Assembly (NCBI GenBank): GCA_016867315.1
Contig: VGJV01000001.1
Coordinates: 34,863 to 98,862 of the forward strand
Direction: 5' to 3'
Length of the DNA: 64,000 bases
DNA from: Candidatus Liptonbacteria bacterium
GTDB lineage: Bacteria > Patescibacteriota > Minisyncoccia > UBA6257 > 2-01-FULL-56-20
Shown: positions 1 to 64,000 of the stretch, piece by piece
How positions within the stretch are numbered: position 1 is the first letter of the stretch
How the letters are laid out: every line of letters begins with the position of its first letter
Notes under the pieces: model-generated
What the model saw: only the letters and a program-made list of their open reading frames with translations
Databases searched by the model: none
Told to the model about the DNA's origin: nothing
Made by a program: the position numbers and the translations under genes

Positions 1-166
1 ACAATTCACAAAACCGCCTTTCGCCTGTATTGCGGCGAGGAGCGGCTCTTTAAGATTCCAGGGGGCAGTCATAGTCGCGGACACAAATTCTCACTATGAT
101 AGCAAATTCCCTTAGAGATACAACCCTGCTTCGAGCCCTCGTGCCTGCCTGCAGCAGGCAGTATTT

Positions 167-1240
167 CTAACGGGACAGGGTGTTTTCCTCCTCCGTTTTA
201 GGAATTAACCCCTTATTTATTTCTTTTATGAGGCCCGGGCCCTTATAAATAAAGCCCGTGTAGAGTTCTACGAGGTCAGCCCCCGCGCCCAGCATTTGCC
301 TGGCGTCTTCTGCGGAGAACACTCCCCCAGTGCCGATAATCGCGAACTTCGGCGCGCGGGCCCGGATGTGGCAGATGATCTCGCAGGCTTTCGTAAAAAG
401 AGGCTTGCCGCTCAATCCTCCGGCTTCCGGAGTGTAGCCTTTCAAATTTGGTCGAGTGGTCGAAGTATTCGCCGCGATAATTCCCGCAATGTTATGCGTC
501 CGGCACACTTCGAGAATCGCATCGATGGCCTTCATGTCGAGTTCGGGAGCCACTTTCACTAAAATAGGTTTTTGTTTGGCCTCCGTGGTTTGAAGCTCAT
601 TCGCTTCTCGACGAAGACGCGTAAGGATCTGATCCAAGTGTTTTTCACTCTGAAGCTCGCGAAGGCCTGGCGTATTCGGAGAACTCACATTCACCGCGAT
701 GTAGTCCGCGTAGAGATAGAGGGTACGGAAAGAGTAAGCGTAGTCTTCGGCGGCATCTTCCTGTGGCGTGATTTTGGATTTCCCAATACTTATGCCAAGC
801 GGGATTGGAAGTTTGCGCATTCGCCGCAAGCGCGCGGCCACCACATCCGCGCCTTCGTTGTTGAAGCCCATGCGATTTATGAGCGCTTGATCTTCGGGCA
901 ATCGGAACATTCGTGGACGAGGATTCCCCGGTTGCGCATGGCGTGTAATTGTGCCCAACTCTATAAATCCAAATCCAAGTGCAGCTAACCCTCGAAGCAC
1001 TTGGCCGTTTTTATCAAATCCCGCAGCCAAGCCCACGGGATTCGGAAATTCTACGCCGAATACTTTTCTCTTTAAGCGCGGGTCACGAGTCACATAACGC
1101 CTTTCTATCATGCGGCGAAGGAAGGTGCGCTGCCCCAAAAGACGCAGAGACTTGAGCGCCCACTCATGAGCGATCTCCGGATCACGCGAAGAAAGACGGA
1201 AGAGAAGAGGGCGAAGAATATTTTCGTATAAAGACCCCAT
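167..1240 (-). CDS. pyrD: dihydroorotate dehydrogenase, class 2 (quinone-dependent); start moved to internal MGSLYEN Met
   Basis: N-terminal helix region aligns to E. coli PyrD N-terminus; class-2 motifs NRMGFNNEG, VNVSSPNTPGLR (Ser base), GGLSGKPL, GTGGV. Confidence 0.85.
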   Translation of the reverse strand: MGSLYENILRPLLFRLSSRDPEIAHEWALKSLRLLGQRTFLRRMIERRYVTRDPRLKRKVFGVEFPNPVGLAAGFDKNGQVLRGLAALGFGFIELGTITRHAQPGNPRPRMFRLPEDQALINRMGFNNEGADVVAARLRRMRKLPIPLGISIGKSKITPQEDAAEDYAYSFRTLYLYADYIAVNVSSPNTPGLRELQSEKHLDQILTRLRREANELQTTEAKQKPILVKVAPELDMKAIDAILEVCRTHNIAGIIAANTSTTRPNLKGYTPEAGGLSGKPLFTKACEIICHIRARAPKFAIIGTGGVFSAEDARQMLGAGADLVELYTGFIYKGPGLIKEINKGLIPKTEEENTLSR

Positions 1241-1511
1241 TTCGCTATTACCTTTCGCCCGCGTTGCCTGCGGTTTTCTTCGTACCGCAAGGCGCGACGA
1301 GGAGATTAGTACTTTTAGGTACAGCTCCGAGGAGCAACGCTGCGGCATGAGAAAACCGCTGCAACCCGGAGGGATACGACCAATTTTCTATATCCCTGCG
1401 TCGCTGCAGCCTCATCGTACTCACCAAGTACGCCGTCGGCTTGGCTCCTTGGGTTCTATAAAATTGGCACATATCGCGGGTGAAAATAATAGTGAAATGG
1501 GGTCTGACTCA

Positions 1512-2309
1512 TTACCTATATTGATTGATACCGTCACGCAGTTCGCGAGCAGCTTTTGCAGGATCCTCGGCAAAAATAACGCCTCGAGAGGAGTTCACGA
1601 TCATCCCCTTCTTCGCCTTGTTCACGCCAGCCTGAACCGCCGATTCGAGCTCTCCGCCCTGCGCGCCGATACCTGGCACCAGAAATGTCATCTCTCCTGT
1701 AATCGCGCGAATGGTTTTCATTTCCTCCGGATAGGTGGCGCCTACGACAAGCATGCAGTTCTCATTCGCATTCCACTCGTCGCGCACTTTTTCCGCCACA
1801 ATCTGCCAGACGGGCTTCCCATCTACTTTCAAATCCTGCAGTTCTCCTGCTCCCGGATTAGAGGTACGACATAAAATGATTGCACCCTTGTCCGGCCGCG
1901 CGAGAAAAGGCTCGAGAGCTTCACGACCGAGGTAAGGATGCAAGGTCATTGCGTCGAACCCCAGCCAATCCAATATAGAAGTCACGTATCCCCTGTTTGT
2001 GTTCCCAATATCCGCGCGCTTCGCATCGCAGATCGTAAAAATGTCCGGATGAGAGCCCCGGAGGTAATCCATCGTCATTTTGAGTTCTTTCATGCCCTCT
2101 TCGCCGCGCGCTTCATAAAAAGCGATGTTTGCTTTGAAGGCGGCGGCGAATTCGTGAGTTACGTCAATGATGTACTTGTTAAATGAAAATTGCGGGAACT
2201 GCTCTTTTAAAGATTTTTCCGGCAGCTTTTCGAAATCCGCATCGAGTCCCACGCACGCAAGGGAATTCACTTTGTCGGCCCGGGAATTGTATTTGTCTAC
2301 GATGCTCAT
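1512..2309 (-). CDS. pyrF: orotidine 5'-phosphate decarboxylase (long/type 2 form)
   Basis: N-terminal LACVGLDAD motif; 265 aa length typical of type-2 OMPdecase; 4-nt overlap with pyrE. Confidence 0.8.
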   Translation of the reverse strand: MSIVDKYNSRADKVNSLACVGLDADFEKLPEKSLKEQFPQFSFNKYIIDVTHEFAAAFKANIAFYEARGEEGMKELKMTMDYLRGSHPDIFTICDAKRADIGNTNRGYVTSILDWLGFDAMTLHPYLGREALEPFLARPDKGAIILCRTSNPGAGELQDLKVDGKPVWQIVAEKVRDEWNANENCMLVVGATYPEEMKTIRAITGEMTFLVPGIGAQGGELESAVQAGVNKAKKGMIVNSSRGVIFAEDPAKAARELRDGINQYR

Positions 2310-2950
2310 TTTGCCGCTTGAGAAGTATTTTTCAGGCTCTCTAAAAACTTTTTCCCATGGCCGACTTCGGTATTTATAGGAATCTTTCTCTCACAAAGCG
2401 GGCATTTATCCGGATCATAGGAATAAGCCCGATATTCTCCGAGCGCAGAAAACTTCATTCCCACCGAATTTTCATTCACCAAATCAGGATCTCGGTTCAC
2501 CATCAGGCAAAGATCCACAATTTTTCCTCCCGCTTTTTTCACACTGTCGATCGTTTTCTTCACGGAACCCCCGGTAGTTACCGTGTCTTCAATCACTAAA
2601 ATGTTTTTACCGTTCACTACCTTGTCGTACCCACGCTTTAGCACCTGATCATTATTTTCTGTTTTTTCCGTAAACATGCTCAAAACTTCTTTTCCTTTGA
2701 ACTTCGAGAGGTGGTACGCCGTCCACGTTGAGAGAATGACTCCTCCCACGGCAGGAGCTACTACTGCATCTATAGGAACGTCTTTATATTTTTCCGCGAA
2801 CATTCTTCCCACTTCCGAGACCATTTCCGTATGCGGAAACAAGGCATCTTTCGTGATGTAGGTGTCCATATGCCTTCCCGAAGTGCCCACAAAATGACCC
2901 GTCAAGATCGCGCCCACTTCTTTTAACAGATCCACAATATTATTGGTCAT
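2306..2950 (-). CDS. pyrE: orotate phosphoribosyltransferase
   Basis: PRTase PRPP-binding loop ILVIEDTVTTGGS; 214 aa; operonic 4-nt overlaps on both sides. Confidence 0.85.
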   Translation of the reverse strand: MTNNIVDLLKEVGAILTGHFVGTSGRHMDTYITKDALFPHTEMVSEVGRMFAEKYKDVPIDAVVAPAVGGVILSTWTAYHLSKFKGKEVLSMFTEKTENNDQVLKRGYDKVVNGKNILVIEDTVTTGGSVKKTIDSVKKAGGKIVDLCLMVNRDPDLVNENSVGMKFSALGEYRAYSYDPDKCPLCERKIPINTEVGHGKKFLESLKNTSQAAK

Positions 2951-4008
2951 GCCACTTTATTTTTTATTTCCTGCGCTAAGTAAGGATTCCACATCGCACC
3001 GGTCGCGGCCATCACCGCATCTGCCCCCGCCGCGCGATATTCCTCATAATCCTCCGAGGAAGAAACTCCTCCTACCCCCACTATCGCATATTTCATCCCT
3101 AACTCGCTGCGGAGCGCGTGAAGCCGACGAGTCATCTCAAGACCTGCCCATTTGATTGCGTGCCCACATACGCCGCTGCGCAATCTTCCCTCGGAAGGCA
3201 AGGCCTGCTTGCCTACTTTATTTCGGATCTCCGCAGGAATGGTATTGATCGCCGCAATCGCCTGCACAAGAGGTCCAATCCCTTCCACTAATGCACGCAA
3301 TACAGAGTCCTTTTCGAAGTACGCGATCTTTATAATCAGCGGAGTGTCCCCTATTTCTCTTTTAATGGCTTCTACTGCCGCCTTGGCTCGTCGAGCATCA
3401 TAGCACAAGAGCGCCGAGGAACCTTCATTCGGACAGCTGAAATTCGCTTCGAGCACGGGTGCGCCCGTCTCCTTCGTGAGCCGCGCGGCGTTCGCAAAGT
3501 CCTGCATATACCCTTCCGGAGCGCCTCCCTGGGTCGCCTGAAAACTCCCGACCACCATCTGCCCCGGGCGCGCATATGCTACCGCCTCCGCTAAATCCCT
3601 TTGCCAGAATTCCGGGGCGGCGGAGGGTACCCCAAAAGAATTCGTGATCGAGAGCGGCCCTTCATATTTTTCATCTGCTACGAGCGGCATCTCCGCTTTT
3701 TCGAGCGTGAGATCTCCCTCCACATCCACCCGCAATACGTTCGGCCAGGGGTGCGAGGCGCGCTCCTCCGTGCGCACCGTTTTATACACCGCAATATCAA
3801 ACCCCTTATCAAGCGCCGCCTTTACGAATTTCCCGTTTACGAGAGGACCCGCCGGAATCCCAAAGGGAATGTGCACGGACTTTCCTAAAAATGTTTCTCG
3901 CGGCTCGCTTTTTTCTTCATACACTTTGCCATCCGCAAAGACTCCAAACGGCCCTTCGGAAAAATTTTCTTCATAGGATTTCCGCGGGTCGTAGAAGGGA
4001 GTATGCAT
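2947..4008 (-). CDS. dihydroorotate dehydrogenase-like protein, class-1 family (DHOD/DPD fold) with about 40-aa N-terminal extension; start moved to MHTPFYD
   Basis: Motifs GIPAGP, ANFSCPN, VGVGGV; long ORF start would overlap folA by about 85 nt, internal Met leaves a 6-nt gap. Confidence 0.6.
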   Translation of the reverse strand: MHTPFYDPRKSYEENFSEGPFGVFADGKVYEEKSEPRETFLGKSVHIPFGIPAGPLVNGKFVKAALDKGFDIAVYKTVRTEERASHPWPNVLRVDVEGDLTLEKAEMPLVADEKYEGPLSITNSFGVPSAAPEFWQRDLAEAVAYARPGQMVVGSFQATQGGAPEGYMQDFANAARLTKETGAPVLEANFSCPNEGSSALLCYDARRAKAAVEAIKREIGDTPLIIKIAYFEKDSVLRALVEGIGPLVQAIAAINTIPAEIRNKVGKQALPSEGRLRSGVCGHAIKWAGLEMTRRLHALRSELGMKYAIVGVGGVSSSEDYEEYRAAGADAVMAATGAMWNPYLAQEIKNKVA

Positions 4009-4013
4009 CACAA

Positions 4014-4496
4014 TTATTTTTTCACCCACTCCGTAAAACGGAGTTTGTATGCTGTTTCTTCGCCGGGCTCGACAATTCGCTCTGAAGCCTTTTCCCAACC
4101 GGAGAAATCCTGCAGCGGGAATTTCACATCTCCCGGAAATTCGCCGTCAATAAACGTGAGGTAGAGTTTATCTGCGTGAGGCAACAATTCTTTGAATATC
4201 ACTCCCCCGCCGATCACGAACACTTCTTCGGTTTGCGCAAGCGGGAGAATTTCTTCCGTAGAATGAAATATCTCGCAGCCTTCGGCTCGAAAATTCGCAT
4301 CGCGCGTAATAATTATATTTCGCCGATTCGGGAGCGGGCGGCCGATGGATTCAAACGTTTTTCTGCCCATTACTACTGTTTTTCCCTTCGTCGTCTCGCG
4401 GAAATGCTTCATATCCGCCGGAATGTGCGGCCACGGCAGGGCATTCGTGTGGCCAATCCCGAAGTTTTTATCCATTGCGGCAATCAAAGAGATCAT
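4014..4496 (-). CDS. folA: dihydrofolate reductase
   Basis: MISLIAAMDKNxGIG N-terminus, GRKTFESIG, VFVIGGG motifs. Confidence 0.85.
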   Translation of the reverse strand: MISLIAAMDKNFGIGHTNALPWPHIPADMKHFRETTKGKTVVMGRKTFESIGRPLPNRRNIIITRDANFRAEGCEIFHSTEEILPLAQTEEVFVIGGGVIFKELLPHADKLYLTFIDGEFPGDVKFPLQDFSGWEKASERIVEPGEETAYKLRFTEWVKK

Positions 4497-4533
4497 AGAA
4501 AGTAGCAATTAGAAAATAGAAAGTAGAAGAAAA

Positions 4534-5472
4534 TCAGACGGCGATGGGGGCGGAGATTGGCGGATGAGGATCATAATTCTCCAGTTTGAAATCTTCATAT
4601 TTGAAATCGAAGATGGATTTCACCGCGGGATTGATTTTCATCGTGGGAAGCGGGCGCGGCTCGCGGGAGAGTTGTTCCGAAACCTGGTCCAAATGATTCA
4701 AATAAATGTGAACATCCCCGAAAGTATGCACGAACTCCCCCACCTTCAACCCCGTTACTTGCGCGATCATCATCGTGAGCAAGGAATACGAGGCGATGTT
4801 GAAGGGCACCCCCAAGAACACGTCCGCGCTCCGCTGGTAAAGCTGACACGAGAGCGTGTCGCCCACCACGATAAATTGAAACAAGGTATGACAAGGGGGC
4901 GGCGCGTGATGGTGATTGCGAATGAGTTCCTGAATTTCTCCCACATTCCAGCCGCTCACGATAATACGGCGGGAGGTCGGGTCATTTGTAATCAAATCGA
5001 TCACATTTTGAATCTGGTCCACTTCTTCTCCCGAAGGAGCGGTCCAGCGGCGCCACTGCTTCCCATAAATAGGCCCCAATTCTCCCCACTGTTTCGCGAA
5101 TGCATTATCGGCTTTCACTTGGTCCACAAATTCGGCCAGTTTTTCTTTCCAGACATCAGAATAGCGCGGATATTTTTCCACCAGATTATTTTTCTCAAGA
5201 TATATTTGATACGCCCACTCGTTCCAAATCTTCACATCGTTTTGCGCGAGGAATTGAATGTTCGTATCTCCCCGAAGAAGCCAGAGGAGTTCGTAGATTA
5301 CGGCTTTCAGGTAGAGCTTCTTCGTCGTTACCGCCGGGAAGCCTTTTCTAAGATCAAACCGCATCTGCCTACCGAAGAGAGAAACCGTTCCCGTGCCCGT
5401 GCGGTCTTCCTTGCGCGTTCCGTTTTCTTTGATGTCTTTTAAGAGGTCGAGGTATTGCTTCATGGGAATCAA
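4534..5472 (-). CDS. thyA: thymidylate synthase (ThyA, long form)
   Basis: [19 protein letters not shown] (catalytic Cys), [16 protein letters not shown] motifs; 312 aa like L. casei-type TS. Confidence 0.9.
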
Positions 5473-5530
5473 AATGGACTCTCGTTATATTCACTAGAGA
5501 ATAGCAGAAACCTCTTTGCAAGAAAACAAG

Positions 5531-6157
5531 CTACTCAGTAAAACGGAACGAGGAGAGAATTCCTTCGAGCGCCGCACTGTGCTTTTCTATCGCATTTCTT
5601 TGTCCCGCCACCTCCTCAGGCGTGGCATCATTTTTCCCATTCTGAATGTAGCCGCCATACCCCACGAGATGCCAGTATAGTTCGGACCGTATCACGAAGC
5701 AGGAATCGGCGTGAACCGTACGATACTCCCCTATTTCTCCTCTTGCCCCTCCCATCGCGGCATCCCCTTGCTTTGCCCCATACCACGTGGCTCCATTCAG
5801 ATCCTTAGGAAGCAACCTCTCTCCATATTCTTTTTTCAAACAGGCACCCGAGCCGGACGGAGCATTATCTATGCTTACGGAGAAGGTTGCGGCATCGAGA
5901 TAGGTTTCTTCCGCGCTCAATTCCGCGATTTTGGTAAGCTCATAATTGTAAAAGAATTCCTTTTCCACATTAGTATTCAGCCGATAGTTCGAAGGGTACC
6001 TGAATTCGAATCCGAATTGCGTATTCTTGTACACGTTCCAACCACCTCTCGCCACCTCCTCCGCCGGGATTGAAGGCTGGCCGGAAAGATAGAGTATCGA
6101 GCCGGCTCCCAATATCACAAAGGCGAAAATTATTGATAGCGCTTCTTGCTTTTTCAT
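5531..6157 (-). CDS. hypothetical membrane-anchored/secreted protein (YxNxxYGFExxYP motif family)
   Basis: N-terminal hydrophobic segment; motif GWNVYKNTQFGFEFRYP shared with ORFs 6952-8109 and 8121-9101. Confidence 0.55.
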   Translation of the reverse strand: MKKQEALSIIFAFVILGAGSILYLSGQPSIPAEEVARGGWNVYKNTQFGFEFRYPSNYRLNTNVEKEFFYNYELTKIAELSAEETYLDAATFSVSIDNAPSGSGACLKKEYGERLLPKDLNGATWYGAKQGDAAMGGARGEIGEYRTVHADSCFVIRSELYWHLVGYGGYIQNGKNDATPEEVAGQRNAIEKHSAALEGILSSFRFTE

Positions 6158-6159
6158 AA

Positions 6160-6948
6160 TTATTGAATCGCGGTGAATGGAACAGGAGTAACCGATAGAG
6201 AGCGTAAATGCCTTACTATCATATCAAATACCATTTGAGCATCCTCTGTCCCCCCTTGCGGCCAGAGATTGCGCGCATTAGGTTCGCACTCTTTACTTTG
6301 ATCCATTAAATCCGAAAGTAGCTGGTCGTAGATTTGAAAACGGCCTGTCACGTAAATATGTTTTCCTTCCACCACTCCCGCCATTTCCACCCATATGTTT
6401 GGCCAGTAGCACGGAGATTGAGTACTGCCGGAACTCAATTTGGCAATCCCCGAAAGCACCCCGTCCGCACTCTCCACATACGCCGAATCCGGGTCGGTGA
6501 CGATTTTGGTTTTTCTTAACTCCATGAGCCCCTCAAATTCTGCGCGCGTTATAGACAATTCATACTTAGGAGAATCCAGGGCTTCAGTCACGTTATAGAA
6601 TTCCAGATAATTTTCGGGTTTGTAATCAGCCCCTTTTTCAACAGGGTTTCGCGGATAGGGCACGAATGAGAAAATTGCGAGTGTATCGTTGAAGGTGTCG
6701 AACACTATTTTGTCGGAAGGAGAAATAGTCGTTCTCCATTGAATTGGGGCGCTCAATCCAATCTCCAATTTCGGGCCGCCGTTTACAATAGGATGCGTGA
6801 TATGGATTATCTTTTCGACTTCTTCGGATTTTTGGGCAATTTCTTCTCCCGGGGCATAGGTATTCACAAGAATAATTCCCCCGCCCAGCATTACTACCGT
6901 AGCAAGGAAGACTCCTATAGCAATATTTTTAAAATTAGGTTCGGTCAT
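6160..6948 (-). CDS. hypothetical membrane-anchored protein
   Basis: Single N-terminal TM (IAIGVFLATVVMLGGGIILV); no recognisable domain; tightly packed with neighbours. Confidence 0.5.
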   Translation of the reverse strand: MTEPNFKNIAIGVFLATVVMLGGGIILVNTYAPGEEIAQKSEEVEKIIHITHPIVNGGPKLEIGLSAPIQWRTTISPSDKIVFDTFNDTLAIFSFVPYPRNPVEKGADYKPENYLEFYNVTEALDSPKYELSITRAEFEGLMELRKTKIVTDPDSAYVESADGVLSGIAKLSSGSTQSPCYWPNIWVEMAGVVEGKHIYVTGRFQIYDQLLSDLMDQSKECEPNARNLWPQGGTEDAQMVFDMIVRHLRSLSVTPVPFTAIQ

Positions 6949-6951
6949 GGT

Positions 6952-8109
6952 TTAAAAAAATTTTAGCGTTTGAAGCATTTGGCGCAGCGCTGCGTGCACC
7001 TTATCGTTCTCCTCGCTCAGCGTGGGATTGGTCCAGTCCATCCCCTGAGCAATCGAGTCGAACCGATATACGTACGGGGCGGCGATATGGTAGTAGGCGA
7101 ATCCCAAGGTGCCTTCGAACCGCGTCGTCCGTATCCAATGAAACTCTTTGCCGTTTACCTTTCTTTTTTTGAAATCCGAGAAAGAAGGACGCACGCCGCT
7201 CGGATCGAGATATGTATTCTCTATTATAACTCTTTCCGCTGAGGAATCGTGAGGGATAGGGAATCGGCTCACAATCAGCAGTTCGTCCGGAATATTCGCT
7301 CGAATAGTAAAGTTTTCAAGCGCCACAATCGTCGAGGTGCCGTTATAGCGGCTCCACGGCGCCGAGGGCGAGGCCTTCGTAAAACGAGCGAGGTATTCAA
7401 AAGCAATGCCCAATTCCTGATCTTCATATCTTCTCCTTCCCTCTTCCGTGCCGGTTTTTATTACCCGGAATGTTTGCACTATTTCTTCAAAAGCGCTTCG
7501 GAACGGAGCGGGGTCGTAGGCTTTTATGGTGGGGTTTTTTTCGCGCAGAACACTCAAGCTTTTACTGTGAGCAATAAGCGAGAGTAAAAAGCAGGTACCT
7601 TCCTTCACTGCCGCATACCGCGTAATATCATATAAATTTCCCGCGGCTCCTTCTCCTACCGTAGCCCGGCGGAAGATCATCTCACCCACCGTCACATCTT
7701 CATATTTTGCCTTCCCATTCCCATAATCCTCCACTTCGTTACCGAATATTTTCCAGCACGTGGATTCTTGGGAAACTTTTTTTGCTCCTGCATAGATTGT
7801 CGCAGCCGAAAGGTTTGTGCCTTTATGGTAACGCTCCGGGAAAGTGACCTTGAGCATCACGCTTGAAGGGAGCCCATCCAAATCTTCTGCCGCCAAATTT
7901 TGCGTAGGGCTGTCGTCGAAATCACTCGGGTACTGAATTTCAAATCCATATTGGGCATTTCGGTAGGTATTCAAGGTGGAAGAAGCTACGACTTCCAATT
8001 CCACGAGCGGGCCGCTGTCCTTGGCGCTTCGGAAGATTACAATTCCGATTACCGCTACGAGCAGCACTCCTATCGCTACTCCTATGCTTTTAGGAGAAAA
8101 TCGAAACAT
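6952..8109 (-). CDS. hypothetical secreted protein (YxNxxYGFExxYP motif family)
   Basis: N-terminal TM/signal; motif LNTYRNAQYGFEIQYP near N-terminus. Confidence 0.55.
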   Translation of the reverse strand: MFRFSPKSIGVAIGVLLVAVIGIVIFRSAKDSGPLVELEVVASSTLNTYRNAQYGFEIQYPSDFDDSPTQNLAAEDLDGLPSSVMLKVTFPERYHKGTNLSAATIYAGAKKVSQESTCWKIFGNEVEDYGNGKAKYEDVTVGEMIFRRATVGEGAAGNLYDITRYAAVKEGTCFLLSLIAHSKSLSVLREKNPTIKAYDPAPFRSAFEEIVQTFRVIKTGTEEGRRRYEDQELGIAFEYLARFTKASPSAPWSRYNGTSTIVALENFTIRANIPDELLIVSRFPIPHDSSAERVIIENTYLDPSGVRPSFSDFKKRKVNGKEFHWIRTTRFEGTLGFAYYHIAAPYVYRFDSIAQGMDWTNPTLSEENDKVHAALRQMLQTLKFF

Positions 8110-8120
8110 TTATCCGGCAG

Positions 8121-9101
8121 CTAGAAAAGCCTCAAAGTCTCGAGAATTTTTTTCGCGTCCCCCTCTGCGTTCGCATATCTCACCTCAAGCACCGTGTCTT
8201 TTAAAACAATATAATAATTCCCCCATGTGCCAACATCTCCCGTTCCGCTCCGGATAAATTGAATATTTCCTATTATTCCTTCTTCGAAGACGGAGTAGAG
8301 CCCCAACTTCAATACCCGTTCGTGTTCGGCTTTCAATGCTTCCGCCAAACGCGCGTATGAACCTCCATATTTTTTATAAGAGCTGTCGTCTATTACAAGG
8401 CTTATGGTCTTAGAGCCTTCGATCTCATTGTGGGGCTTCTCGATACACATCAGCGGAACTTCTCCTTCTTTGTATCTTTTATTAGGAAGACATTCTCCCC
8501 AGCCAGACTCATATTTTATTTCAAAGCCGTATTTCTCATTTTTATAGGTGCTCCATCCTTCCACCAACTTGTCGCCCACCAAGGTATAGGAGGTGGATTT
8601 AGGCATCGAAGGACAGCACATTCCGTCATTTGGCCCATGCGCTATCATATCAAGCTTTATCGTGCCGTGTTCGATTTTTAAAGAATTTACTTTTATCCTA
8701 TCCCCCAAGCTTATTTCGGTAAGGTATTTCGCTTCTCCAGCCTCGCTTACAAATACTCCGAGGCTCATGAATACCCCAGTGCCTCCCAAATATTTTGCGA
8801 GGATTACTGCACCATCAGAGACTCCGTCTCCATTCAAATCTCCAAACCCTACGGGCTCCCTTATGCCAAGCGATACCGCCGTATTTGGCTCTCCGTCTCC
8901 TTTACCGACATATTTCATGCCCTCATAACCACCATCCACGAGTTGCACTTTTTCATCCTCCCATGGCACTGCCGCGTTTTTTATTTGGGAGAGTGTTAAG
9001 GGAAATTCCGGCATAATTATTGCCATGTTCTCCCGTCGTTCCATATCTACAATAATAATTCCGCCGATCAGGAAGATAGCCGTGCATAACACGATCATCA
9101 A
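8121..9101 (-). CDS. hypothetical membrane-anchored protein (YxNxxYGFExxYP motif family, motif internal)
   Basis: N-terminal TM; motif GWSTYKNEKYGFEIKYE at about residue 190. Confidence 0.55.
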   Translation of the reverse strand: MMIVLCTAIFLIGGIIIVDMERRENMAIIMPEFPLTLSQIKNAAVPWEDEKVQLVDGGYEGMKYVGKGDGEPNTAVSLGIREPVGFGDLNGDGVSDGAVILAKYLGGTGVFMSLGVFVSEAGEAKYLTEISLGDRIKVNSLKIEHGTIKLDMIAHGPNDGMCCPSMPKSTSYTLVGDKLVEGWSTYKNEKYGFEIKYESGWGECLPNKRYKEGEVPLMCIEKPHNEIEGSKTISLVIDDSSYKKYGGSYARLAEALKAEHERVLKLGLYSVFEEGIIGNIQFIRSGTGDVGTWGNYYIVLKDTVLEVRYANAEGDAKKILETLRLF

Positions 9102-9196
9102 AATTCCATGTGCGAATCGCTCGTTCGATATTATGCTCTAAGTGTATACCAAAACTGCAGCAAGTAGAAAGTAGCATGTAGCGAGTAGTACACATC

Positions 9197-9229
9197 AAAA
9201 ATCCCTCCATTATATATGAAGGGATTTTT
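9197..9229. terminator. hairpin downstream of groEL (AAAAATCCCT...AGGGATTTTT), possible bidirectional intrinsic terminator
   Basis: Perfect 10-bp inverted repeat with 13-nt loop flanked by A/T runs, 27 nt after groEL stop. Confidence 0.45.
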
Positions 9230-9255
9230 GGTTCAGAAAAGCTCCTTACGCAATC

Positions 9256-11038
<1,783 letters not shown>

Positions 11039-11329
11039 TTACTCGATAATCGCGAGGATGTCCTCCTCGTCGCCCACGAGATACTTCTTCCCCTCGATTT
11101 CAATCTCGTCAGGACCATACTTCTTGAAGAGCACTACATCGCCGACCTTCACCGACATAGATACCCGCTCCCCTTTCTCATTCAACTTACCAGGACCCAC
11201 TGCCACTACTTTTCCCCGAATCGGCTTTTCCTTTTCTGCCGTCTCCGGAAGTACTATCCCTGACTTCGTCTTCTTCTCTTCCTCTAACCCTTCGAGAAAC
11301 AAATGATTAGATAATGGTTTGAGATTCAT
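11039..11329 (-). CDS. groS: co-chaperonin GroES (Cpn10)
   Basis: 96 aa; KPLxDRVLV-type N-terminus, GKVVAVGPG mobile-loop region. Confidence 0.9.
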   Translation of the reverse strand: MNLKPLSNHLFLEGLEEEKKTKSGIVLPETAEKEKPIRGKVVAVGPGKLNEKGERVSMSVKVGDVVLFKKYGPDEIEIEGKKYLVGDEEDILAIIE

Positions 11330-11421
11330 TGAACGTATGACCTATGACAAATAACCAATGACCAAGAAGGAACCCGAATCCCTCGTCACAAGCCATCTGT
11401 CATCAGTCATTTGTTAATGAC

Positions 11422-11447
11422 TGGCACTCCCGACTAAAGAGTGCTAA
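11422..11447 (-). promoter_or_regulatory. CIRCE operator (HrcA binding site) upstream of groES
   Basis: TGGCACTC-N9-GAGTGCTAA matches CIRCE consensus TTAGCACTC-N9-GAGTGCTAA (right half perfect, left half 7/9). Confidence 0.6.
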
Positions 11448-11455
11448 CAGGAGGT

Positions 11456-11483
11456 ATTTTAGTCGCACCTGAAGAGGTGTCAA
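11456..11483 (-). promoter_or_regulatory. sigmaA-type promoter for groESL (TTGACA-N16-TAAAAT on minus strand), TSS predicted at CIRCE edge
   Basis: Reverse complement reads TTGACAcctcttcaggtgcgacTAAAAT; -35 lies in a palindrome GTGTCAAcaccTTGACAC just after the NUDIX stop. Confidence 0.45.
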
Positions 11484-11506
11484 CACCTTGACACTCCTCT
11501 TTTCTA

Positions 11507-11941
11507 TTACGTTTCTAATATTTTCAGATATTTCCCCAGAAATACAGGCACTTGCGAGTGGAGCGGAGCGGGAGATTCCGTCAATTTAAACCACGCAAGC
11601 TCGTCGGCCATATCGGGTTCTAAATTCTTTACTTCCGCGGGACTCACAAGCACTTTGTAATCAAACATCATCCAGTGGGTAGGTTTCCCCTCGTGTTCGC
11701 GCCGGACTTCCCGAACTCCCATAAATTCGATTTGTAATGCTTCCGCGCCATATTCCTCTTTCGTTTCTCTACGAACGGTTTCTTCGAGGCTCTCCCCGAA
11801 TTCCACTCCCCCGCCAGGGAAACACCATGTCCCATGCTCGTCGCGACATTTATTGCTTCGTTTGGTCCATAAATAATTCCCTTTGCCGTCGTGACAGGCG
11901 AAGGCGATTCCCACGGCTATATAATCCACGCCCGATCTCAT
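11507..11941 (-). CDS. NUDIX hydrolase
   Basis: Nudix box GGGVEFGESLEETVRRETKEEYG. Confidence 0.8.
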   Translation of the reverse strand: MRSGVDYIAVGIAFACHDGKGNYLWTKRSNKCRDEHGTWCFPGGGVEFGESLEETVRRETKEEYGAEALQIEFMGVREVRREHEGKPTHWMMFDYKVLVSPAEVKNLEPDMADELAWFKLTESPAPLHSQVPVFLGKYLKILET

Positions 11942-11944
11942 TAT

Positions 11945-12862
11945 TTAATTTTTACCAAGCTCTTCGTAGATATTCAAAATTCCTTTCACCGCGTCACCCG
12001 CCGAGATATTATTCTGCTTGTAGAGCACATCCGAGACATCCCCTACCGCCCAGATGCGGGGATGAGAAGTCTTTTGGGTTTTGTGATCCACTACAATCTC
12101 GCCGAATTTATTCAGCTCCACTAAATGTTTCACAAAATCCGAGTTCGGCAACGCGCCAATTTCGATAAATACTCCCTCGAGCGCCAATTCTTTCGTCTCT
12201 CCGCTTTGGCGGTCTTTGTATTTCAGTCCTTTCACCAATTTGTCTCCTAGAATTTCCGAGGTTTGCGCGTTAAAAATCACCGCGAGCTTATCGCTTTTCT
12301 TAATCCGCTCGAATGTCACCGGGTCTCCTTTCACCGAATCGGAATATTCCAAGAGATAAATCTTCGACGCATAGGGCAGCAAATCCCCCACCGCCTCCAG
12401 CCCAGAGTTCCCTCCACCCACCACCGCCACTACTTTGTTTTTAAAAAGCGGCGCATCGCAAGTCGAACAATACGCCACCCCTTTTCCATCCAACTCGTGT
12501 TCACCTGGGACATTTAACTTTTTACGGCGGCTACCTGAAGCAATAAAAAGAAAGCGAGATTCCAGAGTTTTCCCGTTTTTGGTTTTCACGATGAACTTAT
12601 ATCCCTCATCTCCCACAGACTCTACGAGATCGCCGTCAATCACCTCCATATCTTCCTGTGCACGAAGGTGATCCTCAAGCATCTTGCCCAAATCAAAACC
12701 GGAGACGGATTTCGTTCCCACCCAATTTTGAATATCTGTCGAAACCAAGGATTGGCCGCCAAACGTGTCCGTGACGAGCACGGATTTAATTTTCTTTCGA
12801 GCCGCATAAATTCCAGCGGCGACACCGCCGGGTCCTCCCCCGATGATTAGCAAATCATACAT
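11945..12862 (-). CDS. trxB: thioredoxin-disulfide reductase (start placed at ATG MYDLLIIGGGPGG; ORF-track start at 12904 is a GTG)
   Basis: FAD motif GGGPGG, redox-active CSTCD, NADPH GGGNSG, VFAVGDV. Confidence 0.8.
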   Translation of the reverse strand: MYDLLIIGGGPGGVAAGIYAARKKIKSVLVTDTFGGQSLVSTDIQNWVGTKSVSGFDLGKMLEDHLRAQEDMEVIDGDLVESVGDEGYKFIVKTKNGKTLESRFLFIASGSRRKKLNVPGEHELDGKGVAYCSTCDAPLFKNKVVAVVGGGNSGLEAVGDLLPYASKIYLLEYSDSVKGDPVTFERIKKSDKLAVIFNAQTSEILGDKLVKGLKYKDRQSGETKELALEGVFIEIGALPNSDFVKHLVELNKFGEIVVDHKTQKTSHPRIWAVGDVSDVLYKQNNISAGDAVKGILNIYEELGKN

Positions 12863-12930
12863 TGGAATGAATTGGGAATTTTGAAGTGTGAGTGTGTCAT
12901 TCACAATTCCAAATTCACACTTCTCAATTC

Positions 12931-13167
12931 TTACTGTATTTTCAGCGCTTCTGACAAACCCGCGCGATCAAACCCCACAAAAATTTCTCCATCAATGTCG
13001 ATCACGGGCACACCCAGCTGATGCGATTTTTGGACCATTTCTTCCCGAGCCTTCTCATCTTCCGCCACATTCAATTCCTTATACGTCACCCCGTTCTTCT
13101 GGAAAAAATCCTTCGCCATTTTGCAATATACACACGAAGGAGTGGTGTAAATAGTTACGTTGGCCAT
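12931..13167 (-). CDS. glutaredoxin/NrdH-like small thiol oxidoreductase
   Basis: 78 aa; CVYC active site near N-terminus; thioredoxin fold pattern TxxGxPVIDIDG. Confidence 0.75.
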   Translation of the reverse strand: MANVTIYTTPSCVYCKMAKDFFQKNGVTYKELNVAEDEKAREEMVQKSHQLGVPVIDIDGEIFVGFDRAGLSEALKIQ

Positions 13168-13202
13168 GAAAATAATTACTAATCAATAATTATTGATTAT
13201 TT

Positions 13203-13910
13203 TTACTGACCTTTAAGCGCGGCTTCAATCGCCTCCACTACGCGAGTGTCTCCCGGCGCGAGTCCCCGAATTTTCGTTTCATTTACAAAGTTGGTCGGCG
13301 TGGCATCCACTCCTGCAGTACGACCACCATTAGTCTCTTCCTCGACGTGGTCAAGGTATTTCCCCGAATCCAAACAGGAAGTGAATTTTTTCTCATCCAG
13401 CTTTAACTCTTTCGCGAGCCTCAAGAAAAGGTCTTTGTTCAAATTACCATTATGCTCCTTACCATCTGCGATTTCCGCACGATACAAGGCATCATGGTAA
13501 CCCCAAAATTGCCCTTGCTCGCGAGCGCACTCCGCTGCAAGCCCCGCCGCGGCAGATTCCGGGCCTAAAAATTGGAAATTGCGGAAAATAATTTTCACCT
13601 TTCCTGCGCGTACGTATTCATCCCGAATTCCAGGTTCTATATCCGAGAAGAATCGGCCACAGAAGAGACATTGATAATCTCCATACTCGATGAGCGTTAC
13701 CGGAGCTTTTGCATCTCCCAACACCACATCTTCTGGAAGCACTTTTAATATCGCTGCGGCAGCATTTACTTCCCCGCCTTCGGATGGCGCGTTGTTTTTT
13801 GAACCCACCATGTACACAATCGAGCCCGAGATAAGCACACCCGCGATCAAAATACTTACCGGCAAAAGTAAGTCTCGCGAAGGTCCAGAAGAAGGAGGGG
13901 TTTCGGTCAT
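13203..13910 (-). CDS. DsbA-family thiol:disulfide oxidoreductase, membrane-anchored
   Basis: N-terminal TM, CLFC active site, thioredoxin-like fold length. Confidence 0.7.
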   Translation of the reverse strand: MTETPPSSGPSRDLLLPVSILIAGVLISGSIVYMVGSKNNAPSEGGEVNAAAAILKVLPEDVVLGDAKAPVTLIEYGDYQCLFCGRFFSDIEPGIRDEYVRAGKVKIIFRNFQFLGPESAAAGLAAECAREQGQFWGYHDALYRAEIADGKEHNGNLNKDLFLRLAKELKLDEKKFTSCLDSGKYLDHVEEETNGGRTAGVDATPTNFVNETKIRGLAPGDTRVVEAIEAALKGQ

Positions 13911-14017
13911 TGGAGGAATACTACCAAGCGAAAGCGGAAGGGGTCAACCCGGTAGTAGATCCGCGAGTGGGAATTCTCAGAGTGAACTCGCGGATTCACT
14001 ACCGGGTCAATCCTTGC

Positions 14018-14686
14018 TCAAGGACTGTACGCAAAACGGCCCGCGCCTATCAGTGCATGATCTCTTGGGAAGAGCTTTTCGCACATTCGGAAAATGGCGT
14101 AGGTGATGAACGGCGCAGAAAAAACATCAATGGAGTAATGCACGTGTGCGAAAAGAACCGAAAGTCCGAATACTACCGTCGATATAAGGAAAAACCATCT
14201 CCATCCCCGTTCTCGCCAAAATATAAGCGCCAAGAGAAAGGGCAGTCCCGTGTGCCCAGAGAAGAAATAGTTCCCCTGGAAGGTGAAAAGGCTGTAGAGG
14301 CGCGCTCCTACTCCTTCATCCAATGAAATCTGCTCGGGGTAGACGCCGATATGCGTAAGACTCACGAAAAATGATCGGAATATTACGAAGAGGGCAATCG
14401 CTTTGAGCCCAAACAAGAGATATTGCGGCCGAGCAGCTAAAAGAACACTCACCACCACCCAGAAGAGTAATGCTCCCTGCACCACTAAGAAATCGATATC
14501 GAGGGCGGGAAAGTTATCCAAAAATATATCACCTACGAAATTAGAAAGTTCCGCGGAACGGGCGGAGTAGTGGCCAGCCTGAATATGCAACACCAAGCTC
14601 AAACCGAGCAGCAATACCCCTAAATACAAGGAATGCCGCCGGTCCTTGTTCCAAAAACTCTTATGGAGCGAGAAAAGCTTCCTCAT
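14018..14686 (-). CDS. PAP2-superfamily integral membrane protein (phosphatase/sphingomyelin-synthase-like)
   Basis: Multiple TM; SGHTG and HVHYSIDV motifs resembling PAP2 PSGH / SRxxxxxHxxxD. Confidence 0.45.
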   Translation of the reverse strand: MRKLFSLHKSFWNKDRRHSLYLGVLLLGLSLVLHIQAGHYSARSAELSNFVGDIFLDNFPALDIDFLVVQGALLFWVVVSVLLAARPQYLLFGLKAIALFVIFRSFFVSLTHIGVYPEQISLDEGVGARLYSLFTFQGNYFFSGHTGLPFLLALIFWRERGWRWFFLISTVVFGLSVLFAHVHYSIDVFSAPFITYAIFRMCEKLFPRDHALIGAGRFAYSP

Positions 14687-14744
14687 CGCGCCTTTATACT
14701 ATCAAAATATAGTAAAAACGTCTACAATGGATTAGGAAATTCAC

Positions 14745-15359
14745 ATGGAACCAGGCAGTTTTAATGCAACTACAGAATGGGTACTTTCCCACGGGTATTT
14801 CCTGATGTTTATAGGCATGCTCGTGTGGGGGCCTCCCATCACCGCCGCCGGCGCTTTCGGCGCGGCGATCAATTATTTCAATATATGGATCGTATTTTTA
14901 TTGTCCCTCACGAGCAACCTTTTGGGAGACGTTATTTTTTATGCGATCGGATATTGGGGCCGGGAAGAATTTATCCTCAAATATGGCAAATATATCGGGA
15001 TCACCAAACCCCGACTTAAAGTTTCCCAAAAGCTCCTTACTGAAAACATAGGAAAAGCGATGACTATCTCAAAATTGGTGCCGCTCTTGGCGCTGCCGGG
15101 ACTTGTCATGGCGGGCCTCGTAAAGGTTCCGCTTCGGCCTTATGTATGGTGGGCAGTCGTGATCGCACTTCCAAGTACGTTGGTGTATTTGGTATTGGGT
15201 TATTATTTCGGCACCATCTATGACACCCTGGAGCGCTACCTCCATCTCGGCGGAGCTGTCGTAGCGGCACTCATTCTCCTCTTTGTCATCTTTGCACACT
15301 ATACCCGCCGAGTTTCGAAACATATGGAAAAGGAGCACGGGGGGCACGACGAGGATTAA
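14745..15359 (+). CDS. DedA/SNARE-associated family membrane protein
   Basis: About 200 aa polytopic membrane protein with DedA-like layout; divergent from PAP2-like gene. Confidence 0.55.
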   Translation: MEPGSFNATTEWVLSHGYFLMFIGMLVWGPPITAAGAFGAAINYFNIWIVFLLSLTSNLLGDVIFYAIGYWGREEFILKYGKYIGITKPRLKVSQKLLTENIGKAMTISKLVPLLALPGLVMAGLVKVPLRPYVWWAVVIALPSTLVYLVLGYYFGTIYDTLERYLHLGGAVVAALILLFVIFAHYTRRVSKHMEKEHGGHDED

Positions 15360-15360
15360 G

Positions 15361-16593
15361 ATGCGGATCGCTTTTTTTTCTGACAACTTTTATCCGGAAC
15401 TTTCAGGAGTAAGTGATTCGATTCTCACACTCGGGAAAGAACTTGCCCGACGAGGACATGACGTGCTTTTTTCGGTCCCCGCATATTCTTCCGCCGCCTT
15501 CCGGCGAGCAAAAGTGCCTCTTGAAGAACTCGAGTTAGGAGACCATATTTCTATCGAACGCCGGTTTTCTCTCCCCTTCCCCGGGAGTCCCACCGGACAA
15601 GGCAGAATCGCGATTCCTCTTCCTCGACTTACGGCTCAGGTAAAAAGCTTTGCTCCTGAAGTAATCCACACTCAATTCTTTTTTGGCATGGGACTCGCGG
15701 CGCTTTCCGCCTCGAAACGTTTAGGAGTGCCGCTCGTGGGCACCAGCCATACTGCTACTAAAGAGTTTCTCGCGTACGCTCCGATACGAGCAGCCTGGTC
15801 CGACCGGCTCGTCATCAAATATATGAACTGGTTTTACTCCCAATGCGATATAGTTACTGCTCCTTCTGCTTCCGTACTCGAAGAAATGCACGCCGATGGC
15901 TTTGCCAAAGAAGGCCGGGCACTTTCGAATCCCATCGACACTGACTTATTTTCGCCCCAAGCAGACAAGGAGGCGCTCAAACAAAAATTCGGATTCGGAC
16001 CTCACACGCTTTTTCATGCGGGGAGATTTTCTGAAGAGCGCCACATCGATGTTCTTATAGAAGCTTTGGCGGAGGTACGACGTACCGTGCATGATGCGGA
16101 GCTCGCCATCGCCGGGCGCGGTGCCTCAGAAGCCTTTCTCAAACAAAAAGCGGCTAATCTGGGACTCAATGGAGCAGTGAGGTTTTTGGGGCTTCTTGAT
16201 AAACCCACTCTTGCCGCGGCTTACAATGCGAGCGATATATTTCTTATCGCGAGCACCTGTGAAACCCAAAGCCTGGTTCTTATGCAAGCCTTTGCCTGTG
16301 GTCTCCCCGCGATCGGGGTGCGCGCTCGCGCACTGCCCGAATACATCAATTCGCAAAATGGGTTTCTCACGGAACCCGGGGACGCGCACGGGATGGGCGC
16401 TTATGCCGCACGACTTCTGCTCGATGCGACCCTCCGTCGCAAACTTGGAAAAGGAGCGAGGAGCTTCTCAGAGCAATTCAGCACTCCTTCTATTGCTGAC
16501 CAATGGGAGGCAATTTATGCCGAGGCCATTGCGCGCTACCATGCGAACAGCCTAGCGCAAATAGCAAAGGGCAAACAGTTATTACCTTCATGA
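15361..16593 (+). CDS. glycosyltransferase family 4 (start moved to MRIAFFS, GAGGA RBS upstream)
   Basis: GT-B fold; EAxACGLPAIG-like C-terminal motif (QAFACGLPAIGVRA). Confidence 0.8.
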   Translation: MRIAFFSDNFYPELSGVSDSILTLGKELARRGHDVLFSVPAYSSAAFRRAKVPLEELELGDHISIERRFSLPFPGSPTGQGRIAIPLPRLTAQVKSFAPEVIHTQFFFGMGLAALSASKRLGVPLVGTSHTATKEFLAYAPIRAAWSDRLVIKYMNWFYSQCDIVTAPSASVLEEMHADGFAKEGRALSNPIDTDLFSPQADKEALKQKFGFGPHTLFHAGRFSEERHIDVLIEALAEVRRTVHDAELAIAGRGASEAFLKQKAANLGLNGAVRFLGLLDKPTLAAAYNASDIFLIASTCETQSLVLMQAFACGLPAIGVRARALPEYINSQNGFLTEPGDAHGMGAYAARLLLDATLRRKLGKGARSFSEQFSTPSIADQWEAIYAEAIARYHANSLAQIAKGKQLLPS

Positions 16594-16715
16594 ATCCCGT
16601 TAGAGACAACTGGACAATGCTTATGGCAATTCTAATATTTTGGAAAAGAACGCCTATTATTTTAAATAAGTCGTTTTGTTACGGTTCCGCAAGCGGAACC
16701 TGCCTCTAACGGGAT
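16594..16715. repeat. MITE-like element copy A: 15-bp terminal inverted repeats ATCCCGTTAGAGACA / TGCCTCTAACGGGAT plus internal perfect palindrome GGTTCCGC-AA-GCGGAACC
   Basis: Fills the whole GT4-GT2 spacer; same TIRs and palindrome recur in opposite orientation at 51263-51381. Confidence 0.55.
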
Positions 16716-17427
16716 GAATATAAGCTTTATTGTGCCTGCATATAATGAAGAGAAATACATCGGGCCCTGTCTCGAGAGCATCTTTGCGCATACGGGAGAA
16801 GAAGTGCAAGAAATTCTCGTGATCAATAATGCTTCGACCGATCGCACCGCAGAAGTCGCCGGCAAATTCCCAAAGGTACGCGTCGTGCATGAACCTAAGA
16901 AGGGACTTACTTTTGCGCGCGAACGCGGGCTTCGGGAAGCTCAGGGAGAGTTTCTTGCCTACATTGATGCGGACACTCGTCTCCACGCAGGATGGCTTCC
17001 TATCGTAAAGGAAGAATTTTCCAAACGGAACGATCTCGTATGCCTCAGCGGGCCTTTCTCCTATTACGATCTCACGCCTTCTCAAAAATTCGCAGCCGAG
17101 ATGGGATGGAAAATCTTTGCTCCTCTTACTTATGCGATCGTAGGATATATGGTGCTCGGAGCCAATTTTATCGTGCGAAAAGACGCCCTTCTTCAAGCCG
17201 GGACATTCAATACTTCCGTCGCCTTCTATGGGGAAGATACGGATATCGCCCGCCGATTGAGCAAAGTAGGAACCGTGCTTTTCCGCATGAACTTCTTTAT
17301 CTTGGGGTCAGGACGCCGACTGCTTGCCGAAGGCTTGTTAAAAACATATGCCACCTATGCTGCTAACTTCATTTCGGAAGTCGCGTGGCACAAGCCCGTA
17401 ACAAAGCGTTATAAAGATATCCGATGA
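16714..17427 (+). CDS. glycosyltransferase family 2
   Basis: SFIVPAYNEE, DADT (DXD) motifs. Confidence 0.8.
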   Translation: MNISFIVPAYNEEKYIGPCLESIFAHTGEEVQEILVINNASTDRTAEVAGKFPKVRVVHEPKKGLTFARERGLREAQGEFLAYIDADTRLHAGWLPIVKEEFSKRNDLVCLSGPFSYYDLTPSQKFAAEMGWKIFAPLTYAIVGYMVLGANFIVRKDALLQAGTFNTSVAFYGEDTDIARRLSKVGTVLFRMNFFILGSGRRLLAEGLLKTYATYAANFISEVAWHKPVTKRYKDIR

Positions 17428-17975
17428 CTCCTCCAAAAAAAGCAGCACTTGCTACGACCATCTTTTCTCTCGCGGGAGTGGCTTCTATTCTCGCGACCGT
17501 AACCCATTGGGGAGCTTCGTCCCCCCTCATCATTTTTTATGCCTTGCTTATGGTCCACACGTTTTTTTCCGTACGCTGCTTTTCCGCTTTCACTCCCGAA
17601 GACAACAAAGCCCAAAATTTCATCGATGTAGTACTCGCGCTCGTATATTTCGGATTGGCTTTTACTCTTTCCACGCCTTCTTATTTTACCGTCGCTACAG
17701 GCCTTCTTTTCAGTATTTCCATACTCAAGTATTCGCATCTCATGGGGCTCACGAGAAATCCCGCTGCACTTATTCTCCTTTATAGAAAGATTCGAGCCCA
17801 AGCTTTGGGCACTACACTGGTACTTTTTGTGCTGCTTGGAATCCTCGCCGGATATTCTTCCCAAGCAATACTCGCCGGAGTCATCGCGTTCTGTCTTTTG
17901 AGTATCAATTATTTATTTCTTAATCCGCTTTACCCATACCACGGTAAAATTGACGCTTCGGGCAAACATTCGTAG
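17424..17975 (+). CDS. hypothetical polytopic membrane protein
   Basis: 4-5 predicted TM helices; ATGA overlap with upstream GT2; no recognisable domain. Confidence 0.5.
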   Translation: MTPPKKAALATTIFSLAGVASILATVTHWGASSPLIIFYALLMVHTFFSVRCFSAFTPEDNKAQNFIDVVLALVYFGLAFTLSTPSYFTVATGLLFSISILKYSHLMGLTRNPAALILLYRKIRAQALGTTLVLFVLLGILAGYSSQAILAGVIAFCLLSINYLFLNPLYPYHGKIDASGKHS

Positions 17976-17984
17976 GATTTCCCT

Positions 17985-19301
17985 ATGTTCCTTCTCCTCA
18001 TAGGAGACATCGCGACGCTCTATATAAGTCTCGTGGCCACGCTTCTTATTCGTCACGGGGCGGCTTTCGGGCCGGAACTCTACGACCGGCATTTGGCACC
18101 GTTTTCCATAATTTTTGCTCTTTGGATACTGGTCTTCTATACCGCGGGACTTTATGACATCCGGCGGCTACGCAACAGCCTGGAATTTTTCAAAACGTTA
18201 TCGCTCGCCCTCGCGACGAACGCTCTTCTTACGGTTACTCTTTTCTATCTCGTGCCTTTCTTTGGGATCGCTCCCAAAACGAATCTTTTTATCTTCCTTG
18301 GCATCTTTACGGTGCTCGAAGTGACGTGGCGCCGATTTTGGAATTTGTATGCAGCGAAGGGAGAAGCGCCAAATAAAGTGGTACTTATCGGAGAAGGACA
18401 AAGTGCTCGAGAAATCGAAGAGATTATTTCTCACAATCCCCAACTCGGCTACTCTCTCGTTAAACATTTGCCTCCCACTCTTCCCACGGGGGTAACCCCG
18501 GGATTCCTCCGAGAGTCGCTCGCTGCCTCGGGGGGAAATTTGGTGGTAATAGATAGAAAACTTAAAAGCATTCCGACGCTGAATCGAGAGCTCTATGCCC
18601 TGCTCCGCACCGGCGTAGAAGTTAAAGATATTCCTTCTTTTTACGAATCGCTTTTTAAAAAAGTCCCTCTTCAAGAAATCGAGGAAGGTTGGATTCTAGA
18701 GAATATTGCCGATCAAACCCGGTTTTATGATCCTTTGAAGCGGGGTTTCGAATTTTGTGCGGCCCTGTTTCTTTTCATAGCCCTTCTGCCGCTCGAAATT
18801 CTCTTAGGACTTTTGGTGATTCTTACTTCTCGCGGGCCCGCTATTTATAAACAAGTACGCGTAGGGAAATATGGGGAGGAATTCACCCTTTATAAATTCC
18901 GCACCATGCGGCGGGATGCAGAACGACATGGGCCTCAGTGGTCGGGGCCGCAGGATGCTCGCGTAACCTTGGTTGGCAAGATTCTCCGCCACACACATCT
19001 CGATGAACTGCCTCAACTTTGGAACATACTTCGCGGCGACCTTTCTTTTGTAGGGCCCCGGCCGGAACGACCGGAATTTGTACGAGACCTCAAAGAAAAG
19101 GTTGCGTATTACGAAATCCGGCTCCTCGTGAAACCAGGAGTGACCGGGTGGGCACAAATCAATTATCGAAGCGATATCACCACGGAGGACGTAGCGGAGA
19201 AAATTAAATACGATATCTACTACGTGAAGAACCGGTCGCCTATTTTGGATATCGCGATTGTATTTCGCACATTAAAGACCTTATTTGTGACGCCGAAATG
19301 A
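17985..19301 (+). CDS. undecaprenyl-phosphate sugar phosphotransferase (WbaP/bacterial sugar transferase family)
   Basis: N-terminal TM block; C-terminal FRTMRRDAE...DELPQLWNILRGDLSFVGPRPERPEF signature. Confidence 0.85.
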   Translation: MFLLLIGDIATLYISLVATLLIRHGAAFGPELYDRHLAPFSIIFALWILVFYTAGLYDIRRLRNSLEFFKTLSLALATNALLTVTLFYLVPFFGIAPKTNLFIFLGIFTVLEVTWRRFWNLYAAKGEAPNKVVLIGEGQSAREIEEIISHNPQLGYSLVKHLPPTLPTGVTPGFLRESLAASGGNLVVIDRKLKSIPTLNRELYALLRTGVEVKDIPSFYESLFKKVPLQEIEEGWILENIADQTRFYDPLKRGFEFCAALFLFIALLPLEILLGLLVILTSRGPAIYKQVRVGKYGEEFTLYKFRTMRRDAERHGPQWSGPQDARVTLVGKILRHTHLDELPQLWNILRGDLSFVGPRPERPEFVRDLKEKVAYYEIRLLVKPGVTGWAQINYRSDITTEDVAEKIKYDIYYVKNRSPILDIAIVFRTLKTLFVTPK

Positions 19302-19332
19302 GACAGAAAATAGAAAGTAGAAAATAGAATTT

Positions 19333-20244
19333 ATGAAAATTATTGTTACTGGGGGAGCTGGATTCATCGGCTCACATGTCGTGGACACTTATATTCGGGC
19401 GGGGCATAGGGTTTCGATCATCGACAATCTCTCTACGGGTTCACGGCGAAATATAAACCCCCGAGCGAAGTTTTATAAAGCAGATATTCGTGATCCACAG
19501 TCGATCGAGAAGATCTTGAAGAACGTGAAGCCTGACGTGGTGAATCATCATGCCGCACTTGCAAGCGTAATCGCTTCGATCAAAAATCCGAATGCCACGT
19601 TTGAGGTCAATGTGCTTGGGACCGTGAATCTTTTGCGCGCGTTCGGCACTATTAAAAATGCCGAAAAGTTTATTTTTATTTCTACGGGAGGGGCAATGTA
19701 CACCACCACGAAGCTCCCGGCTTCAGAAAAGATTCCCCCCTCCCCTCTTTCTCCTTATGGACTCTCCAAACTCCTAGGCGAGGAAACCGTGAAATTTTAT
19801 GCGCACACATTAGGATTTAATTTCTCTATCTTCCGATATGCGAATGTTTATGGCCCAAGACAGAACCCTCATGGAGAAGCGGGAGTGGTGGCTATATTTA
19901 AAGAGCAGATGAAACGGGGTGAGCGGCCTACTATTTTCGGCGATGGCACGAAAGCGCGGGATTATGTGTATGTGGAAGACTTGGCAAAAGCAAGCGTTGC
20001 GGCGCTCACGAAAGGTAATGGCGGATTATTCAATTTCGGCTTGGGAAAACTCGTAACAGACAAGCAAGTATTCGACACGGTGGCCGAAGCCGTAGGCTTC
20101 CGTAAAACTCCGCGATTCGCTCCCGTGAGGCCCGGAGAAGTGCAGAAAATTTCGCTTGATGCAGGACTCGCGCGGCGGGTGCTGGGATGGAAGCCAACCA
20201 CCTCCTTCGAAGAAGGAGTGAGGCAAGTAGCAAGTAGCAAGTAG
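19333..20244 (+). CDS. NAD-dependent epimerase/dehydratase (UDP-hexose 4-epimerase-like, SDR extended)
   Basis: TGGAGFIGSH Rossmann motif, YxxxK (YGLSK). Confidence 0.8.
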   Translation: MKIIVTGGAGFIGSHVVDTYIRAGHRVSIIDNLSTGSRRNINPRAKFYKADIRDPQSIEKILKNVKPDVVNHHAALASVIASIKNPNATFEVNVLGTVNLLRAFGTIKNAEKFIFISTGGAMYTTTKLPASEKIPPSPLSPYGLSKLLGEETVKFYAHTLGFNFSIFRYANVYGPRQNPHGEAGVVAIFKEQMKRGERPTIFGDGTKARDYVYVEDLAKASVAALTKGNGGLFNFGLGKLVTDKQVFDTVAEAVGFRKTPRFAPVRPGEVQKISLDAGLARRVLGWKPTTSFEEGVRQVASSK

Positions 20245-20258
20245 CAAGTAGCAGAATG

Positions 20259-20729
20259 CTACTTATTATCCTCCCTTTTTATAGCTTCGAGGTAGTTCTT
20301 TAAAAGCCAAGAGCTGGATTGCACTTTCCCACCATCGCCGATATTAAAGACCATCTTGCAGTGAATTTCCTCGCATACGGGCACCTCGGGAATATTCGAG
20401 TGCGTGCGGTCTCCACCATTTGCAAAAATATCAGGCCGGAGTTCGCGAAGTTCCTGACACACGCTCATATCTTCCGGATTTTCAGGATGTTTCGTGAGCA
20501 TCACGGCATCTACCACACGCAGAGCTTCGATCACTTCTTTGCGCTCGGCCTCCGGCATAAATATATGCCGCTTCTTTTTTCGGAGCCAGTTGTCGTTATT
20601 CAGAATTACCACAAGTTTATCTCCCAACTTTTTTGCCTCCTCGAATAAACGCACGTGTCCTACGTGTATTGGATCAAACCCGCCGCTTACCGCCACTACG
20701 ATAGGTTTTTTGCTTTCTTTATTAGCCAT
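20259..20729 (-). CDS. cytidylyltransferase-fold nucleotidyltransferase (HldC/RfaE domain II or TagD-like)
   Basis: SGGFDPIHVGH (HxGH) motif, 156 aa. Confidence 0.7.
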   Translation of the reverse strand: MANKESKKPIVVAVSGGFDPIHVGHVRLFEEAKKLGDKLVVILNNDNWLRKKKRHIFMPEAERKEVIEALRVVDAVMLTKHPENPEDMSVCQELRELRPDIFANGGDRTHSNIPEVPVCEEIHCKMVFNIGDGGKVQSSSWLLKNYLEAIKREDNK

Positions 20730-20759
20730 AGTCCCTGATTATGGGGTAATATACACCAC

Positions 20760-22232
20760 ATGTTTGGACGGGTAAAATCCTTTCTTTTTAAGAATACTTC
20801 CACGCGACAGACCGTGGCGAAGAACACCTTCTGGCTTGGATTTTCCAATTTTGCCGGGAGGTTGATTCGCGCAGTCATTATCGTGTATGCAGCGCGCGTA
20901 TTGGGAGCCGATGGCTGGGGAATCTTTTCTTATGGCGTGACACTCGCAGCATTTCTTACTCCCTTTACGGATGTGGGGCTCAGCCAAGTGCTTATACGCG
21001 AAACAGCAAAAAATACTGACCCTGACCACCGCGCTCGCATCCTCTCCACCACGCTTTTTTTAAAATTCCTACTTCTCGCTGCCGCAATTGTCATAGTTCT
21101 TCTTATCGCCCCTCCTCTCACTACCCTCGAAGAAGCCAAACCTCTTCTTCCTTTGATTGCATTCCTCCTCGCCTTCGATACGCTTCGGGAATTCGGCTTT
21201 GCGATTATCCGCGCCATTGAGCGGATGGAATGGGAAGCAGGTCTTTTTATATTGACCAATATCGCGATCGTGGCGTGTGGATTTGTCTTCCTCGCCCTCT
21301 CTCCTACTCCGCTTTCCTTTACCTATGCCTATACCATTGGAACCGCAGTAGGGGCATTCGCTACATTTTTTGCCCTTCGTAAGCATTTTCCCCCTCGCTT
21401 TCTTTCGCGCTTCACTCCTTCACTTGTAAAACCTATTTTTGCGGCTGCGTGGCCACTTTCGATTGCCGCGCTCCTTGGACTTCTCATGCTGAATACCGAT
21501 ATCCTTATCATCGGCTGGCTCGGCTCGGCCACAGATGTGGGTTACTACTCTGCGGGATATAGGATCGTGCAGCTTCTCTACCTCCTCCCCGCGATTCTCG
21601 CGATCAGCCTTTTCCCTACTCTTTCACGACTGGCGAACAAAGATCAGGCGCTTATGCGCACCACTATAGAAAAAGCGCTCACGGTCGTATTTCTGGCCTC
21701 GCTCCCGCTTGCCGTAGGAGGAATTCTCCTCGGCCCTCAGCTCATTTCGCTTCTCTTCGGAGAAAGTTTTTTGCCTGCCACGGACTCTTTCCGCATTCTC
21801 CTTGCCACGCTCCTTATCGATTTTCCTGTCGTGATTCTTTCGAATGCCCTCTTTGCGTTTAATCTCCCTCGGAAGCTTACGGTGTACGCGGCGCTCGGAG
21901 GATTTTTGAATGTCCTGTTGGATTTCCTGCTCATTCCGCCTTTCGGCATTGTAGGATCCGCATGGGCCACCCTCTTCGCACAATTCGTGAGCACTGCGTA
22001 TCTCTGGGGAGCCCTCAGAACCAAAACGCCTTTCCGAGTATTCCCTCATTTGAAAATTGCGCTGACTGCCACTGTCTGCATGGCAATCGGGACGGTTTTT
22101 CTTAACGCCATTGGGGTGCATGTTCTCGGTACCATTGCCATCAGCGCCCTTATCTATGGCCTCGTGTTGTATTTCCTTAAAGAACCGACGCTTAAAGAAG
22201 TGCGGCAGGCAGTACTTCACTCTACTACCTAG
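20760..22232 (+). CDS. polysaccharide flippase (Wzx/MOP superfamily)
   Basis: 490 aa, about 12-14 TM helices, polysaccharide-biosynthesis-protein N-terminal pattern. Confidence 0.7.
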   Translation: MFGRVKSFLFKNTSTRQTVAKNTFWLGFSNFAGRLIRAVIIVYAARVLGADGWGIFSYGVTLAAFLTPFTDVGLSQVLIRETAKNTDPDHRARILSTTLFLKFLLLAAAIVIVLLIAPPLTTLEEAKPLLPLIAFLLAFDTLREFGFAIIRAIERMEWEAGLFILTNIAIVACGFVFLALSPTPLSFTYAYTIGTAVGAFATFFALRKHFPPRFLSRFTPSLVKPIFAAAWPLSIAALLGLLMLNTDILIIGWLGSATDVGYYSAGYRIVQLLYLLPAILAISLFPTLSRLANKDQALMRTTIEKALTVVFLASLPLAVGGILLGPQLISLLFGESFLPATDSFRILLATLLIDFPVVILSNALFAFNLPRKLTVYAALGGFLNVLLDFLLIPPFGIVGSAWATLFAQFVSTAYLWGALRTKTPFRVFPHLKIALTATVCMAIGTVFLNAIGVHVLGTIAISALIYGLVLYFLKEPTLKEVRQAVLHSTT

Positions 22233-23046
22233 AAAACAAGGCTTTTTTGAGCCGCGAGAGCGGCGTGTTTAAAAATTTTTTGAGAGTGGTGGGAAGATGC
22301 GCATATATTGAGTAGAGGATCGCGAACGCGGTGCCTTTGAGATAGCCGGGATACTTTTCTTTATAGCGATACACGATCCGAAACGCGGCACGGGCGGATT
22401 CTTTCTGCTTCGCAAAGGAAGCACCCTTCTCCCACATGGTGTACGCCGTGAAATACTCCGGGAAGTTATAGAGCTTCCCCCGGAGGCCTAGCTTCAGCCA
22501 AAAATCCCAGTCCGCAAATTGGCGCAAGGAGGTATCGTAATTTCCTACCTGTGTCGCAACGCTCCGGCGAAACACGGTCGTCGAGTTTGCCATCGGGTTG
22601 GCATAAAGCGCCCTGCTTCGAATCGCCTCATCTGCTTCCGGCTTCAGGGTTTTAAATAATTCTTTTCCTTCCGGATTCATCGCCACAATTCCTCCGCCGC
22701 AGCCCACGTAGTCGCGATGCGCATCGAGGAACGCAAGCTGTTTCCCTAGTTTTTTTGAATCTATCCACCAGTCGTCATCGTCCAAGATTGCGACATATTC
22801 CCCCGTCGCTTTTGCCAAACCGAAATTCGAAGCGTTCGCAATCGAACCTTTGGTTTCACGATGGAAATATTTGATGCGCGAGTCGGTCGAGAATCTTTTT
22901 ACCGCTTCGGCCGTCTCGTTGCCCGCGCTGTCGTCCACAATAATAAGTTCCCAGTCCGTTACCGTCTGCGCGAGGAGTGACTCGATGGATTTCGTGAAAA
23001 TATCCCCTCTCTCGCACGTCACGAGGAGGCCTGAAACTTTTGGCAT
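22225..23046 (-). CDS. glycosyltransferase family 2
   Basis: IIVDDSAGNET, ILDDDD (DXD) motifs. Confidence 0.75.
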   Translation of the reverse strand: MPKVSGLLVTCERGDIFTKSIESLLAQTVTDWELIIVDDSAGNETAEAVKRFSTDSRIKYFHRETKGSIANASNFGLAKATGEYVAILDDDDWWIDSKKLGKQLAFLDAHRDYVGCGGGIVAMNPEGKELFKTLKPEADEAIRSRALYANPMANSTTVFRRSVATQVGNYDTSLRQFADWDFWLKLGLRGKLYNFPEYFTAYTMWEKGASFAKQKESARAAFRIVYRYKEKYPGYLKGTAFAILYSIYAHLPTTLKKFLNTPLSRLKKALFSR

Positions 23047-23075
23047 GCACTAAGCGTAGCAGAAATAAATTACCT

Positions 23076-23105
23076 TTGACAAATTGGGTTATTTTTGATT
23101 AATAT
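23076..23105 (+). promoter_or_regulatory. sigma70-like promoter TTGACA-N17-TTAATA upstream of IMPase-like gene
   Basis: Consensus -35, 17-bp spacer, AT-rich -10, about 30 nt before the ATG. Confidence 0.4.
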
Positions 23106-23135
23106 GGCACCAATCATTCCCCAACTTAATAATGA

Positions 23136-24167
23136 ATGACTACTGAACTACTAACTAACCGAAGGAGCAACATTAAAGCTATATCGAAGATACTGGAAGA
23201 AACAGGACATCAGCGGCGGCAGTTTTTGAGACATTTAAATCTGCGACACTTCCCCGACGAGCACTACCCTCTGATCAATGGGGTGGTCTCCGCGGGATTC
23301 GCGGCCGAGCCTTTTGCGGGGCTCGACACAGAAAAACAGGATGAGCGCGAAAGCCACCGAGCTGTTTCTGGCGAAGGCGACGCCATTGCCCAACAAGTGC
23401 TCCTCACTGAACTTTCGGCAGCGTATCCCGATGCCGAATTTCTCCTTGAGGAAGATACATCACCGCATGCGAAATGCTTACCTAAGCAAAATCCTGAGGG
23501 GATTCTCCAGGGTAGAAAGATCGTGGGCGATCCAATCGACAGTTCCACGCGCTTCGGCGGGGACATGAGCCAATGGTGCACTGCGGCGGGCATGCTTCAG
23601 GATGGTCACGTCGTGGGCGGGGCAATCTTTGCTCCCACGATGAATGGCGGCCTCCTGGTCACGAGCCACAAGGGCAAAGGAGTTGTTGTCGTTGAGAAAG
23701 GCGGGCAAAAAGTGTTGACGGATACGACCCCTATTCTTCCTCGAGAGGTGAAAAAGAGTGTCGTACTCCTCGGCGTGGACACCCTGCAGTATCCGGCAAT
23801 CTGCAACTTCATCCCTAAAGTCACAACTGCAGTGCGCGGGGTCTATACGAGTGGGTCCGGAATTCTGGGTCTTGCTTTGGTCGCCGCAGGACGAGCTCAA
23901 GCGATCTTCCAGACTCCGCAAAGGATCTGGGACATCATCCCGGGGATTTGCGCTCTGCGCGAAGCTGGACGCACGGTGCTCTTCTATCGTCGGGACCCAC
24001 AAACCGGATTGCCTACTGAAGTTGGGTTGGACTTCCAAGCATTCTGCTATGATCGCCCGAATCGATTGGGTATCATCGCAGGCGATATTATGCTCGTAGG
24101 TTATCTTGCTCAATTGCTTCAGGAAGCCGGGCCGCTACTCAAGGCAGACGAGAGTCTCAAAGATTAA
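23136..24167 (+). CDS. inositol monophosphatase/CysQ family phosphatase
   Basis: Metal site EEDxS (LLEEDTSPH), DPIDSS, WDIIPG motifs. Confidence 0.7.
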   Translation: MTTELLTNRRSNIKAISKILEETGHQRRQFLRHLNLRHFPDEHYPLINGVVSAGFAAEPFAGLDTEKQDERESHRAVSGEGDAIAQQVLLTELSAAYPDAEFLLEEDTSPHAKCLPKQNPEGILQGRKIVGDPIDSSTRFGGDMSQWCTAAGMLQDGHVVGGAIFAPTMNGGLLVTSHKGKGVVVVEKGGQKVLTDTTPILPREVKKSVVLLGVDTLQYPAICNFIPKVTTAVRGVYTSGSGILGLALVAAGRAQAIFQTPQRIWDIIPGICALREAGRTVLFYRRDPQTGLPTEVGLDFQAFCYDRPNRLGIIAGDIMLVGYLAQLLQEAGPLLKADESLKD

Positions 24168-24230
24168 TACCGAATTCCTAACTTAACCGATACAACGTGT
24201 CCGAGTGTCGTTTATTTTAAACAAAGAATC

Positions 24231-24260
24231 GAACCGACTTACCCTCGGTTCTTTTCTTTT
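24231..24260. terminator. bidirectional intrinsic terminator between convergent IMPase-like and hddC-like genes
   Basis: GAACCGA-cttaccc-TCGGTTC followed by TTTTCTTTTT. Confidence 0.5.
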
Positions 24261-25003
24261 TAAGCCTTCTCTTCCACTTGAAGCTTCTTTATGTTCTCCT
24301 CTACTTCTTTCCACTTCTCGAGCGTATCAATTCCCTTCGAGTAGTCGCCACATTCGTAGCTGTAGAATTTGAGGTTTTTTGCCACGATGTCCGGCAGAAG
24401 TTTTTTGCCGAGGTCATATTTAGTATTTTCCGGCACGTATTTTAAAATTTCTTTCCGCATAATAAATACGCCGCGCATGCGGTAGGCGTTCGGGTAGACT
24501 GCGCTGTGCGGCTTTGTGTGAATCGCGACGTACTTCCCGTCCGCATCGAGTTCGGCTACGTCCGCATCGGCGTAATTCTGGGTTTTTTTCATACGCTGCA
24601 TGCCTAGCGCATCCGCGGGTTTCTTCGCCCAGCTCTCCACCATCTTCGTGTAGTCTACAAGTGAGAAGGTGTCGCCGTAGATAAAAAAGAACTCGTCATT
24701 TAATTGACGCTCAAATGCCTTGATCCCTCCGGCGGAGCCGAGTGGTTCCTTCTCCACAAAATAATTAATTTTCACTCCCCACTTCGAGCCGTCACCGAAA
24801 TAACTCGTGGTTACATCAGGGAGATATTGGAGCGTGAAAAAAAATTCTTTGACGCCGTGTTTTTTGAACTGCTCCACGTGCCACTCGAGCATCGGTTTTC
24901 CCAGAATGGGGATCATCACTTTGGGAATCGTGTCGGTGGTAGGGCGCAACCGAGTCCCCATGCCCCCCGCGGCTATAACCGCCTGTGTAATTCGATTTTG
25001 CAT
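24260..25003 (-). CDS. sugar-1-phosphate nucleotidylyltransferase (HddC-like; start moved to MQNRITQAV)
   Basis: AAGGMGTRLRP (GxGTRxxP) motif; located with gmhA/gmhB/hddA. Confidence 0.75.
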   Translation of the reverse strand: MQNRITQAVIAAGGMGTRLRPTTDTIPKVMIPILGKPMLEWHVEQFKKHGVKEFFFTLQYLPDVTTSYFGDGSKWGVKINYFVEKEPLGSAGGIKAFERQLNDEFFFIYGDTFSLVDYTKMVESWAKKPADALGMQRMKKTQNYADADVAELDADGKYVAIHTKPHSAVYPNAYRMRGVFIMRKEILKYVPENTKYDLGKKLLPDIVAKNLKFYSYECGDYSKGIDTLEKWKEVEENIKKLQVEEKA

Positions 25004-25124
25004 GCAATAAGCGTACAGCATTTTGACTTTATAAGGAAATATTGTAAAACATGCCCAGCTCAATGAAACCACGATGCATATTGGAATTGTTGGGCATTAA
25101 CCTACTAACCCAAGGAAATTAGCT

Positions 25125-26138
25125 ATGAAAGAGGTTCCGTTAATTACGGACGGAGTGCAGCTTGAGGAATGGTTCCATGCGGATCCCAATGTCGTCGCTC
25201 GCACCATCCGGGCGGATGTCTATGACCAAAGTCTTATCATTCGACGATGGCCAGGCAATGTTCCCACAGTGGCGAGTCTTAAAGAGACCTTGCCTAAAAC
25301 TATCAACCGATGGTGGCAGATTGGCCGAGAAGATGATGCGGCAGTGTGTCCGATCAAAACCAAGCCCCAAACCGTGCTTCGCAACATGTTTGTTTACCAT
25401 GCTTATCACACGCAGACGCAACCAGTGAATAAGGAGCAGCAGGTTCTGACCGAAGCCAAGGTGGGTGGTATTGAAATTCAGCTTTATCCCAGCTTCTTCG
25501 CTCATGAAGGCCAGAATCACTTCCTCATTCTTCCTAAAGAATGTTGGTCTCGCGCCACCACTCAAATGGCGGGCGGCCCGGAGACTCTCGCGGGTATTAT
25601 CAAGCTCGCTCGGGAAACGATGCGCGAGAAGTGAAACGGGGATGGGGAGTTCAGTCTGCAGGTGGGCATCCATGCCGCGCAGAACCTGGTGCACGCGCAT
25701 TTTCACGTGTACCGCAATTTGGGCGGACTGGCGGACTTTGGACCAGCACGGATCGATCTCTACAAGTCTATTGTGAGTCCCTCCCTCCACATCTCTGAGC
25801 GCAATGATCTCATTCTCGCGGCAGGAGGGCTGAGAACTGGTCAAGTGCTATTTCTCCCCACAGACACACGCAACCGACCCGAATTCGATGATGCGTTCGC
25901 TCGTGAGCTTTATGGAGTGACTGATGTTTACACCCGAAAACTCATGAGCGTGCAGAACAATCCGGTGGACTTTGCCTTCGAAATTTCGGTGCGTCATGGG
26001 CGGGTAGCATTCGGTGGGGCATATCCGGTTGTCGGCCCACTCGGGACGATGGAGTTTTTCGCACCGCTCATGCCGGAAGCGAAATACTTCAATATTGGTT
26101 GGCCGGAGGAAGAAACTCTGAAACTCTGGTCCAATTAA
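25125..26138 (+). pseudogene. HIT-superfamily (GalT/Apa2-like two-domain) gene interrupted by an in-frame TGA at 25632-25634
   Basis: ORFs 25125-25634 and 25662-26138 are in one frame; HIT motif VHAHFHVY lies 18 codons after the TGA, preceded by the GIHAAQ(N) pattern typical of HIT proteins. Confidence 0.5.
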
Positions 26139-26179
26139 ACCAACAATTCAAAATTTTAAGAGAAAGGATTAAAAACTAC

Positions 26180-26211
26180 GGGGACTGTTCGCCATTTGGC
26201 AGACAGTCCCC
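26180..26211. terminator. bidirectional intrinsic terminator between convergent HIT-like and gmhB genes
   Basis: GGGGACTGT-N14-ACAGTCCCC, A-run before and T-rich after. Confidence 0.5.
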
Positions 26212-26231
26212 TTAGTCATTTTTGCGATTCA

Positions 26232-26783
26232 CTACTTCGTGAACTCGAGAATTTTCGCGGCGGCGGCTTGCATGTCGGAAACAGCGTAATCAGGTTTCGC
26301 ATTCGGGAAAAACTTTTCATCTTCTTTCCCCCCTTCCCCTCCTTCAATCAGGATGGTCTTCATCCCTCCGCGCTTGCCGGTTTCTACATCGCGAAGCGAA
26401 TCTCCCACCATCCAGCTTTGCGAAAGGTCGATGCCAAATTTTACCGCAGCTTCTTGCACCATTCCCTGATCGGGCTTCCGACACGTACAGTGCTGAGGCT
26501 CCCTGAAACGGTGCGGACAGATAAAGGCTGCGTTAATTGTTGCGCCTTCAGCGGCGAATTTTTCCATAAGTACGCGATTAATTTCGTCGCCTTGCTCCCG
26601 GGTGATCTTGCCTTTCTCGATGATTGGCTGATTGGTCAATATGACGCAGAGAAATCCTGCGTCGTTCAGCTTCTTTACTCCTTCTATTGCGCCCGGCAGA
26701 ATCTTCAGTTGCTCGGGACTCGTGAGTTCCAGTACATATTCGATAAGAGTTCCATCTCGGTCCAGAAAAACTGCTTTTTTCAT
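26232..26783 (-). CDS. gmhB: D-glycero-D-manno-heptose 1,7-bisphosphate phosphatase (HAD-IIIA)
   Basis: FLDRDGTL, Zn-binding CPHRFREPQHCTCRKP, MVGDS motifs. Confidence 0.85.
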   Translation of the reverse strand: MKKAVFLDRDGTLIEYVLELTSPEQLKILPGAIEGVKKLNDAGFLCVILTNQPIIEKGKITREQGDEINRVLMEKFAAEGATINAAFICPHRFREPQHCTCRKPDQGMVQEAAVKFGIDLSQSWMVGDSLRDVETGKRGGMKTILIEGGEGGKEDEKFFPNAKPDYAVSDMQAAAAKILEFTK

Positions 26784-26871
26784 TAAAAAATTTCTAATAT
26801 CTAATTACTAATTCCTAACTAAATCCCAATTTCCAGAAATGCCCCTTAGAAATTAGGAATTAGAAATTTCT
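26784..26871. repeat. AT-rich intercistronic repeat element, copy Y (gmhA-gmhB spacer); related to 10924-11038
   Basis: Inverted repeat TAATTCCTAA/TTAGGAATTA plus shared blocks with copy X; both copies lie between co-directional minus-strand genes in the same orientation. Confidence 0.5.
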
Positions 26872-27480
26872 CTAGGCTTTCTGCACGCTCTCCCACTTGC
26901 CATCAATCTGCTTGAAATTGGGGTGACTTACGATCAAGTGCCAGACCACCGCTTGGAAACTTTCCGTGTGCGGAGTTACCGTTTCGGGATTCACTACCGG
27001 GACCACCACGCAGGCATCAGAAACAGTTTTCGTGTATCCCCCGTCGCGGCCTACTACTCCCATTATTTTTGCTCCTTTGGACTTTGCATATTTCAACGCT
27101 TCCACAATGTTCACGCTCACTTTCTTTTCGGCATTCCCTCCTCCCACCGAAAACACCATCACTCCATCTTTTTGAGAAAGCTTGCTGCCTTCGAGCCACT
27201 TCGCGAACACCGAATCCCAGCCGTCGTCGTTTACGCGGGCGGAAAATTCCGCCACGTTGTCTACGGGAGTGTAGGACTCGATACCCGCGATTTTTCGAAA
27301 ATCATTTACCGCGTGGCTCGCATGCCCCGCTCCCCCTCCTACGCCCAAAATAAAAAGTCGGCCGTGATTCGCACGGATGTCTTTCAAAATATCGATCATA
27401 CTTCCAATCGCGGAGTGATCAATACCATCAATGATTTGTTTCGCTTCCGCGAAATAGGCTTCGATGTAGGGCTTATGCAT
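26872..27480 (-). CDS. gmhA: sedoheptulose-7-phosphate isomerase (SIS domain)
   Basis: SIS motifs LGVGGGAGHASH, VFSVGGG; 202 aa. Confidence 0.85.
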   Translation of the reverse strand: MHKPYIEAYFAEAKQIIDGIDHSAIGSMIDILKDIRANHGRLFILGVGGGAGHASHAVNDFRKIAGIESYTPVDNVAEFSARVNDDGWDSVFAKWLEGSKLSQKDGVMVFSVGGGNAEKKVSVNIVEALKYAKSKGAKIMGVVGRDGGYTKTVSDACVVVPVVNPETVTPHTESFQAVVWHLIVSHPNFKQIDGKWESVQKA

Positions 27481-27575
27481 ATAAATAATTGCAACTTATG
27501 ACTTGACCGATGACAAGAGAATACAAGAAAATCGTATTTCCGTCAATCGCTCGTCTAACTTCTAATGGTTAATAG

Positions 27576-28406
27576 TTAGACTTTCCGGCGCAAGGTATAC
27601 CGGTCGGTTTTCATAAGCTCTGCTATTTCTTTCGGACTCCACTTTTCATATTCATCCCAGACTGCGCTCAGAAATTTACCCGAGAGACCATTCGAAGCCT
27701 CGGAAGCGAGAAACACGCACATTGCGGCAGCTTTCTCTGGAGGGATACCCCCTTCGGTTTTTTGCTTTAATAATTTCTCGTAACGCTCCTTTCCCACTTT
27801 TTCTTCTCCCGCTTCTAGGGCTTCATCCAAGAACTTGGTATTTACCGCCCCAGGCGCAAAGCAATTTATTTCAATTCCAAATTCTTTCAGTTCCGCCGCC
27901 ATGGTTTCCGTGAGGCGCACGATTGCACCTTTCGAAGCATGGTATGCGCTAAAACGCGGCAAAGGACCATCCCCTCCTCCGGAGAAATTAATTATCTTCC
28001 CGAATTTTTGAGCTTTCATGTGGGGAATTACCTCCTGCATCATACGGAAGGTGCCGAAGACGTTGATTTCGAAGGTATCTTTCCATTTCTCAAAATCCAC
28101 CTCTTCCGAAGGCCCAATGGGGCCATAAATCCCGGCTGCATTCACCAGTACGTCTATTTTTCCGAAGGCCCGCAAGGTCGTTTCGACCAGCGTCTTTACA
28201 TCGCCTTCTCGGGAAACATCCGAGGGACAGCCTTCCACATCGGGAAATTTTTTCCGAAGCTCCTCACACGCATCCCGGATTTCCAGGCGGTTGCGGGCGG
28301 CTATCATTACCTTCGCTCCTTCTTTCAAATATGCTTCTGTAATCGCCAAGCCTATGCCGCGACTGCCGCCGGTCACGAGTGCTACCTTATTTTCCAGCTT
28401 GGGCAT
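27576..28406 (-). CDS. short-chain dehydrogenase/reductase (classical SDR)
   Basis: TGGSRGIG, NAAG, YxxxK (YHASK) motifs. Confidence 0.8.
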   Translation of the reverse strand: MPKLENKVALVTGGSRGIGLAITEAYLKEGAKVMIAARNRLEIRDACEELRKKFPDVEGCPSDVSREGDVKTLVETTLRAFGKIDVLVNAAGIYGPIGPSEEVDFEKWKDTFEINVFGTFRMMQEVIPHMKAQKFGKIINFSGGGDGPLPRFSAYHASKGAIVRLTETMAAELKEFGIEINCFAPGAVNTKFLDEALEAGEEKVGKERYEKLLKQKTEGGIPPEKAAAMCVFLASEASNGLSGKFLSAVWDEYEKWSPKEIAELMKTDRYTLRRKV

Positions 28407-29388
28407 AGACTTTTTCTACAATCTTTAAAACTTCCAATACATCTTCGCCTTTAGATTGGAGTTCCATCTCCCCCCCGATCACCGCGGCGAATTCTTCGAG
28501 CTCCCGCACAAACGAATCCTCCTTTTTTTCCTCCGGAAAAGGTGTCACGGTTTCCACTGGGAACTTGCCGGAGCGCGGATCCACTTTCCCTACCGTAAGC
28601 TTTTCGGGACCGCGATAGCGCTTATCCAAGCCGTCTACCGAAAGGTATCCTTTGTCGCCAAAAATCTCGAAGGAATGCACCCATTCCCAGTTTGTCCAGC
28701 TCACATGAATTTGCGCTACGCGTTTGTCCGCAGTGCGAAGCAGGAGAAATCCGTTATCTTCCACTTCTCCTCCCCAAAAGAGATTCTCTGCAAATCCCAG
28801 GGCATCGACAAAATCGCCCATAAACCACCGAGCCATGTCGATCATATGCATTCCTTGATCGATGAGTTCTCCGCCGCCGCTTATTTTCTTATCGAAGCGC
28901 CACTCTTTTTCATAACCGGCGCGGCCGCCGAAACCATATCTCGCGCGGACGCAGATCACTTTGCCAATTTCGCCTTTGTCTACGAGCTTCTTCGCTTCCA
29001 TGTATGCCGGGTGATACCGATGATTGAAACCGATCATATATATCCTTTTCGCGCTGGCCGCGAGTCTCAAATTCTCGGCCACTTCGGCACTCGAGATGCC
29101 CGTAGGCTTTTCGCAAAGCACATGCTTTCCGGCTTCAAGCGCAGATTTCGAAATGGGAGCTAAAAAGGCGTGTGGAGTGGCTATCACGACCGCTTCGAAA
29201 TCACCCTTCTCCAAGGCTTCTTTTATGTCGCCGTAGATCGCAGCCCCAGGGAATCCATCAGCAATGGTTTTCGCTTTGGCTGCATCTATATCTACTACCG
29301 CTTTCACCTCGAATTCTTTGGCTTGCTTCAAAGCATCCGCCCAAATTTTGCCGATACCTCCGGCTCCCACTAATGCGAGTTTTATCAT
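28387..29388 (-). CDS. Gfo/Idh/MocA-family NAD(P)-dependent sugar oxidoreductase
   Basis: N-terminal Rossmann LALVGAGGIG, EKP motif (LCEKP), C-terminal alpha/beta domain. Confidence 0.8.
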   Translation of the reverse strand: MIKLALVGAGGIGKIWADALKQAKEFEVKAVVDIDAAKAKTIADGFPGAAIYGDIKEALEKGDFEAVVIATPHAFLAPISKSALEAGKHVLCEKPTGISSAEVAENLRLAASAKRIYMIGFNHRYHPAYMEAKKLVDKGEIGKVICVRARYGFGGRAGYEKEWRFDKKISGGGELIDQGMHMIDMARWFMGDFVDALGFAENLFWGGEVEDNGFLLLRTADKRVAQIHVSWTNWEWVHSFEIFGDKGYLSVDGLDKRYRGPEKLTVGKVDPRSGKFPVETVTPFPEEKKEDSFVRELEEFAAVIGGEMELQSKGEDVLEVLKIVEKVYAQAGK

Positions 29389-30683
29389 CGTCCGATACTT
29401 ATATAGGTTATTCCCGCCCCTTTTATTTCTTTTTCCTTATCACACAAAATATTTTGCGCGTCGAAGAGCGCGGGCTGTTTCATGACTGACTGGAGTTTCG
29501 CAAAATCCAAGGTTTTAAAGTCTTTCGAGGGGGTTATAATAAGCACCGCATCCGCACCCTCGGCGGCCTCGTAGGCATCTTTAAAGAACGGGGAAGGGGT
29601 TACTGCTTTTACCTCTTCCGGATTTGCAAGCGGATCATAGAGTCGGAACGAGGCGCCAGCTTCCCGAAGCATTTTTTCCACTTCAAGCGCCTGCGAGCGC
29701 CGAAGCGTGGGAGTCCCGGCTTTGTACGTAACTCCCAAGAGCGCAATTGTTTTTCCCCTCACGTTTCCTCCCCACATTTCTTCTAACCTAGTTTTTACTA
29801 ATTCATTTCTTACACGATTCTTTTGGAGCACTCCTTGAATCACCGGCAAAGGAAGTTTTTCCCGTTCACCAGCATGTATTAGTGCTTTAAGGTCTCGTGC
29901 GAGCGTACCTCCGGAGAATCCAAGCCCTGCAAAGAGGTATGCCTTGGGTCCCACCCGAGGGTCGGACTTCAAGGCCCTGATCACATCTTCAATATCGCCG
30001 CCCATTTTCCCCGATACATCCGCGAGATCATTCGTGAAACTAATGCACGTCGCCAAAAACGCATTCAGGGCATGTTTCGCCATTTCGGCCGAAGGTACGG
30101 ACATCGATACTATTTCCACTTTGAGCGGAGCGAAAATCTCCGTTGCGCGCGCCAAGGCTTCCGAGGTATCCCCTCCCAGTACCACCCGACCGGGTTCGAG
30201 GAAACATTTTACCGCATCTCCTAGCCTCAGATTCTCCGGAGAATATACATATTCGAAGTGCAGTTCCGGACGAGCGGCGCGAATCAACTCACAAAGTTTT
30301 TTAGAGGTGCCTACGGGCAATTGGCTCGAAACTCCTACGAGCACATTGTCTCGAAGGAAAGGCGCGGCTTTCTCTACCGCTTCTACCACCACGGAGATAT
30401 CCACTTCATCTTGATCGTCTACCGGCGTGTCGAAAGTAATCCAAATTGCGTTGCAATCTTTCAAGGCCAGCCAGTCGGAAGAATATGCGAGCGTGCCTGC
30501 GGTGCGGTGCTTCTCGATAAGTTCCGTGAGGCGAGGCTCTGCAAGAGGAGGAATATTTTTATTAAAATTCGCGATGACTGCCTCGTCATCGCTTACACCC
30601 ACCACCGAATGCCCTGCTTCCGCAAAACCTGCCGAATACACTTCGCCCAAATGCCACAACCCTATCACCCCTATTTTCACCAT
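29385..30683 (-). CDS. nucleotide-sugar 6-dehydrogenase family protein (UGDH-like) lacking the catalytic cysteine; start moved to MVKIGVIG
   Basis: SDPRVGPKAYLFAGLGFSGGTLARD aligns to the UGDH GFGGSC(F/L)PKD active-site region with Cys->Thr, Lys->Arg; N-terminal glycine motif reads GVIGLWHLG. Confidence 0.65.
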   Translation of the reverse strand: MVKIGVIGLWHLGEVYSAGFAEAGHSVVGVSDDEAVIANFNKNIPPLAEPRLTELIEKHRTAGTLAYSSDWLALKDCNAIWITFDTPVDDQDEVDISVVVEAVEKAAPFLRDNVLVGVSSQLPVGTSKKLCELIRAARPELHFEYVYSPENLRLGDAVKCFLEPGRVVLGGDTSEALARATEIFAPLKVEIVSMSVPSAEMAKHALNAFLATCISFTNDLADVSGKMGGDIEDVIRALKSDPRVGPKAYLFAGLGFSGGTLARDLKALIHAGEREKLPLPVIQGVLQKNRVRNELVKTRLEEMWGGNVRGKTIALLGVTYKAGTPTLRRSQALEVEKMLREAGASFRLYDPLANPEEVKAVTPSPFFKDAYEAAEGADAVLIITPSKDFKTLDFAKLQSVMKQPALFDAQNILCDKEKEIKGAGITYISIGR

Positions 30684-30690
30684 AAGATAT

Positions 30691-31419
30691 TTAAGCTTCG
30701 TATAACTTGTAACCGACTTTCTCACCGTCCTCGTAGAACATCTTTACCGTTTCCTGCGAAAGTGTGTACAGATCATAATCCAACTTTTCTAATTTTTTCA
30801 AAATATCCGGAGTTACCGTTACGATGTGGCAACCCATTTTTTCAGCCTGGAGAATATTCAGAAGCTCCCGTGTGCTCGCCCAAAGAAGTTCCGCGACGGA
30901 ATTCGATGCTAGGATTTTTTTTGCCTCTTCCATATACGGCAACGGATCTCTTCCGGTATCCGCGATCCGGCCAGCAAACACCGAGACTATAGAGGGCACC
31001 TTCGGAGAAAGCACCGCGGCCACTTCTTTTACCTGCTCTACCGTAAGAATTGCGGTTACATTTACTTTCACTCCTTTCTCCACGAGTTTTTTAATCAACG
31101 GCGCAGAGGATTCTTTCTTGGTGTTCATCACTGGAATTTTCACGTAGACATTGTTCGCCCAGGAATTGATGAGCATAGCCTGCCGCTCCATCTCCACAAA
31201 ATCGTCGGAGAACACCTCAAAAGAAATGGATTTCCCGGTAATCGAGGCGAGTACGTCTTTCGCAAAAGCGGCGTAATCGGTTACTCCTGCTTTCCGCATG
31301 AGCGTGGGATTCGTGGTGAGCCCCTGGATATACGGCTTTGACGCAAGCTCCACCATACTTGCCTTCTCGGCGCCATCCGCAAAAATTTTTATGCGTAACT
31401 CTTCAATTTTCCTACTCAT
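30691..31419 (-). CDS. tal: transaldolase / fructose-6-phosphate aldolase family (short form)
   Basis: TTNPTL motif, Schiff-base lysine region VYVKIP; about 240 aa. Confidence 0.8.
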   Translation of the reverse strand: MSRKIEELRIKIFADGAEKASMVELASKPYIQGLTTNPTLMRKAGVTDYAAFAKDVLASITGKSISFEVFSDDFVEMERQAMLINSWANNVYVKIPVMNTKKESSAPLIKKLVEKGVKVNVTAILTVEQVKEVAAVLSPKVPSIVSVFAGRIADTGRDPLPYMEEAKKILASNSVAELLWASTRELLNILQAEKMGCHIVTVTPDILKKLEKLDYDLYTLSQETVKMFYEDGEKVGYKLYEA

Positions 31420-31427
31420 ATTTTAGT

Positions 31428-32414
31428 TTAGAGATCTACCAGCACCTTAGAGCCCTCAAAGTCGAACCGATAACTCATTTCTCGCAAACCAAATTGCTTC
31501 ATCGCTGCCCGAAATTCCCTGTGCTTCTCCGGTACATAGAAAGTGAAAAATCCTCCCCCTCCCGCACCAGAGATTTTCCCCCCCAGCGCTCCCGCAGCTT
31601 TCCCCGCGTCGTATATTTTATCGAATTCCGGATTTGAAACTTTGCTTGACGTGCGCTTTTTGTGCTGCCAGTGTGCATCAAAGAGCTTCCCCACTTCGTC
31701 TACATCGTCCGACTCCATAGCTTCCAGTATTTGCTGGCCAATTTCTTTTATATAATGCATGCTCTCAATCACATCCTTCGCTTCTTCCTTCATCCCCTTC
31801 GATTGCTCGGCAAGCACTACATCCGCACTGCGCTTCACTCCCGTGAAAAACATAAGCATGTTTCGATTCAATGTATCCGCGGTAATTCGCGAAACATTCG
31901 CCTTGCGCACTTTCACGCTGCCGTCTTTCGCAATATCTAATACTGTAAGTCCTCCGAATGCCGCCATATAGGGGTCCTGCTTTCCTATCGGCCGGCCCAT
32001 TACCTTATTCTCAATCGTAAAATCTTCTTCTGCGAGCGTTTCCTGAGGAACATACTCCCGCTTCAATGTGTGTAAGGCGTGGAGTACCGCCACCGCAAAA
32101 CAACTCGAGGAGCCAAGTCCCGTCCCCGCGGAGACATCCGCCACCGTCGAAATTTCGATCTGCTTTTCGATACCTATAAGTCGCAAAATTTCCCGGAAGA
32201 GGCCATGTTTCACTTCGTTTATGCTTGCGACGTATTCCGCCTCGCTGTATTTCAGCCGAATCAGATCATCTTCCATCGGGCGGTTTACGCTCGCGAACAT
32301 ATATTTGTCGATTCCCGCGGAGAAAATAAACCCGCCGTGTTTCTCATAGTATGACGGCAAGTCCGTTCCTCCTCCTCCTAAGGTTACCCGAAATGGGGTG
32401 CGTGTAATGATCAT
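31428..32414 (-). CDS. hddA: GHMP kinase, D-glycero-alpha-D-manno-heptose 7-phosphate kinase-like
   Basis: GHMP motif SAGTGLGSSS, N-terminal TPFRVTLGGGGTD. Confidence 0.7.
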   Translation of the reverse strand: MIITRTPFRVTLGGGGTDLPSYYEKHGGFIFSAGIDKYMFASVNRPMEDDLIRLKYSEAEYVASINEVKHGLFREILRLIGIEKQIEISTVADVSAGTGLGSSSCFAVAVLHALHTLKREYVPQETLAEEDFTIENKVMGRPIGKQDPYMAAFGGLTVLDIAKDGSVKVRKANVSRITADTLNRNMLMFFTGVKRSADVVLAEQSKGMKEEAKDVIESMHYIKEIGQQILEAMESDDVDEVGKLFDAHWQHKKRTSSKVSNPEFDKIYDAGKAAGALGGKISGAGGGGFFTFYVPEKHREFRAAMKQFGLREMSYRFDFEGSKVLVDL

Positions 32415-32420
32415 GTTGGT

Positions 32421-33347
32421 TTATTTAATATTACCTTTTTTGAATTCTGCCTTCATCCAATCCACCTGCGCTCGAAGCCCTTCTTCGAGGGATGTCTTCG
32501 GCGCCCATCCTAATTTTTTCGCCTCACTCCAGTCGGCGAGCGTGGCCACTGGAGGGTCCTCTGCTCCGCGAGGTTTCATTATTGGGTCTGGAGTTACACC
32601 CATAACTTTTACGATCGTGTCATACACTTCTTTTATAGAAGTGGATTCCCCACTTCCGAGGCGGAACATTTTGTTTTTCACTCGATCGTCCGAAAGGCAT
32701 AACATATGAAAATCATTTATATCATCCACATATACAAAATCTCTTTTGTTTTCGTCGTCTCCTTCAAAAATTACCGGTTGCTTCCCTTTCAAGAACGCAA
32801 TAATGAGCTTACTCATTACGGGCGGAGATTTCCGGCGATAATCTTGGCGCGGGCCATACAAATTGAAATAGCGGAGGCTCACAACGTCCATCTCAAAAGC
32901 CGCCCGGTATCCTTCCGCAATCCGAGCATCCGTGAGTTTGGAAATGGCATAAAACCCTTTGAGGCGCTCATCGCCCTCTTCCACTGCCGAAGATTCGGCA
33001 TACATCGTGCGGGGCACATTCGCCAGTCGCGCCGCTTCAAATACGTTTGCAGTACCCGTGACATTTATATCCATCGTCTCTACCGGATCCGCTTGGCAGT
33101 CGGGCAGGCAATTCTTTGCCGCGAGGTGAAACACCCGATCAATCCCCTTGAAAAGCGGATATATATCTTTCGAACGAATATCGGCTTTATGGAATTCCAC
33201 TCCGCCGGGCACCTGATCTTTGCGGCCGCACTCAAGATTGTCGATCCCTACTACGCGATGCTCTGCGGCAACCAAACGATCCGCCAGGTTACTCCCAATA
33301 AACCCTGCCACGCCGGTTATTAACACATTTAATTTCCCTTCGCGCAT
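32421..33347 (-). CDS. NAD-dependent nucleotide-sugar epimerase/dehydratase (SDR extended)
   Basis: ITGVAGFIGSNL, YAISK (YxxxK). Confidence 0.8.
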   Translation of the reverse strand: MREGKLNVLITGVAGFIGSNLADRLVAAEHRVVGIDNLECGRKDQVPGGVEFHKADIRSKDIYPLFKGIDRVFHLAAKNCLPDCQADPVETMDINVTGTANVFEAARLANVPRTMYAESSAVEEGDERLKGFYAISKLTDARIAEGYRAAFEMDVVSLRYFNLYGPRQDYRRKSPPVMSKLIIAFLKGKQPVIFEGDDENKRDFVYVDDINDFHMLCLSDDRVKNKMFRLGSGESTSIKEVYDTIVKVMGVTPDPIMKPRGAEDPPVATLADWSEAKKLGWAPKTSLEEGLRAQVDWMKAEFKKGNIK

Positions 33348-33365
33348 TCCGTTATCCTACTCTCC

Positions 33366-34325
33366 TCACCCCCTGCTGTCTACCGGAATGAAAAGGTTCT
33401 TTTTCTTAAGATTCCACGCCTTTTCCACTACAAATCTAGCGAGCTTAGAGGGAATTAGACTCCCTATTCCGCACCAGAAACTTCCTCGGCTCCCTGGGAG
33501 CGCTTTGCGGAGCATGGCACACCCCTCGGTTTTTCTTCCCATCGCTAAGTAAGCAATCGCTAAGCGTAGCCGCCGCTTTGCGAGAATACGTTCCATTCTG
33601 TATTTCTGCTTTTCTTCGGCAGACATATGTGCATGCAGGTTCTCAAAAATCTTCACCGCGGATTCCTGGATAGGTACTTGGTTTTTGAAATTCGTATTGT
33701 TGTCCCAGCGAAGCCTATAGCGCACAAGATCTTTCGGTAAAAACCCGATCTTATGTCCCGCGTGGGCCATGCGAAGGAAATAATCCCAGTCCTCCACCAT
33801 GCCCAGGGATTCATCATATCCACCTAATTCGCTAAACACCGATTTCCGAAACATGAGCGTCGTGTTCGTGATGAACATTCTCTTCAAGAGCTCCTCAAAA
33901 ATATCTCCCGAGTAAAACGTGTATTTATGGCGATACAACTTCTCCGGACGGCCGTCGAAGAAGTATCTCAAATCACAATAGACTGCGGCATATTCGGGGT
34001 TTTGATCCAAGAAGGCGGCTTCTTCAGCCACTTTTTCTGAGAGGTATACGTCGTCCGAATCAAGGAACGTCCAATACTCTCCCTTGGCCTCCTTAAAGAG
34101 CCTGTTTCTTCCCTCTTTGATCCCAAGGCGGACCCCTGGGAATATCGCCCGAATCCGCGCGTCCCGATGAGACTCTATTATTTCTTTGGTTTTATCCTTC
34201 GAACCACCATCTACAATCACCACTTCAAAATTAGGGTATGTTTGCGCAAGCGCCGAGCGCAGTGCTTCCTCAATGTAACGCTCGGAATTGAAGGTGGTTA
34301 TAAGAATGGAAACTAGGGGTCTCAT
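33366..34325 (-). CDS. glycosyltransferase family 2
   Basis: VSILITTFNSE, VVIVDGGSKD, FLDSDD motifs. Confidence 0.8.
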   Translation of the reverse strand: MRPLVSILITTFNSERYIEEALRSALAQTYPNFEVVIVDGGSKDKTKEIIESHRDARIRAIFPGVRLGIKEGRNRLFKEAKGEYWTFLDSDDVYLSEKVAEEAAFLDQNPEYAAVYCDLRYFFDGRPEKLYRHKYTFYSGDIFEELLKRMFITNTTLMFRKSVFSELGGYDESLGMVEDWDYFLRMAHAGHKIGFLPKDLVRYRLRWDNNTNFKNQVPIQESAVKIFENLHAHMSAEEKQKYRMERILAKRRLRLAIAYLAMGRKTEGCAMLRKALPGSRGSFWCGIGSLIPSKLARFVVEKAWNLKKKNLFIPVDSRG

Positions 34326-34359
34326 AGGAGTCCCGTAAGGGATGCTTTCACCTTACCTT

Positions 34360-35328
34360 TTAGGCACTTCGGAACACAAGAGCGCGGCGGGCGAGCCTTA
34401 TTTGGCGCAACAGCCTGCTTATAAGCCGCGCAGGAAGCAGCTCGAAAGGCGTCCAGGCCAGTACCGCGAGCAACTTCCCTTGGGGGCTTCCTCCAAACGC
34501 CTCCAGAAAATGAGCGCGGGCTTCCTTTTTTCGTCCTGCAAGCAAGTTCGCAAGCGCCACCTTGATGCGGAAACTCCAGAGTAAATATGAAATTCCATAA
34601 CGTTTTTGCTCTTCTTTCGAAATTTTTTCTTTGAGAAGTTCGAGGCCGCGAAGCGCCATGAGCTTCGCGAGAGGTTCATACGATATTCCCCTCGCACACT
34701 CCGCGCCGCATAGGCGAATTTTCACTAGCGGCATATTCAAAAATTCGATCTGCGCTCCCCCATAACTCGTCCGCAGCCAAAACTCCATATCCTCCGCCAA
34801 TGACAGCGCCTCATTAAATCCTCCCGCGCGCACTAGAAATTCTTTTCGAGCGAGGACTGTGGAAGGAGCGACAAAGAAATTACGCAAAAGGTTTGGAAAT
34901 ACTTCTTTACCGGAATAATACTTGTACTGGAGCCTGAAAAGCTCTTTCGGTTTATCTTCCGCGAAGTGGTAAGGAGCGCAATAGGACACATCCGCAGCGC
35001 TTTCTTCAAAATATTTCACTTGCTCCGATAGTTTTTCAGGGAGGAAAATATCCGTAGCTTCGAGGAATGCAACATATTTACCTTTCGCAGCCGCAATTCC
35101 TTTATTCCATGCGACGGCCCTACCCGCAGAGGAGGTGATGTAATGAATTTGTTTCGTTCGCAAGTAAGGAGTAAGGATTTCTTTCGCGTGCCCGCCTGCT
35201 TCTTCCTCTATTACGATTATTTCTTTATTCGGATAGGTCTGCAGAAGTGCAGAATCCACGGCCTCTCTGATAAATCCTCCCTGAGTCGAAGATGGAATAA
35301 GAATGGACACCAATTCTTTCATGCCCAC
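34360..35328 (-). CDS. glycosyltransferase family 2-like
   Basis: VSILIPSS, QTYPNKEIIVIEE, degenerate DXD (EATD). Confidence 0.65.
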   Translation of the reverse strand: MGMKELVSILIPSSTQGGFIREAVDSALLQTYPNKEIIVIEEEAGGHAKEILTPYLRTKQIHYITSSAGRAVAWNKGIAAAKGKYVAFLEATDIFLPEKLSEQVKYFEESAADVSYCAPYHFAEDKPKELFRLQYKYYSGKEVFPNLLRNFFVAPSTVLARKEFLVRAGGFNEALSLAEDMEFWLRTSYGGAQIEFLNMPLVKIRLCGAECARGISYEPLAKLMALRGLELLKEKISKEEQKRYGISYLLWSFRIKVALANLLAGRKKEARAHFLEAFGGSPQGKLLAVLAWTPFELLPARLISRLLRQIRLARRALVFRSA

Positions 35329-35363
35329 ATCTTACCATCCTCCCCCTTCAGGTGCGAGAATCG

Positions 35364-36413
35364 TTATCCCAACCCAATTTTTTTAAATATTTCTCTGAAG
35401 CGGGCTTCGTAGGTGTGCTCTTGTAAGGTGCGCGCATATCCAGCCTCCCTTATTCGCATTCTTTCTTCTGAATGTCCCAGGAAATACTTTATTTTTTCGA
35501 TGCATTCAGGGGGAGTTTTGAAAAAAACCATCTCCTTATCAGGTTCATAATACTTTTCTATGCCTTCTACGTAGCTCGAGAGCGTGAAGGCGCGTGAGCC
35601 GGCGAGCTCAAAGGGCCTGGCGTGAATGTGAGGAATTTTAAAATGCATCCAGCTCTTAAAATTGTCTCTGAAGTGAAAATCTGGAACCACTTCATTCAAA
35701 GATTTTTTCAGGAAAAGACGGGCGAGTACTTTTGGATGCGTGAGCGCCGGCCGATCCGCAATATTCAAATTTATCTTGCTGTGTGCAAATATTCGGAGAA
35801 GTTCCTCATGAGACACGCGTCCTCCGGGCCAGCCCACTCCAAATGCTCTCACCTCTATTCCCACCTCCGCGAGGATTTTAAACAATCTCGCGCGGGGAGG
35901 TTTATATTGCCCCACAAAACTTACGTCTATATCTTGGGGTAGATTTTCTATAGGATAAAAATCTCGCGTGTTACAGGCCCATTGAGAATGGAATACGTTT
36001 TCTAAACCGCTAGATTTATACCAACCTACCGCCTGCAACGAAGTGGTTACCGCGAGGGATAGCACCGGGGCATAGTGGCGAGAGTAGTTCCAAAAACGCC
36101 AATAATCATCCGCGAACCAGCCTACTATAGGAATATGGAGCTCATCTCTTACCCGGCGGAGCGTCTCGGGTAGGAGCTCATCAGTATGCATAAAGAGGAA
36201 TACGAGTGCGGGCTTTTCTTGCTGTACCGCTTTAAAAAAAGCAGCTTGAAAATGCTCTCGTCCCATCTCCAATATAGGGTCGAAAGGAAATTCGACCACT
36301 TCTATTCCCTCCATCCCTTGGAGCGCCCGGAAGAAGCTTTGATATTCAAAACTCATCCCCCGCCTTTTAGGATCGTATCTCTCTTTTTGCACTCCTCCAT
36401 ATAACACCTTCAT
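35364..36413 (-). CDS. glycosyltransferase, CgeB/DUF3880-like (GT-B C-terminal half)
   Basis: C-terminal ARPFELAGSRAFTLS pattern typical of GT4/CgeB-like transferases. Confidence 0.45.
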   Translation of the reverse strand: MKVLYGGVQKERYDPKRRGMSFEYQSFFRALQGMEGIEVVEFPFDPILEMGREHFQAAFFKAVQQEKPALVFLFMHTDELLPETLRRVRDELHIPIVGWFADDYWRFWNYSRHYAPVLSLAVTTSLQAVGWYKSSGLENVFHSQWACNTRDFYPIENLPQDIDVSFVGQYKPPRARLFKILAEVGIEVRAFGVGWPGGRVSHEELLRIFAHSKINLNIADRPALTHPKVLARLFLKKSLNEVVPDFHFRDNFKSWMHFKIPHIHARPFELAGSRAFTLSSYVEGIEKYYEPDKEMVFFKTPPECIEKIKYFLGHSEERMRIREAGYARTLQEHTYEARFREIFKKIGLG

Positions 36414-37492
36414 GTGTTTTTGAAATATTCGTTAAAAAGGCCGATCATATCCGCCGCAAACTGTTCTTGCGTAAAACGTGCAAATGCTTCGGAGGCCATA
36501 AAGGTATTAATGTTCCGAATATACCCATTGTAGGTTTCTTCGTCCATGGAACTCAAGAATCGCTCCAAGTCTTCCCAATTTTGAAACTTCCGAAAATCAA
36601 TAAAACAGCTTGAAGGGATGTAGTCCGTTATATCAGGAGCCCCCCAATACACGGGGATACAGCCCGCCGCCATGGAGTCAATAATTTTTTCAGTAACCCA
36701 CCCTCCGAAGATGCAGTTCTCGAAGCAGATTGAGAACTTATATTGCTGGAGTACCGGATACTTATCATCAATTGCTCCCCTCCACGCAATACCCACTGCC
36801 CGCCTCCACTCCCTTCCTCGGCGCCCCCACGAGAACCTGATCGGCATATCCCAGCCCACCCCGTAGAGATCGAAGCCTTCTCTTTTCGCAAAATGACGGA
36901 TCGCATCCAAACGATCAATGTAGAGTTCTCGATTTTCAAACGTGGGAAGGGGGTGAATCGCGTGTGCGATCGTTACATATGCTCTTCTCAGAGGATGCAC
37001 GCGCGCATTGCCGCTTATCATAGTGAGGAATTTTCTTTTTGAAAATCCGCCTGGAACTTCCGTGCCTTTCGCATACGGCTGAGGAGAGATAAAACTTCTA
37101 AATTTGGTTCGCGGAGAGGCGAAGGACTCCGCTCCCTTCGGCATCAATGTGTAATCGTAAGGAGCCGTAAGTTTTGCCAAATTCCAATAAAACCTGCAGG
37201 CATATAAAGGATGCTCGAATCCCATCAGAATTGCCGGATGAGCGCCAGCCGCAATTACCTGATCCGCACTGCTTCCCAACGTGGCATTCCGCCACAGAAT
37301 TGACCCAGGAAATTCAGTCGGCTGTGCAAGATAACGATCGGCGGTTATGAGGTCAATACCCTCCTTTTTGCACTCTTCGTAAAGATGGCACATCGCCCAA
37401 CCATGCCGATTGTTTCCAATGTTTTTCCTGTCAAAAAGTTTATTTTCCCGCCCGAGCGGCCCCGCCACATCGAGCACCACGACTTTCCTCAT
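36410..37492 (-). CDS. GT10-family alpha-1,3-fucosyltransferase-like glycosyltransferase
   Basis: YKFSICFENCIFGGWVTEKIIDSMAAGCIPVYWG matches the FucT signature YKFxLxFENSxxxxYxTEK; 4-nt overlaps with both neighbours. Confidence 0.6.
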   Translation of the reverse strand: MRKVVVLDVAGPLGRENKLFDRKNIGNNRHGWAMCHLYEECKKEGIDLITADRYLAQPTEFPGSILWRNATLGSSADQVIAAGAHPAILMGFEHPLYACRFYWNLAKLTAPYDYTLMPKGAESFASPRTKFRSFISPQPYAKGTEVPGGFSKRKFLTMISGNARVHPLRRAYVTIAHAIHPLPTFENRELYIDRLDAIRHFAKREGFDLYGVGWDMPIRFSWGRRGREWRRAVGIAWRGAIDDKYPVLQQYKFSICFENCIFGGWVTEKIIDSMAAGCIPVYWGAPDITDYIPSSCFIDFRKFQNWEDLERFLSSMDEETYNGYIRNINTFMASEAFARFTQEQFAADMIGLFNEYFKNT

Positions 37493-38493
37493 ACCAACGT
37501 ATGATTCACGATCTTCTTCGTCATGATCGGCTCCCCTTTCGGATTTCGAAAGATCACGGGACCTCCCGTGTGCAGCAGCTCCTCCCGCAATTTCATCACT
37601 CGATGCAGGTAGGTTTGATAACCTTCATGCATTTCTTTCCACGCGCGCTCCGTAGAATTCCCGGGATGCTGGCGCGCGAAGACCGCGTAAGAGGGAATAA
37701 AATACGGAAGATACCCCTCAGCACTAAATCTGTAAAAAAATTCCGGGAAATAGCCTATCACGCGACTCCCCTTTTTATATCGGGGCATGCATCGCAGGAA
37801 TACGTCCCTGTGCACAATAAGACTTTGATCGAGGAATGTAAGACCGGTATCCAACCAGTAGAGCAACCAATTTTCTTTTTGCGGAGGGGCCTTGGCTAGA
37901 TTTCTCTCTTTAAACAAGCGCCATTTGAGTTTCGCATGCCGGGAGAAAATGTTATCCAAAATGATTTTCCGCCTCCGCGCGCCTCCAAAAATAAAATCTT
38001 TTATAAGCTGCAGCGCTTTCTTCATAAGACTTCCCGTCATTGTGCCCTGCACCTTCCCTCCTATAAATTGACCATAGTAAAGATCATAGGCGCCAGGAAG
38101 GAGCGTGCCGTCTTCGGCTTTGGATTGGCCCAACCCCCACACGAGCGACACGTTGGGATCTTCCTCAAACACCTTCATGGCTTTTTCGAACCACTGCGGA
38201 TCGAGGAAACCGTCTTGGCCCATGATGTTACAAAGATATTCTCCCCGCATGAGATCAAACATTTTATCGAAGGCGTGCCAACTACATTCATCCGGTTCGG
38301 AATAGACGCGAATTCGAGAATCCCGGGCCGCATATCCTCGAAGAATCTCAAGCGTTCGATCTTTGGATTGGCCGTCCATGAAGATGAGCTCCCAATCCTG
38401 GTACGACTGCGCGAGTACCGACTCTATGGTCTCTGCAACATATTTCTCCACGTTTAATACGGGAGCGAGAATGGAAAGACGCGGGGAGTTCAT
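37489..38493 (-). CDS. glycosyltransferase family 2
   Basis: LSILAPVLNVEKYV, ELIFMDGQSKD motifs. Confidence 0.75.
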   Translation of the reverse strand: MNSPRLSILAPVLNVEKYVAETIESVLAQSYQDWELIFMDGQSKDRTLEILRGYAARDSRIRVYSEPDECSWHAFDKMFDLMRGEYLCNIMGQDGFLDPQWFEKAMKVFEEDPNVSLVWGLGQSKAEDGTLLPGAYDLYYGQFIGGKVQGTMTGSLMKKALQLIKDFIFGGARRRKIILDNIFSRHAKLKWRLFKERNLAKAPPQKENWLLYWLDTGLTFLDQSLIVHRDVFLRCMPRYKKGSRVIGYFPEFFYRFSAEGYLPYFIPSYAVFARQHPGNSTERAWKEMHEGYQTYLHRVMKLREELLHTGGPVIFRNPKGEPIMTKKIVNHTLV

Positions 38494-38496
38494 GGA

Positions 38497-39270
38497 TTAT
38501 TTTCGTTCCGCATATATTACGCTCGTACGCGCATCAAAATCAGTGGAATATCCCGCTTCATTTAAAAAACTTAAGAATTCTTCTATGCTCATTTTCCCAT
38601 GATGCCATTCAAGCGTGATGGTTTTGATCCTAGAGAAAATCTCTCGCGGAGCGTTCATAAGCAACGGAACTTCCGTTCCTTCGCAGTCTATTTTCAAATA
38701 CTCACACTCAAGAATATTGTTGGCCCTAAAGACATCTTCCAACGTAATACATTCCACTTGAAGAGATTTAGCTCCGTGCCCTTCGAGATCAGGAAGCAGG
38801 GTTCCACCTCCTCTATTTCTGTCGTCCCAATATAAGGAAGCGCTTCCCCGATGGTCGCTTACTGCCAATTTCCAGGGTTTTACCCTTTCCTCTAATCCAT
38901 TTTGTCGCACATTTTCTTCGAGCACCGCGAAGTTTGCCGGAAGCGGCTCATACGCATAGACGCGCACCGAAGGTGATACTTTCGCTACTTTTACCGAGAA
39001 CACTCCGATGTTCGCTCCGATGTCGATTACCACTCCCCCGTTTTGCAGTCGAGAGAGAAATCGATCATATACTTTCGTGTTCCAAATTTCGTTTACCGCG
39101 CGGGGATCGGTGGTATTCGTATTTACCGCATACCGAATCCCGTTCCAAAACCGAAGCACAATTTTTTTATCTCGCAGCCATCCAAACCGCTCAAAAAAAT
39201 ATACCCAGGCATTTTGATAGGTACAGAGGGCGAACCAAGCCTCATGGGCTAATCGCAGTATTTTCTCCAT
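38497..39270 (-). CDS. FkbM-family SAM-dependent methyltransferase (start moved to MEKILRL)
   Basis: VIDIGANIG SAM motif; FkbM-like C-terminal region; long ORF N-terminus has non-coding character. Confidence 0.7.
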   Translation of the reverse strand: MEKILRLAHEAWFALCTYQNAWVYFFERFGWLRDKKIVLRFWNGIRYAVNTNTTDPRAVNEIWNTKVYDRFLSRLQNGGVVIDIGANIGVFSVKVAKVSPSVRVYAYEPLPANFAVLEENVRQNGLEERVKPWKLAVSDHRGSASLYWDDRNRGGGTLLPDLEGHGAKSLQVECITLEDVFRANNILECEYLKIDCEGTEVPLLMNAPREIFSRIKTITLEWHHGKMSIEEFLSFLNEAGYSTDFDARTSVIYAERK

Positions 39271-39319
39271 AATGTTCTTTGAAAATCTAACGTATTCCGT
39301 GCTATTCTTCAACCGTTCT

Positions 39320-40189
39320 ATGCAGAAAAATGAAGTATGCGCAGTTATAGTCACCTGGAACTCAGCGGGAGTTGTCGAGCGCAGCCTTCCTGCAATTGCT
39401 CCCCAAGTAGCCGAGGTATTTGTAGTGGATAACGGCTCTGCGCCGGAACATTTTGCCTCCCTTCTCGAAGCGGTCAAAAATTATTCCAACGTGCATATTT
39501 CGAGAAATGAGGAGAATCGAGGAATTGCCGTGGCGTTGAATCGCGGCGCCGAGGAGGCAATAACGAAAGGTTACCAATGGATCGTGACCTTAGACGACAA
39601 CGGGAAAGCCGCGCCGGATATGGTGGAAAAACTTTTTACCGCGTATGAGGCACTCACCCCCGAAGACCAGTTTGGCATCGCGATTGTGGCACCGAACATA
39701 TCCAATCTCAAAGGCCCCACCTATCCATCGGGGTCCGCTTTTTTGGTGCCTACCACTCCTACCACCGGCCAACTCGTTAAATCCGAGGCGTGGCAGAAAA
39801 TAAAAGGTTATAAAGAGGACCTTTTTATAGCCTGCGCCGATCACGAATTTTGTTTTCGGATGCTTGCGCATGGATACCGCACCCTCCTCGTCCCTACCGC
39901 CCTACTCTTTGCTACTGCGGGACCTAAACCTGCAATACGCCAGTTGCTTTGGAAAAAATTTGTAGTCCCTCACTACACGCCGGACCGTTACTACTATATG
40001 TATAGGAACAGTGTGTATCTTTATCTCACTTATTGGCGCTATGTTCCGAAATGGATTTTTAAAAATATCGTTTCTAATATTTTGAGTTTTATCAAAATCC
40101 TGCTCTACGAAGAAAAACGCCTTCAAAAGATTTGGATGATCGCGCGCGGGAACTGGGACGGCCTCCGAGGGCGGCTTGGGAGGCTTTAG
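39320..40189 (+). CDS. glycosyltransferase family 2 (start moved to MQKNEV)
   Basis: CAVIVTWNS, VFVVDNGS, TLDDNG motifs; divergent from FkbM gene across a 49-bp AT-rich spacer. Confidence 0.75.
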   Translation: MQKNEVCAVIVTWNSAGVVERSLPAIAPQVAEVFVVDNGSAPEHFASLLEAVKNYSNVHISRNEENRGIAVALNRGAEEAITKGYQWIVTLDDNGKAAPDMVEKLFTAYEALTPEDQFGIAIVAPNISNLKGPTYPSGSAFLVPTTPTTGQLVKSEAWQKIKGYKEDLFIACADHEFCFRMLAHGYRTLLVPTALLFATAGPKPAIRQLLWKKFVVPHYTPDRYYYMYRNSVYLYLTYWRYVPKWIFKNIVSNILSFIKILLYEEKRLQKIWMIARGNWDGLRGRLGRL

Positions 40190-40237
40190 GAGGTTGCCAA
40201 CGTAAAAGCGCGACTCACCATCGCGCCTCGCCCATTT

Positions 40238-41113
40238 TTATAACTCCCTTACCATCTCTTCGAAGGAAGGGATACCCAGTTTTTTATTCATATCATGAAT
40301 CGTGCTCAATGTCCGATTTAATTTTCCCTCGGATTCAGGTACCAGCTCACAATCTACTTTAAATTTTGTCTTGAAGGCTTGGAGCATCTCGTATTTTGAA
40401 ACTTTCGTCGAAAAAATGTGGTAGAGGCCGGTTTCGGGAAAGGCTTCCGGGGCGGAGATCACTTTATCGCACACTTTTGCGAACTCTTTGGTGGTGAGCC
40501 CGTTCCAGAAGTGATTCGCGAATCCTTTTATCGTTCTGCCTTTTTGTGCCAAGAACCACTCGAGAAGCCCCGTGAAGCCCTCGAGTTCGCGGCCGATGAT
40601 TGAGGTGCGGAGCGTGAGGCACCGCGTAGGTTCTCCCAGACTCTTCGAAAGACCATAAAGGTCCACTGGAGATTTTGGTGCGTGTTCGTCATATGGGAAT
40701 CCTTCCATGCCGTTGTAGACACAGTCAGTCGTAACATGGATGAGCTTCGGCCCCAAACGCTCCGCGAGCATGTGCGGCAAGGCGCCGTTTACAAAGAGCG
40801 TAAGAGCCGGGTTTTCTTTAGAGAAAGGAATTGTTACTCCCACTGCGTTCACCACATAATCCACTTGAGCGAAGGGTAAAAGAAGGCGGTCAATTCCTTC
40901 TTCTCCTTTTTTGTTCAAAAAATCCTCGAAGAGCGGAGTCGCATCGAACTTTGCCGCCACGTGTTCCTTTGTGCCGCCATATGCTTTCTCGAGCAACTCA
41001 ATTTTCGAAACATCTCGGACTCCGAGGATGAGACTGTATTTATTTTTGAGCTCCATATAAAGAGCGCTCCCGAGCATGCCGGTCGCCCCCAAGATTGCAA
41101 CGGATTTTTTCAT
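40238..41113 (-). CDS. nucleotide-sugar 4-reductase (RmlD-like SDR)
   Basis: ILGATGMLGS Rossmann, YGLSK (YxxxK), about 290 aa RmlD-like architecture. Confidence 0.6.
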   Translation of the reverse strand: MKKSVAILGATGMLGSALYMELKNKYSLILGVRDVSKIELLEKAYGGTKEHVAAKFDATPLFEDFLNKKGEEGIDRLLLPFAQVDYVVNAVGVTIPFSKENPALTLFVNGALPHMLAERLGPKLIHVTTDCVYNGMEGFPYDEHAPKSPVDLYGLSKSLGEPTRCLTLRTSIIGRELEGFTGLLEWFLAQKGRTIKGFANHFWNGLTTKEFAKVCDKVISAPEAFPETGLYHIFSTKVSKYEMLQAFKTKFKVDCELVPESEGKLNRTLSTIHDMNKKLGIPSFEEMVREL

Positions 41114-41119
41114 GCGAGC

Positions 41120-41572
41120 TTATCTGGATTGTACGGTCCACACATCCCCCCACCCAAAAGGATCGAAACGCTTGTCGTCTGCCCGAGATTCGTTGGTCGT
41201 TGCATTCGAAGCGCAGATCAAAACCGTGTTCGGCTCGAGGGATACCCAGCCATTCGCAAAACCGGGAGGAATCACAATTACCTGATTTTTGCGTTCGGAA
41301 CTTATAAACGTAAATTTTTCTTCCGGGTTTTTAGGATTGACCGCCACGAATTTTGCAGCTCCCGCCACAATCCCGAAGATTTTCCACTCTTTTTCGTGAT
41401 AGTGAAACCCTCGCACCACATTCGCCGCATGATTGTATACATAATATACCCGCTTAATTCCTCCCATCGCTTTGAAAAGTTCCGGATTTTTCTCGGCATC
41501 CAAAAAAGGCGAGAATACGCCCCGATCATCGGCAAATACAGCTCCTTCGAAGGCCTGAGGTTTCTTTTCCAT
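41120..41572 (-). CDS. cupin-fold nucleotide-sugar isomerase/epimerase (FdtA/WxcM/RmlC-like)
   Basis: 150 aa; RGFHYHEK His pair as in sugar 3,4-ketoisomerases. Confidence 0.55.
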   Translation of the reverse strand: MEKKPQAFEGAVFADDRGVFSPFLDAEKNPELFKAMGGIKRVYYVYNHAANVVRGFHYHEKEWKIFGIVAGAAKFVAVNPKNPEEKFTFISSERKNQVIVIPPGFANGWVSLEPNTVLICASNATTNESRADDKRFDPFGWGDVWTVQSR

Positions 41573-42522
41573 TAGAACGAGTACTGCGAGAGATGTTTCG
41601 CGTTCGAGTACGCGCTGTGACCGATGTTTTTCATTCTTTTCTCTTTTACCAGCGTCACAAACTCCCGCACTCCATATTCTACATCCCGATCGGTGGGAAG
41701 CGTGAGTACTCCGTCTTTCAAAGCCTTCGCGAAACTCACTCGATAGTTTCTTTTGTCTTCCCGGAACTGTCCCGCGTACTGCAAATCACAACCCGTGATG
41801 GCCTGTACCTTTTTGGCAATTTCCTCCACACTGAAATTCTGCGTGGCTACGTTATAGACTCCCTTCAAGGGCGAGTCGAGGGTGGAGACGATCACTTTTG
41901 CAATATCGCGCACGTGAATATTCGGCCGCCACTGACTGCCTCCGAATACCATAATTTTCCCTTTCGCTGCGGCGTTTGTCGCAAAGGTGTTAATCATCAA
42001 ATCCGTCCGAGGCCGGCTGAATGTATCCGAGATTCCGAACGCGGTTCCCAAGCGCAAGATCACCGCGTTTTTCTTCAAAAGATATTTTTCCGCATCCACC
42101 TTAGTTACGCCATAGAGCGATACCGGGGCAGTGTCATGCTCCTCTGTTGCTTCTTCTTCGCGATGGCCGTAGACCGAACAGGTGGAGGTGAATATAATCC
42201 GACCGTCGAAATTTTCAGAGAGCCACTTGGGCGCAAGCTCATTGATCTCGACCGCGGCTTCGGGGTGAATCGAACAGGCTCCATCCCCCACAATCGCGGC
42301 GAGCCAAATCACGTGCGAATATTCGGGGAGAATTTTTTTTAAAAGTTCTTTATCCCGCACATCGCCGTACACAAAATCCACGGGCTTCAAATACCGTTCT
42401 TCGTATACCAAACTGTCGAACACCGTGAAGGGAATTTTTTTCTCGAGAAGTTCGTCGGTAACGGCACCGCCCACATAGCCTGCGCCACCCACTACGAGCA
42501 CCCGTTTTATATTCGAATTCAT
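41572..42522 (-). CDS. NAD-dependent epimerase/dehydratase (SDR extended; start moved to MNSNIKR)
   Basis: VVGGAGYVGG, YGVTK (YxxxK). Confidence 0.75.
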   Translation of the reverse strand: MNSNIKRVLVVGGAGYVGGAVTDELLEKKIPFTVFDSLVYEERYLKPVDFVYGDVRDKELLKKILPEYSHVIWLAAIVGDGACSIHPEAAVEINELAPKWLSENFDGRIIFTSTCSVYGHREEEATEEHDTAPVSLYGVTKVDAEKYLLKKNAVILRLGTAFGISDTFSRPRTDLMINTFATNAAAKGKIMVFGGSQWRPNIHVRDIAKVIVSTLDSPLKGVYNVATQNFSVEEIAKKVQAITGCDLQYAGQFREDKRNYRVSFAKALKDGVLTLPTDRDVEYGVREFVTLVKEKRMKNIGHSAYSNAKHLSQYSF

Positions 42523-42560
42523 AGGAATTTGTACGCGTAATAATAACAATAAAGTCTCTA

Positions 42561-43625
42561 CTACGTCAACGACTTGGCCCACTCAATTGTGCGCTCCAGG
42601 CCCTCGTCAAAAGAAGTGAGGGGGAACTTTCCCATTTCCTTTTGGATTTTCGAGAGGTCGAGTTTCACGACTTGCGGTTCCCTGCCAATGTGCCGCAGTG
42701 TGGACTTTTTCTTGGGTACCACTACGGAGGCACCACATTCTTTTCCAATTTTTTTCGCAAGTTCCCGAATGCTCAAACTGTCTTTTCCTCCTACGTTATA
42801 CACCATTTCCTTCCCGTGAAATCCCGCGTAGAGAATCATTGCGATCACGTCCGCGATGTAGCCGTAGGTTTTGACTGCCCGGCCCTCATCGAGGAGCGCG
42901 ATCTGTTTTCCTTCGAGCGCTTTTCGGATAAAGTCGCTCATCACGCGCGTGTCTGTCCGAGAAAGTCCTGGTCCGTAGACATGCGAGATGCGCACGATTT
43001 TGGCCGTAATCCCGAAATGGCTGGCATAGAACGCGGAGAGCGATTCTCCTAACCGCTTGGATTCTCCATAGATCGCGCGCGGGGTGTGGAGCGGCGGATT
43101 GCCGTTGTAGGTTTCTTTTACCGGAAGCTCCGCCGCAGGAATATCTCCATATACTTCCGCAGAGCTAAAAAAAATAAACCGGCCTCGGCTTTTCCGCGCA
43201 TGCTCAAGCAGACTTTGTGTCGCCGCTACATTCACCGCCACAGTGGAGCTGGGATTCTCCAAAAATTTAGCTGGCTGGCCGTACCCAGCGCCATGAAAAA
43301 TCACATCCCATCGGCCTTCTAGAGCAAACGGACGAGATAAATCTTTTTTTATGAAACGGATTTCTTTTTGGAGGAGAAGCTCTTTTAATACCGGCCCTGG
43401 GATTCCTCTGCCAATTCCCACAATCTCACAGGATACGTTTTGGGCCCGCTTTGCAGCTACCAGCGCTTGCACCACATACTGCCCCAGAAAACCAGAGGCT
43501 CCCGTTATCAAAATTTTTTTGCCTTTGAGATCACTCCCCTTTATCCATGGGAGGATCGCCTTACAGTCCTCTTCTATTATGGAAATTCCGCTATTCGCTG
43601 GACTCAATTTTCTTTTTTTTCGCAT
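42561..43625 (-). CDS. NAD-dependent epimerase/dehydratase (UDP-glucuronate decarboxylase-like; start at internal ATG, overlaps upstream gene about 35 nt)
   Basis: ITGASGFLG, YGESK (YxxxK). Confidence 0.7.
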   Translation of the reverse strand: MRKKRKLSPANSGISIIEEDCKAILPWIKGSDLKGKKILITGASGFLGQYVVQALVAAKRAQNVSCEIVGIGRGIPGPVLKELLLQKEIRFIKKDLSRPFALEGRWDVIFHGAGYGQPAKFLENPSSTVAVNVAATQSLLEHARKSRGRFIFFSSAEVYGDIPAAELPVKETYNGNPPLHTPRAIYGESKRLGESLSAFYASHFGITAKIVRISHVYGPGLSRTDTRVMSDFIRKALEGKQIALLDEGRAVKTYGYIADVIAMILYAGFHGKEMVYNVGGKDSLSIRELAKKIGKECGASVVVPKKKSTLRHIGREPQVVKLDLSKIQKEMGKFPLTSFDEGLERTIEWAKSLT

Positions 43626-45432
43626 GGGTTCCCGGCATCGCTGGATTTTCCCAGCCTTCGACCGGCTCGATAAACATATTCTTGCGGAATTCTTCCCGAG
43701 GAAGATAGGGGTACATATCCTCGATTGGAGTTTTCCATCCGAAGATGCGGGGTTCGTACTGGAACCATTCTCCGCAGTCCACATCACAGACCACCGATTC
43801 CTTACTCGCGAGGACTTTTTGGATTTTGGCTTTTATTTCTTTATTCGTTTTCACGGTTTCCGTACGTACTTTGTAGGCTTTGGCAATTGCCATAAAATCC
43901 GGCACTACATACCCGGATTGAGGCTCGGAAGCTTCGAATCTTCCATCCACATTCGTTTCTTGGAACGCTTTTATGATCCCATATGAATGGTTATTGATAA
44001 TGAACGTTTTCACATTTATTCCATAGGTGCGGAGCGTCTGTAATTCCTGAAGGTTCATGTTGAAGCCTCCATCTCCGATGATGCACACCACTTGCCGCTT
44101 CGGAGCCGCGAACCACGAACCCATAGCCCCCGCGAAAGAAAAACCCATGGGAGAGTTCCCATTATTCGTGAGGTAACGCTGTCCGTTTTGCGTCTCGAAC
44201 GCGTGATTACTCGTCACAATGTTGCCTCCGCAATCAGTTACGAATATGCCGTTACTTTTCATGAGTTCGGAAAGCGTACGAATGAAGACGTAGGGATTGA
44301 CGTGTTTTTTCTGCGTGTAAAATTCAGGCCTCACCGGATCATACTTTTCTTTCCACTCCATCACCTGTTTGGTCCACTTGGAGAAATCGGGAAGTTTTAC
44401 CCCTTTAAGCTTCATCTCGAGTCTTTCCAAAAATAATTTGGCGTCGCAGTAGATGCTTTCATCAAAAGGCACTTGCTGCCATTTTTTCTTCGTAAGGGCT
44501 TCATCCGCATCTACGAGGTATTTTTTCGCTCCTCGCGCAAAAGTCTTCACATTCCCCCCGGTAATGCGGCCGGAGATCCGGCTCGCGAGAGAAAGAAGCA
44601 GGTCCGAGTTTTGCAAACCGAAGTTTCGGCCTCGCCCCCCGTACGTACCAATCCTGCCGCCATAATACTCGTAGTCAGAAGGCACGAGGTCCAGCGCATT
44701 CCAGGTCGGAAACATGGGAATTTTGAGCTTCCTTCCTACTTTCTGCAGCAACTCCACTGCTCCCGCCCAAAAAATTCCGCCTCCCACGAGCATTACCGGC
44801 CTCTTCGCTTTGCGAAGGTCGCGGAGAAAGGCGTCGATGGTGGCATCCACCTGCGTCAGAGAGTAGGAAGGTCGAGCACTCTTTGCATCGAACCCTTGGA
44901 GGGCGGCGGGATCGATTTCCATCTTTTGCACATTCTGAGGAATGTCTAAAAGCACCGGGCCGGGCCTCCCCTCCTCGGCCATGAATAACGCTTTCTCCAA
45001 CTCATATTTGATGGTGGAGGGGTCCTTCACAAGGGCGGCGTATTTCGTAATAGGTTTTACGATGGAGACAATGTCAGTTTCTTGAAATCCCACCTGCCGG
45101 AGCGCCGGATCAGGACGTAAAAAATCCGAATTTACCTGGCCTGTTATAAAAAGTCCCGGCACTGAATCATAGAAGAAGTTGCCTATGGGGGTTACTAAGT
45201 TCATCCCTCCCGGACCGCTTGTCGCAATTGCTACCCCTGGAAGTTTTTTGATTTTAGCATAGCCCTCTGCAGCAAAGCCCGCGGCTTGCTCATGCATCAT
45301 CACTATATATTTGGTGCGTTTGGCGCGGGTAAACGCGTCAATAATATAGGCATTCGCAGCTCCGGAAACCACGAACATCCGATCAATCCCCCGATCGGCC
45401 AAGTATTGGATTAGAAAATCCGCGAGTTTCAT
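43591..45432 (-). CDS. thiamine-diphosphate-dependent enzyme, acetolactate-synthase-like three-domain architecture
   Basis: ThDP motif GDGGF-N27-NNHSYG, TSGPGGMN N-terminal Pyr-domain motif, 613 aa. Confidence 0.8.
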   Translation of the reverse strand: MKLADFLIQYLADRGIDRMFVVSGAANAYIIDAFTRAKRTKYIVMMHEQAAGFAAEGYAKIKKLPGVAIATSGPGGMNLVTPIGNFFYDSVPGLFITGQVNSDFLRPDPALRQVGFQETDIVSIVKPITKYAALVKDPSTIKYELEKALFMAEEGRPGPVLLDIPQNVQKMEIDPAALQGFDAKSARPSYSLTQVDATIDAFLRDLRKAKRPVMLVGGGIFWAGAVELLQKVGRKLKIPMFPTWNALDLVPSDYEYYGGRIGTYGGRGRNFGLQNSDLLLSLASRISGRITGGNVKTFARGAKKYLVDADEALTKKKWQQVPFDESIYCDAKLFLERLEMKLKGVKLPDFSKWTKQVMEWKEKYDPVRPEFYTQKKHVNPYVFIRTLSELMKSNGIFVTDCGGNIVTSNHAFETQNGQRYLTNNGNSPMGFSFAGAMGSWFAAPKRQVVCIIGDGGFNMNLQELQTLRTYGINVKTFIINNHSYGIIKAFQETNVDGRFEASEPQSGYVVPDFMAIAKAYKVRTETVKTNKEIKAKIQKVLASKESVVCDVDCGEWFQYEPRIFGWKTPIEDMYPYLPREEFRKNMFIEPVEGWENPAMPGTHAKKKKIESSE

Positions 45433-45478
45433 GGCCTCATTGTGGCAGACAAACCTCGAAAACTCAACTTTAAAGGGC

Positions 45479-46639
45479 TTAGTGACTCCCCAGTTCCTTT
45501 ACCGCTTTTTGAATTCTCCGACAGCCTTCACGAAGCTTCACGGCAGCATTTATGGCGTAACAAAGACGCACGTAGTTTTTCCCTGCTTCTCCAAATCCCG
45601 AGCCGGGGCAGACCACCACTCCCGTCGTTCGCAGAAGATGCGCGCTAAACTCATCGCCCGTCATTCCCGTGCGGGATACGTCGATCATGAGATAAAACGC
45701 CCCCTGAGGCTTTGCGAAGTCGAGCTCCGGAATCTTTTTAAGTTCCTCACAGACAATCTCCCGAAGTTTCGTGTATTCCTCCAGATAGACTTTGCTAAAT
45801 TTTTTTCTGCCCTCAAGGGCCGTTACACACGCATCCTGAAGGAACGGCGGCACACACGAAACGATTGTCTGGGAGAGAAGTCCTATTTTTTGAATCACCG
45901 CCTCGGGACCTACCCCATATCCCACTCGCCAGCCAGTCATTGCGAAAGGCTTCGAAAAACCGCTCGTCACAATCACCCGCTCGCGACATTTATCCAAGGT
46001 GCCCACAGAAAAATGCTTTCCCTCGTATACGAAAGGCGCATAAATTTCATCGCTAATAAGAAAACAGTTATGGCGCTTCGCTATGTTGTAAATCGCCACT
46101 AGGTCTTCTTTGGAATATACCGCACCCGTGGGATTCGACGGAGAATTTACTACAATCACCCGTGTTTTTTTAGTAAGCTTTTTTTCTATTTCCCCAGGGG
46201 AGAACCGGAAATTATTTTTATGCGTTACGGGCACGTAGACTCCCCTCAAATTCAGTGTGGCGATTGCTGCGCGATAGGTTACAAACGCCGGATCGGTAAG
46301 AATCACTTCTTCCCCGGGATTCGCGAGCACTGCAAGCAGATAATAGATCAGTGGGTTCGCCCCGGTGGTTACCACCACTTGCCCCAGCGCCGGCTCGAAT
46401 CCATAGTCCTCTCTAAAAACCTTTAGAACGGTCGTGCGTAAGTTATGCTCTCCGAAAGAATCGCCATAATGCGTCCGCCCCTTTTTCAGCGAAGCCACTG
46501 CGGCAGCTTTTACTTCCGAAGGCATTTCGAGGTGCGTATCTCCAATTTCAAAATGAATAATATCTTTTCCTTCCCGCTCGAGCGCTTTCGCTTCCCCCAA
46601 GAGCTTAAACATGGACTGACCCACGATGCGCTCCGCCAT
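45479..46639 (-). CDS. PLP-dependent aminotransferase, class I/II (AspAT fold); start at MAERIV
   Basis: SGFSKPFAMTGWRVGY PLP-lysine motif, NPTG motif. Confidence 0.8.
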   Translation of the reverse strand: MAERIVGQSMFKLLGEAKALEREGKDIIHFEIGDTHLEMPSEVKAAAVASLKKGRTHYGDSFGEHNLRTTVLKVFREDYGFEPALGQVVVTTGANPLIYYLLAVLANPGEEVILTDPAFVTYRAAIATLNLRGVYVPVTHKNNFRFSPGEIEKKLTKKTRVIVVNSPSNPTGAVYSKEDLVAIYNIAKRHNCFLISDEIYAPFVYEGKHFSVGTLDKCRERVIVTSGFSKPFAMTGWRVGYGVGPEAVIQKIGLLSQTIVSCVPPFLQDACVTALEGRKKFSKVYLEEYTKLREIVCEELKKIPELDFAKPQGAFYLMIDVSRTGMTGDEFSAHLLRTTGVVVCPGSGFGEAGKNYVRLCYAINAAVKLREGCRRIQKAVKELGSH

Positions 46640-46658
46640 CGTCGAAAGTGGAGGTGTA

Positions 46659-47852
46659 TTATTTCGTCGCATGGAGCAAAGATACGGATATTTCCGTGAA
46701 GAACTCCGCGACGAGCTCCTGGAGTTTTTGCAATCGATCTTCTCCCACGAACTGATTGTTTCCAATATAGAATCCGTGCTCATGCACAAACTCCGCATTC
46801 GGAAACTGCGAAGGATGCGCAAATTTTTTCAGGAACGGCTGCCGCATAAGATTTCCGCTAATCACGGGACGCGATTCGATCCCCGCTTTCCGAATCTTCG
46901 CCTGAAACGCTTCCTTATGCTCTTTTTTATGAAAGAGAAAAGGAAGTGAAAACGAAGAGGTGCCTTCGCGGAACGTGGAGAAATGCAAAAACTCTTTGTA
47001 GGGGGCGAGAATTTCAAGAAACTTCCGGTGATTCTCATTGCGGATTCGGATGTAGCGATCCAGGTGCTTCAATTGCTCGATTCCCAACACCGCATGCAGT
47101 TCCGTGTTTCGAACGTTATATCCTTCCGTCAAAAACAGGAACTGAAAATCGATATCCGGATGTTTTTCTTTATGCGCAGAGTGATACGACTCCGGCAATT
47201 CCCGGGCTAATCCATGCGACCGCTTCAAAACACAAAGTCTGTAGATATCCTCATCGTCCGTGCAAATCATTCCTCCCTCGACAGTTGTCATGTGATGCCC
47301 CCAATAGAAGCTGAAAGAGCCGCAAGAAGAAAGGCTCCCTACCTTTACTCCATCCACCGTGGCTCCATGTGCCTCGCAACAATCCTCCATGAGTTTTATG
47401 TCACGCGCTTCCGCAAGTTTACGGAGACGCTTCATATCTGCGGGGACTCCCAAAAGGTGGGTTATAAATATTGCCCGAGTCTTAGGGGTAATCACCCGTT
47501 CTATTTTTTCATAGTCGAAGGAGAGGTCGGTCAAATTCACGTCCACAAAAACGGGCGTAAGGCCGCATTGAAGCACGGGGGTGATATTCGTGATCCAGGT
47601 TACCGCGGGCACAATGATTTCATCTTTATCGTCCCATCCGTATTTTTCTTTCATCGCGCTCATCATAAGAAGATTCGCGGAGCTGCCGGAGTTCACGAAC
47701 ACGCTATATTTCGAGCCCTGCCAGGCAGACCATGCGCGCTCGAATTCCCGCACTTTTTCAAACTGCGTAAAGCGGGCGGTGGAACGAATAAAGTTCACGA
47801 GTACCTCGATATCTCCTCCTTCTAAAATATTTTCTTGTAGTTTCCAAAACAT
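46659..47852 (-). CDS. DegT/DnrJ/EryC1-family PMP-dependent nucleotide-sugar 3-dehydratase (ColD/E1 type; active-site Lys replaced by His)
   Basis: GSFSFYWGHHMTTVEGG aligns to the aminotransferase SFH..K..GEGG motif with K->H as in ColD/E1; 397 aa. Confidence 0.7.
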   Translation of the reverse strand: MFWKLQENILEGGDIEVLVNFIRSTARFTQFEKVREFERAWSAWQGSKYSVFVNSGSSANLLMMSAMKEKYGWDDKDEIIVPAVTWITNITPVLQCGLTPVFVDVNLTDLSFDYEKIERVITPKTRAIFITHLLGVPADMKRLRKLAEARDIKLMEDCCEAHGATVDGVKVGSLSSCGSFSFYWGHHMTTVEGGMICTDDEDIYRLCVLKRSHGLARELPESYHSAHKEKHPDIDFQFLFLTEGYNVRNTELHAVLGIEQLKHLDRYIRIRNENHRKFLEILAPYKEFLHFSTFREGTSSFSLPFLFHKKEHKEAFQAKIRKAGIESRPVISGNLMRQPFLKKFAHPSQFPNAEFVHEHGFYIGNNQFVGEDRLQKLQELVAEFFTEISVSLLHATK

Positions 47853-47864
47853 AAAAGTGTATAG

Positions 47865-48824
47865 CTATTTAATTCTTTCTCCCGTCACCCCATCGTAGTG
47901 CGCGGCGTACCACTCATACGCATCCTTCACTCCTTCTTCGAGTTCGATTGCGTGCTTCCATCCTAAGCTGCGCATGCGAGACATATCCATTAACTTTCGC
48001 CCCACCCCATCCGGCTTCGTAGTATCCCAGGTGAGGCGTCCTTCATAACCACTTACCTTACCAATAAGTTCGGCGAGGGCCTTAATGGAAATTTCGACGC
48101 CCGTGCCCAGATTAAAAAGATCTTCCTGCGTATCTGTGTTCATAAGAAACAGGCAGCCGGCGGCGATATCATCTACATGAATAAATTCCCGGTATGGACT
48201 TCCTGTTCCCCACAGCACTACCTCTTTTTTCCCTTGCGTCTTCGCTTCGAAAAATTTTCTAATAAATGCCGGGAGTACATGAGAGTTTTTGAGATCGTAA
48301 TGGTCATTAGGGCCGTAGGCGTTTGACGGCATCACCGAAATGAAATTGGTGCCATATTGCTTGTTGTATGACTGACAGGTCAACACTCCTGCGAGCTTCG
48401 CCACCGCGTAGGGCTTGTTCGTCGGCTCAAGCACCCCTGTTAAGAGATACTCTTCTTTCATGGGCTGCGGGCAATCTTTAGGGTAGGTGCAGGAGCTGCT
48501 CAAAAAAAGCAGTTTTTTCACTGTATGCTCGTAAGATGCATGAATGATATTGTTTTGGATCGCCAGATTCTCATAAATGAAGTCTGCGGGGAAAGTACTG
48601 TTTGCATAAATCCCCCCTACTTTTGCCGCTGCATCAAATACATATTCCGGTTTTTCTTTTTTAAAAAATTCCCCGACTGCTACGGTATTCGTGAGATCCA
48701 GTTCCTCATGGGAGCGCGCCACAATATTCGTATATCCTTCTTTTTGAAGCAGGCGCATGATCGCGGAGCCCACCAAGCCACGGTGTCCCGCCACATAAAT
48801 TTTTGCGCCTTTTCCCATTGCCAT
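47865..48824 (-). CDS. fcl: GDP-L-fucose synthase family (GDP-4-keto-6-deoxymannose 3,5-epimerase/4-reductase; Fcl or ColC-type)
   Basis: [28 protein letters not shown] motifs. Confidence 0.85.
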
Positions 48825-48854
48825 AGTGGCAATGGTACACCGAAGTAATGGGGA

Positions 48855-49331
48855 TTAAAAGCCTGCGGCGCGAAGGGCTTCTTGAATATATTTGAGGAAA
48901 TTTTTCTCAATTTTAGAAGCCCAGCGGAAATCAGAGCTCTGCGCATCGAGCGCCACGGCGGACTCCTTTTTGACTTCCACTAAACACGTGACTATCGGAG
49001 TATGAGTATTGGTTCCGCGGAAATATCCTCTTGGGGATATAAATTCATAAAAGCCGAGAGGTTCTATAAACTTCCCCGCGAGATTGGTTTCTTCCCTAAG
49101 CTTCCGCACCGCAGTTTGGGCAACTGTTTCATTTTTTAATACTCTCCCGCCGGGAAACCACCAGCTTCCCCGTAGTGGTGGTAGTTTGCGCCTCACCAAC
49201 AGAAATTCCCTTTTCCAATTAACCGCCACTACATCGACGCAAAATATCGGGAGTGTTTTATAAATCTTTCGGTAGAGGGCCGCAGGAATTTTCTCGGAAA
49301 CTATTTTCATAGTGCTTGTATTGTACTCCAA
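48855..49331 (-). CDS. NUDIX hydrolase (GDP-mannose mannosyl hydrolase-like)
   Basis: Nudix box GGRVLKNETVAQTAVRKLREETN; position between fcl and gmd as in gmd-fcl-gmm clusters. Confidence 0.65.
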   Translation of the reverse strand: MEYNTSTMKIVSEKIPAALYRKIYKTLPIFCVDVVAVNWKREFLLVRRKLPPLRGSWWFPGGRVLKNETVAQTAVRKLREETNLAGKFIEPLGFYEFISPRGYFRGTNTHTPIVTCLVEVKKESAVALDAQSSDFRWASKIEKNFLKYIQEALRAAGF

Positions 49332-49429
49332 AACGCAAAGAAGGCATTCCGGACTCTTGGATTTCCAAGAATCGAAATGCCTTCTTATTATTTTTATTTT
49401 CTTTCGTTCCTTTCGGTTGATTGTTGGCG

Positions 49430-50172
49430 TTATTTCATGAGTCCCAACTGGCGGGCGTACTTAAATGTCCCTTGCGTGAGTTCGTCGAGCTGACGCACCC
49501 TTTTAAGGATCATTTCCGGAGTACCTTCGGCTTGGGTCTGAGCCATAGGATGCCCATACGGTACGGGAACATCCATGACTCTGAGTCCCGCCGCGATACA
49601 AGCAATGACCGGGAAGTGAGTGGGATCCCAGGTATCGGGAGCTCCCAGCGCTTCCGGATTGTAGTCCAGGAAATACGGCAGCGCTCTTGGTCCAATCACC
49701 CGCGGGCCGAAGAACATGTCGAGCCACACTCCCGTAGCAAGTCGATAGGCTTCGTTTCCTGCTTGTTCTGTTAAGGTTTGGACTTCGGGTAGGTGACGAA
49801 TCCCTGCGGCATGCGCGAGGGAACGACAAGGTCTGCCTCGCCCGCGAGCACAGGAGCCGCTGCGGTTTCCACGCAGGTTACAAAGCCCACTTTCTCGGGC
49901 TCAAAAAAGACCACCGGATCGTTTTTTGCAAGCTCTCCAGCAACCTTCATTGCCTGCCGTCGACCTGGTCCCAGTTTTCCGGGCGGGTGAGAAATCTCTT
50001 CCACCACCTGCACATGCTGTAGCTTTTCGAATTTCTCCCGATACCACCCCGGAGAACCTCCATCAACCACTACCATTCGATATCCCAATACACTTGCCCG
50101 TTGCACCATCTCATACGCGAGTTGGGAGCGAATATTATTTTTAGGATCGGGGTAGAAAGTGGTGGTAGCCAA
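49430..50172 (-). pseudogene. frameshifted, GC-rich glycosyltransferase-like gene remnant (two ORFs 49771-50172 and 49430-49729 in different frames)
   Basis: The downstream ORF frame stays open far upstream of its GTG and overlaps the upstream ORF tail; VVVDGGSPG motif; local GC clearly above neighbours. Confidence 0.35.
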
Positions 50173-50265
50173 TTTGCTTTCCTTTCTCTCTCAAGAGCGT
50201 CGCTCTTGAGCGCCCAAACTATACCATATTCATATGGTAAATGCAAGGCTCTCTTAGATTTTTCT

Positions 50266-51264
50266 TTAGAGAGTAGCTCCTACCGCTTTACAGTCTGCTT
50301 CCACCATAATGCGTACGAGTTCCGGAAACTTTGTTGTTGCTTCCCACTTAAGTTTTTCTTTGGCCTTCTTCGTATCTGCAATAAGATCATCTACTTCCGT
50401 GGGACGGAGATAGCGAGGATCAAACTCCACGTACTTTTTCCAGTCTCCTAAGCCTGCTACCTTAAACGCTTCGGCTACAAATTCTTCTACGGAGTGAGAC
50501 TCCCCTGTCCCGATTACATAGTCTTCGGGCTTTTCCTGCTGGAGCATTTGCCACATCGCTTCGCAATATTCTGGCGCATATCCCCAATCTCGTTTCGCCT
50601 CGAGATTTCCCAAATAAAGTTTTTTCTCGAGGCCGGCTTTGATGCGCGCTACGCCGCGAGAAATTTTCCTCGTCACAAACGTTTCGCCTCGGCGGGGCGA
50701 TTCATGATTGAAGAGAATTCCATTCACTGCAAAAAGCCCATACGCCTCCCGATAATTCCGAGTCATGTGATAGGCGAACACCTTCGCGGCCGCATAAGGA
50801 CTCCGAGGATAAAAAGGGGTATTTTCGCTTTGAGGAGGAGGGGTGGCTCCAAACATTTCCGAGCTCGATGCCTGATAAAACCTCACTTTCTTTTTGGTCT
50901 CTTTCTCGTAATCCTTGATGGCTTCGAGTATCCGAAGCGCACCGAGGCCCACAATCTCCGCGGTATACTCCGGAATATCGAAGGATACGCGCACGTGCGA
51001 TTGTGCGCCCAAGTTATAAAATTCATCGGGAGCTACTTCATACAAGAGCTTCCGAACCGTGTTCGCATCCGACAAGTCTCCATAATGCAAAATAAAATTT
51101 TTATGCTCCACGTGCGGATCTTGATAAATATGATCTATCCGCGAGGTATTGAAGGTCGAAGCGCGCCGAATTACCCCGTGTACTTCATACCCTTTCTTTA
51201 ATAAAATTTCGGCCAAGTAACTTCCATCCTGACCCGTGACACCGGTAAGCAATGCTTTTTTCAT
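50266..51264 (-). CDS. gmd: GDP-mannose 4,6-dehydratase
   Basis: [19 protein letters not shown]-terminus, [22 protein letters not shown] motifs. Confidence 0.9.
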
Positions 51265-51381
51265 CCCGTTAGAGACAGGTTCCGCCCGCGGAACCGTAGT
51301 AATAAGGGTTTACTGTAAAAAAACATATTTTTACAAAACATTGTAATGACATGAAATTTGATCTGGTGTCTCTCACGGGAT
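51263..51381. repeat. MITE-like element copy B (inverted relative to copy A): ATCCCGTTAGAGACA + GGTTCCGC-CC-GCGGAACC ... TGTCTCTCACGGGAT
   Basis: Same 15-bp TIR (one mismatch in right TIR) and same 8-bp-arm palindrome as 16594-16715; abuts the gmd start codon. Confidence 0.55.
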
Positions 51382-51392
51382 TCATTACCTCT

Positions 51393-52043
51393 CTACTTCT
51401 TTTTTGTACTCGTCGCAGTCGAGGAAGTTATTACTCCTGCCTCAATGGCTTTTAAGAGCTCTGCTACTCGATTGTCGCTGGGCCATTGCGCATAAATTTG
51501 ATCGGCAAGAAGTTTGGATCGCTCCGCATCTCGCCTGATGAGGTACACGTCTAAAAGCCCATAGAGAAATTGCGGGCGGCGCGGACCCAATTCCAAACCT
51601 TTTAAGAAATACTTCTCTGCTGCGTCCAAGTGTCCCGCTTTCTTCGTATGATTAAAGAGAATCCGCCGCAGCGTGCTTAATATGTACAAATCCTGTTCGA
51701 AGCTCATTCCTTTCTCACGAGCTACGATGGGATTAAAATATTCTTCGACGAAATATACGAGCTCTTCTTCTATTTCTGCGGAGCTGCTTCCCTGACTGAT
51801 GAAACTCGCCACCTCAGAAGCCATATTCCGCACTAATTCTTCCTGTCCGATCGGAGAAGGAATATCAAGCGGCACACGGAATAAATCTTTAAATTCTTCC
51901 AAAGATCGTGCTCCGTTCATTCCCCGCACTGTTCGGATGAACGAGTGAGACTTTTCATAAGGCAAGTAGCTCCCGTAATACGCTATAAACGCAAGAAAAA
52001 GAACAGCGATTATCGATATTACTTTTTTGATAGTACTGCTCAT
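51393..52043 (-). CDS. hypothetical membrane-anchored protein (start placed at MSSTIKK)
   Basis: N-terminal TM helix, no recognisable domain; lies between gmd and Wzy_C-like gene. Confidence 0.45.
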   Translation of the reverse strand: MSSTIKKVISIIAVLFLAFIAYYGSYLPYEKSHSFIRTVRGMNGARSLEEFKDLFRVPLDIPSPIGQEELVRNMASEVASFISQGSSSAEIEEELVYFVEEYFNPIVAREKGMSFEQDLYILSTLRRILFNHTKKAGHLDAAEKYFLKGLELGPRRPQFLYGLLDVYLIRRDAERSKLLADQIYAQWPSDNRVAELLKAIEAGVITSSTATSTKKK

Positions 52044-52044
52044 A

Positions 52045-53433
52045 TTAGTGGGCGTGGGTATGGTTTTCTTCTTTTTTATGATGCATCCACCAAGCCGCAA
52101 AAGCTAAGAACAAGAAAAGGTTTATATAGATGGGCAACACATCAAAGAGCACTAAGCCCTGCACGAGATACCCGACGGGCAATGCAAAAAGGAGTCCCTG
52201 CATTATTGTGGATTCATCCCCATGTCTCACTCGACGGAAAAAGCCTACGAAAAACGTCACAAATATACCTAAGAACGTGAGAACTCCCAAGAGGCCCGTC
52301 TCTGCGAGATAATCGAAGAACAGGCTGTGCGCCCGATCAAACCATGTTTCTGTGGCTTTCCCCGGAGCGAAATGCCGAGGATCGAAATGTTTATCGAATA
52401 CCGCGGGGAAGTTTTCTGGCCCCCAACCAAGAAGAGGTCGTTCTTTGAATCCTTCCCAGGCAGATCCCCAAGTCCATACCCGAGTGGCAAAGCTTTCTAC
52501 GGAACTCACATCATAAAGCCTTCCGGCAAAAGGAATTCTCTTTACCGCATCGGAGTCGTGAAAAAAGAACATCCCCGCATTAAAGAGGAGGATAATGAGC
52601 AACACGATGAGGGAAAAGCGTTTTAACTTTCTCTCTCCTCTTAACGCAGCGTAAAGGAAGAATGTTATGACGGCAGCTCCGAGCCCCAAGAAAGCTCCTC
52701 TGGTTTGCGTAAGTATAAGAAAGACGAAAAAGAAAACTCCTAAGCCGATCCACCATCGGCGCTTTTGGCTTTTTATTGCTAGATAGAAGCAATAAAACAT
52801 GGTGAACATGAGATAGGGCGCCACGTATGCAGGATTACCCAGAGAGCCCTGGAACCTTACTACCGGCGAGAATAGACGACCCAAAAAGGAATCCGCCACA
52901 GGCTGACCCCCAGGACCCGCGTAGGCACTTACCAATCCAAACGGGTTCGTATAGACGCCGTTCGACTGTACTAGTACCGCAGAGCCAATCCCATAAAAAA
53001 CCACAACGAGGGCGGCAGCGATTGCAATTTTGAACACCCGCTCCCAATCTTCCCGCTTCGAAGCAAATAAAGTGAGGAGCATGAATAACCCGTAGTAGTG
53101 GAGCATCTGAAACCCTCCCTCCCCTCTTTCATAGTTAGACCAGAAAGCCCCATGCGGATTGTCTGCAAAAATGGAGGCGAGCAAAAAAGCCGCTACAAAG
53201 AAAGAAACTGCCACTACCAGAGGTCTATTCCAGGCCTCCTTAAATCTCCTCTTTGCTTCTCCGACTGGGGCTTCAAACGCCCACCAGAGGAATGCAAAGG
53301 CTATTCCTAATTCAATAGCGACACGAAACCAGTATGTTTTACCTCCAATAAAAGGGAAAAGCGCCCCCATCAGTACCACAATCACGCAGAAGAGTGAGGC
53401 GTAGGTAAAAAATTTAGAGAGCTTAAGAAGCAT
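52045..53433 (-). CDS. O-antigen ligase / O-antigen polymerase family (Wzy_C domain) membrane protein
   Basis: About 10-12 TM; TQTRGAFLGL and periplasmic-loop RxxxW...AHSLFFDYLAETG pattern typical of WaaL/Wzy_C. Confidence 0.6.
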   Translation of the reverse strand: MLLKLSKFFTYASLFCVIVVLMGALFPFIGGKTYWFRVAIELGIAFAFLWWAFEAPVGEAKRRFKEAWNRPLVVAVSFFVAAFLLASIFADNPHGAFWSNYERGEGGFQMLHYYGLFMLLTLFASKREDWERVFKIAIAAALVVVFYGIGSAVLVQSNGVYTNPFGLVSAYAGPGGQPVADSFLGRLFSPVVRFQGSLGNPAYVAPYLMFTMFYCFYLAIKSQKRRWWIGLGVFFFVFLILTQTRGAFLGLGAAVITFFLYAALRGERKLKRFSLIVLLIILLFNAGMFFFHDSDAVKRIPFAGRLYDVSSVESFATRVWTWGSAWEGFKERPLLGWGPENFPAVFDKHFDPRHFAPGKATETWFDRAHSLFFDYLAETGLLGVLTFLGIFVTFFVGFFRRVRHGDESTIMQGLLFALPVGYLVQGLVLFDVLPIYINLFLFLAFAAWWMHHKKEENHTHAH

Positions 53434-53437
53434 TTCT

Positions 53438-54961
53438 TTATCGAGCGTATTCTACTGCCCGCATTTCTCGAATCACGTTCACTTTAATTTCTCCTGGGTA
53501 TTTTAACTCCGATTGAATTTTATTCGCAATTCCTCGAGCGAGCTCCAAGGCCCGGAAGTCGTCTACCTTTTCGGGAATCACGAACACTCGAAGTTCCCGC
53601 CCCGCAGAAATCGCGTAGGCACTTTTCACGCCTGGGAACTGCATCGCGATCCGCTCCAAGTCTCCTAAGCGCTTGATGTATGCCTCGATCGTGCCTCGGC
53701 GCGCTCCTGGGCGAGCAGCGGAGAGTACATCTGCGGCGGTCACAATGTAGGCCTCAGGGATCGCATATGGATAATCTTCATGATGCGACTGCATGGCTTG
53801 AATCACGCGTTCGTCGATGCTGTATTTTCGCAGAACCTTAATTCCCAAATCCACATGCGTACCTTCGATCTCATGGTCCAGGGCTTTTCCAATGTCATGG
53901 AGTAATGCTCCCCGCTTCGCGATCTCCACATTTAATCCCAATTCTCCCGCCATCATAGTCGAAAGGTGCGCCATTTCGACAGAGTGCGTGAGTACGTTCT
54001 GACCATAACTCGTGCGGAAGTGGAGTCTTCCCAAGAGCTGCACGATTTCCTTCGGTAAATCGAATACGCCTACCTCCTCGGCAGCTTGTCCTCCAATTTC
54101 CTGCATCCGCTTCGCGAGTTCTTGCCGCGCTTCTTCTACTTTCTCTTCAATCTTCGCGGGCTGAATGCGACCGTCCTTAATAAGTTTTTGGAGCGCTAAC
54201 CTGGCCACCTCGCGGCGATACGGGTCGAAGGAAGAAATCACGATCGTATCCGGAGTTTCATCAATCACAAACTCCACCCCGGTCGCGCGTTCGAGGGCGC
54301 GAATGTTTCGACCCTCTCGGCCGATGATTTTTCCTTTGATGTCTTCATCACCCAGCGGAAACGCGCTCGTCGTGAGTTCGGAGACATGCGAACGACTCAT
54401 TCGCTGCAGGGCCACCGTGACGATATCCGTCGCGCGCTTCTCTACCTCTTCCCGATTTTCTTTTTCTACCTTCTGCACCAGTTGTACCAAGTCCGCTTTG
54501 CGTTCCTCGGTTACTTTCCGGAAAAGTTCTTCTTTCGCTTCCGCGGCAGAGAGGCCCGAAGCCTTTTCCAGGCGCACCTCGGCTTCCTTTCTTAATGTTT
54601 CGAGATTAGCCTCTTCTTTCTTCAGATGATCCGCTTTGGATTTTAAGGCCGCCTCATCGTTCCCGAGGGAAGCCAGCTTTTTATCCAAGAGCTCCTCCCG
54701 ACGAATAAGCCTTTGCTCCAAATTCACCACCTCCTGCTTCCGCTCTTTTTCTTCCTTCCTCGCTTCAGAGAGGACGTCCGCCGCTTTGTGTTCGGCTTCA
54801 AGTACTACCTTTTTCGCTTTTTCCTCGGCGGCGCCGAGGATTTCTTTAGTTTTTTCCTCCGCTTTCGCTGCCTGCTGGGTCGCAAAGGCAAGACGCACTA
54901 CATACCCAATGCACGCTCCAACGACAAGCACCCCGACGAGGGGTATCCACGATCCTTCCAT
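53438..54961 (-). CDS. rny: ribonuclease Y
   Basis: N-terminal TM, coiled-coil K/E-rich region, KH domain GKIIGREGRNIRALE, HD domain LLHDIGK. Confidence 0.9.
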   Translation of the reverse strand: MEGSWIPLVGVLVVGACIGYVVRLAFATQQAAKAEEKTKEILGAAEEKAKKVVLEAEHKAADVLSEARKEEKERKQEVVNLEQRLIRREELLDKKLASLGNDEAALKSKADHLKKEEANLETLRKEAEVRLEKASGLSAAEAKEELFRKVTEERKADLVQLVQKVEKENREEVEKRATDIVTVALQRMSRSHVSELTTSAFPLGDEDIKGKIIGREGRNIRALERATGVEFVIDETPDTIVISSFDPYRREVARLALQKLIKDGRIQPAKIEEKVEEARQELAKRMQEIGGQAAEEVGVFDLPKEIVQLLGRLHFRTSYGQNVLTHSVEMAHLSTMMAGELGLNVEIAKRGALLHDIGKALDHEIEGTHVDLGIKVLRKYSIDERVIQAMQSHHEDYPYAIPEAYIVTAADVLSAARPGARRGTIEAYIKRLGDLERIAMQFPGVKSAYAISAGRELRVFVIPEKVDDFRALELARGIANKIQSELKYPGEIKVNVIREMRAVEYAR

Positions 54962-55090
54962 GGTAATAATTTAGTAAATTCTTCATGATTGACTCTTTAG
55001 GAACGAAATACATGATTGGTTCTATTATCACTTAAATAAGGATTTTCGTCAACGAAGAAACTGTGTGCGGTACAATACAAGAATAGACGC

Positions 55091-56620
55091 ATGACGAAGA
55101 CTATTGTGCTCGCAATTTTGGACGGCTGGGGTATCGGCCGGAATGACGAATCGAATCCAATTTATGTGGCGCAGCCGCCCACCCTCACTGCGCTCACCCG
55201 GGAGTTTCCGATCACAAGCCTTCAAGCGTCGGGGATTGCGGTAGGACTTCCCTGGGGAGAAGTCGGGAACAGCGAAGTGGGGCACCTTACGCTCGGAGCA
55301 GGGAAAACGCTCTATCAATATTTCCCCAAGATCACCCTTGCTATCCAAGGAGGAATGTTTTTCGAGAATGAAGCGCTTCGAAGCGCATGTGCGCATGTGC
55401 GCAAAAATAATTCTACACTCCATCTCGCTGGCTTACTTTCGAACGCCAACGTGCATGCCTCGATGGAGCACATACAAGCTCTGCTCGCGCTGGCCGAGCG
55501 GGAAAAAATACCAAAGGTGAAATTGCATATCTGGACGGATGGGAAGGACGGCCCTCCTAAGACGGCCGCGAAGCTACTCGCCGAACTGCCCAAAGAAAAA
55601 ATCGCCTCTATGTGCGGCCGCTACTATGCGATGGACCGAAACCAAAACTGGCAGCTCACGAAGGCAACATACGACTTAATGACGGGTGGGGTAGGAATGC
55701 CCGCCGCGGATCCCCTCTCGGCACTCGAGGCCACCTATCAAAAAGGGCTCACGGAAGAATATCTCCCGCTCCTTCGCATCCAGCCCGAAGGCAAACTTCA
55801 GGACAACGACGCCTTAATCTTCTGGAATTTCCGGGAAGACTCCATGCGCCAACTCGGCGAAGCGTTCCTTAAGCCCGGCTTCAATGCGTTCCCCCGCGCC
55901 TCTCTTCAAAATCTTTATATCGTTACTATGACTCCGTATGCGAAATCCATCCCGGCACCGGCGGCGTTTCTACCGGATATCGTGCAAGAACCTCTTGGAA
56001 AAGTGCTTTCCGATCAGGGGAAAAATCAGCTGCGCGTCGCCGAAACGTATAAATACGCGCACGTTACGTATTTTTTCAACGGCTATATCGAACAACCTTT
56101 TAAAAATGAATACCGGGTGCTCGTCCCTTCCCTTTCGACGGCGAAGCCCGAGGAACATCCCGAGATGCGTGCCTCGGCCATCACCGATCGCGTCATCGAA
56201 GCGCTTTCTAATAACTCTTTCGACTTTATTCTCGTGAATTATGCGAATCCAGATACTATGGCGCATACTGCGCATTATGAAGCCTCGATTGCGGCCGTGC
56301 GCGTGATCGACCAGGAGATCGCGAGAATCGTGAAAGCTCTCCAGAGCGATCAAGTACTTATCCTCACTGGCGACCATGGCAATGTGGAACAGGTTTTGAA
56401 TCCCACTACGGGCATGCTCGAATCACAGCACGATCCGAATCCGGTGCCTTTTCACCTCGTGGGAAGCGCTTTCCGAGGCCGAGCATTTGCGAATGCAAAT
56501 AGACTGGCTACGGAGACCATGGGCACGCTCGCGGATGTAGCGCCCACGATCTTGGAACTTTTCGAAATTCCTAAACCGCCCGAAATGAATGGGACGGGTC
56601 TCCTCGAAGGACTGGTCTAA
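55091..56620 (+). CDS. gpmI: 2,3-bisphosphoglycerate-independent phosphoglycerate mutase
   Basis: ILDGWG, GNSEVGHLTLGAG, TGDHGN motifs; 509 aa. Confidence 0.9.
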   Translation: MTKTIVLAILDGWGIGRNDESNPIYVAQPPTLTALTREFPITSLQASGIAVGLPWGEVGNSEVGHLTLGAGKTLYQYFPKITLAIQGGMFFENEALRSACAHVRKNNSTLHLAGLLSNANVHASMEHIQALLALAEREKIPKVKLHIWTDGKDGPPKTAAKLLAELPKEKIASMCGRYYAMDRNQNWQLTKATYDLMTGGVGMPAADPLSALEATYQKGLTEEYLPLLRIQPEGKLQDNDALIFWNFREDSMRQLGEAFLKPGFNAFPRASLQNLYIVTMTPYAKSIPAPAAFLPDIVQEPLGKVLSDQGKNQLRVAETYKYAHVTYFFNGYIEQPFKNEYRVLVPSLSTAKPEEHPEMRASAITDRVIEALSNNSFDFILVNYANPDTMAHTAHYEASIAAVRVIDQEIARIVKALQSDQVLILTGDHGNVEQVLNPTTGMLESQHDPNPVPFHLVGSAFRGRAFANANRLATETMGTLADVAPTILELFEIPKPPEMNGTGLLEGLV

Positions 56621-56621
56621 C

Positions 56622-57593
56622 TTATGGGCGGGAGGGAGTATTATTCTCCGAACGATTCACTGCGGTTTCGATTTGTTGCCTAACGGATTGGGCCTCATTC
56701 GTCAAAGTTTCTATTCGGTCGGAAAGTACTTCCAGAGGAGAGGCATTATTGGGAGTGAGATCTACAAGATGAAGTGCATAGCGGTAATATCCCTCCCCCA
56801 CCCGCGGCGTAACATCGATCGAGCGATAGGGGCCATCCACCAGGAAAGAGGTGCGGCAATTACCATCTACATTTCTTCCCGCTACTGAAATAGTGGAACA
56901 TGGAACGGGAGTGCTTACTATAGTGTTTGACTCCCTATCGATGGTCAATTTTTCGATGGCGGCTTCCACGACTGCCAGGTGGGGTTTATTTGAAGCGCCA
57001 TTATATAGGAGCCTACTCCGTGAGCGTTCGGTAATAGAGAAATCTTCTATGTAGCCGGGTTTAAAAATTCCCTTAAATGTTCCTATGATGGTGTCTCTGG
57101 GAATATCCGGAGGGGCTTTAATTGCTGTTTCGTTGCCGGCCGGACCGGACGAGTAATAACATGACTCTTTATTTTTTCCGCCTGTTTCCGGACCGCTGCC
57201 GCTCATCATTGCAATGTGGTATGTCTCAGTGGTGATGCATTTGAGATTGTTATGGCGGGGTGATGCAATATTTATTCTTTCTTTGATAAAATCCTCATCA
57301 CCTGATTTCCCAGCAAAAGAGCGTGCCCGGAGGGAATTATGAGGCTTCAGTGTCCAAAGCGATTGAATTGAGTAGTTTTGAGTAAGCGTGAGACAACTCG
57401 TGTCGTTGGTGGGACGCGTTTCTTTTCCGGTAGTCGCGCAACTATAACTACCCGTCTGAGTTTTCGAATAAAAAACCTGATCAATTACTGCTTCTGGTAA
57501 TCCATTCTCGGAGTCGGCGCGCACCGGAGCTGCCCCAGCTGCTGCAATAACGGCGGAGGCGATAGTGACCCCTAAATACCCCATCCATTTCAT
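56622..57593 (-). CDS. hypothetical secreted cysteine-rich protein
   Basis: Signal peptide MKWMGYLGVTIASAVIAAAGAAPVRA; 8 Cys in mature part; no known domain. Confidence 0.5.
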   Translation of the reverse strand: MKWMGYLGVTIASAVIAAAGAAPVRADSENGLPEAVIDQVFYSKTQTGSYSCATTGKETRPTNDTSCLTLTQNYSIQSLWTLKPHNSLRARSFAGKSGDEDFIKERINIASPRHNNLKCITTETYHIAMMSGSGPETGGKNKESCYYSSGPAGNETAIKAPPDIPRDTIIGTFKGIFKPGYIEDFSITERSRSRLLYNGASNKPHLAVVEAAIEKLTIDRESNTIVSTPVPCSTISVAGRNVDGNCRTSFLVDGPYRSIDVTPRVGEGYYRYALHLVDLTPNNASPLEVLSDRIETLTNEAQSVRQQIETAVNRSENNTPSRP

Positions 57594-57665
57594 ATCTCGA
57601 ATTATATCAAACTGGAATCTTCGAGTTGAAGAATTCGAGCTAGTTCTTTATTCTTACTATATTCC

Positions 57666-58031
57666 ATGCGCTGGATCGCTCACTTACTCGTGCTCGCAAT
57701 CGTAAATTTTTTCGCGCTATTCGTAGCCGCGAGTTATATTTCGGGCTTCACGGTAAACGGGGGTGTCCGGGAAGTGCTCCTTATAGCCCTCTTGCTGACT
57801 CTCCTTAACGTACTTTTGAAGCCGGTTCTCACTCTCCTTTTCGGCCCGGTGATCGTACTCACCTTGGGAATCGGACTTATTCTCGTCAATGCACTCGTGC
57901 TCTTTATTCTTGACACACTCTCTAAAAACCTTACGATTGATTCCGTCTTAGCCCTACTCTATGGGACACTTCTCATAGGGATTATTAATTGGATCGCGCA
58001 TTTGGGACTCAAACCTCGCCCAGAAGTGTAA
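57666..58031 (+). CDS. small membrane protein, DUF360/phage-holin-4-like
   Basis: Repeated LxKPxLxLLxxPxxxLTLGxxxxxVNAxxL pattern across 4 TM. Confidence 0.5.
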   Translation: MRWIAHLLVLAIVNFFALFVAASYISGFTVNGGVREVLLIALLLTLLNVLLKPVLTLLFGPVIVLTLGIGLILVNALVLFILDTLSKNLTIDSVLALLYGTLLIGIINWIAHLGLKPRPEV

Positions 58032-58043
58032 TACATCACTTAT

Positions 58044-58259
58044 ATGAAAATTATTTCGCTCATACAGGTTCTTATTTCCTTAGCTATTATTGGCCTTATT
58101 CTTCTTCAAGAACGCTCGGGAGGAATGTCCGGCCTCATGGGCGGCGGGGAGGGGTCGGTCTACCAAACCCGGCGAGGGTTAGAGAAGGGGGCTTTTTACG
58201 CCACTATTGTCCTCTGTGTGCTTTTCGTCGGCCTCGCAGTATATCAGCTTCTTCGGTAA
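58044..58259 (+). CDS. secG: preprotein translocase subunit SecG
   Basis: 71 aa; ILLQ...G.GG..G......RRG..K.....T pattern of SecG. Confidence 0.75.
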   Translation: MKIISLIQVLISLAIIGLILLQERSGGMSGLMGGGEGSVYQTRRGLEKGAFYATIVLCVLFVGLAVYQLLR

Positions 58260-58280
58260 GGGTCGCGCACATTCGAAGGA

Positions 58281-59981
58281 ATGGCGGGATTTATTAAAAA
58301 AATAATTGGGTCGTTCTTCCCTCAAGAGCGGGCCCTTTTTTTTATGGCAATAGCCTGCTTTGGAATCAGCGCCGTAGCGCTTGCGGCTTTGAAATTGGAG
58401 CGGGCCACGACCGCAATCCCCACGCATGGCGGAGAATATGTGGAGGGGGTCGTGGGACAACCCGCCTATGCGAATCCGGTACTCGCTTTGACTGAAATTG
58501 ACAGGAGTCTCGTCCGACTCATATTTTCAAACGTACCTGCGCTCGCAGAGAAATTGGAGGCGGGAGATCGGCAACGCAGCTGGAACATACGTCTTCGAGA
58601 AAATCTCACGTGGCATGATGGGGCGAAACTCACCAGTGATGACGTCATCTTTACCATCCAAAAGATTCAAGACCCCGAGTCTCGCTCTCCCCTCGCTCTA
58701 TCGTGGCAAGGAATTACCGTGCGACGGGTGAGTGAGCTGGAGTTTATTATCCAGCTCCCCAGCCCCTATATCTTCTTTACCGAAAATTTAAATAATCTTT
58801 TTGTGCTTCCCAAGCATCTCTTTGCTGATATTCCGACCTCGAATTGGCGACTCTCTGCCTATAACCTTAAGCCTATCGGGAGCGGACCCTATCAGTTCGA
58901 TTCTTACCATCAGCAACCAGATGGATTTATTGATCGTTACGCCCTACGAGCGATAAGAACTCCCTCGAGCTTGCCTCCCGGACGGGCAGATACCCCCCAT
59001 GTCGCGGCGTTCACTATGGAATTTTTCCGGAATATGGACGAGGCTTTTAAAGCGTTCAATGCAGGGAAAATCGATGGCTTGGGCGGAGTGGATATGACTC
59101 TTTTAAACGCCATTCAGCGACCTTATACACTCCACGCGTTTACCACTCCCAGTTATTACGCAGTTTTCTTAAACGGGACTCATAATAACGCTCTTAAAGA
59201 GCCTGTCGTCCGGAGCGTACTTTCTCGTGCTGTAGATCGTGAGATGTTAGTCTCTCGCGCGCTCGAAGGATATGGATTGCCTCAAGCAGGCCCACTTTTA
59301 GAATCTTCCCCCCAAGCGACAAGTACTGAGGTGAGCACTTCTACTCCTCGCGCAAGTTCAAGCAGCCTCTCGAATGAAGCACAACTCATTCAAGAACTCG
59401 AAGCTGCCGGCTGGAAGATGACTACTTCGAGCGAAGCTCGCGTGAGGTTTGAAGGGAACGCGAGTACTACCCTTAAAGCCACACTCCTTGTTCCGCAAGT
59501 GCCTTTCCTTATTACTACCGCCGAAATGCTTCGAGACTCCTGGCAGCGATTGGGAGTGGCGGTGACTCTCCGACCCACTACCCCCGAAGAGATTCTCGCC
59601 TCCGCAATTCGCAATCGTGATTATGAAATGCTTCTTTTTGGAAATGTGCTGAATCCTGCCGAAGATCTTTTTCCTTTCTGGCATTCTTCCCAACGGTTCT
59701 ACCCGGGATTGAATATTGGCCTCTATAACAATAAAAAGGCGGATGCGCTTACGGAAGAAATCCGAGGAGAAAGCAACGAGGAGAATCGTGAGAACAAATT
59801 AGCCGCCCTAGCAACTCTCATCACCGCCGATGTGCCTGCAATTTTCCTCTACTCCCCCGAATATCTTTTTGTGACTGCGAAGAATGTAGGTGGAGTGCAA
59901 CCGCGGCGCATTGCGAACCCACCGGAGCGCTTTTTGAACGCTGCAGCATGGTATGTAAAGACAGCCAGAGTGCTTAAATAG
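58281..59981 (+). CDS. ABC-transporter substrate-binding protein family 5-like (OppA/DppA fold), membrane-anchored
   Basis: N-terminal TM, about 560 aa, SBP_bac_5-like segments (WHDGxxLTSDDVIFT). Confidence 0.55.
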   Translation: MAGFIKKIIGSFFPQERALFFMAIACFGISAVALAALKLERATTAIPTHGGEYVEGVVGQPAYANPVLALTEIDRSLVRLIFSNVPALAEKLEAGDRQRSWNIRLRENLTWHDGAKLTSDDVIFTIQKIQDPESRSPLALSWQGITVRRVSELEFIIQLPSPYIFFTENLNNLFVLPKHLFADIPTSNWRLSAYNLKPIGSGPYQFDSYHQQPDGFIDRYALRAIRTPSSLPPGRADTPHVAAFTMEFFRNMDEAFKAFNAGKIDGLGGVDMTLLNAIQRPYTLHAFTTPSYYAVFLNGTHNNALKEPVVRSVLSRAVDREMLVSRALEGYGLPQAGPLLESSPQATSTEVSTSTPRASSSSLSNEAQLIQELEAAGWKMTTSSEARVRFEGNASTTLKATLLVPQVPFLITTAEMLRDSWQRLGVAVTLRPTTPEEILASAIRNRDYEMLLFGNVLNPAEDLFPFWHSSQRFYPGLNIGLYNNKKADALTEEIRGESNEENRENKLAALATLITADVPAIFLYSPEYLFVTAKNVGGVQPRRIANPPERFLNAAAWYVKTARVLK

Positions 59982-60015
59982 CGCGTAGCGAGTAGCGTGT
60001 AGCAAGGAGCTACAT

Positions 60016-60044
60016 TTGACAGAAAGGAAATCACGGAGTATAAT
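60016..60044 (+). promoter_or_regulatory. perfect consensus sigma70 promoter TTGACA-N17-TATAAT
   Basis: TTGACAgaaaggaaatcacggagTATAAT read directly; 98 nt upstream of tRNA-Leu. Confidence 0.6.
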
Positions 60045-60095
60045 GAAGGCATATTTCGTAATTCCTCCTTCTTTCTTTTGTTCTGATTATTTTCC

Positions 60096-60122
60096 TGCGG
60101 ATGTGTCCGCACGTTTTTCTTT
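60096..60122 (+). terminator. intrinsic terminator-like hairpin TGCGGA-tgtg-TCCGCA followed by CGTTTTTCTTT, located between the promoter and tRNA-Leu
   Basis: GC-rich 6-bp stem, 4-nt loop, 9-nt T-rich tail. Confidence 0.5.
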
Positions 60123-60141
60123 GCGATAGTGTTATTTACAA

Positions 60142-60222
60142 GGGCAGGTGGTGGAATGGCAGACACGTACGGTTCAGGGCCGTATGCCGTAAGGCATGAG
60201 GGTTCAAGTCCCTCCCTGCCCA
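60142..60222 (+). tRNA. tRNA-Leu (anticodon CAG), type II with long variable arm
   Basis: Acceptor GGGCAGG/CCTGCCC, D-stem GTG/CAC, anticodon stem TACGG/CCGTA with loop TTCAGGG, variable hairpin TGCC-GTAA-GGCA, T-arm GAGGG-TTCAAGT-CCCTC, discriminator A; CCA not encoded. Confidence 0.85.
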
Positions 60223-60249
60223 CATTTCTTTAATTCATTATTCGATAGC

Positions 60250-60585
60250 ATGGCGACATACGAAGATTTTCAAAAAATAGACATTCGGGTTGGGAAGATT
60301 ATTAAGGTCGAAGATTTTCCTGAAGCTAAGAAACCCGCATATAAACTCACTATAGATTTTGGGCCCGAAGTCGGGACCAAAGTCTCGAGCGCCCAGCTCG
60401 TGAAACACTACACTAAAGAAGCACTTCTCGGGAAACAGGTGATGGGAGTGGTAAATTTTCCTCCACGGAAGATAGGGCCCTTTTCATCTGAAGTGCTCAC
60501 GCTCGGAGTTCCAGATAGTGAGGGGCTCTGCGTACTCCTTGTTCCCGACAAACCAGATGCCATTATTGGCGGACGGTTATATTAA
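60250..60585 (+). CDS. csaA: tRNA-binding protein (CsaA/Trbp111 EMAP-fold); ORF-track start at 60196 lies inside the tRNA, true start MATYEDF
   Basis: IDIRVGKIIKVEDFPEAKKPAYKLTIDFG pattern of CsaA/MetG C-terminal domain; 111 aa. Confidence 0.75.
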   Translation: MATYEDFQKIDIRVGKIIKVEDFPEAKKPAYKLTIDFGPEVGTKVSSAQLVKHYTKEALLGKQVMGVVNFPPRKIGPFSSEVLTLGVPDSEGLCVLLVPDKPDAIIGGRLY

Positions 60586-60609
60586 TCAGCAATCATTAAT
60601 CACTCATAT

Positions 60610-62472
60610 ATGACAGAAAAAAATACAGAAACCATGACAGAGAAACATACCCCTGCACATCGCGGACGGCCTTCGCGTATCTCTCGGCCCACGAGCGGAC
60701 GCACCTCGCGCCCGGCGTTGGCCACTCGTTCCCGCATTCATCACGCTCCTTCCCGAGGAGAGGCGAAACGCACACCTCACCCTAAATCAGTAACACCCGA
60801 CAACGGAGAAATTGTGCCGCTTCGGTTTGTGCCATTAGGAGGGTTGGGAGAGATCGGGCGGAATATGATGTTTTTCGAATACAAAAACGAAATTGTGGTA
60901 ATTGACGCCGGCCTTCAATTCCCCGAGGAAGCGACCCCAGGGGTGGACTATATTATTCCTAACACTACCTACCTTGAGGAGCGGCGCGGGAACGTGCAGG
61001 CCTTGATCATCACCCACGCCCACTACGATCATATCGGCGCGCTTCCCTATGTACTCGACCGCATCGGGAATCCCCCGGTCTACACCACTCCCCTTTCCCG
61101 CGGCATTATCGAGAAACGCCAAGACGATTTCCCGAACAAACCCAAGCCCGCCATGATCAACGTTAAAGCGGGAGATGTCGTGCAGCTTTCGAATTATTTC
61201 AAAGCGCATTTCTTCTCCGTGGATCACACGATCCCTGAATCTGTAGGGGTAGTTTTGGAAACTCCCGCGGGGAAAGTGACTAACCTCGGGGACTTCAAAA
61301 TCGAATACGACGAGCACGGCAACGCGTATCGTCTGGACGAGCTCGAACGGGTGGGCAAGATGGGCATTACCGCTTTTATGACCGACAGCACCGGGGCGGA
61401 CGTGCTCGAGCGCGCGCCTTCCGAACGGATTGTCGAGAAAAACCTCGAAGAGCTCTTCAAGAAAGCGGAAGGGCGTATTATTGTCGCGATGTTTGCTTCC
61501 GTGCTTACCCGCATCGGAGAAGTCATCAAAATTGCGGATACACTGGGCCGGCGCGTGGCGCTCTCGGGCTATTCTATGAAATCGAACGTGGCTATCGCGC
61601 AGAACCTCGGGTTGATTAAAGCCAAGGATGGAGTGCTCATTCCCCTCGAAGAGATCCACAAGTACCGCGACGACAAGCTCCTGATCCTTTCGACCGGCGC
61701 GCAAGGCGAATCGAACGCCTCGCTCATGAAAATCATCAACGGCGAACATCGGCAGGTAAAAATCAAACCCGGAGATACCGTAATGCTCTCTTCTTCCGTC
61801 ATCCCGGGAAACGAACGGAGCGTGCAGACTATTAAAGACGATTTAGCGCGGCAAGGGGCCATCATCTACCACTCGGATATTGTGGACATCCACTCTTCGG
61901 GGCACGCCACAAAGGGAGATCTGCAGCTCGCCATGAAGCTTATCAATCCGAAATTTCTCGTACCGGTGCACGGATATTATTACAAGCGATTTGTGAACGC
62001 GCAGAACGCCGTGGAAGTAGGTATCCCCCGCCAGAACGTCTTCCTTATGGACAACGGGCAGGTGGCGGAAATCACTTCGGATAGTTTTCGGATCACGCAG
62101 GAAACCGTACCCGCCACGTATGTCATGGTGGATGGATTGGGGGTGGGCGACGTCGAGGAAGTGGTGCTTCGCGACCGCCGCGCGCTTGCTCAGGAAGGCA
62201 TGGTGGTGGTAATTCTCACCATCGAGCGCGATAAAGCCCGCCTCGTAAAGAGTCCGGATATAATCTCCCGCGGGTTCATCTATCTCAAAGAAAGCCAAGG
62301 GCTCCTCGAAGAAATGCGGAAACGTATACGGTCTCTCATGAGTCGGCTCCCCACCCACCAGCCTCTCGAAGTGGACTATCTCAAAACTCTCGTGCGGGAT
62401 CAGCTCGGGCAATTCCTCTACAACAAGATCCGCCGCCGCCCCATGATTCTCCCGGTGGTTATCGAAATATAG
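60610..62472 (+). CDS. rnj: ribonuclease J (metallo-beta-lactamase/beta-CASP) with Arg/Ser/Pro-rich N-terminal extension
   Basis: ITHAHYDHIG (HxHxDH), beta-CASP and C-terminal domain; about 555-aa core plus about 75-aa low-complexity N-terminus. Confidence 0.9.
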   Translation: MTEKNTETMTEKHTPAHRGRPSRISRPTSGRTSRPALATRSRIHHAPSRGEAKRTPHPKSVTPDNGEIVPLRFVPLGGLGEIGRNMMFFEYKNEIVVIDAGLQFPEEATPGVDYIIPNTTYLEERRGNVQALIITHAHYDHIGALPYVLDRIGNPPVYTTPLSRGIIEKRQDDFPNKPKPAMINVKAGDVVQLSNYFKAHFFSVDHTIPESVGVVLETPAGKVTNLGDFKIEYDEHGNAYRLDELERVGKMGITAFMTDSTGADVLERAPSERIVEKNLEELFKKAEGRIIVAMFASVLTRIGEVIKIADTLGRRVALSGYSMKSNVAIAQNLGLIKAKDGVLIPLEEIHKYRDDKLLILSTGAQGESNASLMKIINGEHRQVKIKPGDTVMLSSSVIPGNERSVQTIKDDLARQGAIIYHSDIVDIHSSGHATKGDLQLAMKLINPKFLVPVHGYYYKRFVNAQNAVEVGIPRQNVFLMDNGQVAEITSDSFRITQETVPATYVMVDGLGVGDVEEVVLRDRRALAQEGMVVVILTIERDKARLVKSPDIISRGFIYLKESQGLLEEMRKRIRSLMSRLPTHQPLEVDYLKTLVRDQLGQFLYNKIRRRPMILPVVIEI

Positions 62473-62480
62473 AGATATAC

Positions 62481-62527
62481 CTTCCCGCGCCTCTGGTTGC
62501 GTGTAAGGGAAGTTTCCTTTTTATTTA
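62481..62527. terminator. hairpin plus T-run after rnj (possible bidirectional terminator)
   Basis: CTTCCC...GGGAAG stem followed by TTTCCTTTTTATTT. Confidence 0.35.
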
Positions 62528-63445
62528 ACGTCGCGCACGTTTTACGTCTTCAATTTGACCCTGTATCACTGCTAACCTCTGTCGCAAATCCCGTACTCGA
62601 GTGCGTAGGTCCTCTGCAACATTTTTTGGTACTTGTTTTCCCGTTGGCGACCACACGATATCTACCACATCGACCGAGTAGATATATCTTCCGGGCACAC
62701 TCGGAGTCACATCATATGTCCCGGGGGAGAGACTCAAAGAAATCTCGCAATTGGCATCGAGCGGAGAGCCTCTTAGGAGAATTACGGAGCACGGTATCGG
62801 CTTATCTATAAATTGTACTCCGATAGCGGTTAACACTGTCCCTAAGTGCCACTCCACTGCATTTGCTCGAAGCCGCACATTATACTTTTTATTTGACTCT
62901 CCAGTCACCGTAAGTTCTGTTCTCGCATCCGCAGTGTGCTTTACCGTTTCCATAACTCCCTTGTCTTCGTTGTGCCAGCCTGAATTTGTATGAGTGCCTT
63001 TCATACGATCGGGACCTCCGGCCATTTGACTGGGATCAAGCCACTGAATCTCCGTGGGGACGTTATAACTTTTTGAAGGTTCAGCTTTAGGTCCATATTG
63101 AGTATGTACGAGATTCCCTTTATTGGTTTTCGAGTTAATAAATCCGGTCCACGAAAAACCAGTCACGCCGTAGTCATCGGCCTACTCTGCCCAATATTGC
63201 ATGTAAAAAGAGGCTTTCATTACATCACCTGAAATCACGGTGGTAGCAGTGTCAAAATGATCAGTGCTATAAGGACTACATTTTGACTCGTCCGCGCACG
63301 AAAAAGTATTTATCTCTTCATGAGATTGATAGACATCTTTAATCACCGCCGAGGGCGTAGTTTCGGCGTGAACCGGGGCGACGGTTACTGCGCCGATTGC
63401 CACAATCGCCGCGACCCATAAAACTTCTCGCTTCATTACAACCAT
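62525..63445 (-). pseudogene. secreted-protein gene interrupted by in-frame TAG (63182-63184): signal-peptide ORF 63182-63445 and GTG-initiated ORF 62525-63166 share one frame
   Basis: Only 5 codons (ADDYG) separate the TAG from the downstream ORF; upstream part has signal peptide, downstream part has none. Confidence 0.4.
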
Positions 63446-63496
63446 CTTATCATATTGGAGAAATCCAGCGTTTTTCGTTATTCTTTAGATATTCAA

Positions 63497-64000
63497 ATGC
63501 GGAAACCAATTCTCCTCTCCGGCATCCAGCCTACAGGAAAGCTCCATATTGGGAATTATGTGGGGGCTCTAAGCAATTTTGTGAAACTTCAAAACTCCGG
63601 GAAGTACGAATGTATTTTTTTCATTGTTGATCTTCATTCTCTCACCCAAGAATTCGAGCCTAAAGAAAAGCGAAAGCACATTCTTGATCTTGTTGCAGAC
63701 TATCTTGCCGCAGGCATTGAGCCGAAGCAATCGATTGTGGCGCTCCAATCCCAGATTCCAGCCCATAGCGAACTTACTTGGATTTTGAGCACCATTACTC
63801 CTATAGGAGAACTGGAGCGGATGACGCAATTCAAAGACAAGTCAGCTCGCCAGGAAGAAAATATTAATGTCGGGCTTTTCACCTATCCCATTCTCATGGC
63901 GGCGGATATTATTCTTTACGATGCCGCCTTTGTTCCCGTGGGCGAAGATCAATTGCAACATTTAGAGCTTACCCGAACGCTCGTGCGCAAATTCAATTCG
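63497..64000 (+). CDS. trpS: tryptophanyl-tRNA synthetase (5' partial, runs off window)
   Basis: GIQPTGKLHIGNY (HIGH motif), class-I TrpRS N-terminal pattern. Confidence 0.85.
   Translation, partial: MRKPILLSGIQPTGKLHIGNYVGALSNFVKLQNSGKYECIFFIVDLHSLTQEFEPKEKRKHILDLVADYLAAGIEPKQSIVALQSQIPAHSELTWILSTITPIGELERMTQFKDKSARQEENINVGLFTYPILMAADIILYDAAFVPVGEDQLQHLELTRTLVRKFNS

Follow-up and report, generated by a model that had tools for sequence, protein, structure and literature searches.

The 38-kb block at positions 15361-53433 would encode a functional, Wzx-dependent cell-surface glycan system, located at a chromosomal site that is conserved in the lineage and hypervariable in content. From the sequence, we put the probability of this reading at about three in four. 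The window, by which we mean the whole 64,000-nucleotide stretch analysed, stems from a metagenome-assembled genome (MAG) of an uncultured Candidatus Liptonbacteria (CPR/Patescibacteria). Pfam and NCBIfam scans of every open reading frame (ORF) revealed 40 consecutive genes for surface glycan, in line with the first-pass annotation, which had counted about 40 in a row. Among them are genes for a polyprenyl-phosphate sugar transferase, a Wzx flippase, a Wzy_C protein and an FkbM methyltransferase, besides about 20 sugar-nucleotide enzymes. Of the 40 genes, 38 are intact over their full length and match their domains with strong scores, and two are disrupted. GC and GC3 are uniform along the locus, except for a pseudogene at 49421-50172. 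The phosphoglycosyltransferase (TIGR03025), Gmd, the transaldolase, the nucleotide-sugar dehydrogenase and the FkbM domain score above curated cutoffs. Neither a chain-length regulator nor an export protein was found. The block may also comprise at least two independent systems that are adjacent by chance.

At its left border, the locus is flanked by a VTT/DedA-like membrane protein (14745-15359, + strand; PF09335, 41.3 bits), which is also called next to the GT4 gene in contigs of the same population. The GT4 glycosyltransferase (15361-16593, +; PF00534, 104.8 bits; PF13439, 94.1 bits) is followed by GT2a (16714-17427, +; PF00535, 102.4 bits), a hydrophobic protein of no assigned family and with no Pfam or NCBIfam match (17424-17975, +) and the WbaP/WcaJ-like initiating polyprenyl-phosphate glycosylphosphotransferase (17985-19301, +), a Bac_transf protein (PF02397, 213 bits) with a TIGR03025 score of 352.7 bits (cutoff 295.55). 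The Wzx/Polysacc_synt flippase (20760-22232, +; PF01943, 121.9 bits; PF13440, 85 bits) adjoins GT2b (22225-23046, -; PF00535, 88.4 bits). A mixed-strand block of seven glycosyltransferase and methyltransferase genes (33366-40189) contains GT2c (33366-34325, -), GT2d (34360-35328, -), a CgeB-like Glyco_trans_1_2 protein (35364-36413, -), a GT10 (36410-37492, -), GT2e (37489-38493, -), the FkbM methyltransferase (38497-39477, -) and GT2f (39272-40189, +). Finally, unk51, a conserved protein of no assigned family and without a Pfam or NCBIfam match (51393-52043, -), lies beside the Wzy_C/O-antigen-ligase-family membrane protein (52045-53433, -; PF04932, 73.1 bits), which forms an anchor next to RNase Y. 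In relatives, unk51 always follows Wzy_C.

These domain matches agree with the earlier description of one contiguous locus for surface glycan, equipped with an initiating transferase, a flippase and a Wzy_C protein, and with its single GT4, GT10-like, CgeB-like and FkbM genes. Its count of at least eight GT2 genes was too high: there are six intact PF00535 matches (starting at 16714, 22225, 33366, 34360, 37489 and 39272) and one decayed GT2-like gene, which gives nine intact glycosyltransferases (GT4, six GT2, GT10 and CgeB-like). Its minimum of five SDR epimerase/dehydratases is exceeded by seven extended SDR genes and one classical SDR. In the order of steps that we infer from these families, the WbaP-like transferase would begin a lipid-linked oligosaccharide, which the nine intact glycosyltransferases and the FkbM methyltransferase would lengthen and decorate. 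Wzx would then flip it to the other side of the membrane, where the conserved Wzy_C protein may either polymerise it or ligate it onto an acceptor.

Several sugar donors can be predicted from the remaining genes. A divergent set might provide GDP-glycero-manno-heptose. It consists of a transaldolase as a possible source of sedoheptulose-7-phosphate (30691-31419, -; TIGR02134, 325.6 bits, above the cutoff of 281.95), a divergent GmhA-like SIS isomerase (26872-27480, -; PF13580, 32.1 bits; TIGR00441, 49.8 bits, cutoff 209), an HddA-like GHMP kinase, putatively acting on heptose-7-phosphate (31428-32414, -; best NCBIfam match NF049969, 163.9 bits, cutoff 600), a GmhB-like HAD-IIIA phosphatase (26232-26783, -; NF006506, 129 bits, cutoff 178; TIGR01662 above cutoff) and a sugar-1-phosphate nucleotidyltransferase that is either mannose-1-phosphate guanylyltransferase- or HddC-like (24260-25072, -; PF00483, 93.3 bits; NF052502, 113 bits, and NF049965, 87.7 bits, both below cutoff). 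A UDP-glucose dehydrogenase-like nucleotide-sugar 6-dehydrogenase (29385-30725, -; TIGR03026, 297 bits, above the cutoff of 189.8) may supply a uronic acid. Further genes encode a GalE-like extended SDR epimerase/dehydratase (19333-20244, +; PF01370, 208 bits; TIGR01179, 183.6 bits, below cutoff), a cytidylyl/adenylyl-transferase resembling RfaE domain II (20259-20729, -; PF01467, 56.3 bits; TIGR02199, 76 bits, cutoff 181.5), an inositol-monophosphatase-family phosphatase (23136-24167, +; PF00459, 78.8 bits), the classical SDR (27576-28406, -; PF00106, 182 bits), a Gfo/Idh/MocA oxidoreductase (28387-29388, -; PF22725 and PF01408; best NCBIfam match IolG-like, 159.5 bits, cutoff 355) and another extended SDR epimerase/dehydratase (32421-33347, -; PF01370, 159.5 bits). 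An RmlD-like reductase (40238-41113, -), an RmlC/FdtA-like cupin (41120-41572, -) and an extended SDR (41572-42582, -) all score below equivalog cutoffs. Since the four GDP-heptose enzymes and the Fcl-, RmlC- and RmlD-like proteins fall below NCBIfam equivalog cutoffs, their assigned specificities are guesses. The heptose-type, 6-deoxy/3,6-dideoxy-hexose and methylation genes of the first-pass annotation are present, and its heptose and dideoxyhexose labels are plausible, with the restriction that most heptose enzymes lie below curated cutoffs.

The second group of sugar genes begins with the GDP-mannose 4,6-dehydratase Gmd (50266-51264, -; TIGR01472, 518.7 bits, above the cutoff of 415) and continues with a NUDIX hydrolase, weakly similar to GDP-mannose mannosyl hydrolase (48855-49331, -; PF00293, 60.8 bits; NF011963, 43.9 bits, cutoff 146), a GDP-L-fucose synthase or ColC-like epimerase/reductase (47865-48824, -; NF047922, 462 bits, cutoff 500), a ColD-type PMP-dependent sugar 3-dehydratase (46659-47852, -) and a class I (AspAT-like) aminotransferase (45479-46639, -; PF00155, 219.9 bits; NF041091, 310 bits, cutoff 550). 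The best PDB match of the 3-dehydratase is ColD (2GMS, 242 bits, versus 145 bits for the CDP-type E1, 3BCX), and a His-His aligned to the SFYSHH motif of ColD occupies the position of the catalytic lysine of aminotransferases. Together, Gmd, the Fcl-like enzyme and the 3-dehydratase could yield GDP-L-fucose and/or GDP-colitose.

Downstream lies a YerE-like ThDP-dependent carboligase with three TPP domains and a predicted role in sugar C-branching (43591-45432, -), which had been overlooked before. Its nearest solved structures are JanthE (8RPH, 323.6 bits) and 5AHK (283 bits), which we take to be PpYerE, followed by plant AHAS (247 bits); it scores below the acetolactate synthase cutoff (387.8 versus 538). 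NCBI lists an identical protein under 'Candidatus Liptonbacteria bacterium'. The 3' end of its gene is overlapped by that of a YerF-like SDR reductase (42561-43625, -; PF01370, 144 bits), called as 354 aa in L004. The overlapping pair is kept in two unrelated genomes (L007 and L008), where it recurs as a module with ColD-like and Gmd-like genes. The carboligase and reductase may act on the GDP scaffold and form a C4-branched 3,6-dideoxyhexose. The carrier would be GDP rather than CDP, judging only by the Gmd and ColD-like genes nearby and by the lack of CDP-pathway genes.

The decayed GC-rich gene reported earlier is a GT2-like pseudogene (49421-50172, -) with a GC content of 54-56% versus 49% for the window. 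A frameshift near 49790 fits a 1-nt deletion. The rebuilt protein of 247 aa can be aligned over the full length with intact homologues (243-261 aa), and such homologues fill the same Gmd-adjacent slot in two loci (L056 and L041). A second dead gene had escaped notice: a GalT-fold HIT-superfamily pseudogene (25125-26138, +) carries an in-frame TGA at 25632-25634, just ahead of the His triad HAHFHVY.

Both MITE-like elements of the first-pass annotation are genuine insertions: each has duplicated its target, el1 at the GT2a start codon and el2 at that of Gmd. Element el1 (16590-16719, +) has a 118-nt core (16596-16713; CCCGTTAGAGACA...TGCCTCTAACGGG) between direct repeats ATGAAT (16590-16595 and 16714-16719). 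The right repeat is the GT2a start, and a leader ORF of 39 codons ends at TAA 16707-16709. As read from the sequence, the TGA stop of GT4 shares bases with the left repeat, so removal of el1 would restore an ATGA stop/start overlap. Element el2 (51260-51385, -) has a 115-nt core (51379-51265) between ATGAAT (51385-51380) and ATGAA (51264-51260); its right repeat is the Gmd start and its leader ORF has 38 codons. Both elements share 81% identity over 154 aligned columns, including short flanks, with a fold z of about -5, and a further, degenerate copy is present at about 103-178 of the window. At the unk51-Gmd junction, el2 is missing in all 13 relatives examined. Beyond this locus, members of the family occupy the start codons of ssb, rpoC, secY, ftsZ, eno, rplD, rplW, frr, def and ruvC, those of rpoC, secY and ftsZ in other genomes. 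The family retains an open leader reading frame. It appears to derive from a GIY-YIG mini-element of about 275 nt. The two MITEs are best explained as neutral insertions of a genome-wide, start-codon-targeting element and not as glycan-specific switches. We regard this family as the most novel item of our analysis.

The MITEs and the decayed gene had been taken as hints of phase or antigenic variation, that is, of ongoing repeat-mediated on/off switching or recombination within the population. The position of the MITEs at the GT2a and Gmd starts, the two inactivated genes, the high variability of the site between species and two short-read contigs that end within MITEs would fit such a contingency locus. 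However, homopolymers in the glycosyltransferase genes do not exceed 8 nt and in-frame simple repeats are absent from them, and no recombinase or invertase family was matched among the locus ORFs (Pfam and NCBIfam). Inverted-repeat pairs with both arms in the locus comprise the MITE arms and one 76% match between two SDR genes. Contigs from seven samples, each spanning part of the window, match at 99.96-100% identity and all carry whichever MITE lies in the covered part. A search of 241 million metagenome records for an empty el2 site found none. The two elements lie in inverted orientation 34.5 kb apart, and no contig shows an inversion between them. The family's presence at start codons of essential housekeeping genes likewise indicates that it is not glycan-targeted. 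Within-population switching is not supported and very unlikely. It is also very unlikely that the block is a largely horizontally acquired relic, being lost under genome reduction and making no defined glycan. Two pseudogenes, one with deviant GC, and a relative that lacks the block entirely would agree with decay, but the 38 intact genes, the uniform GC3, the complete pathway sets (including Gmd, ColD, YerE and YerF) and identical alleles across seven samples speak against it.

A further alternative, unlikely but deserving more weight, is O-glycosylation of a protein such as an S-layer protein or pilin, with Wzy_C as a PglL/PilO-type O-oligosaccharyltransferase that transfers the glycan en bloc to a conserved surface protein. 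Such a role would account for the conservation of Wzy_C and unk51 beside variable sugar genes: homologues of the two (38-67% and 24-66% identity, respectively) lie beside RNase Y in 51 related loci with differing downstream glycan genes. Such conservation of Wzy_C across species with unlike gene sets also argues against a serotype-specific polymerase. CPR bacteria are not known to possess an outer membrane or LPS, and the weak NCBIfam matches of Wzy_C include 'putative O-glycosylation ligase' and RfaL. Yet all of these matches are far below cutoff (best IctB, 52 bits versus 366), the Wzy_C Pfam domain is common to polymerases, ligases and O-oligosaccharyltransferases, and the acceptor protein is hypothetical.

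The reading we favour, a Wzx-dependent surface glycan system at a conserved yet hypervariable site, is consistent with the variation between species. The comparison covered 80 related genomes, the nearest of which, by RNase Y, are MAGs of Liptonbacteria and Paceibacteria. Of the 68 loci with enough downstream sequence, 51 have the RNase Y-Wzy_C-unk51 anchor. Gmd directly follows the anchor in 33 of 64 and the contents diverge beyond, from no genes at all to a different set. In the relative without the glycan block (L033), unk51 immediately adjoins homologues of the left flank of the window. The remodelling proposed in the first-pass annotation is therefore borne out on an evolutionary time scale, and is best explained by module gain, loss and decay between species, with no switching within the population.

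Variable content beyond a fixed anchor resembles an O-antigen-type variable site. Sugar branching by YerE and YerF has been described in the literature (PMC12247030, PMC9306805). Every characterised YerE-type case uses a CDP scaffold, whereas the branched dideoxyhexose predicted here would be carried by GDP.

The ORFs of the window were listed, and the candidate genes between 14.7 and 60 kb were scanned against Pfam and NCBIfam. The region 15361-53433 holds 40 genes in succession, nearly all of glycan-related families, and is a variable glycan island of the Wzx/Wzy_C type, a known kind of system. It encodes an initiating polyprenyl-phosphate glycosylphosphotransferase (17985-19301; PF02397, 213 bits; TIGR03025, 352.7 bits against a cutoff of 295.55), a Wzx flippase of the MOP/Polysacc_synt type (20760-22232; PF01943, 121.9 bits against a cutoff of 28.2) and a Wzy_C protein (52045-53433; PF04932, 73.1 bits) with only weak matches in NCBIfam (IctB, O-glycosylation ligase, RfaL). 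These are accompanied by a GT4 (15361-16593), six intact GT2 genes (at 16714, 22225, 33366, 34360, 37489 and 39272), a GT10 (36410-37492), a CgeB-like Glyco_trans_1_2 protein (35364-36413), an FkbM methyltransferase (38497-39477), seven extended and one classical SDR genes, RmlC-like and RmlD-like proteins, a nucleotide-sugar dehydrogenase (above its subfamily cutoff), a Gfo/Idh/MocA oxidoreductase and an inositol-monophosphatase-family protein. Pfam and NCBIfam revealed no Wzz/PCP chain-length regulator or export component among the ORFs of 14745-53433; such components may be dispensable in a cell without an outer membrane. The locus is flanked by housekeeping genes (GroEL, thymidylate synthase and DHFR upstream; RNase Y and iPGM downstream) and contains no recent gene duplication, the best pair of paralogues being 33% identical. 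It is real and was well described in the first-pass annotation, whose gene list was recovered in the scans except for the GT2 count: the "at least eight" reported there come down to six intact genes and one decayed GT2-like gene. That description had also missed a YerE-like ThDP enzyme (43591-45432) and a second dead gene, of the HIT type (25125-26138). Several intergenic spacers of the window (4497-4521, 9152-9190, 11003-11027, 19305-19329, 20223-20253 and 26789-26872) are composed of stop-rich heptamer repeats (AGAAAAT, GCAAGTA, AATTTCT, TTAGAAA).

The position of the locus was examined with RNase Y as an anchor: 80 related loci were retrieved with 10-kb flanks and searched by tblastn with every protein of the window. 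The RNase Y relatives, taken from the GTDB species set, come from Liptonbacteria, Paceibacteria and Patescibacteria MAGs and are at most 85% identical. The gene order g60610-SBP5-iPGM-RNase Y-Wzy_C-unk51, where unk51 (51393-52043, minus strand) is a protein without a family, is conserved in a Liptonbacteria-like clade and present in 51 of the 68 loci with enough downstream sequence; it is missing in the more distant Harrison-, Colwell- and Wolfebacteria. Across the loci with the conserved anchor, Wzy_C is 38-67% identical. The next gene after unk51 is Gmd in 33 of 64 loci, and the content beyond Gmd differs even in the two closest species (L011, L013). One locus (L033) has no glycan block: homologues of left-flank genes of the window (g14018, g13203) come straight after unk51. 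Gene turnover between species is thus strongly supported, and the gene order across relatives indicates a fixed, hypervariable site for the locus, comparable to those of O-antigen and capsule loci.

Throughout a Liptonbacteria-like clade (loci L010-L062), RNase Y is followed at once by Wzy_C and the 216-aa unk51 (together 51393-53433), a conserved pair that is independent of which glycan genes come next. Unusually, Wzy_C lies inside the conserved anchor, which would fit a role as a ligase or O-oligosaccharyltransferase at least as well as that of a repeat-unit polymerase. CPR bacteria (Patescibacteria) are ultrasmall and mostly episymbiotic, and their surface is presumably the interface with their hosts. 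As their genomes measure ~1 Mb, a glycan island of 38 kb probably amounts to several percent of such a genome. The fixed site and the species-specific content suggest a diversification of surface glycans comparable to O-antigen or capsule serotypes, and RNase Y-Wzy_C-unk51 provides a defined anchor for surveying glycan diversity in MAGs.

Several nucleotide-sugar pathways are suggested by the locus. One variant chemistry is predicted for the genes near Gmd (50266-51264), which itself scores 518.7 bits with TIGR01472, above the equivalog cutoff of 415. The DegT-family gene at 46659-47852 has ColD (2GMS, 242 bits) as its best relative in the PDB, ahead of the CDP-type E1 (3BCX, 145 bits). The two histidines of its SFYWGHH motif align with SFYSHH of ColD, at the position where transaminases have the catalytic PLP-binding lysine. 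By these signatures, it is predicted to be a ColD-type 3-dehydratase and no aminotransferase; ColD is the GDP-4-keto-6-deoxymannose 3-dehydratase. The adjoining SDR gene (47865-48824) is Fcl/ColC-like (NF047922, 462 bits, slightly short of the GDP-fucose-synthase cutoff of 500), with either specificity possible. Between the ColD-like and the YerE-like genes lies an AspAT-like aminotransferase gene (45479-46639, minus strand). A C-C-forming, AONS-like role was considered for this class I/II enzyme and rejected, as NCBIfam groups it with aspartate aminotransferases; speculatively, it may supply a 2-oxo acid other than pyruvate as donor for branching.

The ThDP enzyme at 43591-45432 has 613 aa in three domains and stays below the acetolactate-synthase equivalog cutoff (387.8 bits against 538). 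Its nearest solved structures are 8RPH (323.6 bits) and 5AHK (283 bits), which we take to be PpYerE, while plant AHAS reaches ~247 bits. 8RPH is JanthE (PMC12188165), and both JanthE and PpYerE are YerE-like enzymes with solved structures (PMC12247030). In the biosynthesis of yersiniose and erwiniose, such enzymes attach an acyl branch to CDP-4-keto-3,6-dideoxyglucose, after which a YerF reductase acts (PMC12247030, PMC9306805). In the locus, the ThDP gene shares its 3' end with an overlapping YerF-type SDR gene (42561-43625). A module of such ThDP, SDR, ColD-like and Gmd-like genes is also present in L007, an unrelated metagenome contig of 60 kb, and in L008, a genome of 6.5 Mb; in both, the module lacks the AspAT-like gene. 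More than 120 clusters are at least 62% identical to the ThDP enzyme of the window. A CDP-sugar route, as used by the characterised enzymes, found no supporting genes: the best matches to the CDP-glucose pathway models TIGR02623 and TIGR02622 reach 53 and 39.6 bits, below cutoff, and no E3-like gene was detected. From the Gmd and ColD-like neighbours and the missing CDP-glucose genes, we infer that the product would be a GDP-linked C4-branched 3,6-dideoxyhexose, a predicted variant of the known chemistry. Such a route would carry YerE-type chemistry beyond CDP-sugars.

A second set of genes points to heptose. A transaldolase (30691-31419) scores above its cutoff (325.6 against 282 bits). The GmhA-like (26872-27480; 49.8 against 209 bits), HddA-like (31428-32414; 163.9 against 600 bits), GmhB-like (26232-26783; 129 against 178 bits) and HddC-like (24260-25072; 87.7 against 300 bits) genes all have the expected families as best matches. 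Since all four heptose-specific enzymes fall below the equivalog cutoff, heptose is plausible as the product, not established.

Two genes of the locus are dead. The GT2-like pseudogene (49421-50172, minus strand) carries a frameshift near 49790 that is consistent with a deletion of 1 nt. After repair, the 247-aa protein can be aligned through the frameshift point to intact proteins of 243-261 aa (at most 44% identity), and PF00535 is present in some of its distant homologues. Its GC content is 54-56%, against 49% for the window. In two related loci (L056, L041), the position after Gmd holds an intact homologue, so the pseudogene is a decayed ancestral member of the locus and not necessarily a recent import. 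The HIT pseudogene (25125-26138, plus strand) is interrupted by an in-frame TGA (25632-25634) directly upstream of the histidine triad HAHFHVY. Its sole close homologue among 5.8 billion proteins, P0121, is 56% identical and undivided (336 aa), has Phe in place of the TGA and is encoded in the same NTP-transferase/HAD context, which in the window consists of the HddC-like and GmhB-like genes. Recoding of the TGA was rejected, as TGA terminates 8 of the 46 ORFs tallied and P0121 is a single protein with Phe at this position.

An exhaustive HMMER search extended the family of the HIT pseudogene to 106 remote relatives of ~280 aa, which have no Pfam model. The profile of the family matches HIT proteins of the PDB with an E-value of 1.4e-9. 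An alignment-based AlphaFold model (pLDDT 85.6, compared with 32 for a single-sequence model of P0121) resembles the two-lobed GalT-like fold, with Foldseek hits to ADP-glucose phosphorylase (1Z84/2H39) and GalT (1GUP) at E ~1e-9 and TM 0.5-0.6. The profile and the modelled fold together mark 25125-26138 as a dead copy of an uncharacterised GalT-branch family, predicted to comprise nucleotidyltransferases or phosphorylases.

The two MITEs, el1 (16590-16719, plus strand) and el2 (51260-51385, minus strand), and the decayed GT2-like gene had been taken in the first-pass annotation as hints of phase or antigenic variation. This reading would predict contingency repeats, a recombinase or rearranged copies in the population. 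The locus contains no homopolymer above 8 nt, and TRF revealed only short, mostly imperfect arrays. The sole exact repeat with a unit of 2-7 nt and at least four copies is GCAAGTA (4.4 copies), which extends from the 3' end of an SDR gene (19333-20244) into the neighbouring intergenic spacer. No recombinase family was identified among the ORFs of the locus by Pfam or NCBIfam. Apart from the arms of the MITEs, a single inverted-repeat pair lies wholly within the locus, a 76% match between two SDR genes.

Contigs of the same population were retrieved by exact-protein look-up from seven samples (JGI 3300020214 and 3300020198; Logan SRR16108667, SRR16108668, SRR16108673, SRR7990526 and SRR7985589). 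For one of these look-ups, GT4 took the place of the following GT2 gene (GT2a, 16714-17427, plus strand), whose product, read from its first ATG, has no entry in the protein collection, unlike the products of its neighbours. The contigs span 8.4-17.4 kb and 42.0-52.3 kb of the window, regions that include both MITEs and the GT2-like pseudogene, and are 99.96-100% identical to it and gap-free. An exact search of 241 million metagenome records for an empty el2 site returned no match. el2 is present in all contigs of its own population, and the 13 related species compared have no element at the unk51-Gmd junction; several of them have the same ATGAAAAAAGC start. With neither slippery repeats nor a recombinase, invariant contigs and no empty el2 site, switching within the population is unsupported. 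Two short-read contigs of SRR16108673 break off within a MITE, L005 in el2 (at window position 51355) and L211 in el1 (at 16663), as would follow from multiple copies of the element in that genome or community. In the retrieved contigs, the gene after GT4 is called from the same ATG as GT2a and runs off every contig end, which may be why the full-length product is missing from the record.

The MITEs are the most unusual feature of the region. The two are bounded by shared 13-nt terminal inverted repeats (CCCGTTAGAGACA / TGYCTCTAACGGG), their interior is AT-rich, and a GC hairpin abuts one end. Each is flanked by a direct repeat that includes the start codon of the downstream gene. In el1, the left ATGAAT overlaps the TGA stop of GT4 and the right ATGAAT starts GT2a; as read from the sequence, excision would restore an ATGA stop/start overlap. 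In el2, the right repeat is the start of Gmd. The family has the hallmarks of MITEs, namely terminal inverted repeats, a target-site duplication, small size and no transposase. Rfam gave no match in the whole window at the gathering threshold, nor at el1 when E-values up to 1 were allowed; a blastn search of plasmids with el1 returned only a chance 31-nt match, and the literature searched contained no relevant description of MITEs in CPR bacteria or at start codons. At window 103-178, between two minus-strand genes and not abutting a start codon, lies a degenerate relative of the MITE ends of ~71 nt (ATTCCCTTAGAGATA ... TATTTCTAACGGGAC) with its own GC hairpin.

A scan of metagenomes for both terminal repeats separated by 80-110 nt yielded at least 119 contigs (L090-L208), many apparently from groundwater studies, judging by contig names alone (e.g. 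"Hain-H51"). Among the matches listed, elements measure 114-124 nt except for two copies of 132 and 136 nt, an ATG directly follows the hairpin-side end in 92 of 103 hairpin-oriented copies, and ORFs of at least 90 codons open at 77 of 86 such ATGs. In the same set of listed matches, the 5-nt flanking repeats (ATGAA, ATGGA, ATGAG) are identical in 65 copies (64 of 102 unique ones), and left and right flanks covary, with 16 identical pairs other than ATGAA where permutation predicts 1.5 (maximum 7). The hairpin is present in 102 of 103 listed copies; its stem occurs in 54 different versions, and compensatory changes abound. According to Pfam, the genes downstream of the listed copies include ssb, rpoC, secY, ftsZ and eno, as well as rplD, rplW, frr, def and ruvC; insertion is thus neither glycan-specific nor lethal.

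The elements themselves suggest how the host genes may still be expressed. One candidate, a Shine-Dalgarno site kept upstream of the duplicated ATG, was rejected, with an SD-like 4-mer in 1 of 67 copies among the matches listed. Instead, the upstream copy of the duplicated ATG opens a leader frame (MNPVRD...). Of the 54 unique copies with a suitable length among the matches listed, 34 keep this frame open through the entire element, compared with 6.3 +/- 2.4 for shuffled interiors; the other two sense frames are open in 1 and 0 of 68 copies, the three reverse-strand frames in 0-7 of 68. The leader ends either with a TAA 7 nt before the real ATG or with a TGA overlapping it, and all 14 listed copies with a length that would put leader and gene in one continuous frame have early stops. 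In el1 and el2, the open leader has 39 and 38 codons, respectively.

Four longer elements of 273-281 nt, on L030 (16682-16963), L119 (25-297), L201 (533-807) and L204 (4890-5170), have ends that are the same as, or near-identical to, those of the MITEs. They encode nothing except a GIY-YIG nuclease of 86-96 aa (PF01541, 52-68 bits), a domain that is, to our knowledge, no recognised transposase; the window has no GIY-YIG ORF. The ORF of the L201 element begins at the duplicated ATG of the host, and those of L030, L201 and L204 end in ...LSLTG* with a TGA overlapping the host ATG. Each longer element has a long-range stem of 12-15 bp with arms ~150 nt apart, which correspond to the two arms of the MITE hairpin, and the first 11 nt of the L119 arms are those of the stem in two MITE copies.

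From these shared ends, stems and frames, we infer that the MITEs arose by deletion from a tiny mini-element of the GIY-YIG type. The full-length form would be a mini-gene of ~275 nt with the inverted repeats CCCGTTAGAGACA / TGTCTCTAACGGG at its ends. The short derivatives of 115-121 nt would have lost the 150-nt interior of the long stem and kept the open leader frame, and the host gene would still be translated by translation of the leader, followed by termination and reinitiation. Reinitiation would account for the tolerance of copies ahead of rpoC, secY, ftsZ and ribosomal-protein genes in other CPR genomes. Taken as a whole, this reading, a previously undescribed CPR family that duplicates ATGRR at start codons, with a GIY-YIG full-length form and leader-coupled derivatives, has in our estimate about an even chance of being correct. 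If confirmed, it would represent a new lifestyle of selfish elements inside essential operons of streamlined genomes, and a source of gene-start mis-annotation in CPR MAGs.

The locus shares an initiating transferase, a Wzx and a Wzy_C-family protein with the Wzx/Wzy clusters for O-antigen, capsule and EPS (e.g. the enterobacterial galF-gnd O-antigen loci). It also resembles them in its many glycosyltransferases, its in-cluster nucleotide-sugar pathways and its conserved flanks around a content that is highly variable between lineages. Unlike in these clusters, no Wzz or Wza was detected, the host belongs to the CPR, is monoderm-like and lacks LPS, and the Wzy_C gene belongs to the conserved flank, not to the variable part. 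All four enzyme types of the GDP-D-glycero-alpha-D-manno-heptose pathway (Aneurinibacillus S-layer glycan, Campylobacter jejuni capsule) are clustered here as well, together with a transaldolase; in contrast to that pathway, each of the four falls well short of its NCBIfam equivalog cutoff, and an extra, dead gene of the GalT-fold HIT type lies between the HddC-like and GmhB-like genes, an arrangement shared by the contig of P0121. With the GDP-colitose pathway of E. coli O55 and Yersinia pseudotuberculosis (ManB/ManC, Gmd, ColD, ColC), the locus has Gmd, ColD-like and Fcl/ColC-like genes in common, but here a ThDP carboligase and a further reductase lie in between, suggesting a diversion of the 4-keto-3,6-dideoxy intermediate. 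As in the pathways of yersiniose A (YerE/YerF) and erwiniose (ErwE/ErwF), the ThDP enzyme is paired with an SDR reductase, and its gene lies beside those of a 3-dehydratase and a 4,6-dehydratase. Whereas all characterised YerE cases use CDP-4-keto-3,6-dideoxy-D-glucose from RfbF/G/H/I-type enzymes, the neighbours in the locus are of the GDP-mannose type.

The closest parallels to the MITE family are the Correia elements of Neisseria and the palindromic elements of Rickettsia, which are tolerated within or beside genes, are likewise ~120 nt long, have terminal inverted repeats and short target duplications, and occur in many copies across genomes, in transcribed regions. In contrast to these, the family described here inserts exactly at start codons and duplicates ATGRR, a leader ORF traverses the element, and its full-length relatives encode only a GIY-YIG nuclease of ~90 aa.

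Follow-up and report, generated by a model that had tools for sequence, protein, structure and literature searches.

Start-codon insertions in a Candidatus Liptonbacteria genome as probable miniature derivatives of a very small element encoding a GIY-YIG nuclease

What fills the spacer between the GT4 and GT2 glycosyltransferase genes of a metagenome-assembled genome (MAG) of Candidatus Liptonbacteria, and how does it come to end on a start codon? In the 64-kb window (the whole stretch of DNA that was analysed), the spacer consists of a 122-nt element (copy A; 16594–16715, plus strand) bounded by 15-nt terminal inverted repeats, or arms, ATCCCGTTAGAGACA (16594–16608) and TGCCTCTAACGGGAT (16701–16715), which are complementary at 14 of 15 positions. 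Between the arms lie an AT-rich interior (16609–16682) and a subterminal hairpin, GGTTCCGC-AA-GCGGAACC (16683–16700), that abuts the right arm. The original prediction had described these arms, the palindrome and the complete filling of the spacer, and all are confirmed at their positions: the stop codon of GT4 is the TGA at 16591–16593 and the start codon of GT2 is the ATG at 16714–16716, whose first two bases are, as predicted, the final AT of the right arm. On the left, the arm is preceded by ATGA (16590–16593), the original GT2 start-codon site, within which the GT4 stop codon lies; its GA (16592–16593) is the left copy of a 2-bp target duplication. On the right, a rebuilt ATGA (16714–16717) provides both the GT2 start codon and the second copy of the duplication (GA, 16716–16717), and the alignment of GT2 orthologues begins at the rebuilt Met (N-terminus MNISFIVPAYNEE). 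Additionally, a mini-ORF of 39 codons (16590–16709) runs from the old start codon across the whole element to a TAA in the right arm (16707–16709), 4 nt before the rebuilt ATG.

A second, 119-nt copy (copy B; 51263–51381) carries the same repeats and palindrome upstream of Gmd. It was predicted to lie in opposite orientation, which is true of the window's coordinates; since its flanking genes sit on the minus strand, A and B are equally oriented relative to their host genes, and in gene direction both consist of left arm, interior, hairpin, right arm and ATG. Specifically, on the minus strand, the left-flank ATGA (51382–51385; the site of the original Gmd start codon, with AGAGGT before it) abuts the left arm ATCCCGTGAGAGACA (51367–51381), followed by an AT-rich interior (51296–51366), a hairpin GGTTCCGC-GG-GCGGAACC (51278–51295) with a stem identical to that of copy A, the right arm TGTCTCTAACGGGAT (51263–51277), the rebuilt Gmd start ATG (51264–51262) and the right GA of the duplication (51262–51261). 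The arms are again complementary at 14 of 15 positions, and the direct repeat around both copies is GA, within ATGA...ATGA. The gene upstream of copy B ends at a TAG (51393–51395) 11 nt short of the arm. The mini-ORF of copy B (51269–51385; 38 codons plus the TAA at 51271–51269 in the right arm) has the same frame relation as that of copy A. The interiors, which had been called almost unrelated, are better described as diverged: they have 46 of 76 aligned positions in common (about 61 per cent), and the whole elements have 90 of 124.

A third, decayed copy of 71 nt (copy C; 106–176, plus strand) has arms ATTCCCTTAGAGATA (106–120) and TATTTCTAACGGGAC (162–176) that are complementary at 11 of 15 positions, and its hairpin (142–160) abuts the right arm and differs from the hairpin of A and B. 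Copy C occupies the spacer that separates two minus-strand genes, a pyrD-like one and a dihydroorotase gene, and is not at a start codon; the pyrD-like ORF (167–1348, minus strand) terminates at a TAG within the 162–176 arm. Across the window, the arm pattern has seven matches with up to three mismatches, compared to 1.22 expected (none of 100 shuffled sequences reached seven).

The further copies expected of a mobile family are found in other genomes, mostly of Patescibacteria, where the exact 15-mer arm is paired in at least about 100 places; the set that we analysed comprises at least 115 arm pairs, from 119 loci plus the window. Its members have common arms and fall into three size classes, of about 65 nt, about 120 nt (the type of A and B) and 279 nt. 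They directly follow the xTG-N of a host start codon, and the 2 bp duplicated at their flanks are the G plus N. Flanking dinucleotides are identical in 79 of 115 elements, the duplication being GA, GG or GC, and in 88 of 115 a host ORF of 60 codons or more begins with the AT of the arm and the duplicated G. Most left flanks read ATGN, and the same ATGN stands on both sides in 63 of the 65 elements with a left-flank ATG. Even left flanks of GTG, TTG or CTG are accompanied by ATG on the right; because of these pairings, we consider the AT to be supplied by the element and the duplication to be of 2 bp, and we rejected a 4-bp duplication of ATGN. The target-site duplication sought in the original prediction is therefore present, but it is usually GA rather than AT or TA. 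The 64–67-nt class extends the host protein by 22–23 in-frame codons. A Shine-Dalgarno-like tetramer precedes the old start codon in only nine of 65 elements, which makes it uninformative. In shaping start-codon occupancy, selection against insertions elsewhere could be as important as target choice. Orientation, judged by hairpin or ORF, is concordant with the host gene in 56 elements and discordant in six (six of 62 flipped, about 90 per cent fixed).

The host genes downstream of 86 elements belong to 84 Pfam families, which include ribosomal protein L9, RNase H and MurA. Both window copies do adjoin start codons in glycan gene clusters, as had been observed, but because the host genes are so diverse, the family is not a glycan-specific regulator, and the breadth of the insertion rule makes the tie of A and B to surface-glycan genes incidental. 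Interiors at different sites of one genome are 98 and 90 per cent identical in two cases, compared to a median of 52 per cent among family pairs, which points to recent spread.

Both window sites also have empty counterparts. The orthologous GT4–GT2 junctions of three syntenic relatives (L121, L122 and L124) lack the element and read aaacaATGAGA, aaataATGCGC and cataaaATGAAG; the Gmd junctions of two further syntenic relatives (L135 and L136) likewise lack it, and in L135, the closest relative (Gmd 88 per cent identical), the junction reads gaaaca ATGA aaaaagcg. Start-codon readings at the empty sites include ATGA or ATGG. These relatives are other species rather than strains (57–88 per cent protein identity), and we saw no transposition, no excision and no presence/absence polymorphism between strains, every contig of the window's strain carrying the copies. 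With both further copies and empty sites found, and with a coding partner that has the same arms (see below), the reading of the elements as remnants of a non-autonomous transposon stands. The alternative offered with it, a cassette that regulates glycan genes, is not supported, given the diversity of host genes and the orthologous glycan clusters that lack the element.

The coding partner is the 279-bp class. The full-length element consists of one ORF, which encodes a single-domain GIY-YIG nuclease of 94 aa (Pfam PF01541; E = 2e-16), and the arms of the element encode the first (MNPVRD, with NPVRD within the arm) and last (SLTG) residues of the protein. At the left end of full-length copies, the old host start codon doubles as the nuclease start codon, and when N is A, the nuclease stop codon TGA overlaps the rebuilt host ATG. 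The stretch that forms the left arm of copy A codes for nuclease residues 2–6 (NPVRD) in full-length relatives. Nuclease homologues form at least 3527 clusters; among the best 120 of these at least 3527, about 100 begin with M[NS]PVR, about 110 end in LTG and 95 have 94 aa. The structure model (pLDDT of 88.5) has as its best solved matches the UPF0213 protein BH0048 (E = 2e-9) and then Slx1. Against the group I intron endonuclease model TIGR01453, the protein reaches 21.7 bits, compared to a cut-off of 56. Within the 64-kb window, a tblastn search with 12 family nucleases gave nothing significant (best E = 0.12), and the 1.8 kb beyond the left window end in the same strain contain neither a nuclease gene nor a further copy.

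How the short forms relate to the full-length one is best seen in the stem. A stem of at least 7 bp abuts the right arm in 41 of 70 short elements and the left arm in three of 70 (1.6 per cent in shuffled sequences); the short elements have 21 different stem sequences, whose pairs covary. The pairing partner of the 14 nt adjoining the right arm lies about 90 nt inside the full-length element, and a complementary stem half near position 90 is present in 12 of 12 full-length copies. We infer that the palindrome of A and B is the closed remnant of this long-range stem within the nuclease ORF. The TTAC that closes the interior of copy A and the GG that opens its hairpin jointly match the TTA CGG (Leu-Arg) before the full-length stem, and the interior itself appears to be what decay has left of the 5' portion of the nuclease ORF. 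An nhmmer alignment of copy A to the full-length profile is restricted to positions 1–36 and 254–279, and a search of the short elements with this profile gave short extensions only. One MAG contig holds a full-length copy (L138), which sits in a glycan gene cluster, together with two short copies (L061 and L107); global alignments with L138 show identity confined to the arms, about 5 nt beyond them and the vicinity of the stem. We therefore rejected the possibility that short elements arose simply by recent deletion from a full-length copy of their own genome. Because identity is limited to arms and stem, the derivation of the short from the full-length form rests mainly on architecture.

As single strands, copies A and B fold into an arm stem plus hairpin, with z-scores from -4.2 to -5.7 for DNA and from -3.9 to -4.3 for RNA. 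The RNA folds have energies of -41 to -43 kcal/mol, with the first two bases of the rebuilt AUG paired at the very end of the stem. Two Planctomycetota MAGs have a 67-nt copy at an orthologous start codon, and two compensatory double changes have preserved its hairpin. Both window copies have an open mini-ORF (an open interior of copy A arises by shuffling with a probability of 0.11), as have 22 of 56 short elements, compared to 8.1 expected (none of 2000 shuffles reached 22).

Taken together, these observations lead us to regard A, B and the decayed C as miniature, non-autonomous offshoots of a tiny selfish element that is abundant in Patescibacteria and encodes a GIY-YIG nuclease, a reading to which we assign a probability of roughly 78 per cent. 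The form of about 120 nt would be the full-length element minus the loop of its long-range stem, with the hairpin left behind, and would owe its mobility to nuclease supplied in trans. The nuclease may recognize the branched or stem-loop DNA formed by the paired arms and the subterminal hairpin and may cut at the base of the arm structure with a 2-nt stagger, as is typical of GIY-YIG enzymes; such a stagger is established and is restated in PMC2761285. In the host, ribosomes starting at the old ATG would read the mini-ORF of 38–39 codons through the element and stop at the TAA 4 nt before the rebuilt ATG, which would permit re-initiation there and open the RNA structure whose foot holds that ATG. 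We propose that this read-through and re-initiation let the host tolerate the insertion. Read-through is not a general requirement, as the mini-ORF is open in only about 40 per cent of short elements. Outside the arms and stem, short and long forms have only weak homology. Moreover, GIY-YIG enzymes hydrolyse DNA without a covalent intermediate, which does not account for the joining of the element to a new site.

The closest known system is that of the Ssn nucleases with their NTS and Ssn-related motif repeats, whose authors note an architecture like that of insertion sequences (Chenal et al. 2025, Nat Commun, PMC11893778). Both it and the family of A and B (in its full-length members, which lie outside the window) have a single-domain GIY-YIG protein of about 94 aa, a nuclease gene bounded by hairpin-forming repeats and many gene-less intergenic copies. 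At its foot, the stem of the family reads ATCCCG...CGGGAT (ATTCCC in copy C), which also resembles the Neisseria core ATTCCC...GGGAAT. The repeats could accordingly be domesticated recognition sites of the Ssn type, at which a GIY-YIG ssDNase cuts incoming or replicating DNA and modulates recombination or transformation around surface-glycan loci, so that host benefit rather than transposition keeps them. Such nucleases bind and cut ssDNA beside hairpin repeats, the published repeats cluster around surface-protein genes, and a stem can be built from two half-sites, as would apply here (PMC11893778). Rickettsia is among the motif-rich genera, and IS200/IS605 and REP/RAYT systems are discussed in the same paper (PMC11893778). 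The location of both window copies and of L138 in glycan clusters and the compensatory changes in the Planctomycetota hairpin agree with this reading as well. We nevertheless consider it unlikely, as the elements precede genes of 84 Pfam families, and duplications, near-identical copies elsewhere and empty orthologous sites indicate insertion events. It is also compatible with a mobile origin and competes only as an account of present function.

The two systems differ in other respects. In the family of A and B, the nuclease gene or its remnant lies in the loop of one split stem, whereas in Neisseria a complete hairpin of 20–50 nt stands on each side; and coding arms, exact start-codon sites and a 2-bp duplication are not reported for Ssn. 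The published Ssn-related motif HGTCWYN(0-2)YYVSBRHN(0-5)WNVSBRGN(0-2)RNCYNB is absent from all 115 elements, searched with 40-nt flanks, and from the window, and the NTS consensus gave no match. A link to canonical Ssn by way of plasmids was rejected, since tblastn retrieved only genes of the UPF0213/yazA type (37–44 per cent identity). The nearest solved or annotated relatives of the nuclease are these UPF0213 proteins (BH0048 and yazA), and genes of the UPF0213 group, yazA among them, are normal single-copy genes of their hosts.

The RNA folds raise a different possibility, namely that the element is an intercistronic regulatory RNA structure of the host, in which the 15-bp stem hides the start codon and makes GT2 or Gmd expression dependent on upstream translation or on a trans-acting factor. 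The pairing of the AU of the rebuilt AUG within folds of z about -4, and a mini-ORF that is open above chance, are what such a structure would entail, and yet we judge it improbable. The interior is poorly conserved, the same element stands before unrelated genes in many lineages and is missing from orthologous glycan clusters, and the larger family members are simply a nuclease gene. Rfam models have no window match at gathering score, and the elements match nothing at E values up to 1. An effect on translation is more simply seen as a by-product of insertion.

An invertible promoter segment for phase-variable expression of surface glycans is more doubtful still. The AT-rich segment of about 90 bp between inverted repeats directly upstream of glycan genes has the appropriate layout, copy A contains a weak sigma-70-like match (nine of 12 positions), and six of 62 family members have a flipped interior. 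However, no promoter-like site was found in copy B, the start codon is itself part of the repeat, about 90 per cent of copies keep a fixed orientation, and no integrase or recombinase is present among the annotated genes neighbouring A and B; target duplications and a full-length form that encodes a nuclease are foreign to such segments. With one weak site in A, none in B and no terminator found in either, we also rejected a promoter or terminator cassette. The attC consensus of integrons runs RYYYAAC ... GTTRRRY, and although the elements fill gene-to-gene spacers and their GTTAGAG and CTCTAAC resemble attC core sites, the polarity is reversed (GTTAGAG is 5' and CTCTAAC 3') and no integrase was seen among the annotated neighbouring genes. 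Chance palindromes are excluded by the shuffling results and by hundreds of paired copies elsewhere, and either reading has a negligible probability.

The preferred reading, that of miniature derivatives of a nuclease-encoding element, places A and B beside several classes of known elements. They have the hallmarks of MITEs: terminal inverted repeats, a target duplication, small size, a coding partner with the same ends and empty sites. Bacterial MITEs such as the Correia elements of Neisseria are about 100–150 bp long, have terminal inverted repeats, a short target duplication and many gene-adjacent copies, encode no transposase and give transcripts that form a long stem. A and B resemble them in length, repeats, duplication, gene-adjacent copies, the lack of a transposase gene and the long-stem transcript. 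To our knowledge, bacterial MITEs derive from insertion sequences of the DDE type, whereas A and B have as their coding partner a gene for a GIY-YIG nuclease, just 279 bp long, and, unlike known MITEs, the family inserts at a start codon and contributes two bases to the rebuilt ATG. The palindromic elements of Rickettsia resemble the family in being palindromic repeats of about 100–150 bp that expressed genes tolerate within them; they insert in frame at many coding positions, while the family of A and B is tied to the start codon. IS200/IS605 and REP/RAYT elements encode HUH (Y1) transposases that form a covalent intermediate, produce no target duplication and recognize subterminal hairpins. 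The present family is similar to them in its very small size, subterminal hairpins, scattered gene-less derivatives and strong orientation bias, and it differs in having a GIY-YIG hydrolase, a 2-bp duplication and true bounding terminal inverted repeats. Finally, its nuclease has the catalytic fold of I-TevI-type homing endonucleases and of Slx1/UPF0213 proteins. The 2-bp duplication fits the 2-nt GIY-YIG stagger as given in PMC2761285, and Slx1 cuts branched DNA, which paired arms would form; unlike the I-TevI type, the family has no separate DNA-binding domain, no intron or intein and not one cognate gene.

Literature searches, including searches with the arm sequence as the query, found no account of this family, and we know of no bacterial transposase of the GIY-YIG catalytic type. 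We tentatively suggest, at somewhat less than even odds, that the family may be an undescribed class of mobile element: a 279-bp 'gene that is its own transposon', whose sole product is a structure-selective GIY-YIG nuclease, whose terminal inverted repeats double as terminal codons, which targets start codons and takes over the host ribosome-binding site and ATG, and which has derivatives of about 65 and 120 nt in Patescibacteria and some other phyla. If this mechanism is true, the element is about the smallest self-contained mobile element known, its nuclease type is new to bacterial transposition, and its use of a start codon, borrowed translation signals and a regenerated ATG makes insertion nearly harmless in genomes that are about 90 per cent coding. 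The 2025 Ssn paper left the mobility of nuclease-plus-hairpin units open (PMC11893778), and the target duplications and empty sites of the present family make that question directly testable. For applications, the family is a source of numerous naturally matched nucleases and recognition structures.

For annotation, copies of the A and B type account for odd spacers of about 120 bp in Patescibacteria genomes, and the family accounts for the many Patescibacteria proteins of 94 aa that carry the label 'GIY-YIG nuclease' or 'excinuclease ABC subunit C'. Start codons that adjoin ...CTAACGGGAT-G should be read as rebuilt by insertion. A window-specific 23-mer (hairpin half plus right arm) had no match in metagenome contigs. 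Viral carriers were rejected: seven viral-contig matches to TGTCTCTAACGGGATGA all belong to one conserved phage gene that lacks the left arm, and because of this they are best explained as a chance coding match.

The spacer between the GT4 and GT2 glycosyltransferase genes begins after the GT4 stop codon TGA (16591–16593) and is filled by copy A. As read from the window sequence, this element has a left arm ATCCCGTTAGAGACA (16594–16608), a right arm TGCCTCTAACGGGAT (16701–16715; the arm is the 15-nt terminal inverted repeat that ends the elements of the family), and, adjoining the right arm, the perfect palindrome GGTTCCGC-AA-GCGGAACC (16683–16700). Copy B has the same arms (51263–51277 and 51367–51381) and the same 8-bp stem (51278–51295). 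Rereading of the window showed that the original prediction had the coordinates and sequences of both copies correct, and that the A and T of the GT2 ATG (16714–16716) are indeed supplied by the right arm of copy A. Folded as single strands (either strand, DNA or RNA), both copies form a 15-bp arm stem that encloses the hairpin (z of −3.9 to −5.7). Their interiors, thought to be almost unrelated, are in fact ~61 per cent identical, and their identical hairpin stem is absent from all other sampled genomes, indicating that A and B represent one local lineage. The predicted opposite orientation of the two copies holds in window coordinates only; because the host genes of copy B are on the minus strand, A and B share one orientation with respect to their host genes. 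GA, rather than the anticipated AT or TA, is repeated directly in the two flanks, where it shows as ATGA.

With up to three mismatches, the arm has seven matches in the window (1.22 expected; 0 of 100 shuffles reach seven). Two of the extra matches make up a decayed copy C (106–176), whose hairpin differs in sequence and occupies the same place, adjoining the right arm. A pyrD-like open reading frame (ORF; 167..1348, minus strand) has its terminal TAG inside a copy C arm (167–176). The arm or the junction encodes the final four residues, TLSR, of this ORF; the copy C element has thus remodelled the 3′ end of its host gene.

The window is from a Candidatus Liptonbacteria MAG, the name under which NCBI lists proteins identical to its GT2 and Gmd. 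The further copies that a mobile family predicts were found when the exact arm 15-mer was searched for in a genome set with a single representative of each species: it occurs at at least 119 loci, and 115 elements were extracted from the matches listed at up to three mismatches per arm. By our own arithmetic, 596 Gb should contain ~1,100 single matches to the 15-mer by chance, and this explains the lone arm matches in Flavobacterium, Haemophilus, and similar genomes. Among the matches listed, paired inverted arms ~50–280 nt apart are overwhelmingly from Patescibacteria (Saccharibacteria, Parcubacteria, and others), with some from Planctomycetota and a few from other MAGs. The elements fall into size classes of ~64–68 nt (two small hairpins between the arms), ~118–125 nt (the type of A and B), and 277–280 nt (with a nuclease ORF). 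Full-length elements with perfect arms are also present in MAGs assigned to Gammaproteobacteria (L035, on a 360-kb contig), Bdellovibrionales (L109), and Zetaproteobacteria (L024, on a 2.2-kb contig). These reflect either horizontal spread or mis-binned contigs; the size of the L035 contig argues for at least one genuine occurrence outside Patescibacteria.

Elements were oriented by their hairpin or ORF. For 88 of the 115 elements among the matches listed, a host ORF no shorter than 60 codons starts at the ATG made up of the terminal AT of the right arm and the next G; the left flank of 65 of these 88 likewise contains an ATG, and in 63 of the 65 the ATGN is the same on both sides (49 ATGA, 10 ATGG, 3 ATGC, and 1 ATGT). 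Flanking dinucleotides are identical in 79 of the 115 elements listed. In a few cases the left flank has GTG, TTG, or CTG and the right side has ATG all the same. The duplication is therefore 2 bp (G + N), with the old start codon staying on the left and the element giving the AT of the new one. Element and host gene agree in orientation in 56 listed cases and disagree in 6. The suggested tie to glycan genes did not survive: downstream of 86 elements among the matches listed, the host genes spread over 84 Pfam families, for example epimerases, beta-CASP RNases, MurA, RNase H, ribosomal protein L9, and glycosyltransferases. The elements associate with start codons, not with glycan genes. At one orthologous start codon, two Planctomycetota MAGs share a 67-nt element (L056, 781–847; L059, 7080–7146) that keeps the reading frame of the host gene and lengthens it by 23 codons. 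Two compensatory double changes in its first inner hairpin (AGACATC/GATGTCT versus AGGTATC/GATACCT) indicate that the structure was kept in a vertically inherited copy.

Empty sites were found for both window copies. Three relatives share with the copy A locus the gene order DsbA-PAP2-VTT-GT4-GT2-x-sugar transferase-epimerase, and their GT2 proteins are 57–61 per cent identical to that of the window. None of the three has an element between GT4 and GT2, which abut or overlap (cataaaATGAAG, aaataATGCGC, and aaacaATGAGA, the last being an ATGA stop/start overlap), and the GT2 N-termini align with the window GT2 from the Met of the rebuilt ATG (arm AT plus duplicated G). With 16594–16717 deleted, the window reads ccttcATGAATATAAGC, likewise a stop/start overlap. 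For copy B, the junction in the closest relative (same synteny; Gmd 88 per cent identical) is gaaaca-ATGA-aaaaagcg, where ATGA is the overlap with the upstream gene, and a second relative has ATGG after a 16-nt spacer; the window without the element reads gaggta-ATGA-aaaaagca. The comparison of empty and filled sites is between species rather than a strain polymorphism, and the copies are present in every contig of the window's own strain.

All 277–280-nt elements among the matches listed consist of a single ORF of 86–94 aa, whose sole domain is the GIY-YIG catalytic domain (Pfam E = 2e-16). A database search returned at least 3527 clusters of homologs, nearly all 94 aa in length. In the best 120 of these clusters, ~100 proteins start with M-(N/S)-P-V-R and ~110 end with L-T-G. 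These conserved ends show that the left arm codes for the N-terminus and the right arm for the C-terminus, and that the ORF begins at an ATG outside the element. The structure model (pLDDT 88.5) is closest to the UPF0213 protein BH0048, followed by the Slx1 nuclease domain (TM about 0.6); I-TevI is distant. Sequence searches agree, and UPF0213 proteins are the nearest solved and annotated relatives. Slx1 and UPF0213 proteins are structure-selective nucleases.

The palindrome probably links the ~120-nt form to the long one. In 12 of 12 full-length elements, the 14 nt adjoining the right arm, which code for L-K-R-F, have a counterpart near position 90 that codes for R-K-R-F, with 10–14 of the 14 bases complementary and a stem sequence that varies between elements. 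In the ~120-nt class, among the matches listed, a stem of at least 7 bp abuts the right arm in 41 of 70 elements and the left arm in only 3 of 70, compared to 1.6 per cent of shuffled interiors with such a stem. The listed elements have 21 different stem sequences, with pairs 3–7 varying among A-T, T-A, C-G, and G-C. Directly 5′ of the stem, many short copies, including A, have TTACGG, and B has CTACGG, matching the Leu-Arg codons before the stem in the nuclease ORF. The left arm, ~75 nt from the 5′ part of the ORF, a short-looped 8-bp stem, and the right arm sum to ~120–125 nt, in agreement with the modal lengths of 122 and 123 nt. The stem sites, preceding codons, and lengths together suggest that the short form is the long form minus the loop of the long-range stem, a step deduced from architecture, since direct homology beyond the arms and stem is weak.

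Several features are signs of spread. Two copies at separate sites on one Harrisonbacteria contig have interiors 98 per cent identical, and two interiors in another MAG are 90 per cent identical, against a family median of 52 per cent among the matches listed. The contig with the 90 per cent identical copies also has a full-length copy between GT4 and methyltransferase genes; ATGA flanks it left and right, and its nuclease TGA overlaps the ATG of the methyltransferase gene. Tandem arrays are joined as ...CGGGAT-GA-ATCCCG.... We hypothesize that the nuclease acts on branched or stem-loop DNA formed by the paired arms and the folded subterminal hairpin, and that it would cut at the foot of this structure. 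The proposal draws on the structure selectivity of its fold relatives and on the related Ssn enzymes, which cleave single-stranded DNA immediately 5′ to a hairpin and tolerate a stem composed of two half-sites (PMC11893778). A 2-nt stagger is typical of GIY-YIG cuts (PMC2761285), and the 2-bp duplication fits it. The family nuclease gene is absent from the 64-kb window, and A and B would depend on a nuclease encoded elsewhere, acting in trans. To our knowledge, GIY-YIG enzymes form no covalent intermediate.

Insertion may be tolerated because translation is relayed through the element. The old ATG opens a frame through the whole of A (39 codons) and B (38 codons), which ends at the right-arm TAA; the rebuilt ATG follows 4 nt later. 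By chance, the interior would be open with a probability of 0.11 for A and 0.13 for B; among the matches listed, 22 of 56 interiors are open versus 8.1 expected (0 of 2000 shuffles reach 22). The three frames of the right arm hold, one each, TAA, TGA (formed with the duplicated GA), and the host ATG, and elements of 64–67 nt are in frame, lengthening the host protein by 22–23 codons.

The arm family behaves like MITEs as a class and has each of their defining features that could be tested. The finding is real, and its main interpretation as a non-autonomous transposon remnant was right: A and B are local members of a widespread family of start-codon-inserting elements around a minimal GIY-YIG nuclease gene, which gives them significance beyond two repeats in one glycan cluster. 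We are highly confident of the anatomy and insertion history, and moderately so of the mechanism. The closest known system is Ssn/NTS, which combines hairpin repeats with a 94-aa GIY-YIG single-strand DNase; Chenal et al. 2025 (PMC11893778) noted that its gene architecture is insertion-sequence-like. The arm family differs from it: the gene lies inside a split stem, the arms are coding, insertion is at start codons, and the target is duplicated. None of the 115 elements among the matches listed match the published Ssn motif. An IS200/IS605 derivative was rejected, as there is no HUH enzyme and a duplication is present, and so was a classical homing endonuclease, given the lack of a DNA-binding domain and the many unrelated target genes. 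An attC site (reversed polarity), an invertible promoter segment, and an Rfam RNA (by Rfam search) were likewise rejected. No description of the family, arm sequence included, was found in a full-text literature that covers few subscription journals; the family is apparently undescribed so far.

The window holds other inverted repeats. A 19-nt repeat, 95 per cent complementary (AGACCCCATTTCGCTATTA/TAATAGTGAAATGGGGTCT; 1232–1250 and 1487–1505), encloses a 236-nt segment between two minus-strand genes, pyrF and the pyrD-like gene. Within it is a 74-aa ORF (1248..1472, minus strand) with no Pfam match, and the arm nearest pyrD holds the likely ATG of the pyrD-like gene (ATGGGGTCT). This repeat, with no other copy among the loci examined, may mark another small start-codon insertion, unrelated to the arm family. 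Two further strong local repeats, a 22-nt hairpin (91 per cent complementary, 17-nt loop; 13947–14007) and an AT-rich 24-nt inverted pair 34 nt apart (26788–26869), are likewise no members of that family.

Sister families with other arms and the same ATCCC...GGGAT termini (ATCCCGTAGTAG...CACTACGGGAT and ATCCCTTCGAGGACA; L003, 6022–6155; L103, 6457–6574; L020, 5471–5712) occur in tandem with the main arm family, with the junction GGGAT-GA-ATCCC; these arrays are reminiscent of the intergenic mosaic arrays of dRS3 repeats in Neisseria. Another subset of elements, located off start codons, has GTCA as its left flank and, in most cases, CA as its right flank, rather than ATGA and GA (L033, 315–382; L039, 3421–3493 and 6833–6904; L060, 3813–3934; L079, 7224–7323; L081, 1744–1807). 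Its GTCA + A(T)CCCG resembles CGTCATTCCCG in the Neisseria NTS consensus.

Follow-up and report, generated by a model that had tools for sequence, protein, structure and literature searches.

A conserved transaldolase-containing operon predicted to make a nucleotide-activated higher-carbon sugar in Candidatus Liptonbacteria

A glycan locus of Candidatus Liptonbacteria, a CPR genome, carries a transaldolase (TAL) gene among genes for the enzyme families of activated heptose synthesis, raising the question of which sugar is made and whether the TAL belongs to its pathway. The first-pass annotation of the 64,000-nucleotide stretch analysed here (the window) had proposed a complete GDP-D-glycero-alpha-D-manno-heptose pathway, with a TAL to supply sedoheptulose 7-phosphate (S7P), in a genome that it took to be CPR-like, as the source bears out. 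All of the genes that it named are present where it had placed them. Four further genes lie in the same span: those for the SDR, the GFO oxidoreductase, the UGDH-like dehydrogenase and the GalT/HIT-like ORF.

20259-20729, minus strand: cytidylyltransferase-like protein of the HldC/TagD fold (CTP_transf_like, PF01467)
23136-24167, plus strand: inositol-monophosphatase-family protein (IMPase-like; PF00459, 78.8 bits)
24231-24251, no strand: hairpin resembling a terminator, where the IMPase-like and NTase genes converge
24260-25021, minus strand: NTP_transferase, a sugar-1-phosphate nucleotidyltransferase (NTase; PF00483, 93 bits)
25125-26138, plus strand: GalT/HIT-like ORF with HxHxH and an in-frame TGA (GalT branch of the HIT superfamily)
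26232-26783, minus strand: HAD-IIIA GmhB-like phosphatase with Zn loop (TIGR01656, TIGR01662)
26872-27480, minus strand: SIS_2 isomerase, a remote GmhA relative (SIS_2)
27576-28406, minus strand: classical SDR oxidoreductase, tailoring (adh_short, 182 bits)
28387-29388, minus strand: GFO/IDH/MocA oxidoreductase, tailoring (Pfam)
29385-30683, minus strand: NDP-sugar dehydrogenase of the UDP-glucose/GDP-mannose dehydrogenase family (TIGR03026)
30691-31419, minus strand: TAL, TIGR02134 type (TIGR02134)
31428-32414, minus strand: GHMP sugar kinase, HddA-like (Pfam GHMP_kinases_N/C)
32421-33347, minus strand: GalE/WbgU-like NAD-dependent epimerase (Pfam Epimerase)

We think it probable that this span is the Liptonbacteria copy of a widespread, experimentally uncharacterised operon that would supply the glycan locus around it with a nucleotide-activated higher-carbon aldose, with the TAL as an integral member and a modified sugar as the end product.

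Conservation of the gene cassette

From position 36413 down to 26232 the genes lie on one strand with little spacing; the epimerase gene directly adjoins the kinase gene, and three tailoring genes stand between the TAL and SIS genes. Operons with this gene content are also present in 80 GTDB species representatives and on 25 metagenome contigs, and the grouping is thus not due to chance. The range of the set exceeds 10 phyla and includes CPR, Acidobacteriota, Planctomycetota, Omnitrophota, Aminicenantes, PVC and Deltaproteobacteria, among others. In the 50 loci flanked on both sides by 6 kb or more, we counted the SIS isomerase in 48, the TAL in 46, the GmhB-like phosphatase and the epimerase in 45 each, the SDR in 41, the GFO oxidoreductase in 39, the NTase in 36 and the dehydrogenase in 20, while a minimal five-gene form (kinase, TAL, SIS, phosphatase and NTase) is found in L027, L029 and L040. 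Cassettes are also carried by cultured Rhizobium jaguaris (TAL 64% identical) and by a Lawsonia plasmid (TAL 55% identical). Homologues from Paceibacteria-type CPR, at least 69% identical, make up all of the matches listed, and a KEGG-based survey has reported heptose biosynthesis in Paceibacteria (PMC9166423); the earlier view that such a pathway is unexpected for the lineage is contradicted by both.

Families and active sites of the core enzymes

The kinase has HddA as its best NCBIfam match (164 bits against a cut-off of 600), and its scores against the HddA/WcbL-type heptose kinases of the PDB (3k85, 4usk and 4n3o) are 128-158 bits, whereas fucokinase reaches 58 bits, mevalonate kinase 47 and galactokinase 41. 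The HddA-type grouping, which had been set as a test against galactokinase and mevalonate kinase, is thus upheld. The kinase is 55-86% identical across phyla, and JGI labels its clade as D-glycero-alpha-D-manno-heptose-7-phosphate kinase. The phosphatase has the DxDGT motif and a Zn loop, C89-P-H91-x7-C99-T-C101 (CPHx7CTC), read from the sequence; it scores above the TIGR01656 and TIGR01662 cut-offs but misses that of PRK08942 (GmhB; 129 against 178). The proposed Zn-finger insert is thus present, in an enzyme that is GmhB-like.

The isomerase called GmhA is indeed an SIS_2 protein with a GmhA-like tetrad (H56, D60, E173 and H181 align with H61, E65, Q172 and H180 of Escherichia coli GmhA), but it is a remote relative, far below the TIGR00441 (GmhA) cut-off (49.8 bits against 209). 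It is 55-89% identical across phyla, but only 24% identical to E. coli GmhA and 27% to Streptomyces SIS proteins. Its PDB matches are phosphoheptose isomerases (E ~1e-7), the sole exception being the weakest, a non-significant match to an AI-designed TIM barrel (E 0.006). One loop carries an insertion of 6-9 amino acids and is short in both GmhA and HygP-like SIS proteins; in GmhA the corresponding loop binds phosphate.

The NTase has the expected GxGTRxxP motif (GGMGTRLRP), but is not specifically HddC-like, since ManC-type (113 bits), archaeal GlmU-type (112) and MurU (94) models all outscore HddC (88, equivalog cut-off 300), and in the PDB the UGPase structure 8x7s (114 bits) outscores HddC 5xhw (73). 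Placement in the RmlA clade was considered and rejected (56 bits in the PDB; 88 for long RmlA in NCBIfam). None of the four enzymes, kinase, NTase, isomerase or phosphatase, reaches its NCBIfam heptose equivalog cut-off, and therefore even the substrate class is one that we infer.

Family membership and synteny suggest the following order of core steps. The TAL would form a ketose phosphate, which the SIS_2 isomerase, with its GmhA-like metal and acid-base site, would convert to an aldose omega-phosphate. The kinase would then act on the anomeric position of this higher aldose omega-phosphate, phosphorylating O-1, with the alpha anomer expected by analogy with HddA; the Zn-loop HAD-IIIA phosphatase would strip the omega-phosphate from the resulting 1,omega-bisphosphate, and the NTase would complete the core by forming the NDP-sugar. 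Given these five steps, the chemistry would be that of the GDP-D-glycero-alpha-D-manno-heptose route. The complete pathway proposed earlier is thus supported as far as the four alpha-route families and the TAL are present, but plain GDP-D,D-heptose is unlikely as the product because four tailoring enzymes are conserved members of the operon.

The transaldolase and the length of the sugar

The TAL is a bona fide transaldolase, as annotated: it scores 325.6 bits against TIGR02134 (cut-off 282), and D15, E68, K94, T122 and F148 align with catalytic D6, E60, K86, T110 and F132 of the Thermoplasma acidophilum enzyme (3s0c). It is found in 54 of 58 loci (93%) and adjoins the SIS gene in 44 of the 58; of 25 metagenome loci anchored on the TAL, a sample skewed toward relatives of cassette TALs, 23 have the SIS and kinase cassette. 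The TALs of non-CPR cassettes reach neither the TIGR00875 nor the TIGR02134 cut-off, and the cassette has recruited two different TAL subfamilies. If the TAL were a housekeeping pentose phosphate gene lying in the glycan locus by accident and functionally unlinked to it, its score would be understandable, as TIGR02134 is defined as a housekeeping family, and so would its position, since CPR genomes are compact and unrelated genes are therefore often adjacent. However, the linkage extends over more than 10 phyla, appears in the TAL-anchored sampling and survives the swap to another TAL subfamily, and the TAL has moved together with the cassette into replicons of Rhizobium and Lawsonia. An accidental neighbour is therefore highly improbable, and this reading is close to refuted. 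The TAL looks like an integral, cassette-specific pathway enzyme rather than a mere supply gene, and would be the first committed enzyme, forming the ketose phosphate for the SIS isomerase.

Two characterised types of system share the four other core families. The GmhA/HddA/GmhB/HddC pathway of the Aneurinibacillus thermoaerophilus S-layer glycan and of Campylobacter, Yersinia and Burkholderia capsules uses them in the same logical order, and the nearest kinase structures, the phosphatase Zn loop and the isomerase tetrad of the cassette all resemble it. The cassette differs in its sub-equivalog scores, in its NTase, and in having a TAL and four oxidoreductases/epimerases as fixed operon members. 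The S7P-fed Streptomyces clusters that we inspected (L096 and L097, hygromycin-B type) have no TAL, and we know of no other characterised S7P-fed heptose cluster with one. The lincomycin GDP-octose pathway, on the other hand, comprises the transaldolase LmbR, isomerase LmbN, kinase LmbP, phosphatase LmbK, nucleotidyltransferase LmbO, epimerase LmbM, dehydrogenase LmbL and oxidoreductase LmbZ, with a compact lmbRSOPZNML block (PMC4351081 Table 2; PMC7014725; PMC12945683 Table 1), and LmbR/LmbN condense ribose 5-phosphate with a C3 donor (PMC7014725). By family description this matches the cassette from TAL to oxidoreductase, and beyond it our literature search found no pathway that clusters a transaldolase with SIS, GHMP kinase, HAD phosphatase and NTase. 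Lincomycin differs in being a Streptomyces antibiotic, whereas the cassette is a glycan operon of more than 10 phyla that has no aminotransferase, has an extra SDR and treats the dehydrogenase as optional. The linkage of the TAL to the cassette, the TAL-free S7P clusters and the lincomycin precedent together argue for an NDP-higher-sugar pathway begun by the TAL.

The length of that sugar depends on the acceptor. A C7 product, with erythrose 4-phosphate as acceptor giving S7P, has close to an even chance; a C8 product, with ribose 5-phosphate giving octulose 8-phosphate as by LmbR/LmbN, is a serious possibility somewhat below even; and a route to neither is unlikely. One way to account for the cassette is that its core makes GDP-D-glycero-alpha-D-manno-heptose from S7P through GmhA, HddA, GmhB and HddC as in Aneurinibacillus, that the TAL merely boosts S7P, which would matter in a CPR cell deriving pentoses from hexoses by the non-oxidative branch, and that the oxidoreductases modify the heptose later. 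This agrees with heptose enzymes being the best-scoring named families for kinase, isomerase and phosphatase, with the conservatively kept GmhA catalytic/metal tetrad, the JGI label, the Paceibacteria survey, and a window TAL above an ordinary family cut-off with normal catalytic residues. Heptoses are also common in glycans, whereas we know of no straight-chain octose in glycans and of no report of a straight-chain aldo-octose from a bacterial polysaccharide. However, the scores lie far short of every equivalog cut-off, and the SIS loop is unlike that of both S7P-using references. S7P is an ordinary pentose phosphate intermediate made by transketolase, and transaldolase works near equilibrium, so that an extra TAL copy would add little; yet it is kept in 93% of loci, including those of Rhizobium and Acidobacteriota, no transketolase was found with the cassette, and the S7P-fed Streptomyces clusters inspected do without a TAL. 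We give this account appreciably less than an even chance, and S7P supply is but one reading of the TAL, whose sole biochemical precedent yields octulose 8-phosphate.

An octose pathway in primary glycan synthesis would have the TAL move a C3 unit from fructose 6-phosphate or S7P to ribose 5-phosphate, the SIS isomerase give octose 8-phosphate, and the kinase, phosphatase and NTase give NDP-octose; the Cys-less dehydrogenase, GFO oxidoreductase, SDR and epimerase would rework C6-C8, with a reductase replacing the lincomycin aminotransferase. It would explain an integral, cassette-specific TAL and an SIS loop remodelled relative to S7P enzymes, and a dehydrogenase without the Cys of four-electron oxidation suits oxidation of the secondary C6 carbinol. 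Against it, the likeness to the Lmb proteins is one of family description, with LmbL taken as UGDH-like and LmbZ as GFO-like; the aminotransferase is missing, the dehydrogenase is absent from 30 of 50 cassettes in which SDR and GFO persist, the window TAL resembles an ordinary transaldolase, and the octose would lack the glycan precedent that heptoses have. We regard it as quite possible, short of probable.

ADP-heptose made by the beta route, with the cytidylyltransferase-like protein as HldC, is barely credible. The isomerase and phosphatase families are shared, and rfaE domain II is the best NCBIfam match of that protein, which is distantly HldC-like, but the protein reaches 76 bits where the cut-off is 181.5, its gene is cassette-linked in only 3 of 50 loci, and the kinase is a GHMP enzyme, with no PfkB-type HldA among the scanned window ORFs.

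Tailoring enzymes and accessory genes

Whichever chain is built, the GalE-like epimerase, Cys-less dehydrogenase, GFO oxidoreductase and SDR would tailor it next, probably by oxidising and reducing a secondary carbinol, C6 for example, and the glycosyltransferases whose genes lie upstream in the same transcriptional orientation may be the final users. The dehydrogenase (TIGR03026, 297 bits) has GGTLARD in place of GGSCFPKD, with Cys to Thr and Lys to Arg relative to UGDH 4a7p; the Cys to Thr change is shared by Lawsonia and by 28 of 29 further cassette copies (L045 has Ser), which suggests a two-electron enzyme acting on an NDP-sugar. In the PDB the GFO oxidoreductase comes closest to inositol dehydrogenases and to the sugar 3-oxidase DgpA, and the SDR is probably the ketoreductase partner of this enzyme or of the dehydrogenase. 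The epimerase, the conserved first gene of the cassette, scores 119-129 bits against GalE/WbgU structures.

The GalT/HIT-like ORF is interrupted by a TGA at 25632-25634, with both halves in one frame; the truncated product is identical in at least six samples and the TGA is population-fixed. The window copy is possibly inactive. Its family has 47 members, the five with a source name all being Patescibacteria/Parcubacteria, and a full-length homologue (P0001) has an NTase gene on one side and two HAD genes on the other. The AF2 model matches ADP-glucose phosphorylase and GalT (E 5e-9), making the ORF a candidate accessory NDP-sugar phosphorylase/transferase. Hygromycin B-type NDP-heptose genes likewise place a GalT/HIT-fold enzyme, their nucleotidyltransferase, beside SIS (HygP), GHMP and HAD genes, but without a transaldolase; HygP acts on S7P (PMC10948575). 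The window kinase is 33-34% identical to Streptomyces GHMP kinases and the phosphatase 35% to the hygromycin-B-type enzyme, while BLAST found no similarity between the GalT enzymes of that type and the window ORF.

The orientation of the IMPase-like gene diverges from that of the NTase gene, and the two adjoin in CPR loci L013, L014, L020, L023, L037 and L045. The second nucleotidyltransferase of the first-pass annotation, the cytidylyltransferase-like protein, is present with its HldC/TagD fold but assignable to neither family (TagD 57 bits against 165). Its gene is only loosely tied to the cassette, forming an NTase-GT2-CTPtr trio in L026 and in L035, with a less compact arrangement in L029.

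The cassette and the families of its core enzymes

Every gene that the first-pass annotation had assigned to a complete GDP-D-glycero-alpha-D-manno-heptose pathway with its own transaldolase is present in the ORF listing and in the Pfam and NCBIfam scans. We refer to the isomerase, transaldolase, kinase, phosphatase and nucleotidyltransferase genes, together with the epimerase, SDR, GFO and dehydrogenase genes, as the cassette.

Genes of the cassette and its immediate surroundings (the SDR, GFO, dehydrogenase and GalT-like entries are additions to the first-pass annotation)
20259-20729, minus strand: cytidylyltransferase-fold protein (PF01467/TIGR00125)
23136-24167, plus strand: inositol-monophosphatase-family (IMPase-like) gene, 343 aa, noted as divergent to the NTase gene
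24260-25021, minus strand: NTP_transferase (NTase), motif GGMGTRLRP (Pfam/NCBIfam scans)
25125-26138, plus strand: GalT-like HIT-superfamily frame, split by an in-frame TGA at 25632-25634
26232-26783, minus strand: HAD-IIIA phosphatase with DxDGT and a GmhB-type zinc loop, C89-P-H91...C99-T-C101
26872-27480, minus strand: SIS_2 isomerase (SIS; Pfam/NCBIfam scans)
27576-28406, minus strand: classical short-chain oxidoreductase (SDR)
28387-29388, minus strand: GFO/IDH/MocA oxidoreductase (GFO)
29385-30683, minus strand: NDP-sugar dehydrogenase
30691-31419, minus strand: transaldolase (TIGR02134)
31428-32414, minus strand: GHMP kinase (Pfam/NCBIfam scans)
32421-33347, minus strand: GalE-like epimerase, the start of the same-strand continuation past the kinase

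Beyond the epimerase, the same-strand block continues with a run of glycosyltransferases, reaching 36413 and further. The surrounding glycan locus spans ∼38 kb (14.7-53.4 kb), with further genes for Wzx, Wzy-like, Bac_transf and GMD proteins, a TPP enzyme and aminotransferases; no relevant RNA element came up within the span in Rfam and tRNA scans.

The kinase is closest to the HddA type, as had been claimed, and does not group with galactokinase or mevalonate kinase, the outcome that the first-pass annotation had named as refuting. It matches the heptose kinases in the PDB (3k85, 4usk/4usm and 4n3o) with 128-158 bits, but fucokinase, mevalonate kinase and galactokinase with only 58, 47 and 41 bits. 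Its best NCBIfam model is HddA (NF049969) at 163.9 bits, with the next best at 90, though this is far short of the cut-off of 600. The transaldolase is the sole protein above an equivalog cut-off (TIGR02134, 325.6 versus 281.95) and is genuine, with its D15, E68, K94, T122 and F148 aligned to D6, E60, K86, T110 and F132 of the Thermoplasma acidophilum enzyme. We take these residues to have the catalytic roles of their counterparts, with a Schiff-base Lys and a Phe instead of the Tyr of FSA; since K94, E68, D15 and F148 are kept, we consider the window protein a transaldolase and not a fructose-6-phosphate aldolase. Similarly, the proposed GmhB-type phosphatase with a zinc insert is borne out by the zinc loop (C89, H91, C99, C101); the protein passes TIGR01656 and TIGR01662 and scores under the GmhB equivalog cut-offs (129/178 for beta, 79/250 for alpha).

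The isomerase is, judged from its sequence, a remote GmhA relative. It is 24% identical to Escherichia coli GmhA and scores 49.8 bits against TIGR00441, under the GmhA cut-off of 209.45; its PDB matches are phosphoheptose isomerases (E ∼1e-7), with the exception of the weakest, non-significant match to an AI-designed TIM barrel (E 0.006). The E. coli tetrad H61/E65/Q172/H180 is kept, as H56/D60/E173/H181, which makes a mechanism like that of GmhA plausible.

The two nucleotidyltransferases are less easily placed. The NTase, which had been called HddC-like, scores 87.7 bits against HddC (NF049965), under the cut-off of 300, and that model is outscored by the ManC-type (113), archaeal GlmU-type (112) and MurU (94 bits) models; in the PDB, it matches the UGPase 8x7s with 114 bits versus 73 for HddC (5xhw). 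With 56-62 bits to RmlA, it does not belong to the RmlA clade either, and its scores for short RmlA are below those for HddC. For the protein at 20259-20729, the HldC/TagD fold stands (TIGR00125 and PF01467, both generic, are the only models passed), but membership in HldC or TagD does not (76.0 versus a cut-off of 181.5 bits for rfaE_dom_II, and 56.6 versus 165.4 for TagD). The original observation is thus confirmed and its interpretation partly supported: families and pathway logic agree with a heptose pathway, but orthology to the heptose enzymes is not supported; the NCBIfam heptose equivalog cut-offs were missed.

Distribution of the operon and linkage of the transaldolase

The kinase is identical to an NCBI protein from a Candidatus Liptonbacteria MAG (Parcubacteria, CPR) and recurs in several metagenome assemblies from Logan and JGI. 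It has at least 8000 relatives at E < 1e-20 in a protein search, and is named 'galactokinase' or 'D-glycero-alpha-D-manno-heptose-7-phosphate kinase' by the source databases. The best 120 of these relatives, with 69% identity or more, belong to Liptonbacteria, Kaiserbacteria, Paceibacterota and Minisyncoccia. In a survey of freshwater CPR bacteria, Paceibacteria in particular were reported to have genes for heptose biosynthesis (PMC9166423). With both the survey and close kinase relatives placing the pathway across Paceibacteria-type CPR, it is not unexpected in such a genome, contrary to the first-pass annotation.

A scan of one genome per GTDB species found a kinase relative in at least 567 species. 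The best 80 of these have kinases with 54-86% identity and include CPR, Acidobacteriota, Planctomycetota, Omnitrophota, Aminicenantes, Elusimicrobia, PVC, Deltaproteobacteria, Kryptonia and others. To count operon members, we used 50 of these 80 loci that extend for 6 kb or more on each side of the kinase, and scored homologues of the window proteins within 9 kb of it. The isomerase is present in 48 of the 50, the transaldolase in 46, and the GmhB-like phosphatase and the epimerase in 45 each, followed by the SDR (41), the GFO (39), the NTase (36) and the dehydrogenase (20). The common order outside the CPR is epimerase-NTase-kinase-(dehydrogenase)-SDR-GFO-phosphatase-SIS-transaldolase, and a minimal five-gene variant (kinase-transaldolase-SIS-phosphatase-NTase) was also found. 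Individual loci have further variations: an Aminicenantes locus (L056, 12871-14118) has a PFK-family kinase at the usual site of the GmhB-like phosphatase, and in a complete CPR genome (L040, 10956-13034), kinase and transaldolase are separated by a 692-aa GFO-FAD oxidoreductase fusion.

The transaldolase is closely linked to the isomerase. It occurs in 54 of 58 loci with a window-type SIS gene, directly adjacent and on the same strand in 44 of the 58, and in several of the remaining loci the phosphatase gene alone separates the two. Two transaldolase subfamilies occupy this position. The TIGR02134 type is found in CPR, some Acidobacteriota, Rhizobium and Lawsonia; the divergent type in other cassettes falls under the cut-offs of both TIGR00875 and TIGR02134 and is thus not the usual housekeeping enzyme. 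We also anchored a metagenome sample on the transaldolase itself (25 loci flanked by 4 kb or more on both sides, 57-68% identity, a sample biased to relatives of the cassette enzymes): SIS and kinase are both present in 23 of the 25, the other two have a phosphatase or a kinase, and no free-standing transaldolase context was found in this sample.

The cassette, with its transaldolase, is present in two cultured bacteria. In Lawsonia intracellularis, it lies on plasmid 3 (NC_008014.1), adjoining a GH99-like gene, a methyltransferase and an ABC transporter; since this organism is a pig pathogen and the operon is plasmid-borne, the product could be a surface antigen. In Rhizobium jaguaris CCGE525, it lies on the 2.58-Mb replicon (NZ_CP032695.1) at about 971.5-979.4 kb (positions 4664-12525 of locus L095, with the transaldolase at 11818-12525), and its transaldolase and SIS protein are 64% and 63% identical to those of the window. 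Because this strain is culturable, the function of the cassette is directly testable there.

From gene content and linkage, the operon is best described as an uncharacterised, very widespread NDP-higher-sugar operon, in which the transaldolase is a predicted pathway enzyme. It occurs across at least 567 GTDB species representatives, with thousands of metagenomic proteins besides, and it bears on envelope decoration in CPR bacteria and on the extent to which the pentose-phosphate pathway is over-called in them. If the transaldolase carries out the committed step, this would be a second natural case, next to lincomycin, in which a transaldolase drives the building of a sugar chain, and cell-envelope biosynthesis would have its first.

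Related pathways and the carbon number of the product

The core of the cassette follows chemically the same GHMP-kinase route as that to GDP-D-glycero-alpha-D-manno-heptose. To our knowledge, however, no characterised heptose cluster fed by sedoheptulose 7-phosphate (S7P) includes a transaldolase, and our literature search found neither a transaldolase in heptose clusters nor an octose in polysaccharide clusters. Two hygromycin-type heptose clusters on Streptomyces plasmids, one of which adjoins the hygromycin-B resistance gene APH(7''), similarly encode SIS, HAD, GHMP kinase and GalT-type transferase proteins but, unlike the cassette, no transaldolase. The substrate of the hygromycin-B-type isomerase HygP is S7P (PMC10948575).

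Only one characterised pathway, that of the lincosamide sugar, has its transaldolase gene clustered with genes of these isomerase, kinase, phosphatase and NTase families. There, LmbR (transaldolase) and LmbN (isomerase) convert ribose 5-phosphate and a C3 donor to octose 8-phosphate, LmbP, LmbK and LmbO lead on to GDP-octose, and LmbM (epimerase), LmbL (dehydrogenase), LmbZ/CcbZ (oxidoreductase) and LmbS complete the sugar (PMC4351081, PMC7014725, PMC12945683). Compared by gene list, both systems encode a transaldolase with SIS, GHMP kinase, HAD phosphatase and NTase, and the match is striking family by family. We take LmbL to be UGDH-like and LmbZ to be GFO-like. The systems differ in that the lincosamide pathway has an aminotransferase (LmbS) where the cassette has an SDR, and in that the dehydrogenase is optional in the cassette. 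No C6 aminotransferase corresponding to LmbS was found inside the cassette, either in the window or in related loci; a DegT gene (46659-47852) lies at a distance of 14 kb.

If the core runs from S7P to an NDP-heptose, the transaldolase would serve to supply S7P. The best-scoring named families are indeed those of heptose enzymes, the GmhA-like site is conserved in the SIS protein, the transaldolase looks ordinary, with the catalytic residues of any transaldolase, and heptoses are prevalent in glycans. However, S7P comes from transketolase and transaldolase works near equilibrium, so that a dedicated copy would raise the supply little. A transketolase beside the cassette would have favoured the supply reading, and none was found in the loci checked, in which the large unassigned ORFs proved to be a GFO-FAD fusion, PFK, Wzy, MurJ, a GT4-methyltransferase, asparagine synthase, a heparinase-like protein and GH2. 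We consider a seven-carbon product nearly, if not quite, an even bet.

The transaldolase might instead make an octose precursor, or at least a ketose phosphate from outside the pentose-phosphate pathway, and its history fits such a role, in that it has been retained, replaced in kind and co-transferred, for example into Rhizobium. The SIS protein has an insertion of 6-9 residues in the S-T/C-S-G-N...S-A/P-N loop, which in GmhA presumably binds the substrate phosphate; the two reference isomerases that use S7P (E. coli GmhA and the HygP-like SIS) lack the insertion, which is a lead rather than a test. An eight-carbon product is a serious possibility, if one we would not presume, and anything else is improbable. 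With more reserve, we suggest that the cassette might be the primary-metabolism counterpart of the lincosamide octose pathway, and perhaps the origin from which that pathway evolved: its own transaldolase would lengthen ribose 5-phosphate to octulose 8-phosphate, and NDP-octose or 8-deoxy-octose would be supplied by the operon for surface glycans. If this tentative octose proposal is true, straight-chain C8 aldoses would have been overlooked as a widespread component of the glycans of CPR, Acidobacteriota, Planctomycetota, Rhizobium and Lawsonia, and some of the 'pentose-phosphate transaldolase' calls in CPR metabolic reconstructions would refer to a glycan enzyme.

Tailoring genes, the interrupted GalT-like frame and neighbouring genes

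By its match to 4a7p (241 bits), the dehydrogenase is a member of the UDP-glucose/GDP-mannose dehydrogenase family, but it has the motif GGTLARD versus GGSCFPKD, with Thr in place of the catalytic Cys of UDP-glucose 6-dehydrogenase. The Lawsonia copy and 28 of 29 other cassette-linked dehydrogenases (loci L013-L087, with Ser in L045) share this Thr; Cys is retained in two paralogues from the same loci that are not part of the cassette. The catalytic thiol is needed for the four-electron oxidation to a uronic acid, which is therefore not expected here. A two-electron carbinol oxidation appears likelier, for example at C6, on the secondary hydroxyl of a heptose or octose. The nearest relatives of the GFO protein are inositol dehydrogenases and sugar 3-oxidases and those of the epimerase are GalE/WbgU; both are putative tailoring enzymes.

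The ORFs at 25125-25634 and 25662-26138 form one GalT-like frame, interrupted by the TGA at 25632-25634. Genetic code 4 or 25 was ruled out, since TGA stops 12 of 56 window genes and the other ORFs are intact, as was assembly error, since the identical truncated 169-aa product recurs on 12 or more contigs from six or more independent samples; the frame is broken in every sample of the population, which occurs for example in SRR16108675 and JGI 3300020198. In this population, the gene would be a fixed pseudogene or a split gene, or else its TGA is read through. The nearest full-length homologue, 56% identical, has Phe at the TGA position and lies between NTase and GmhB-like genes, and remoter copies lie between phosphatase and NTase genes in L013, L014 and L029. 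The family has 47 members with an invariant HxHxH, and the five with a source name are all Patescibacteria or Parcubacteria. A Pfam scan of the ORF found no match, and it was placed by profile and fold searches only: an AlphaFold model (pLDDT 76.6, pTM 0.81) has the two-lobed GalT fold and matches ADP-glucose phosphorylase and GalT (E 5e-9). Family context, HxHxH and the fold match make the protein, despite its interrupted frame, a candidate accessory NDP-sugar phosphorylase/transferase.

Several further features of the window were noted. One hairpin, spotted by eye, lies at 26180-26211 between the convergent GalT-like and GmhB-like genes, and another, from a terminator scan, at 24231-24251 between the convergent IMPase-like and NTase genes. 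The IMPase-like/NTase pairing recurs in CPR loci L013, L014, L020, L023, L037 and L045, and the IMPase-like gene and GalT-like ORF together are reminiscent of an NDP-sugar phosphorylase and sugar-1-phosphate phosphatase pair. A trio of NTase, GT2 (273 aa) and cytidylyltransferase-like genes is repeated in CPR loci L026, L029 and L035; in the window, the trio (20259-23046) is interrupted by the Wzx flippase and the IMPase-like gene. On the minus strand at 41572-48824 are a TPP-dependent enzyme (613 aa), a class I/II aminotransferase, a DegT aminotransferase, several SDR epimerases/reductases and an RmlC/FdtA-like isomerase, which suggests a second, branched-chain or amino-deoxy sugar pathway within the same locus. 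Outside the glycan locus, four successive minus-strand ORFs (208, 262, 385 and 326 aa; 5531-9101) have no Pfam match and lie between thymidylate synthase and GroEL, and minus-strand dihydroorotate-dehydrogenase-family genes (167-1348 and 2947-4098, the latter a weak and partial DHO_dh match) lie on either side of an OMP decarboxylase and a phosphoribosyltransferase.
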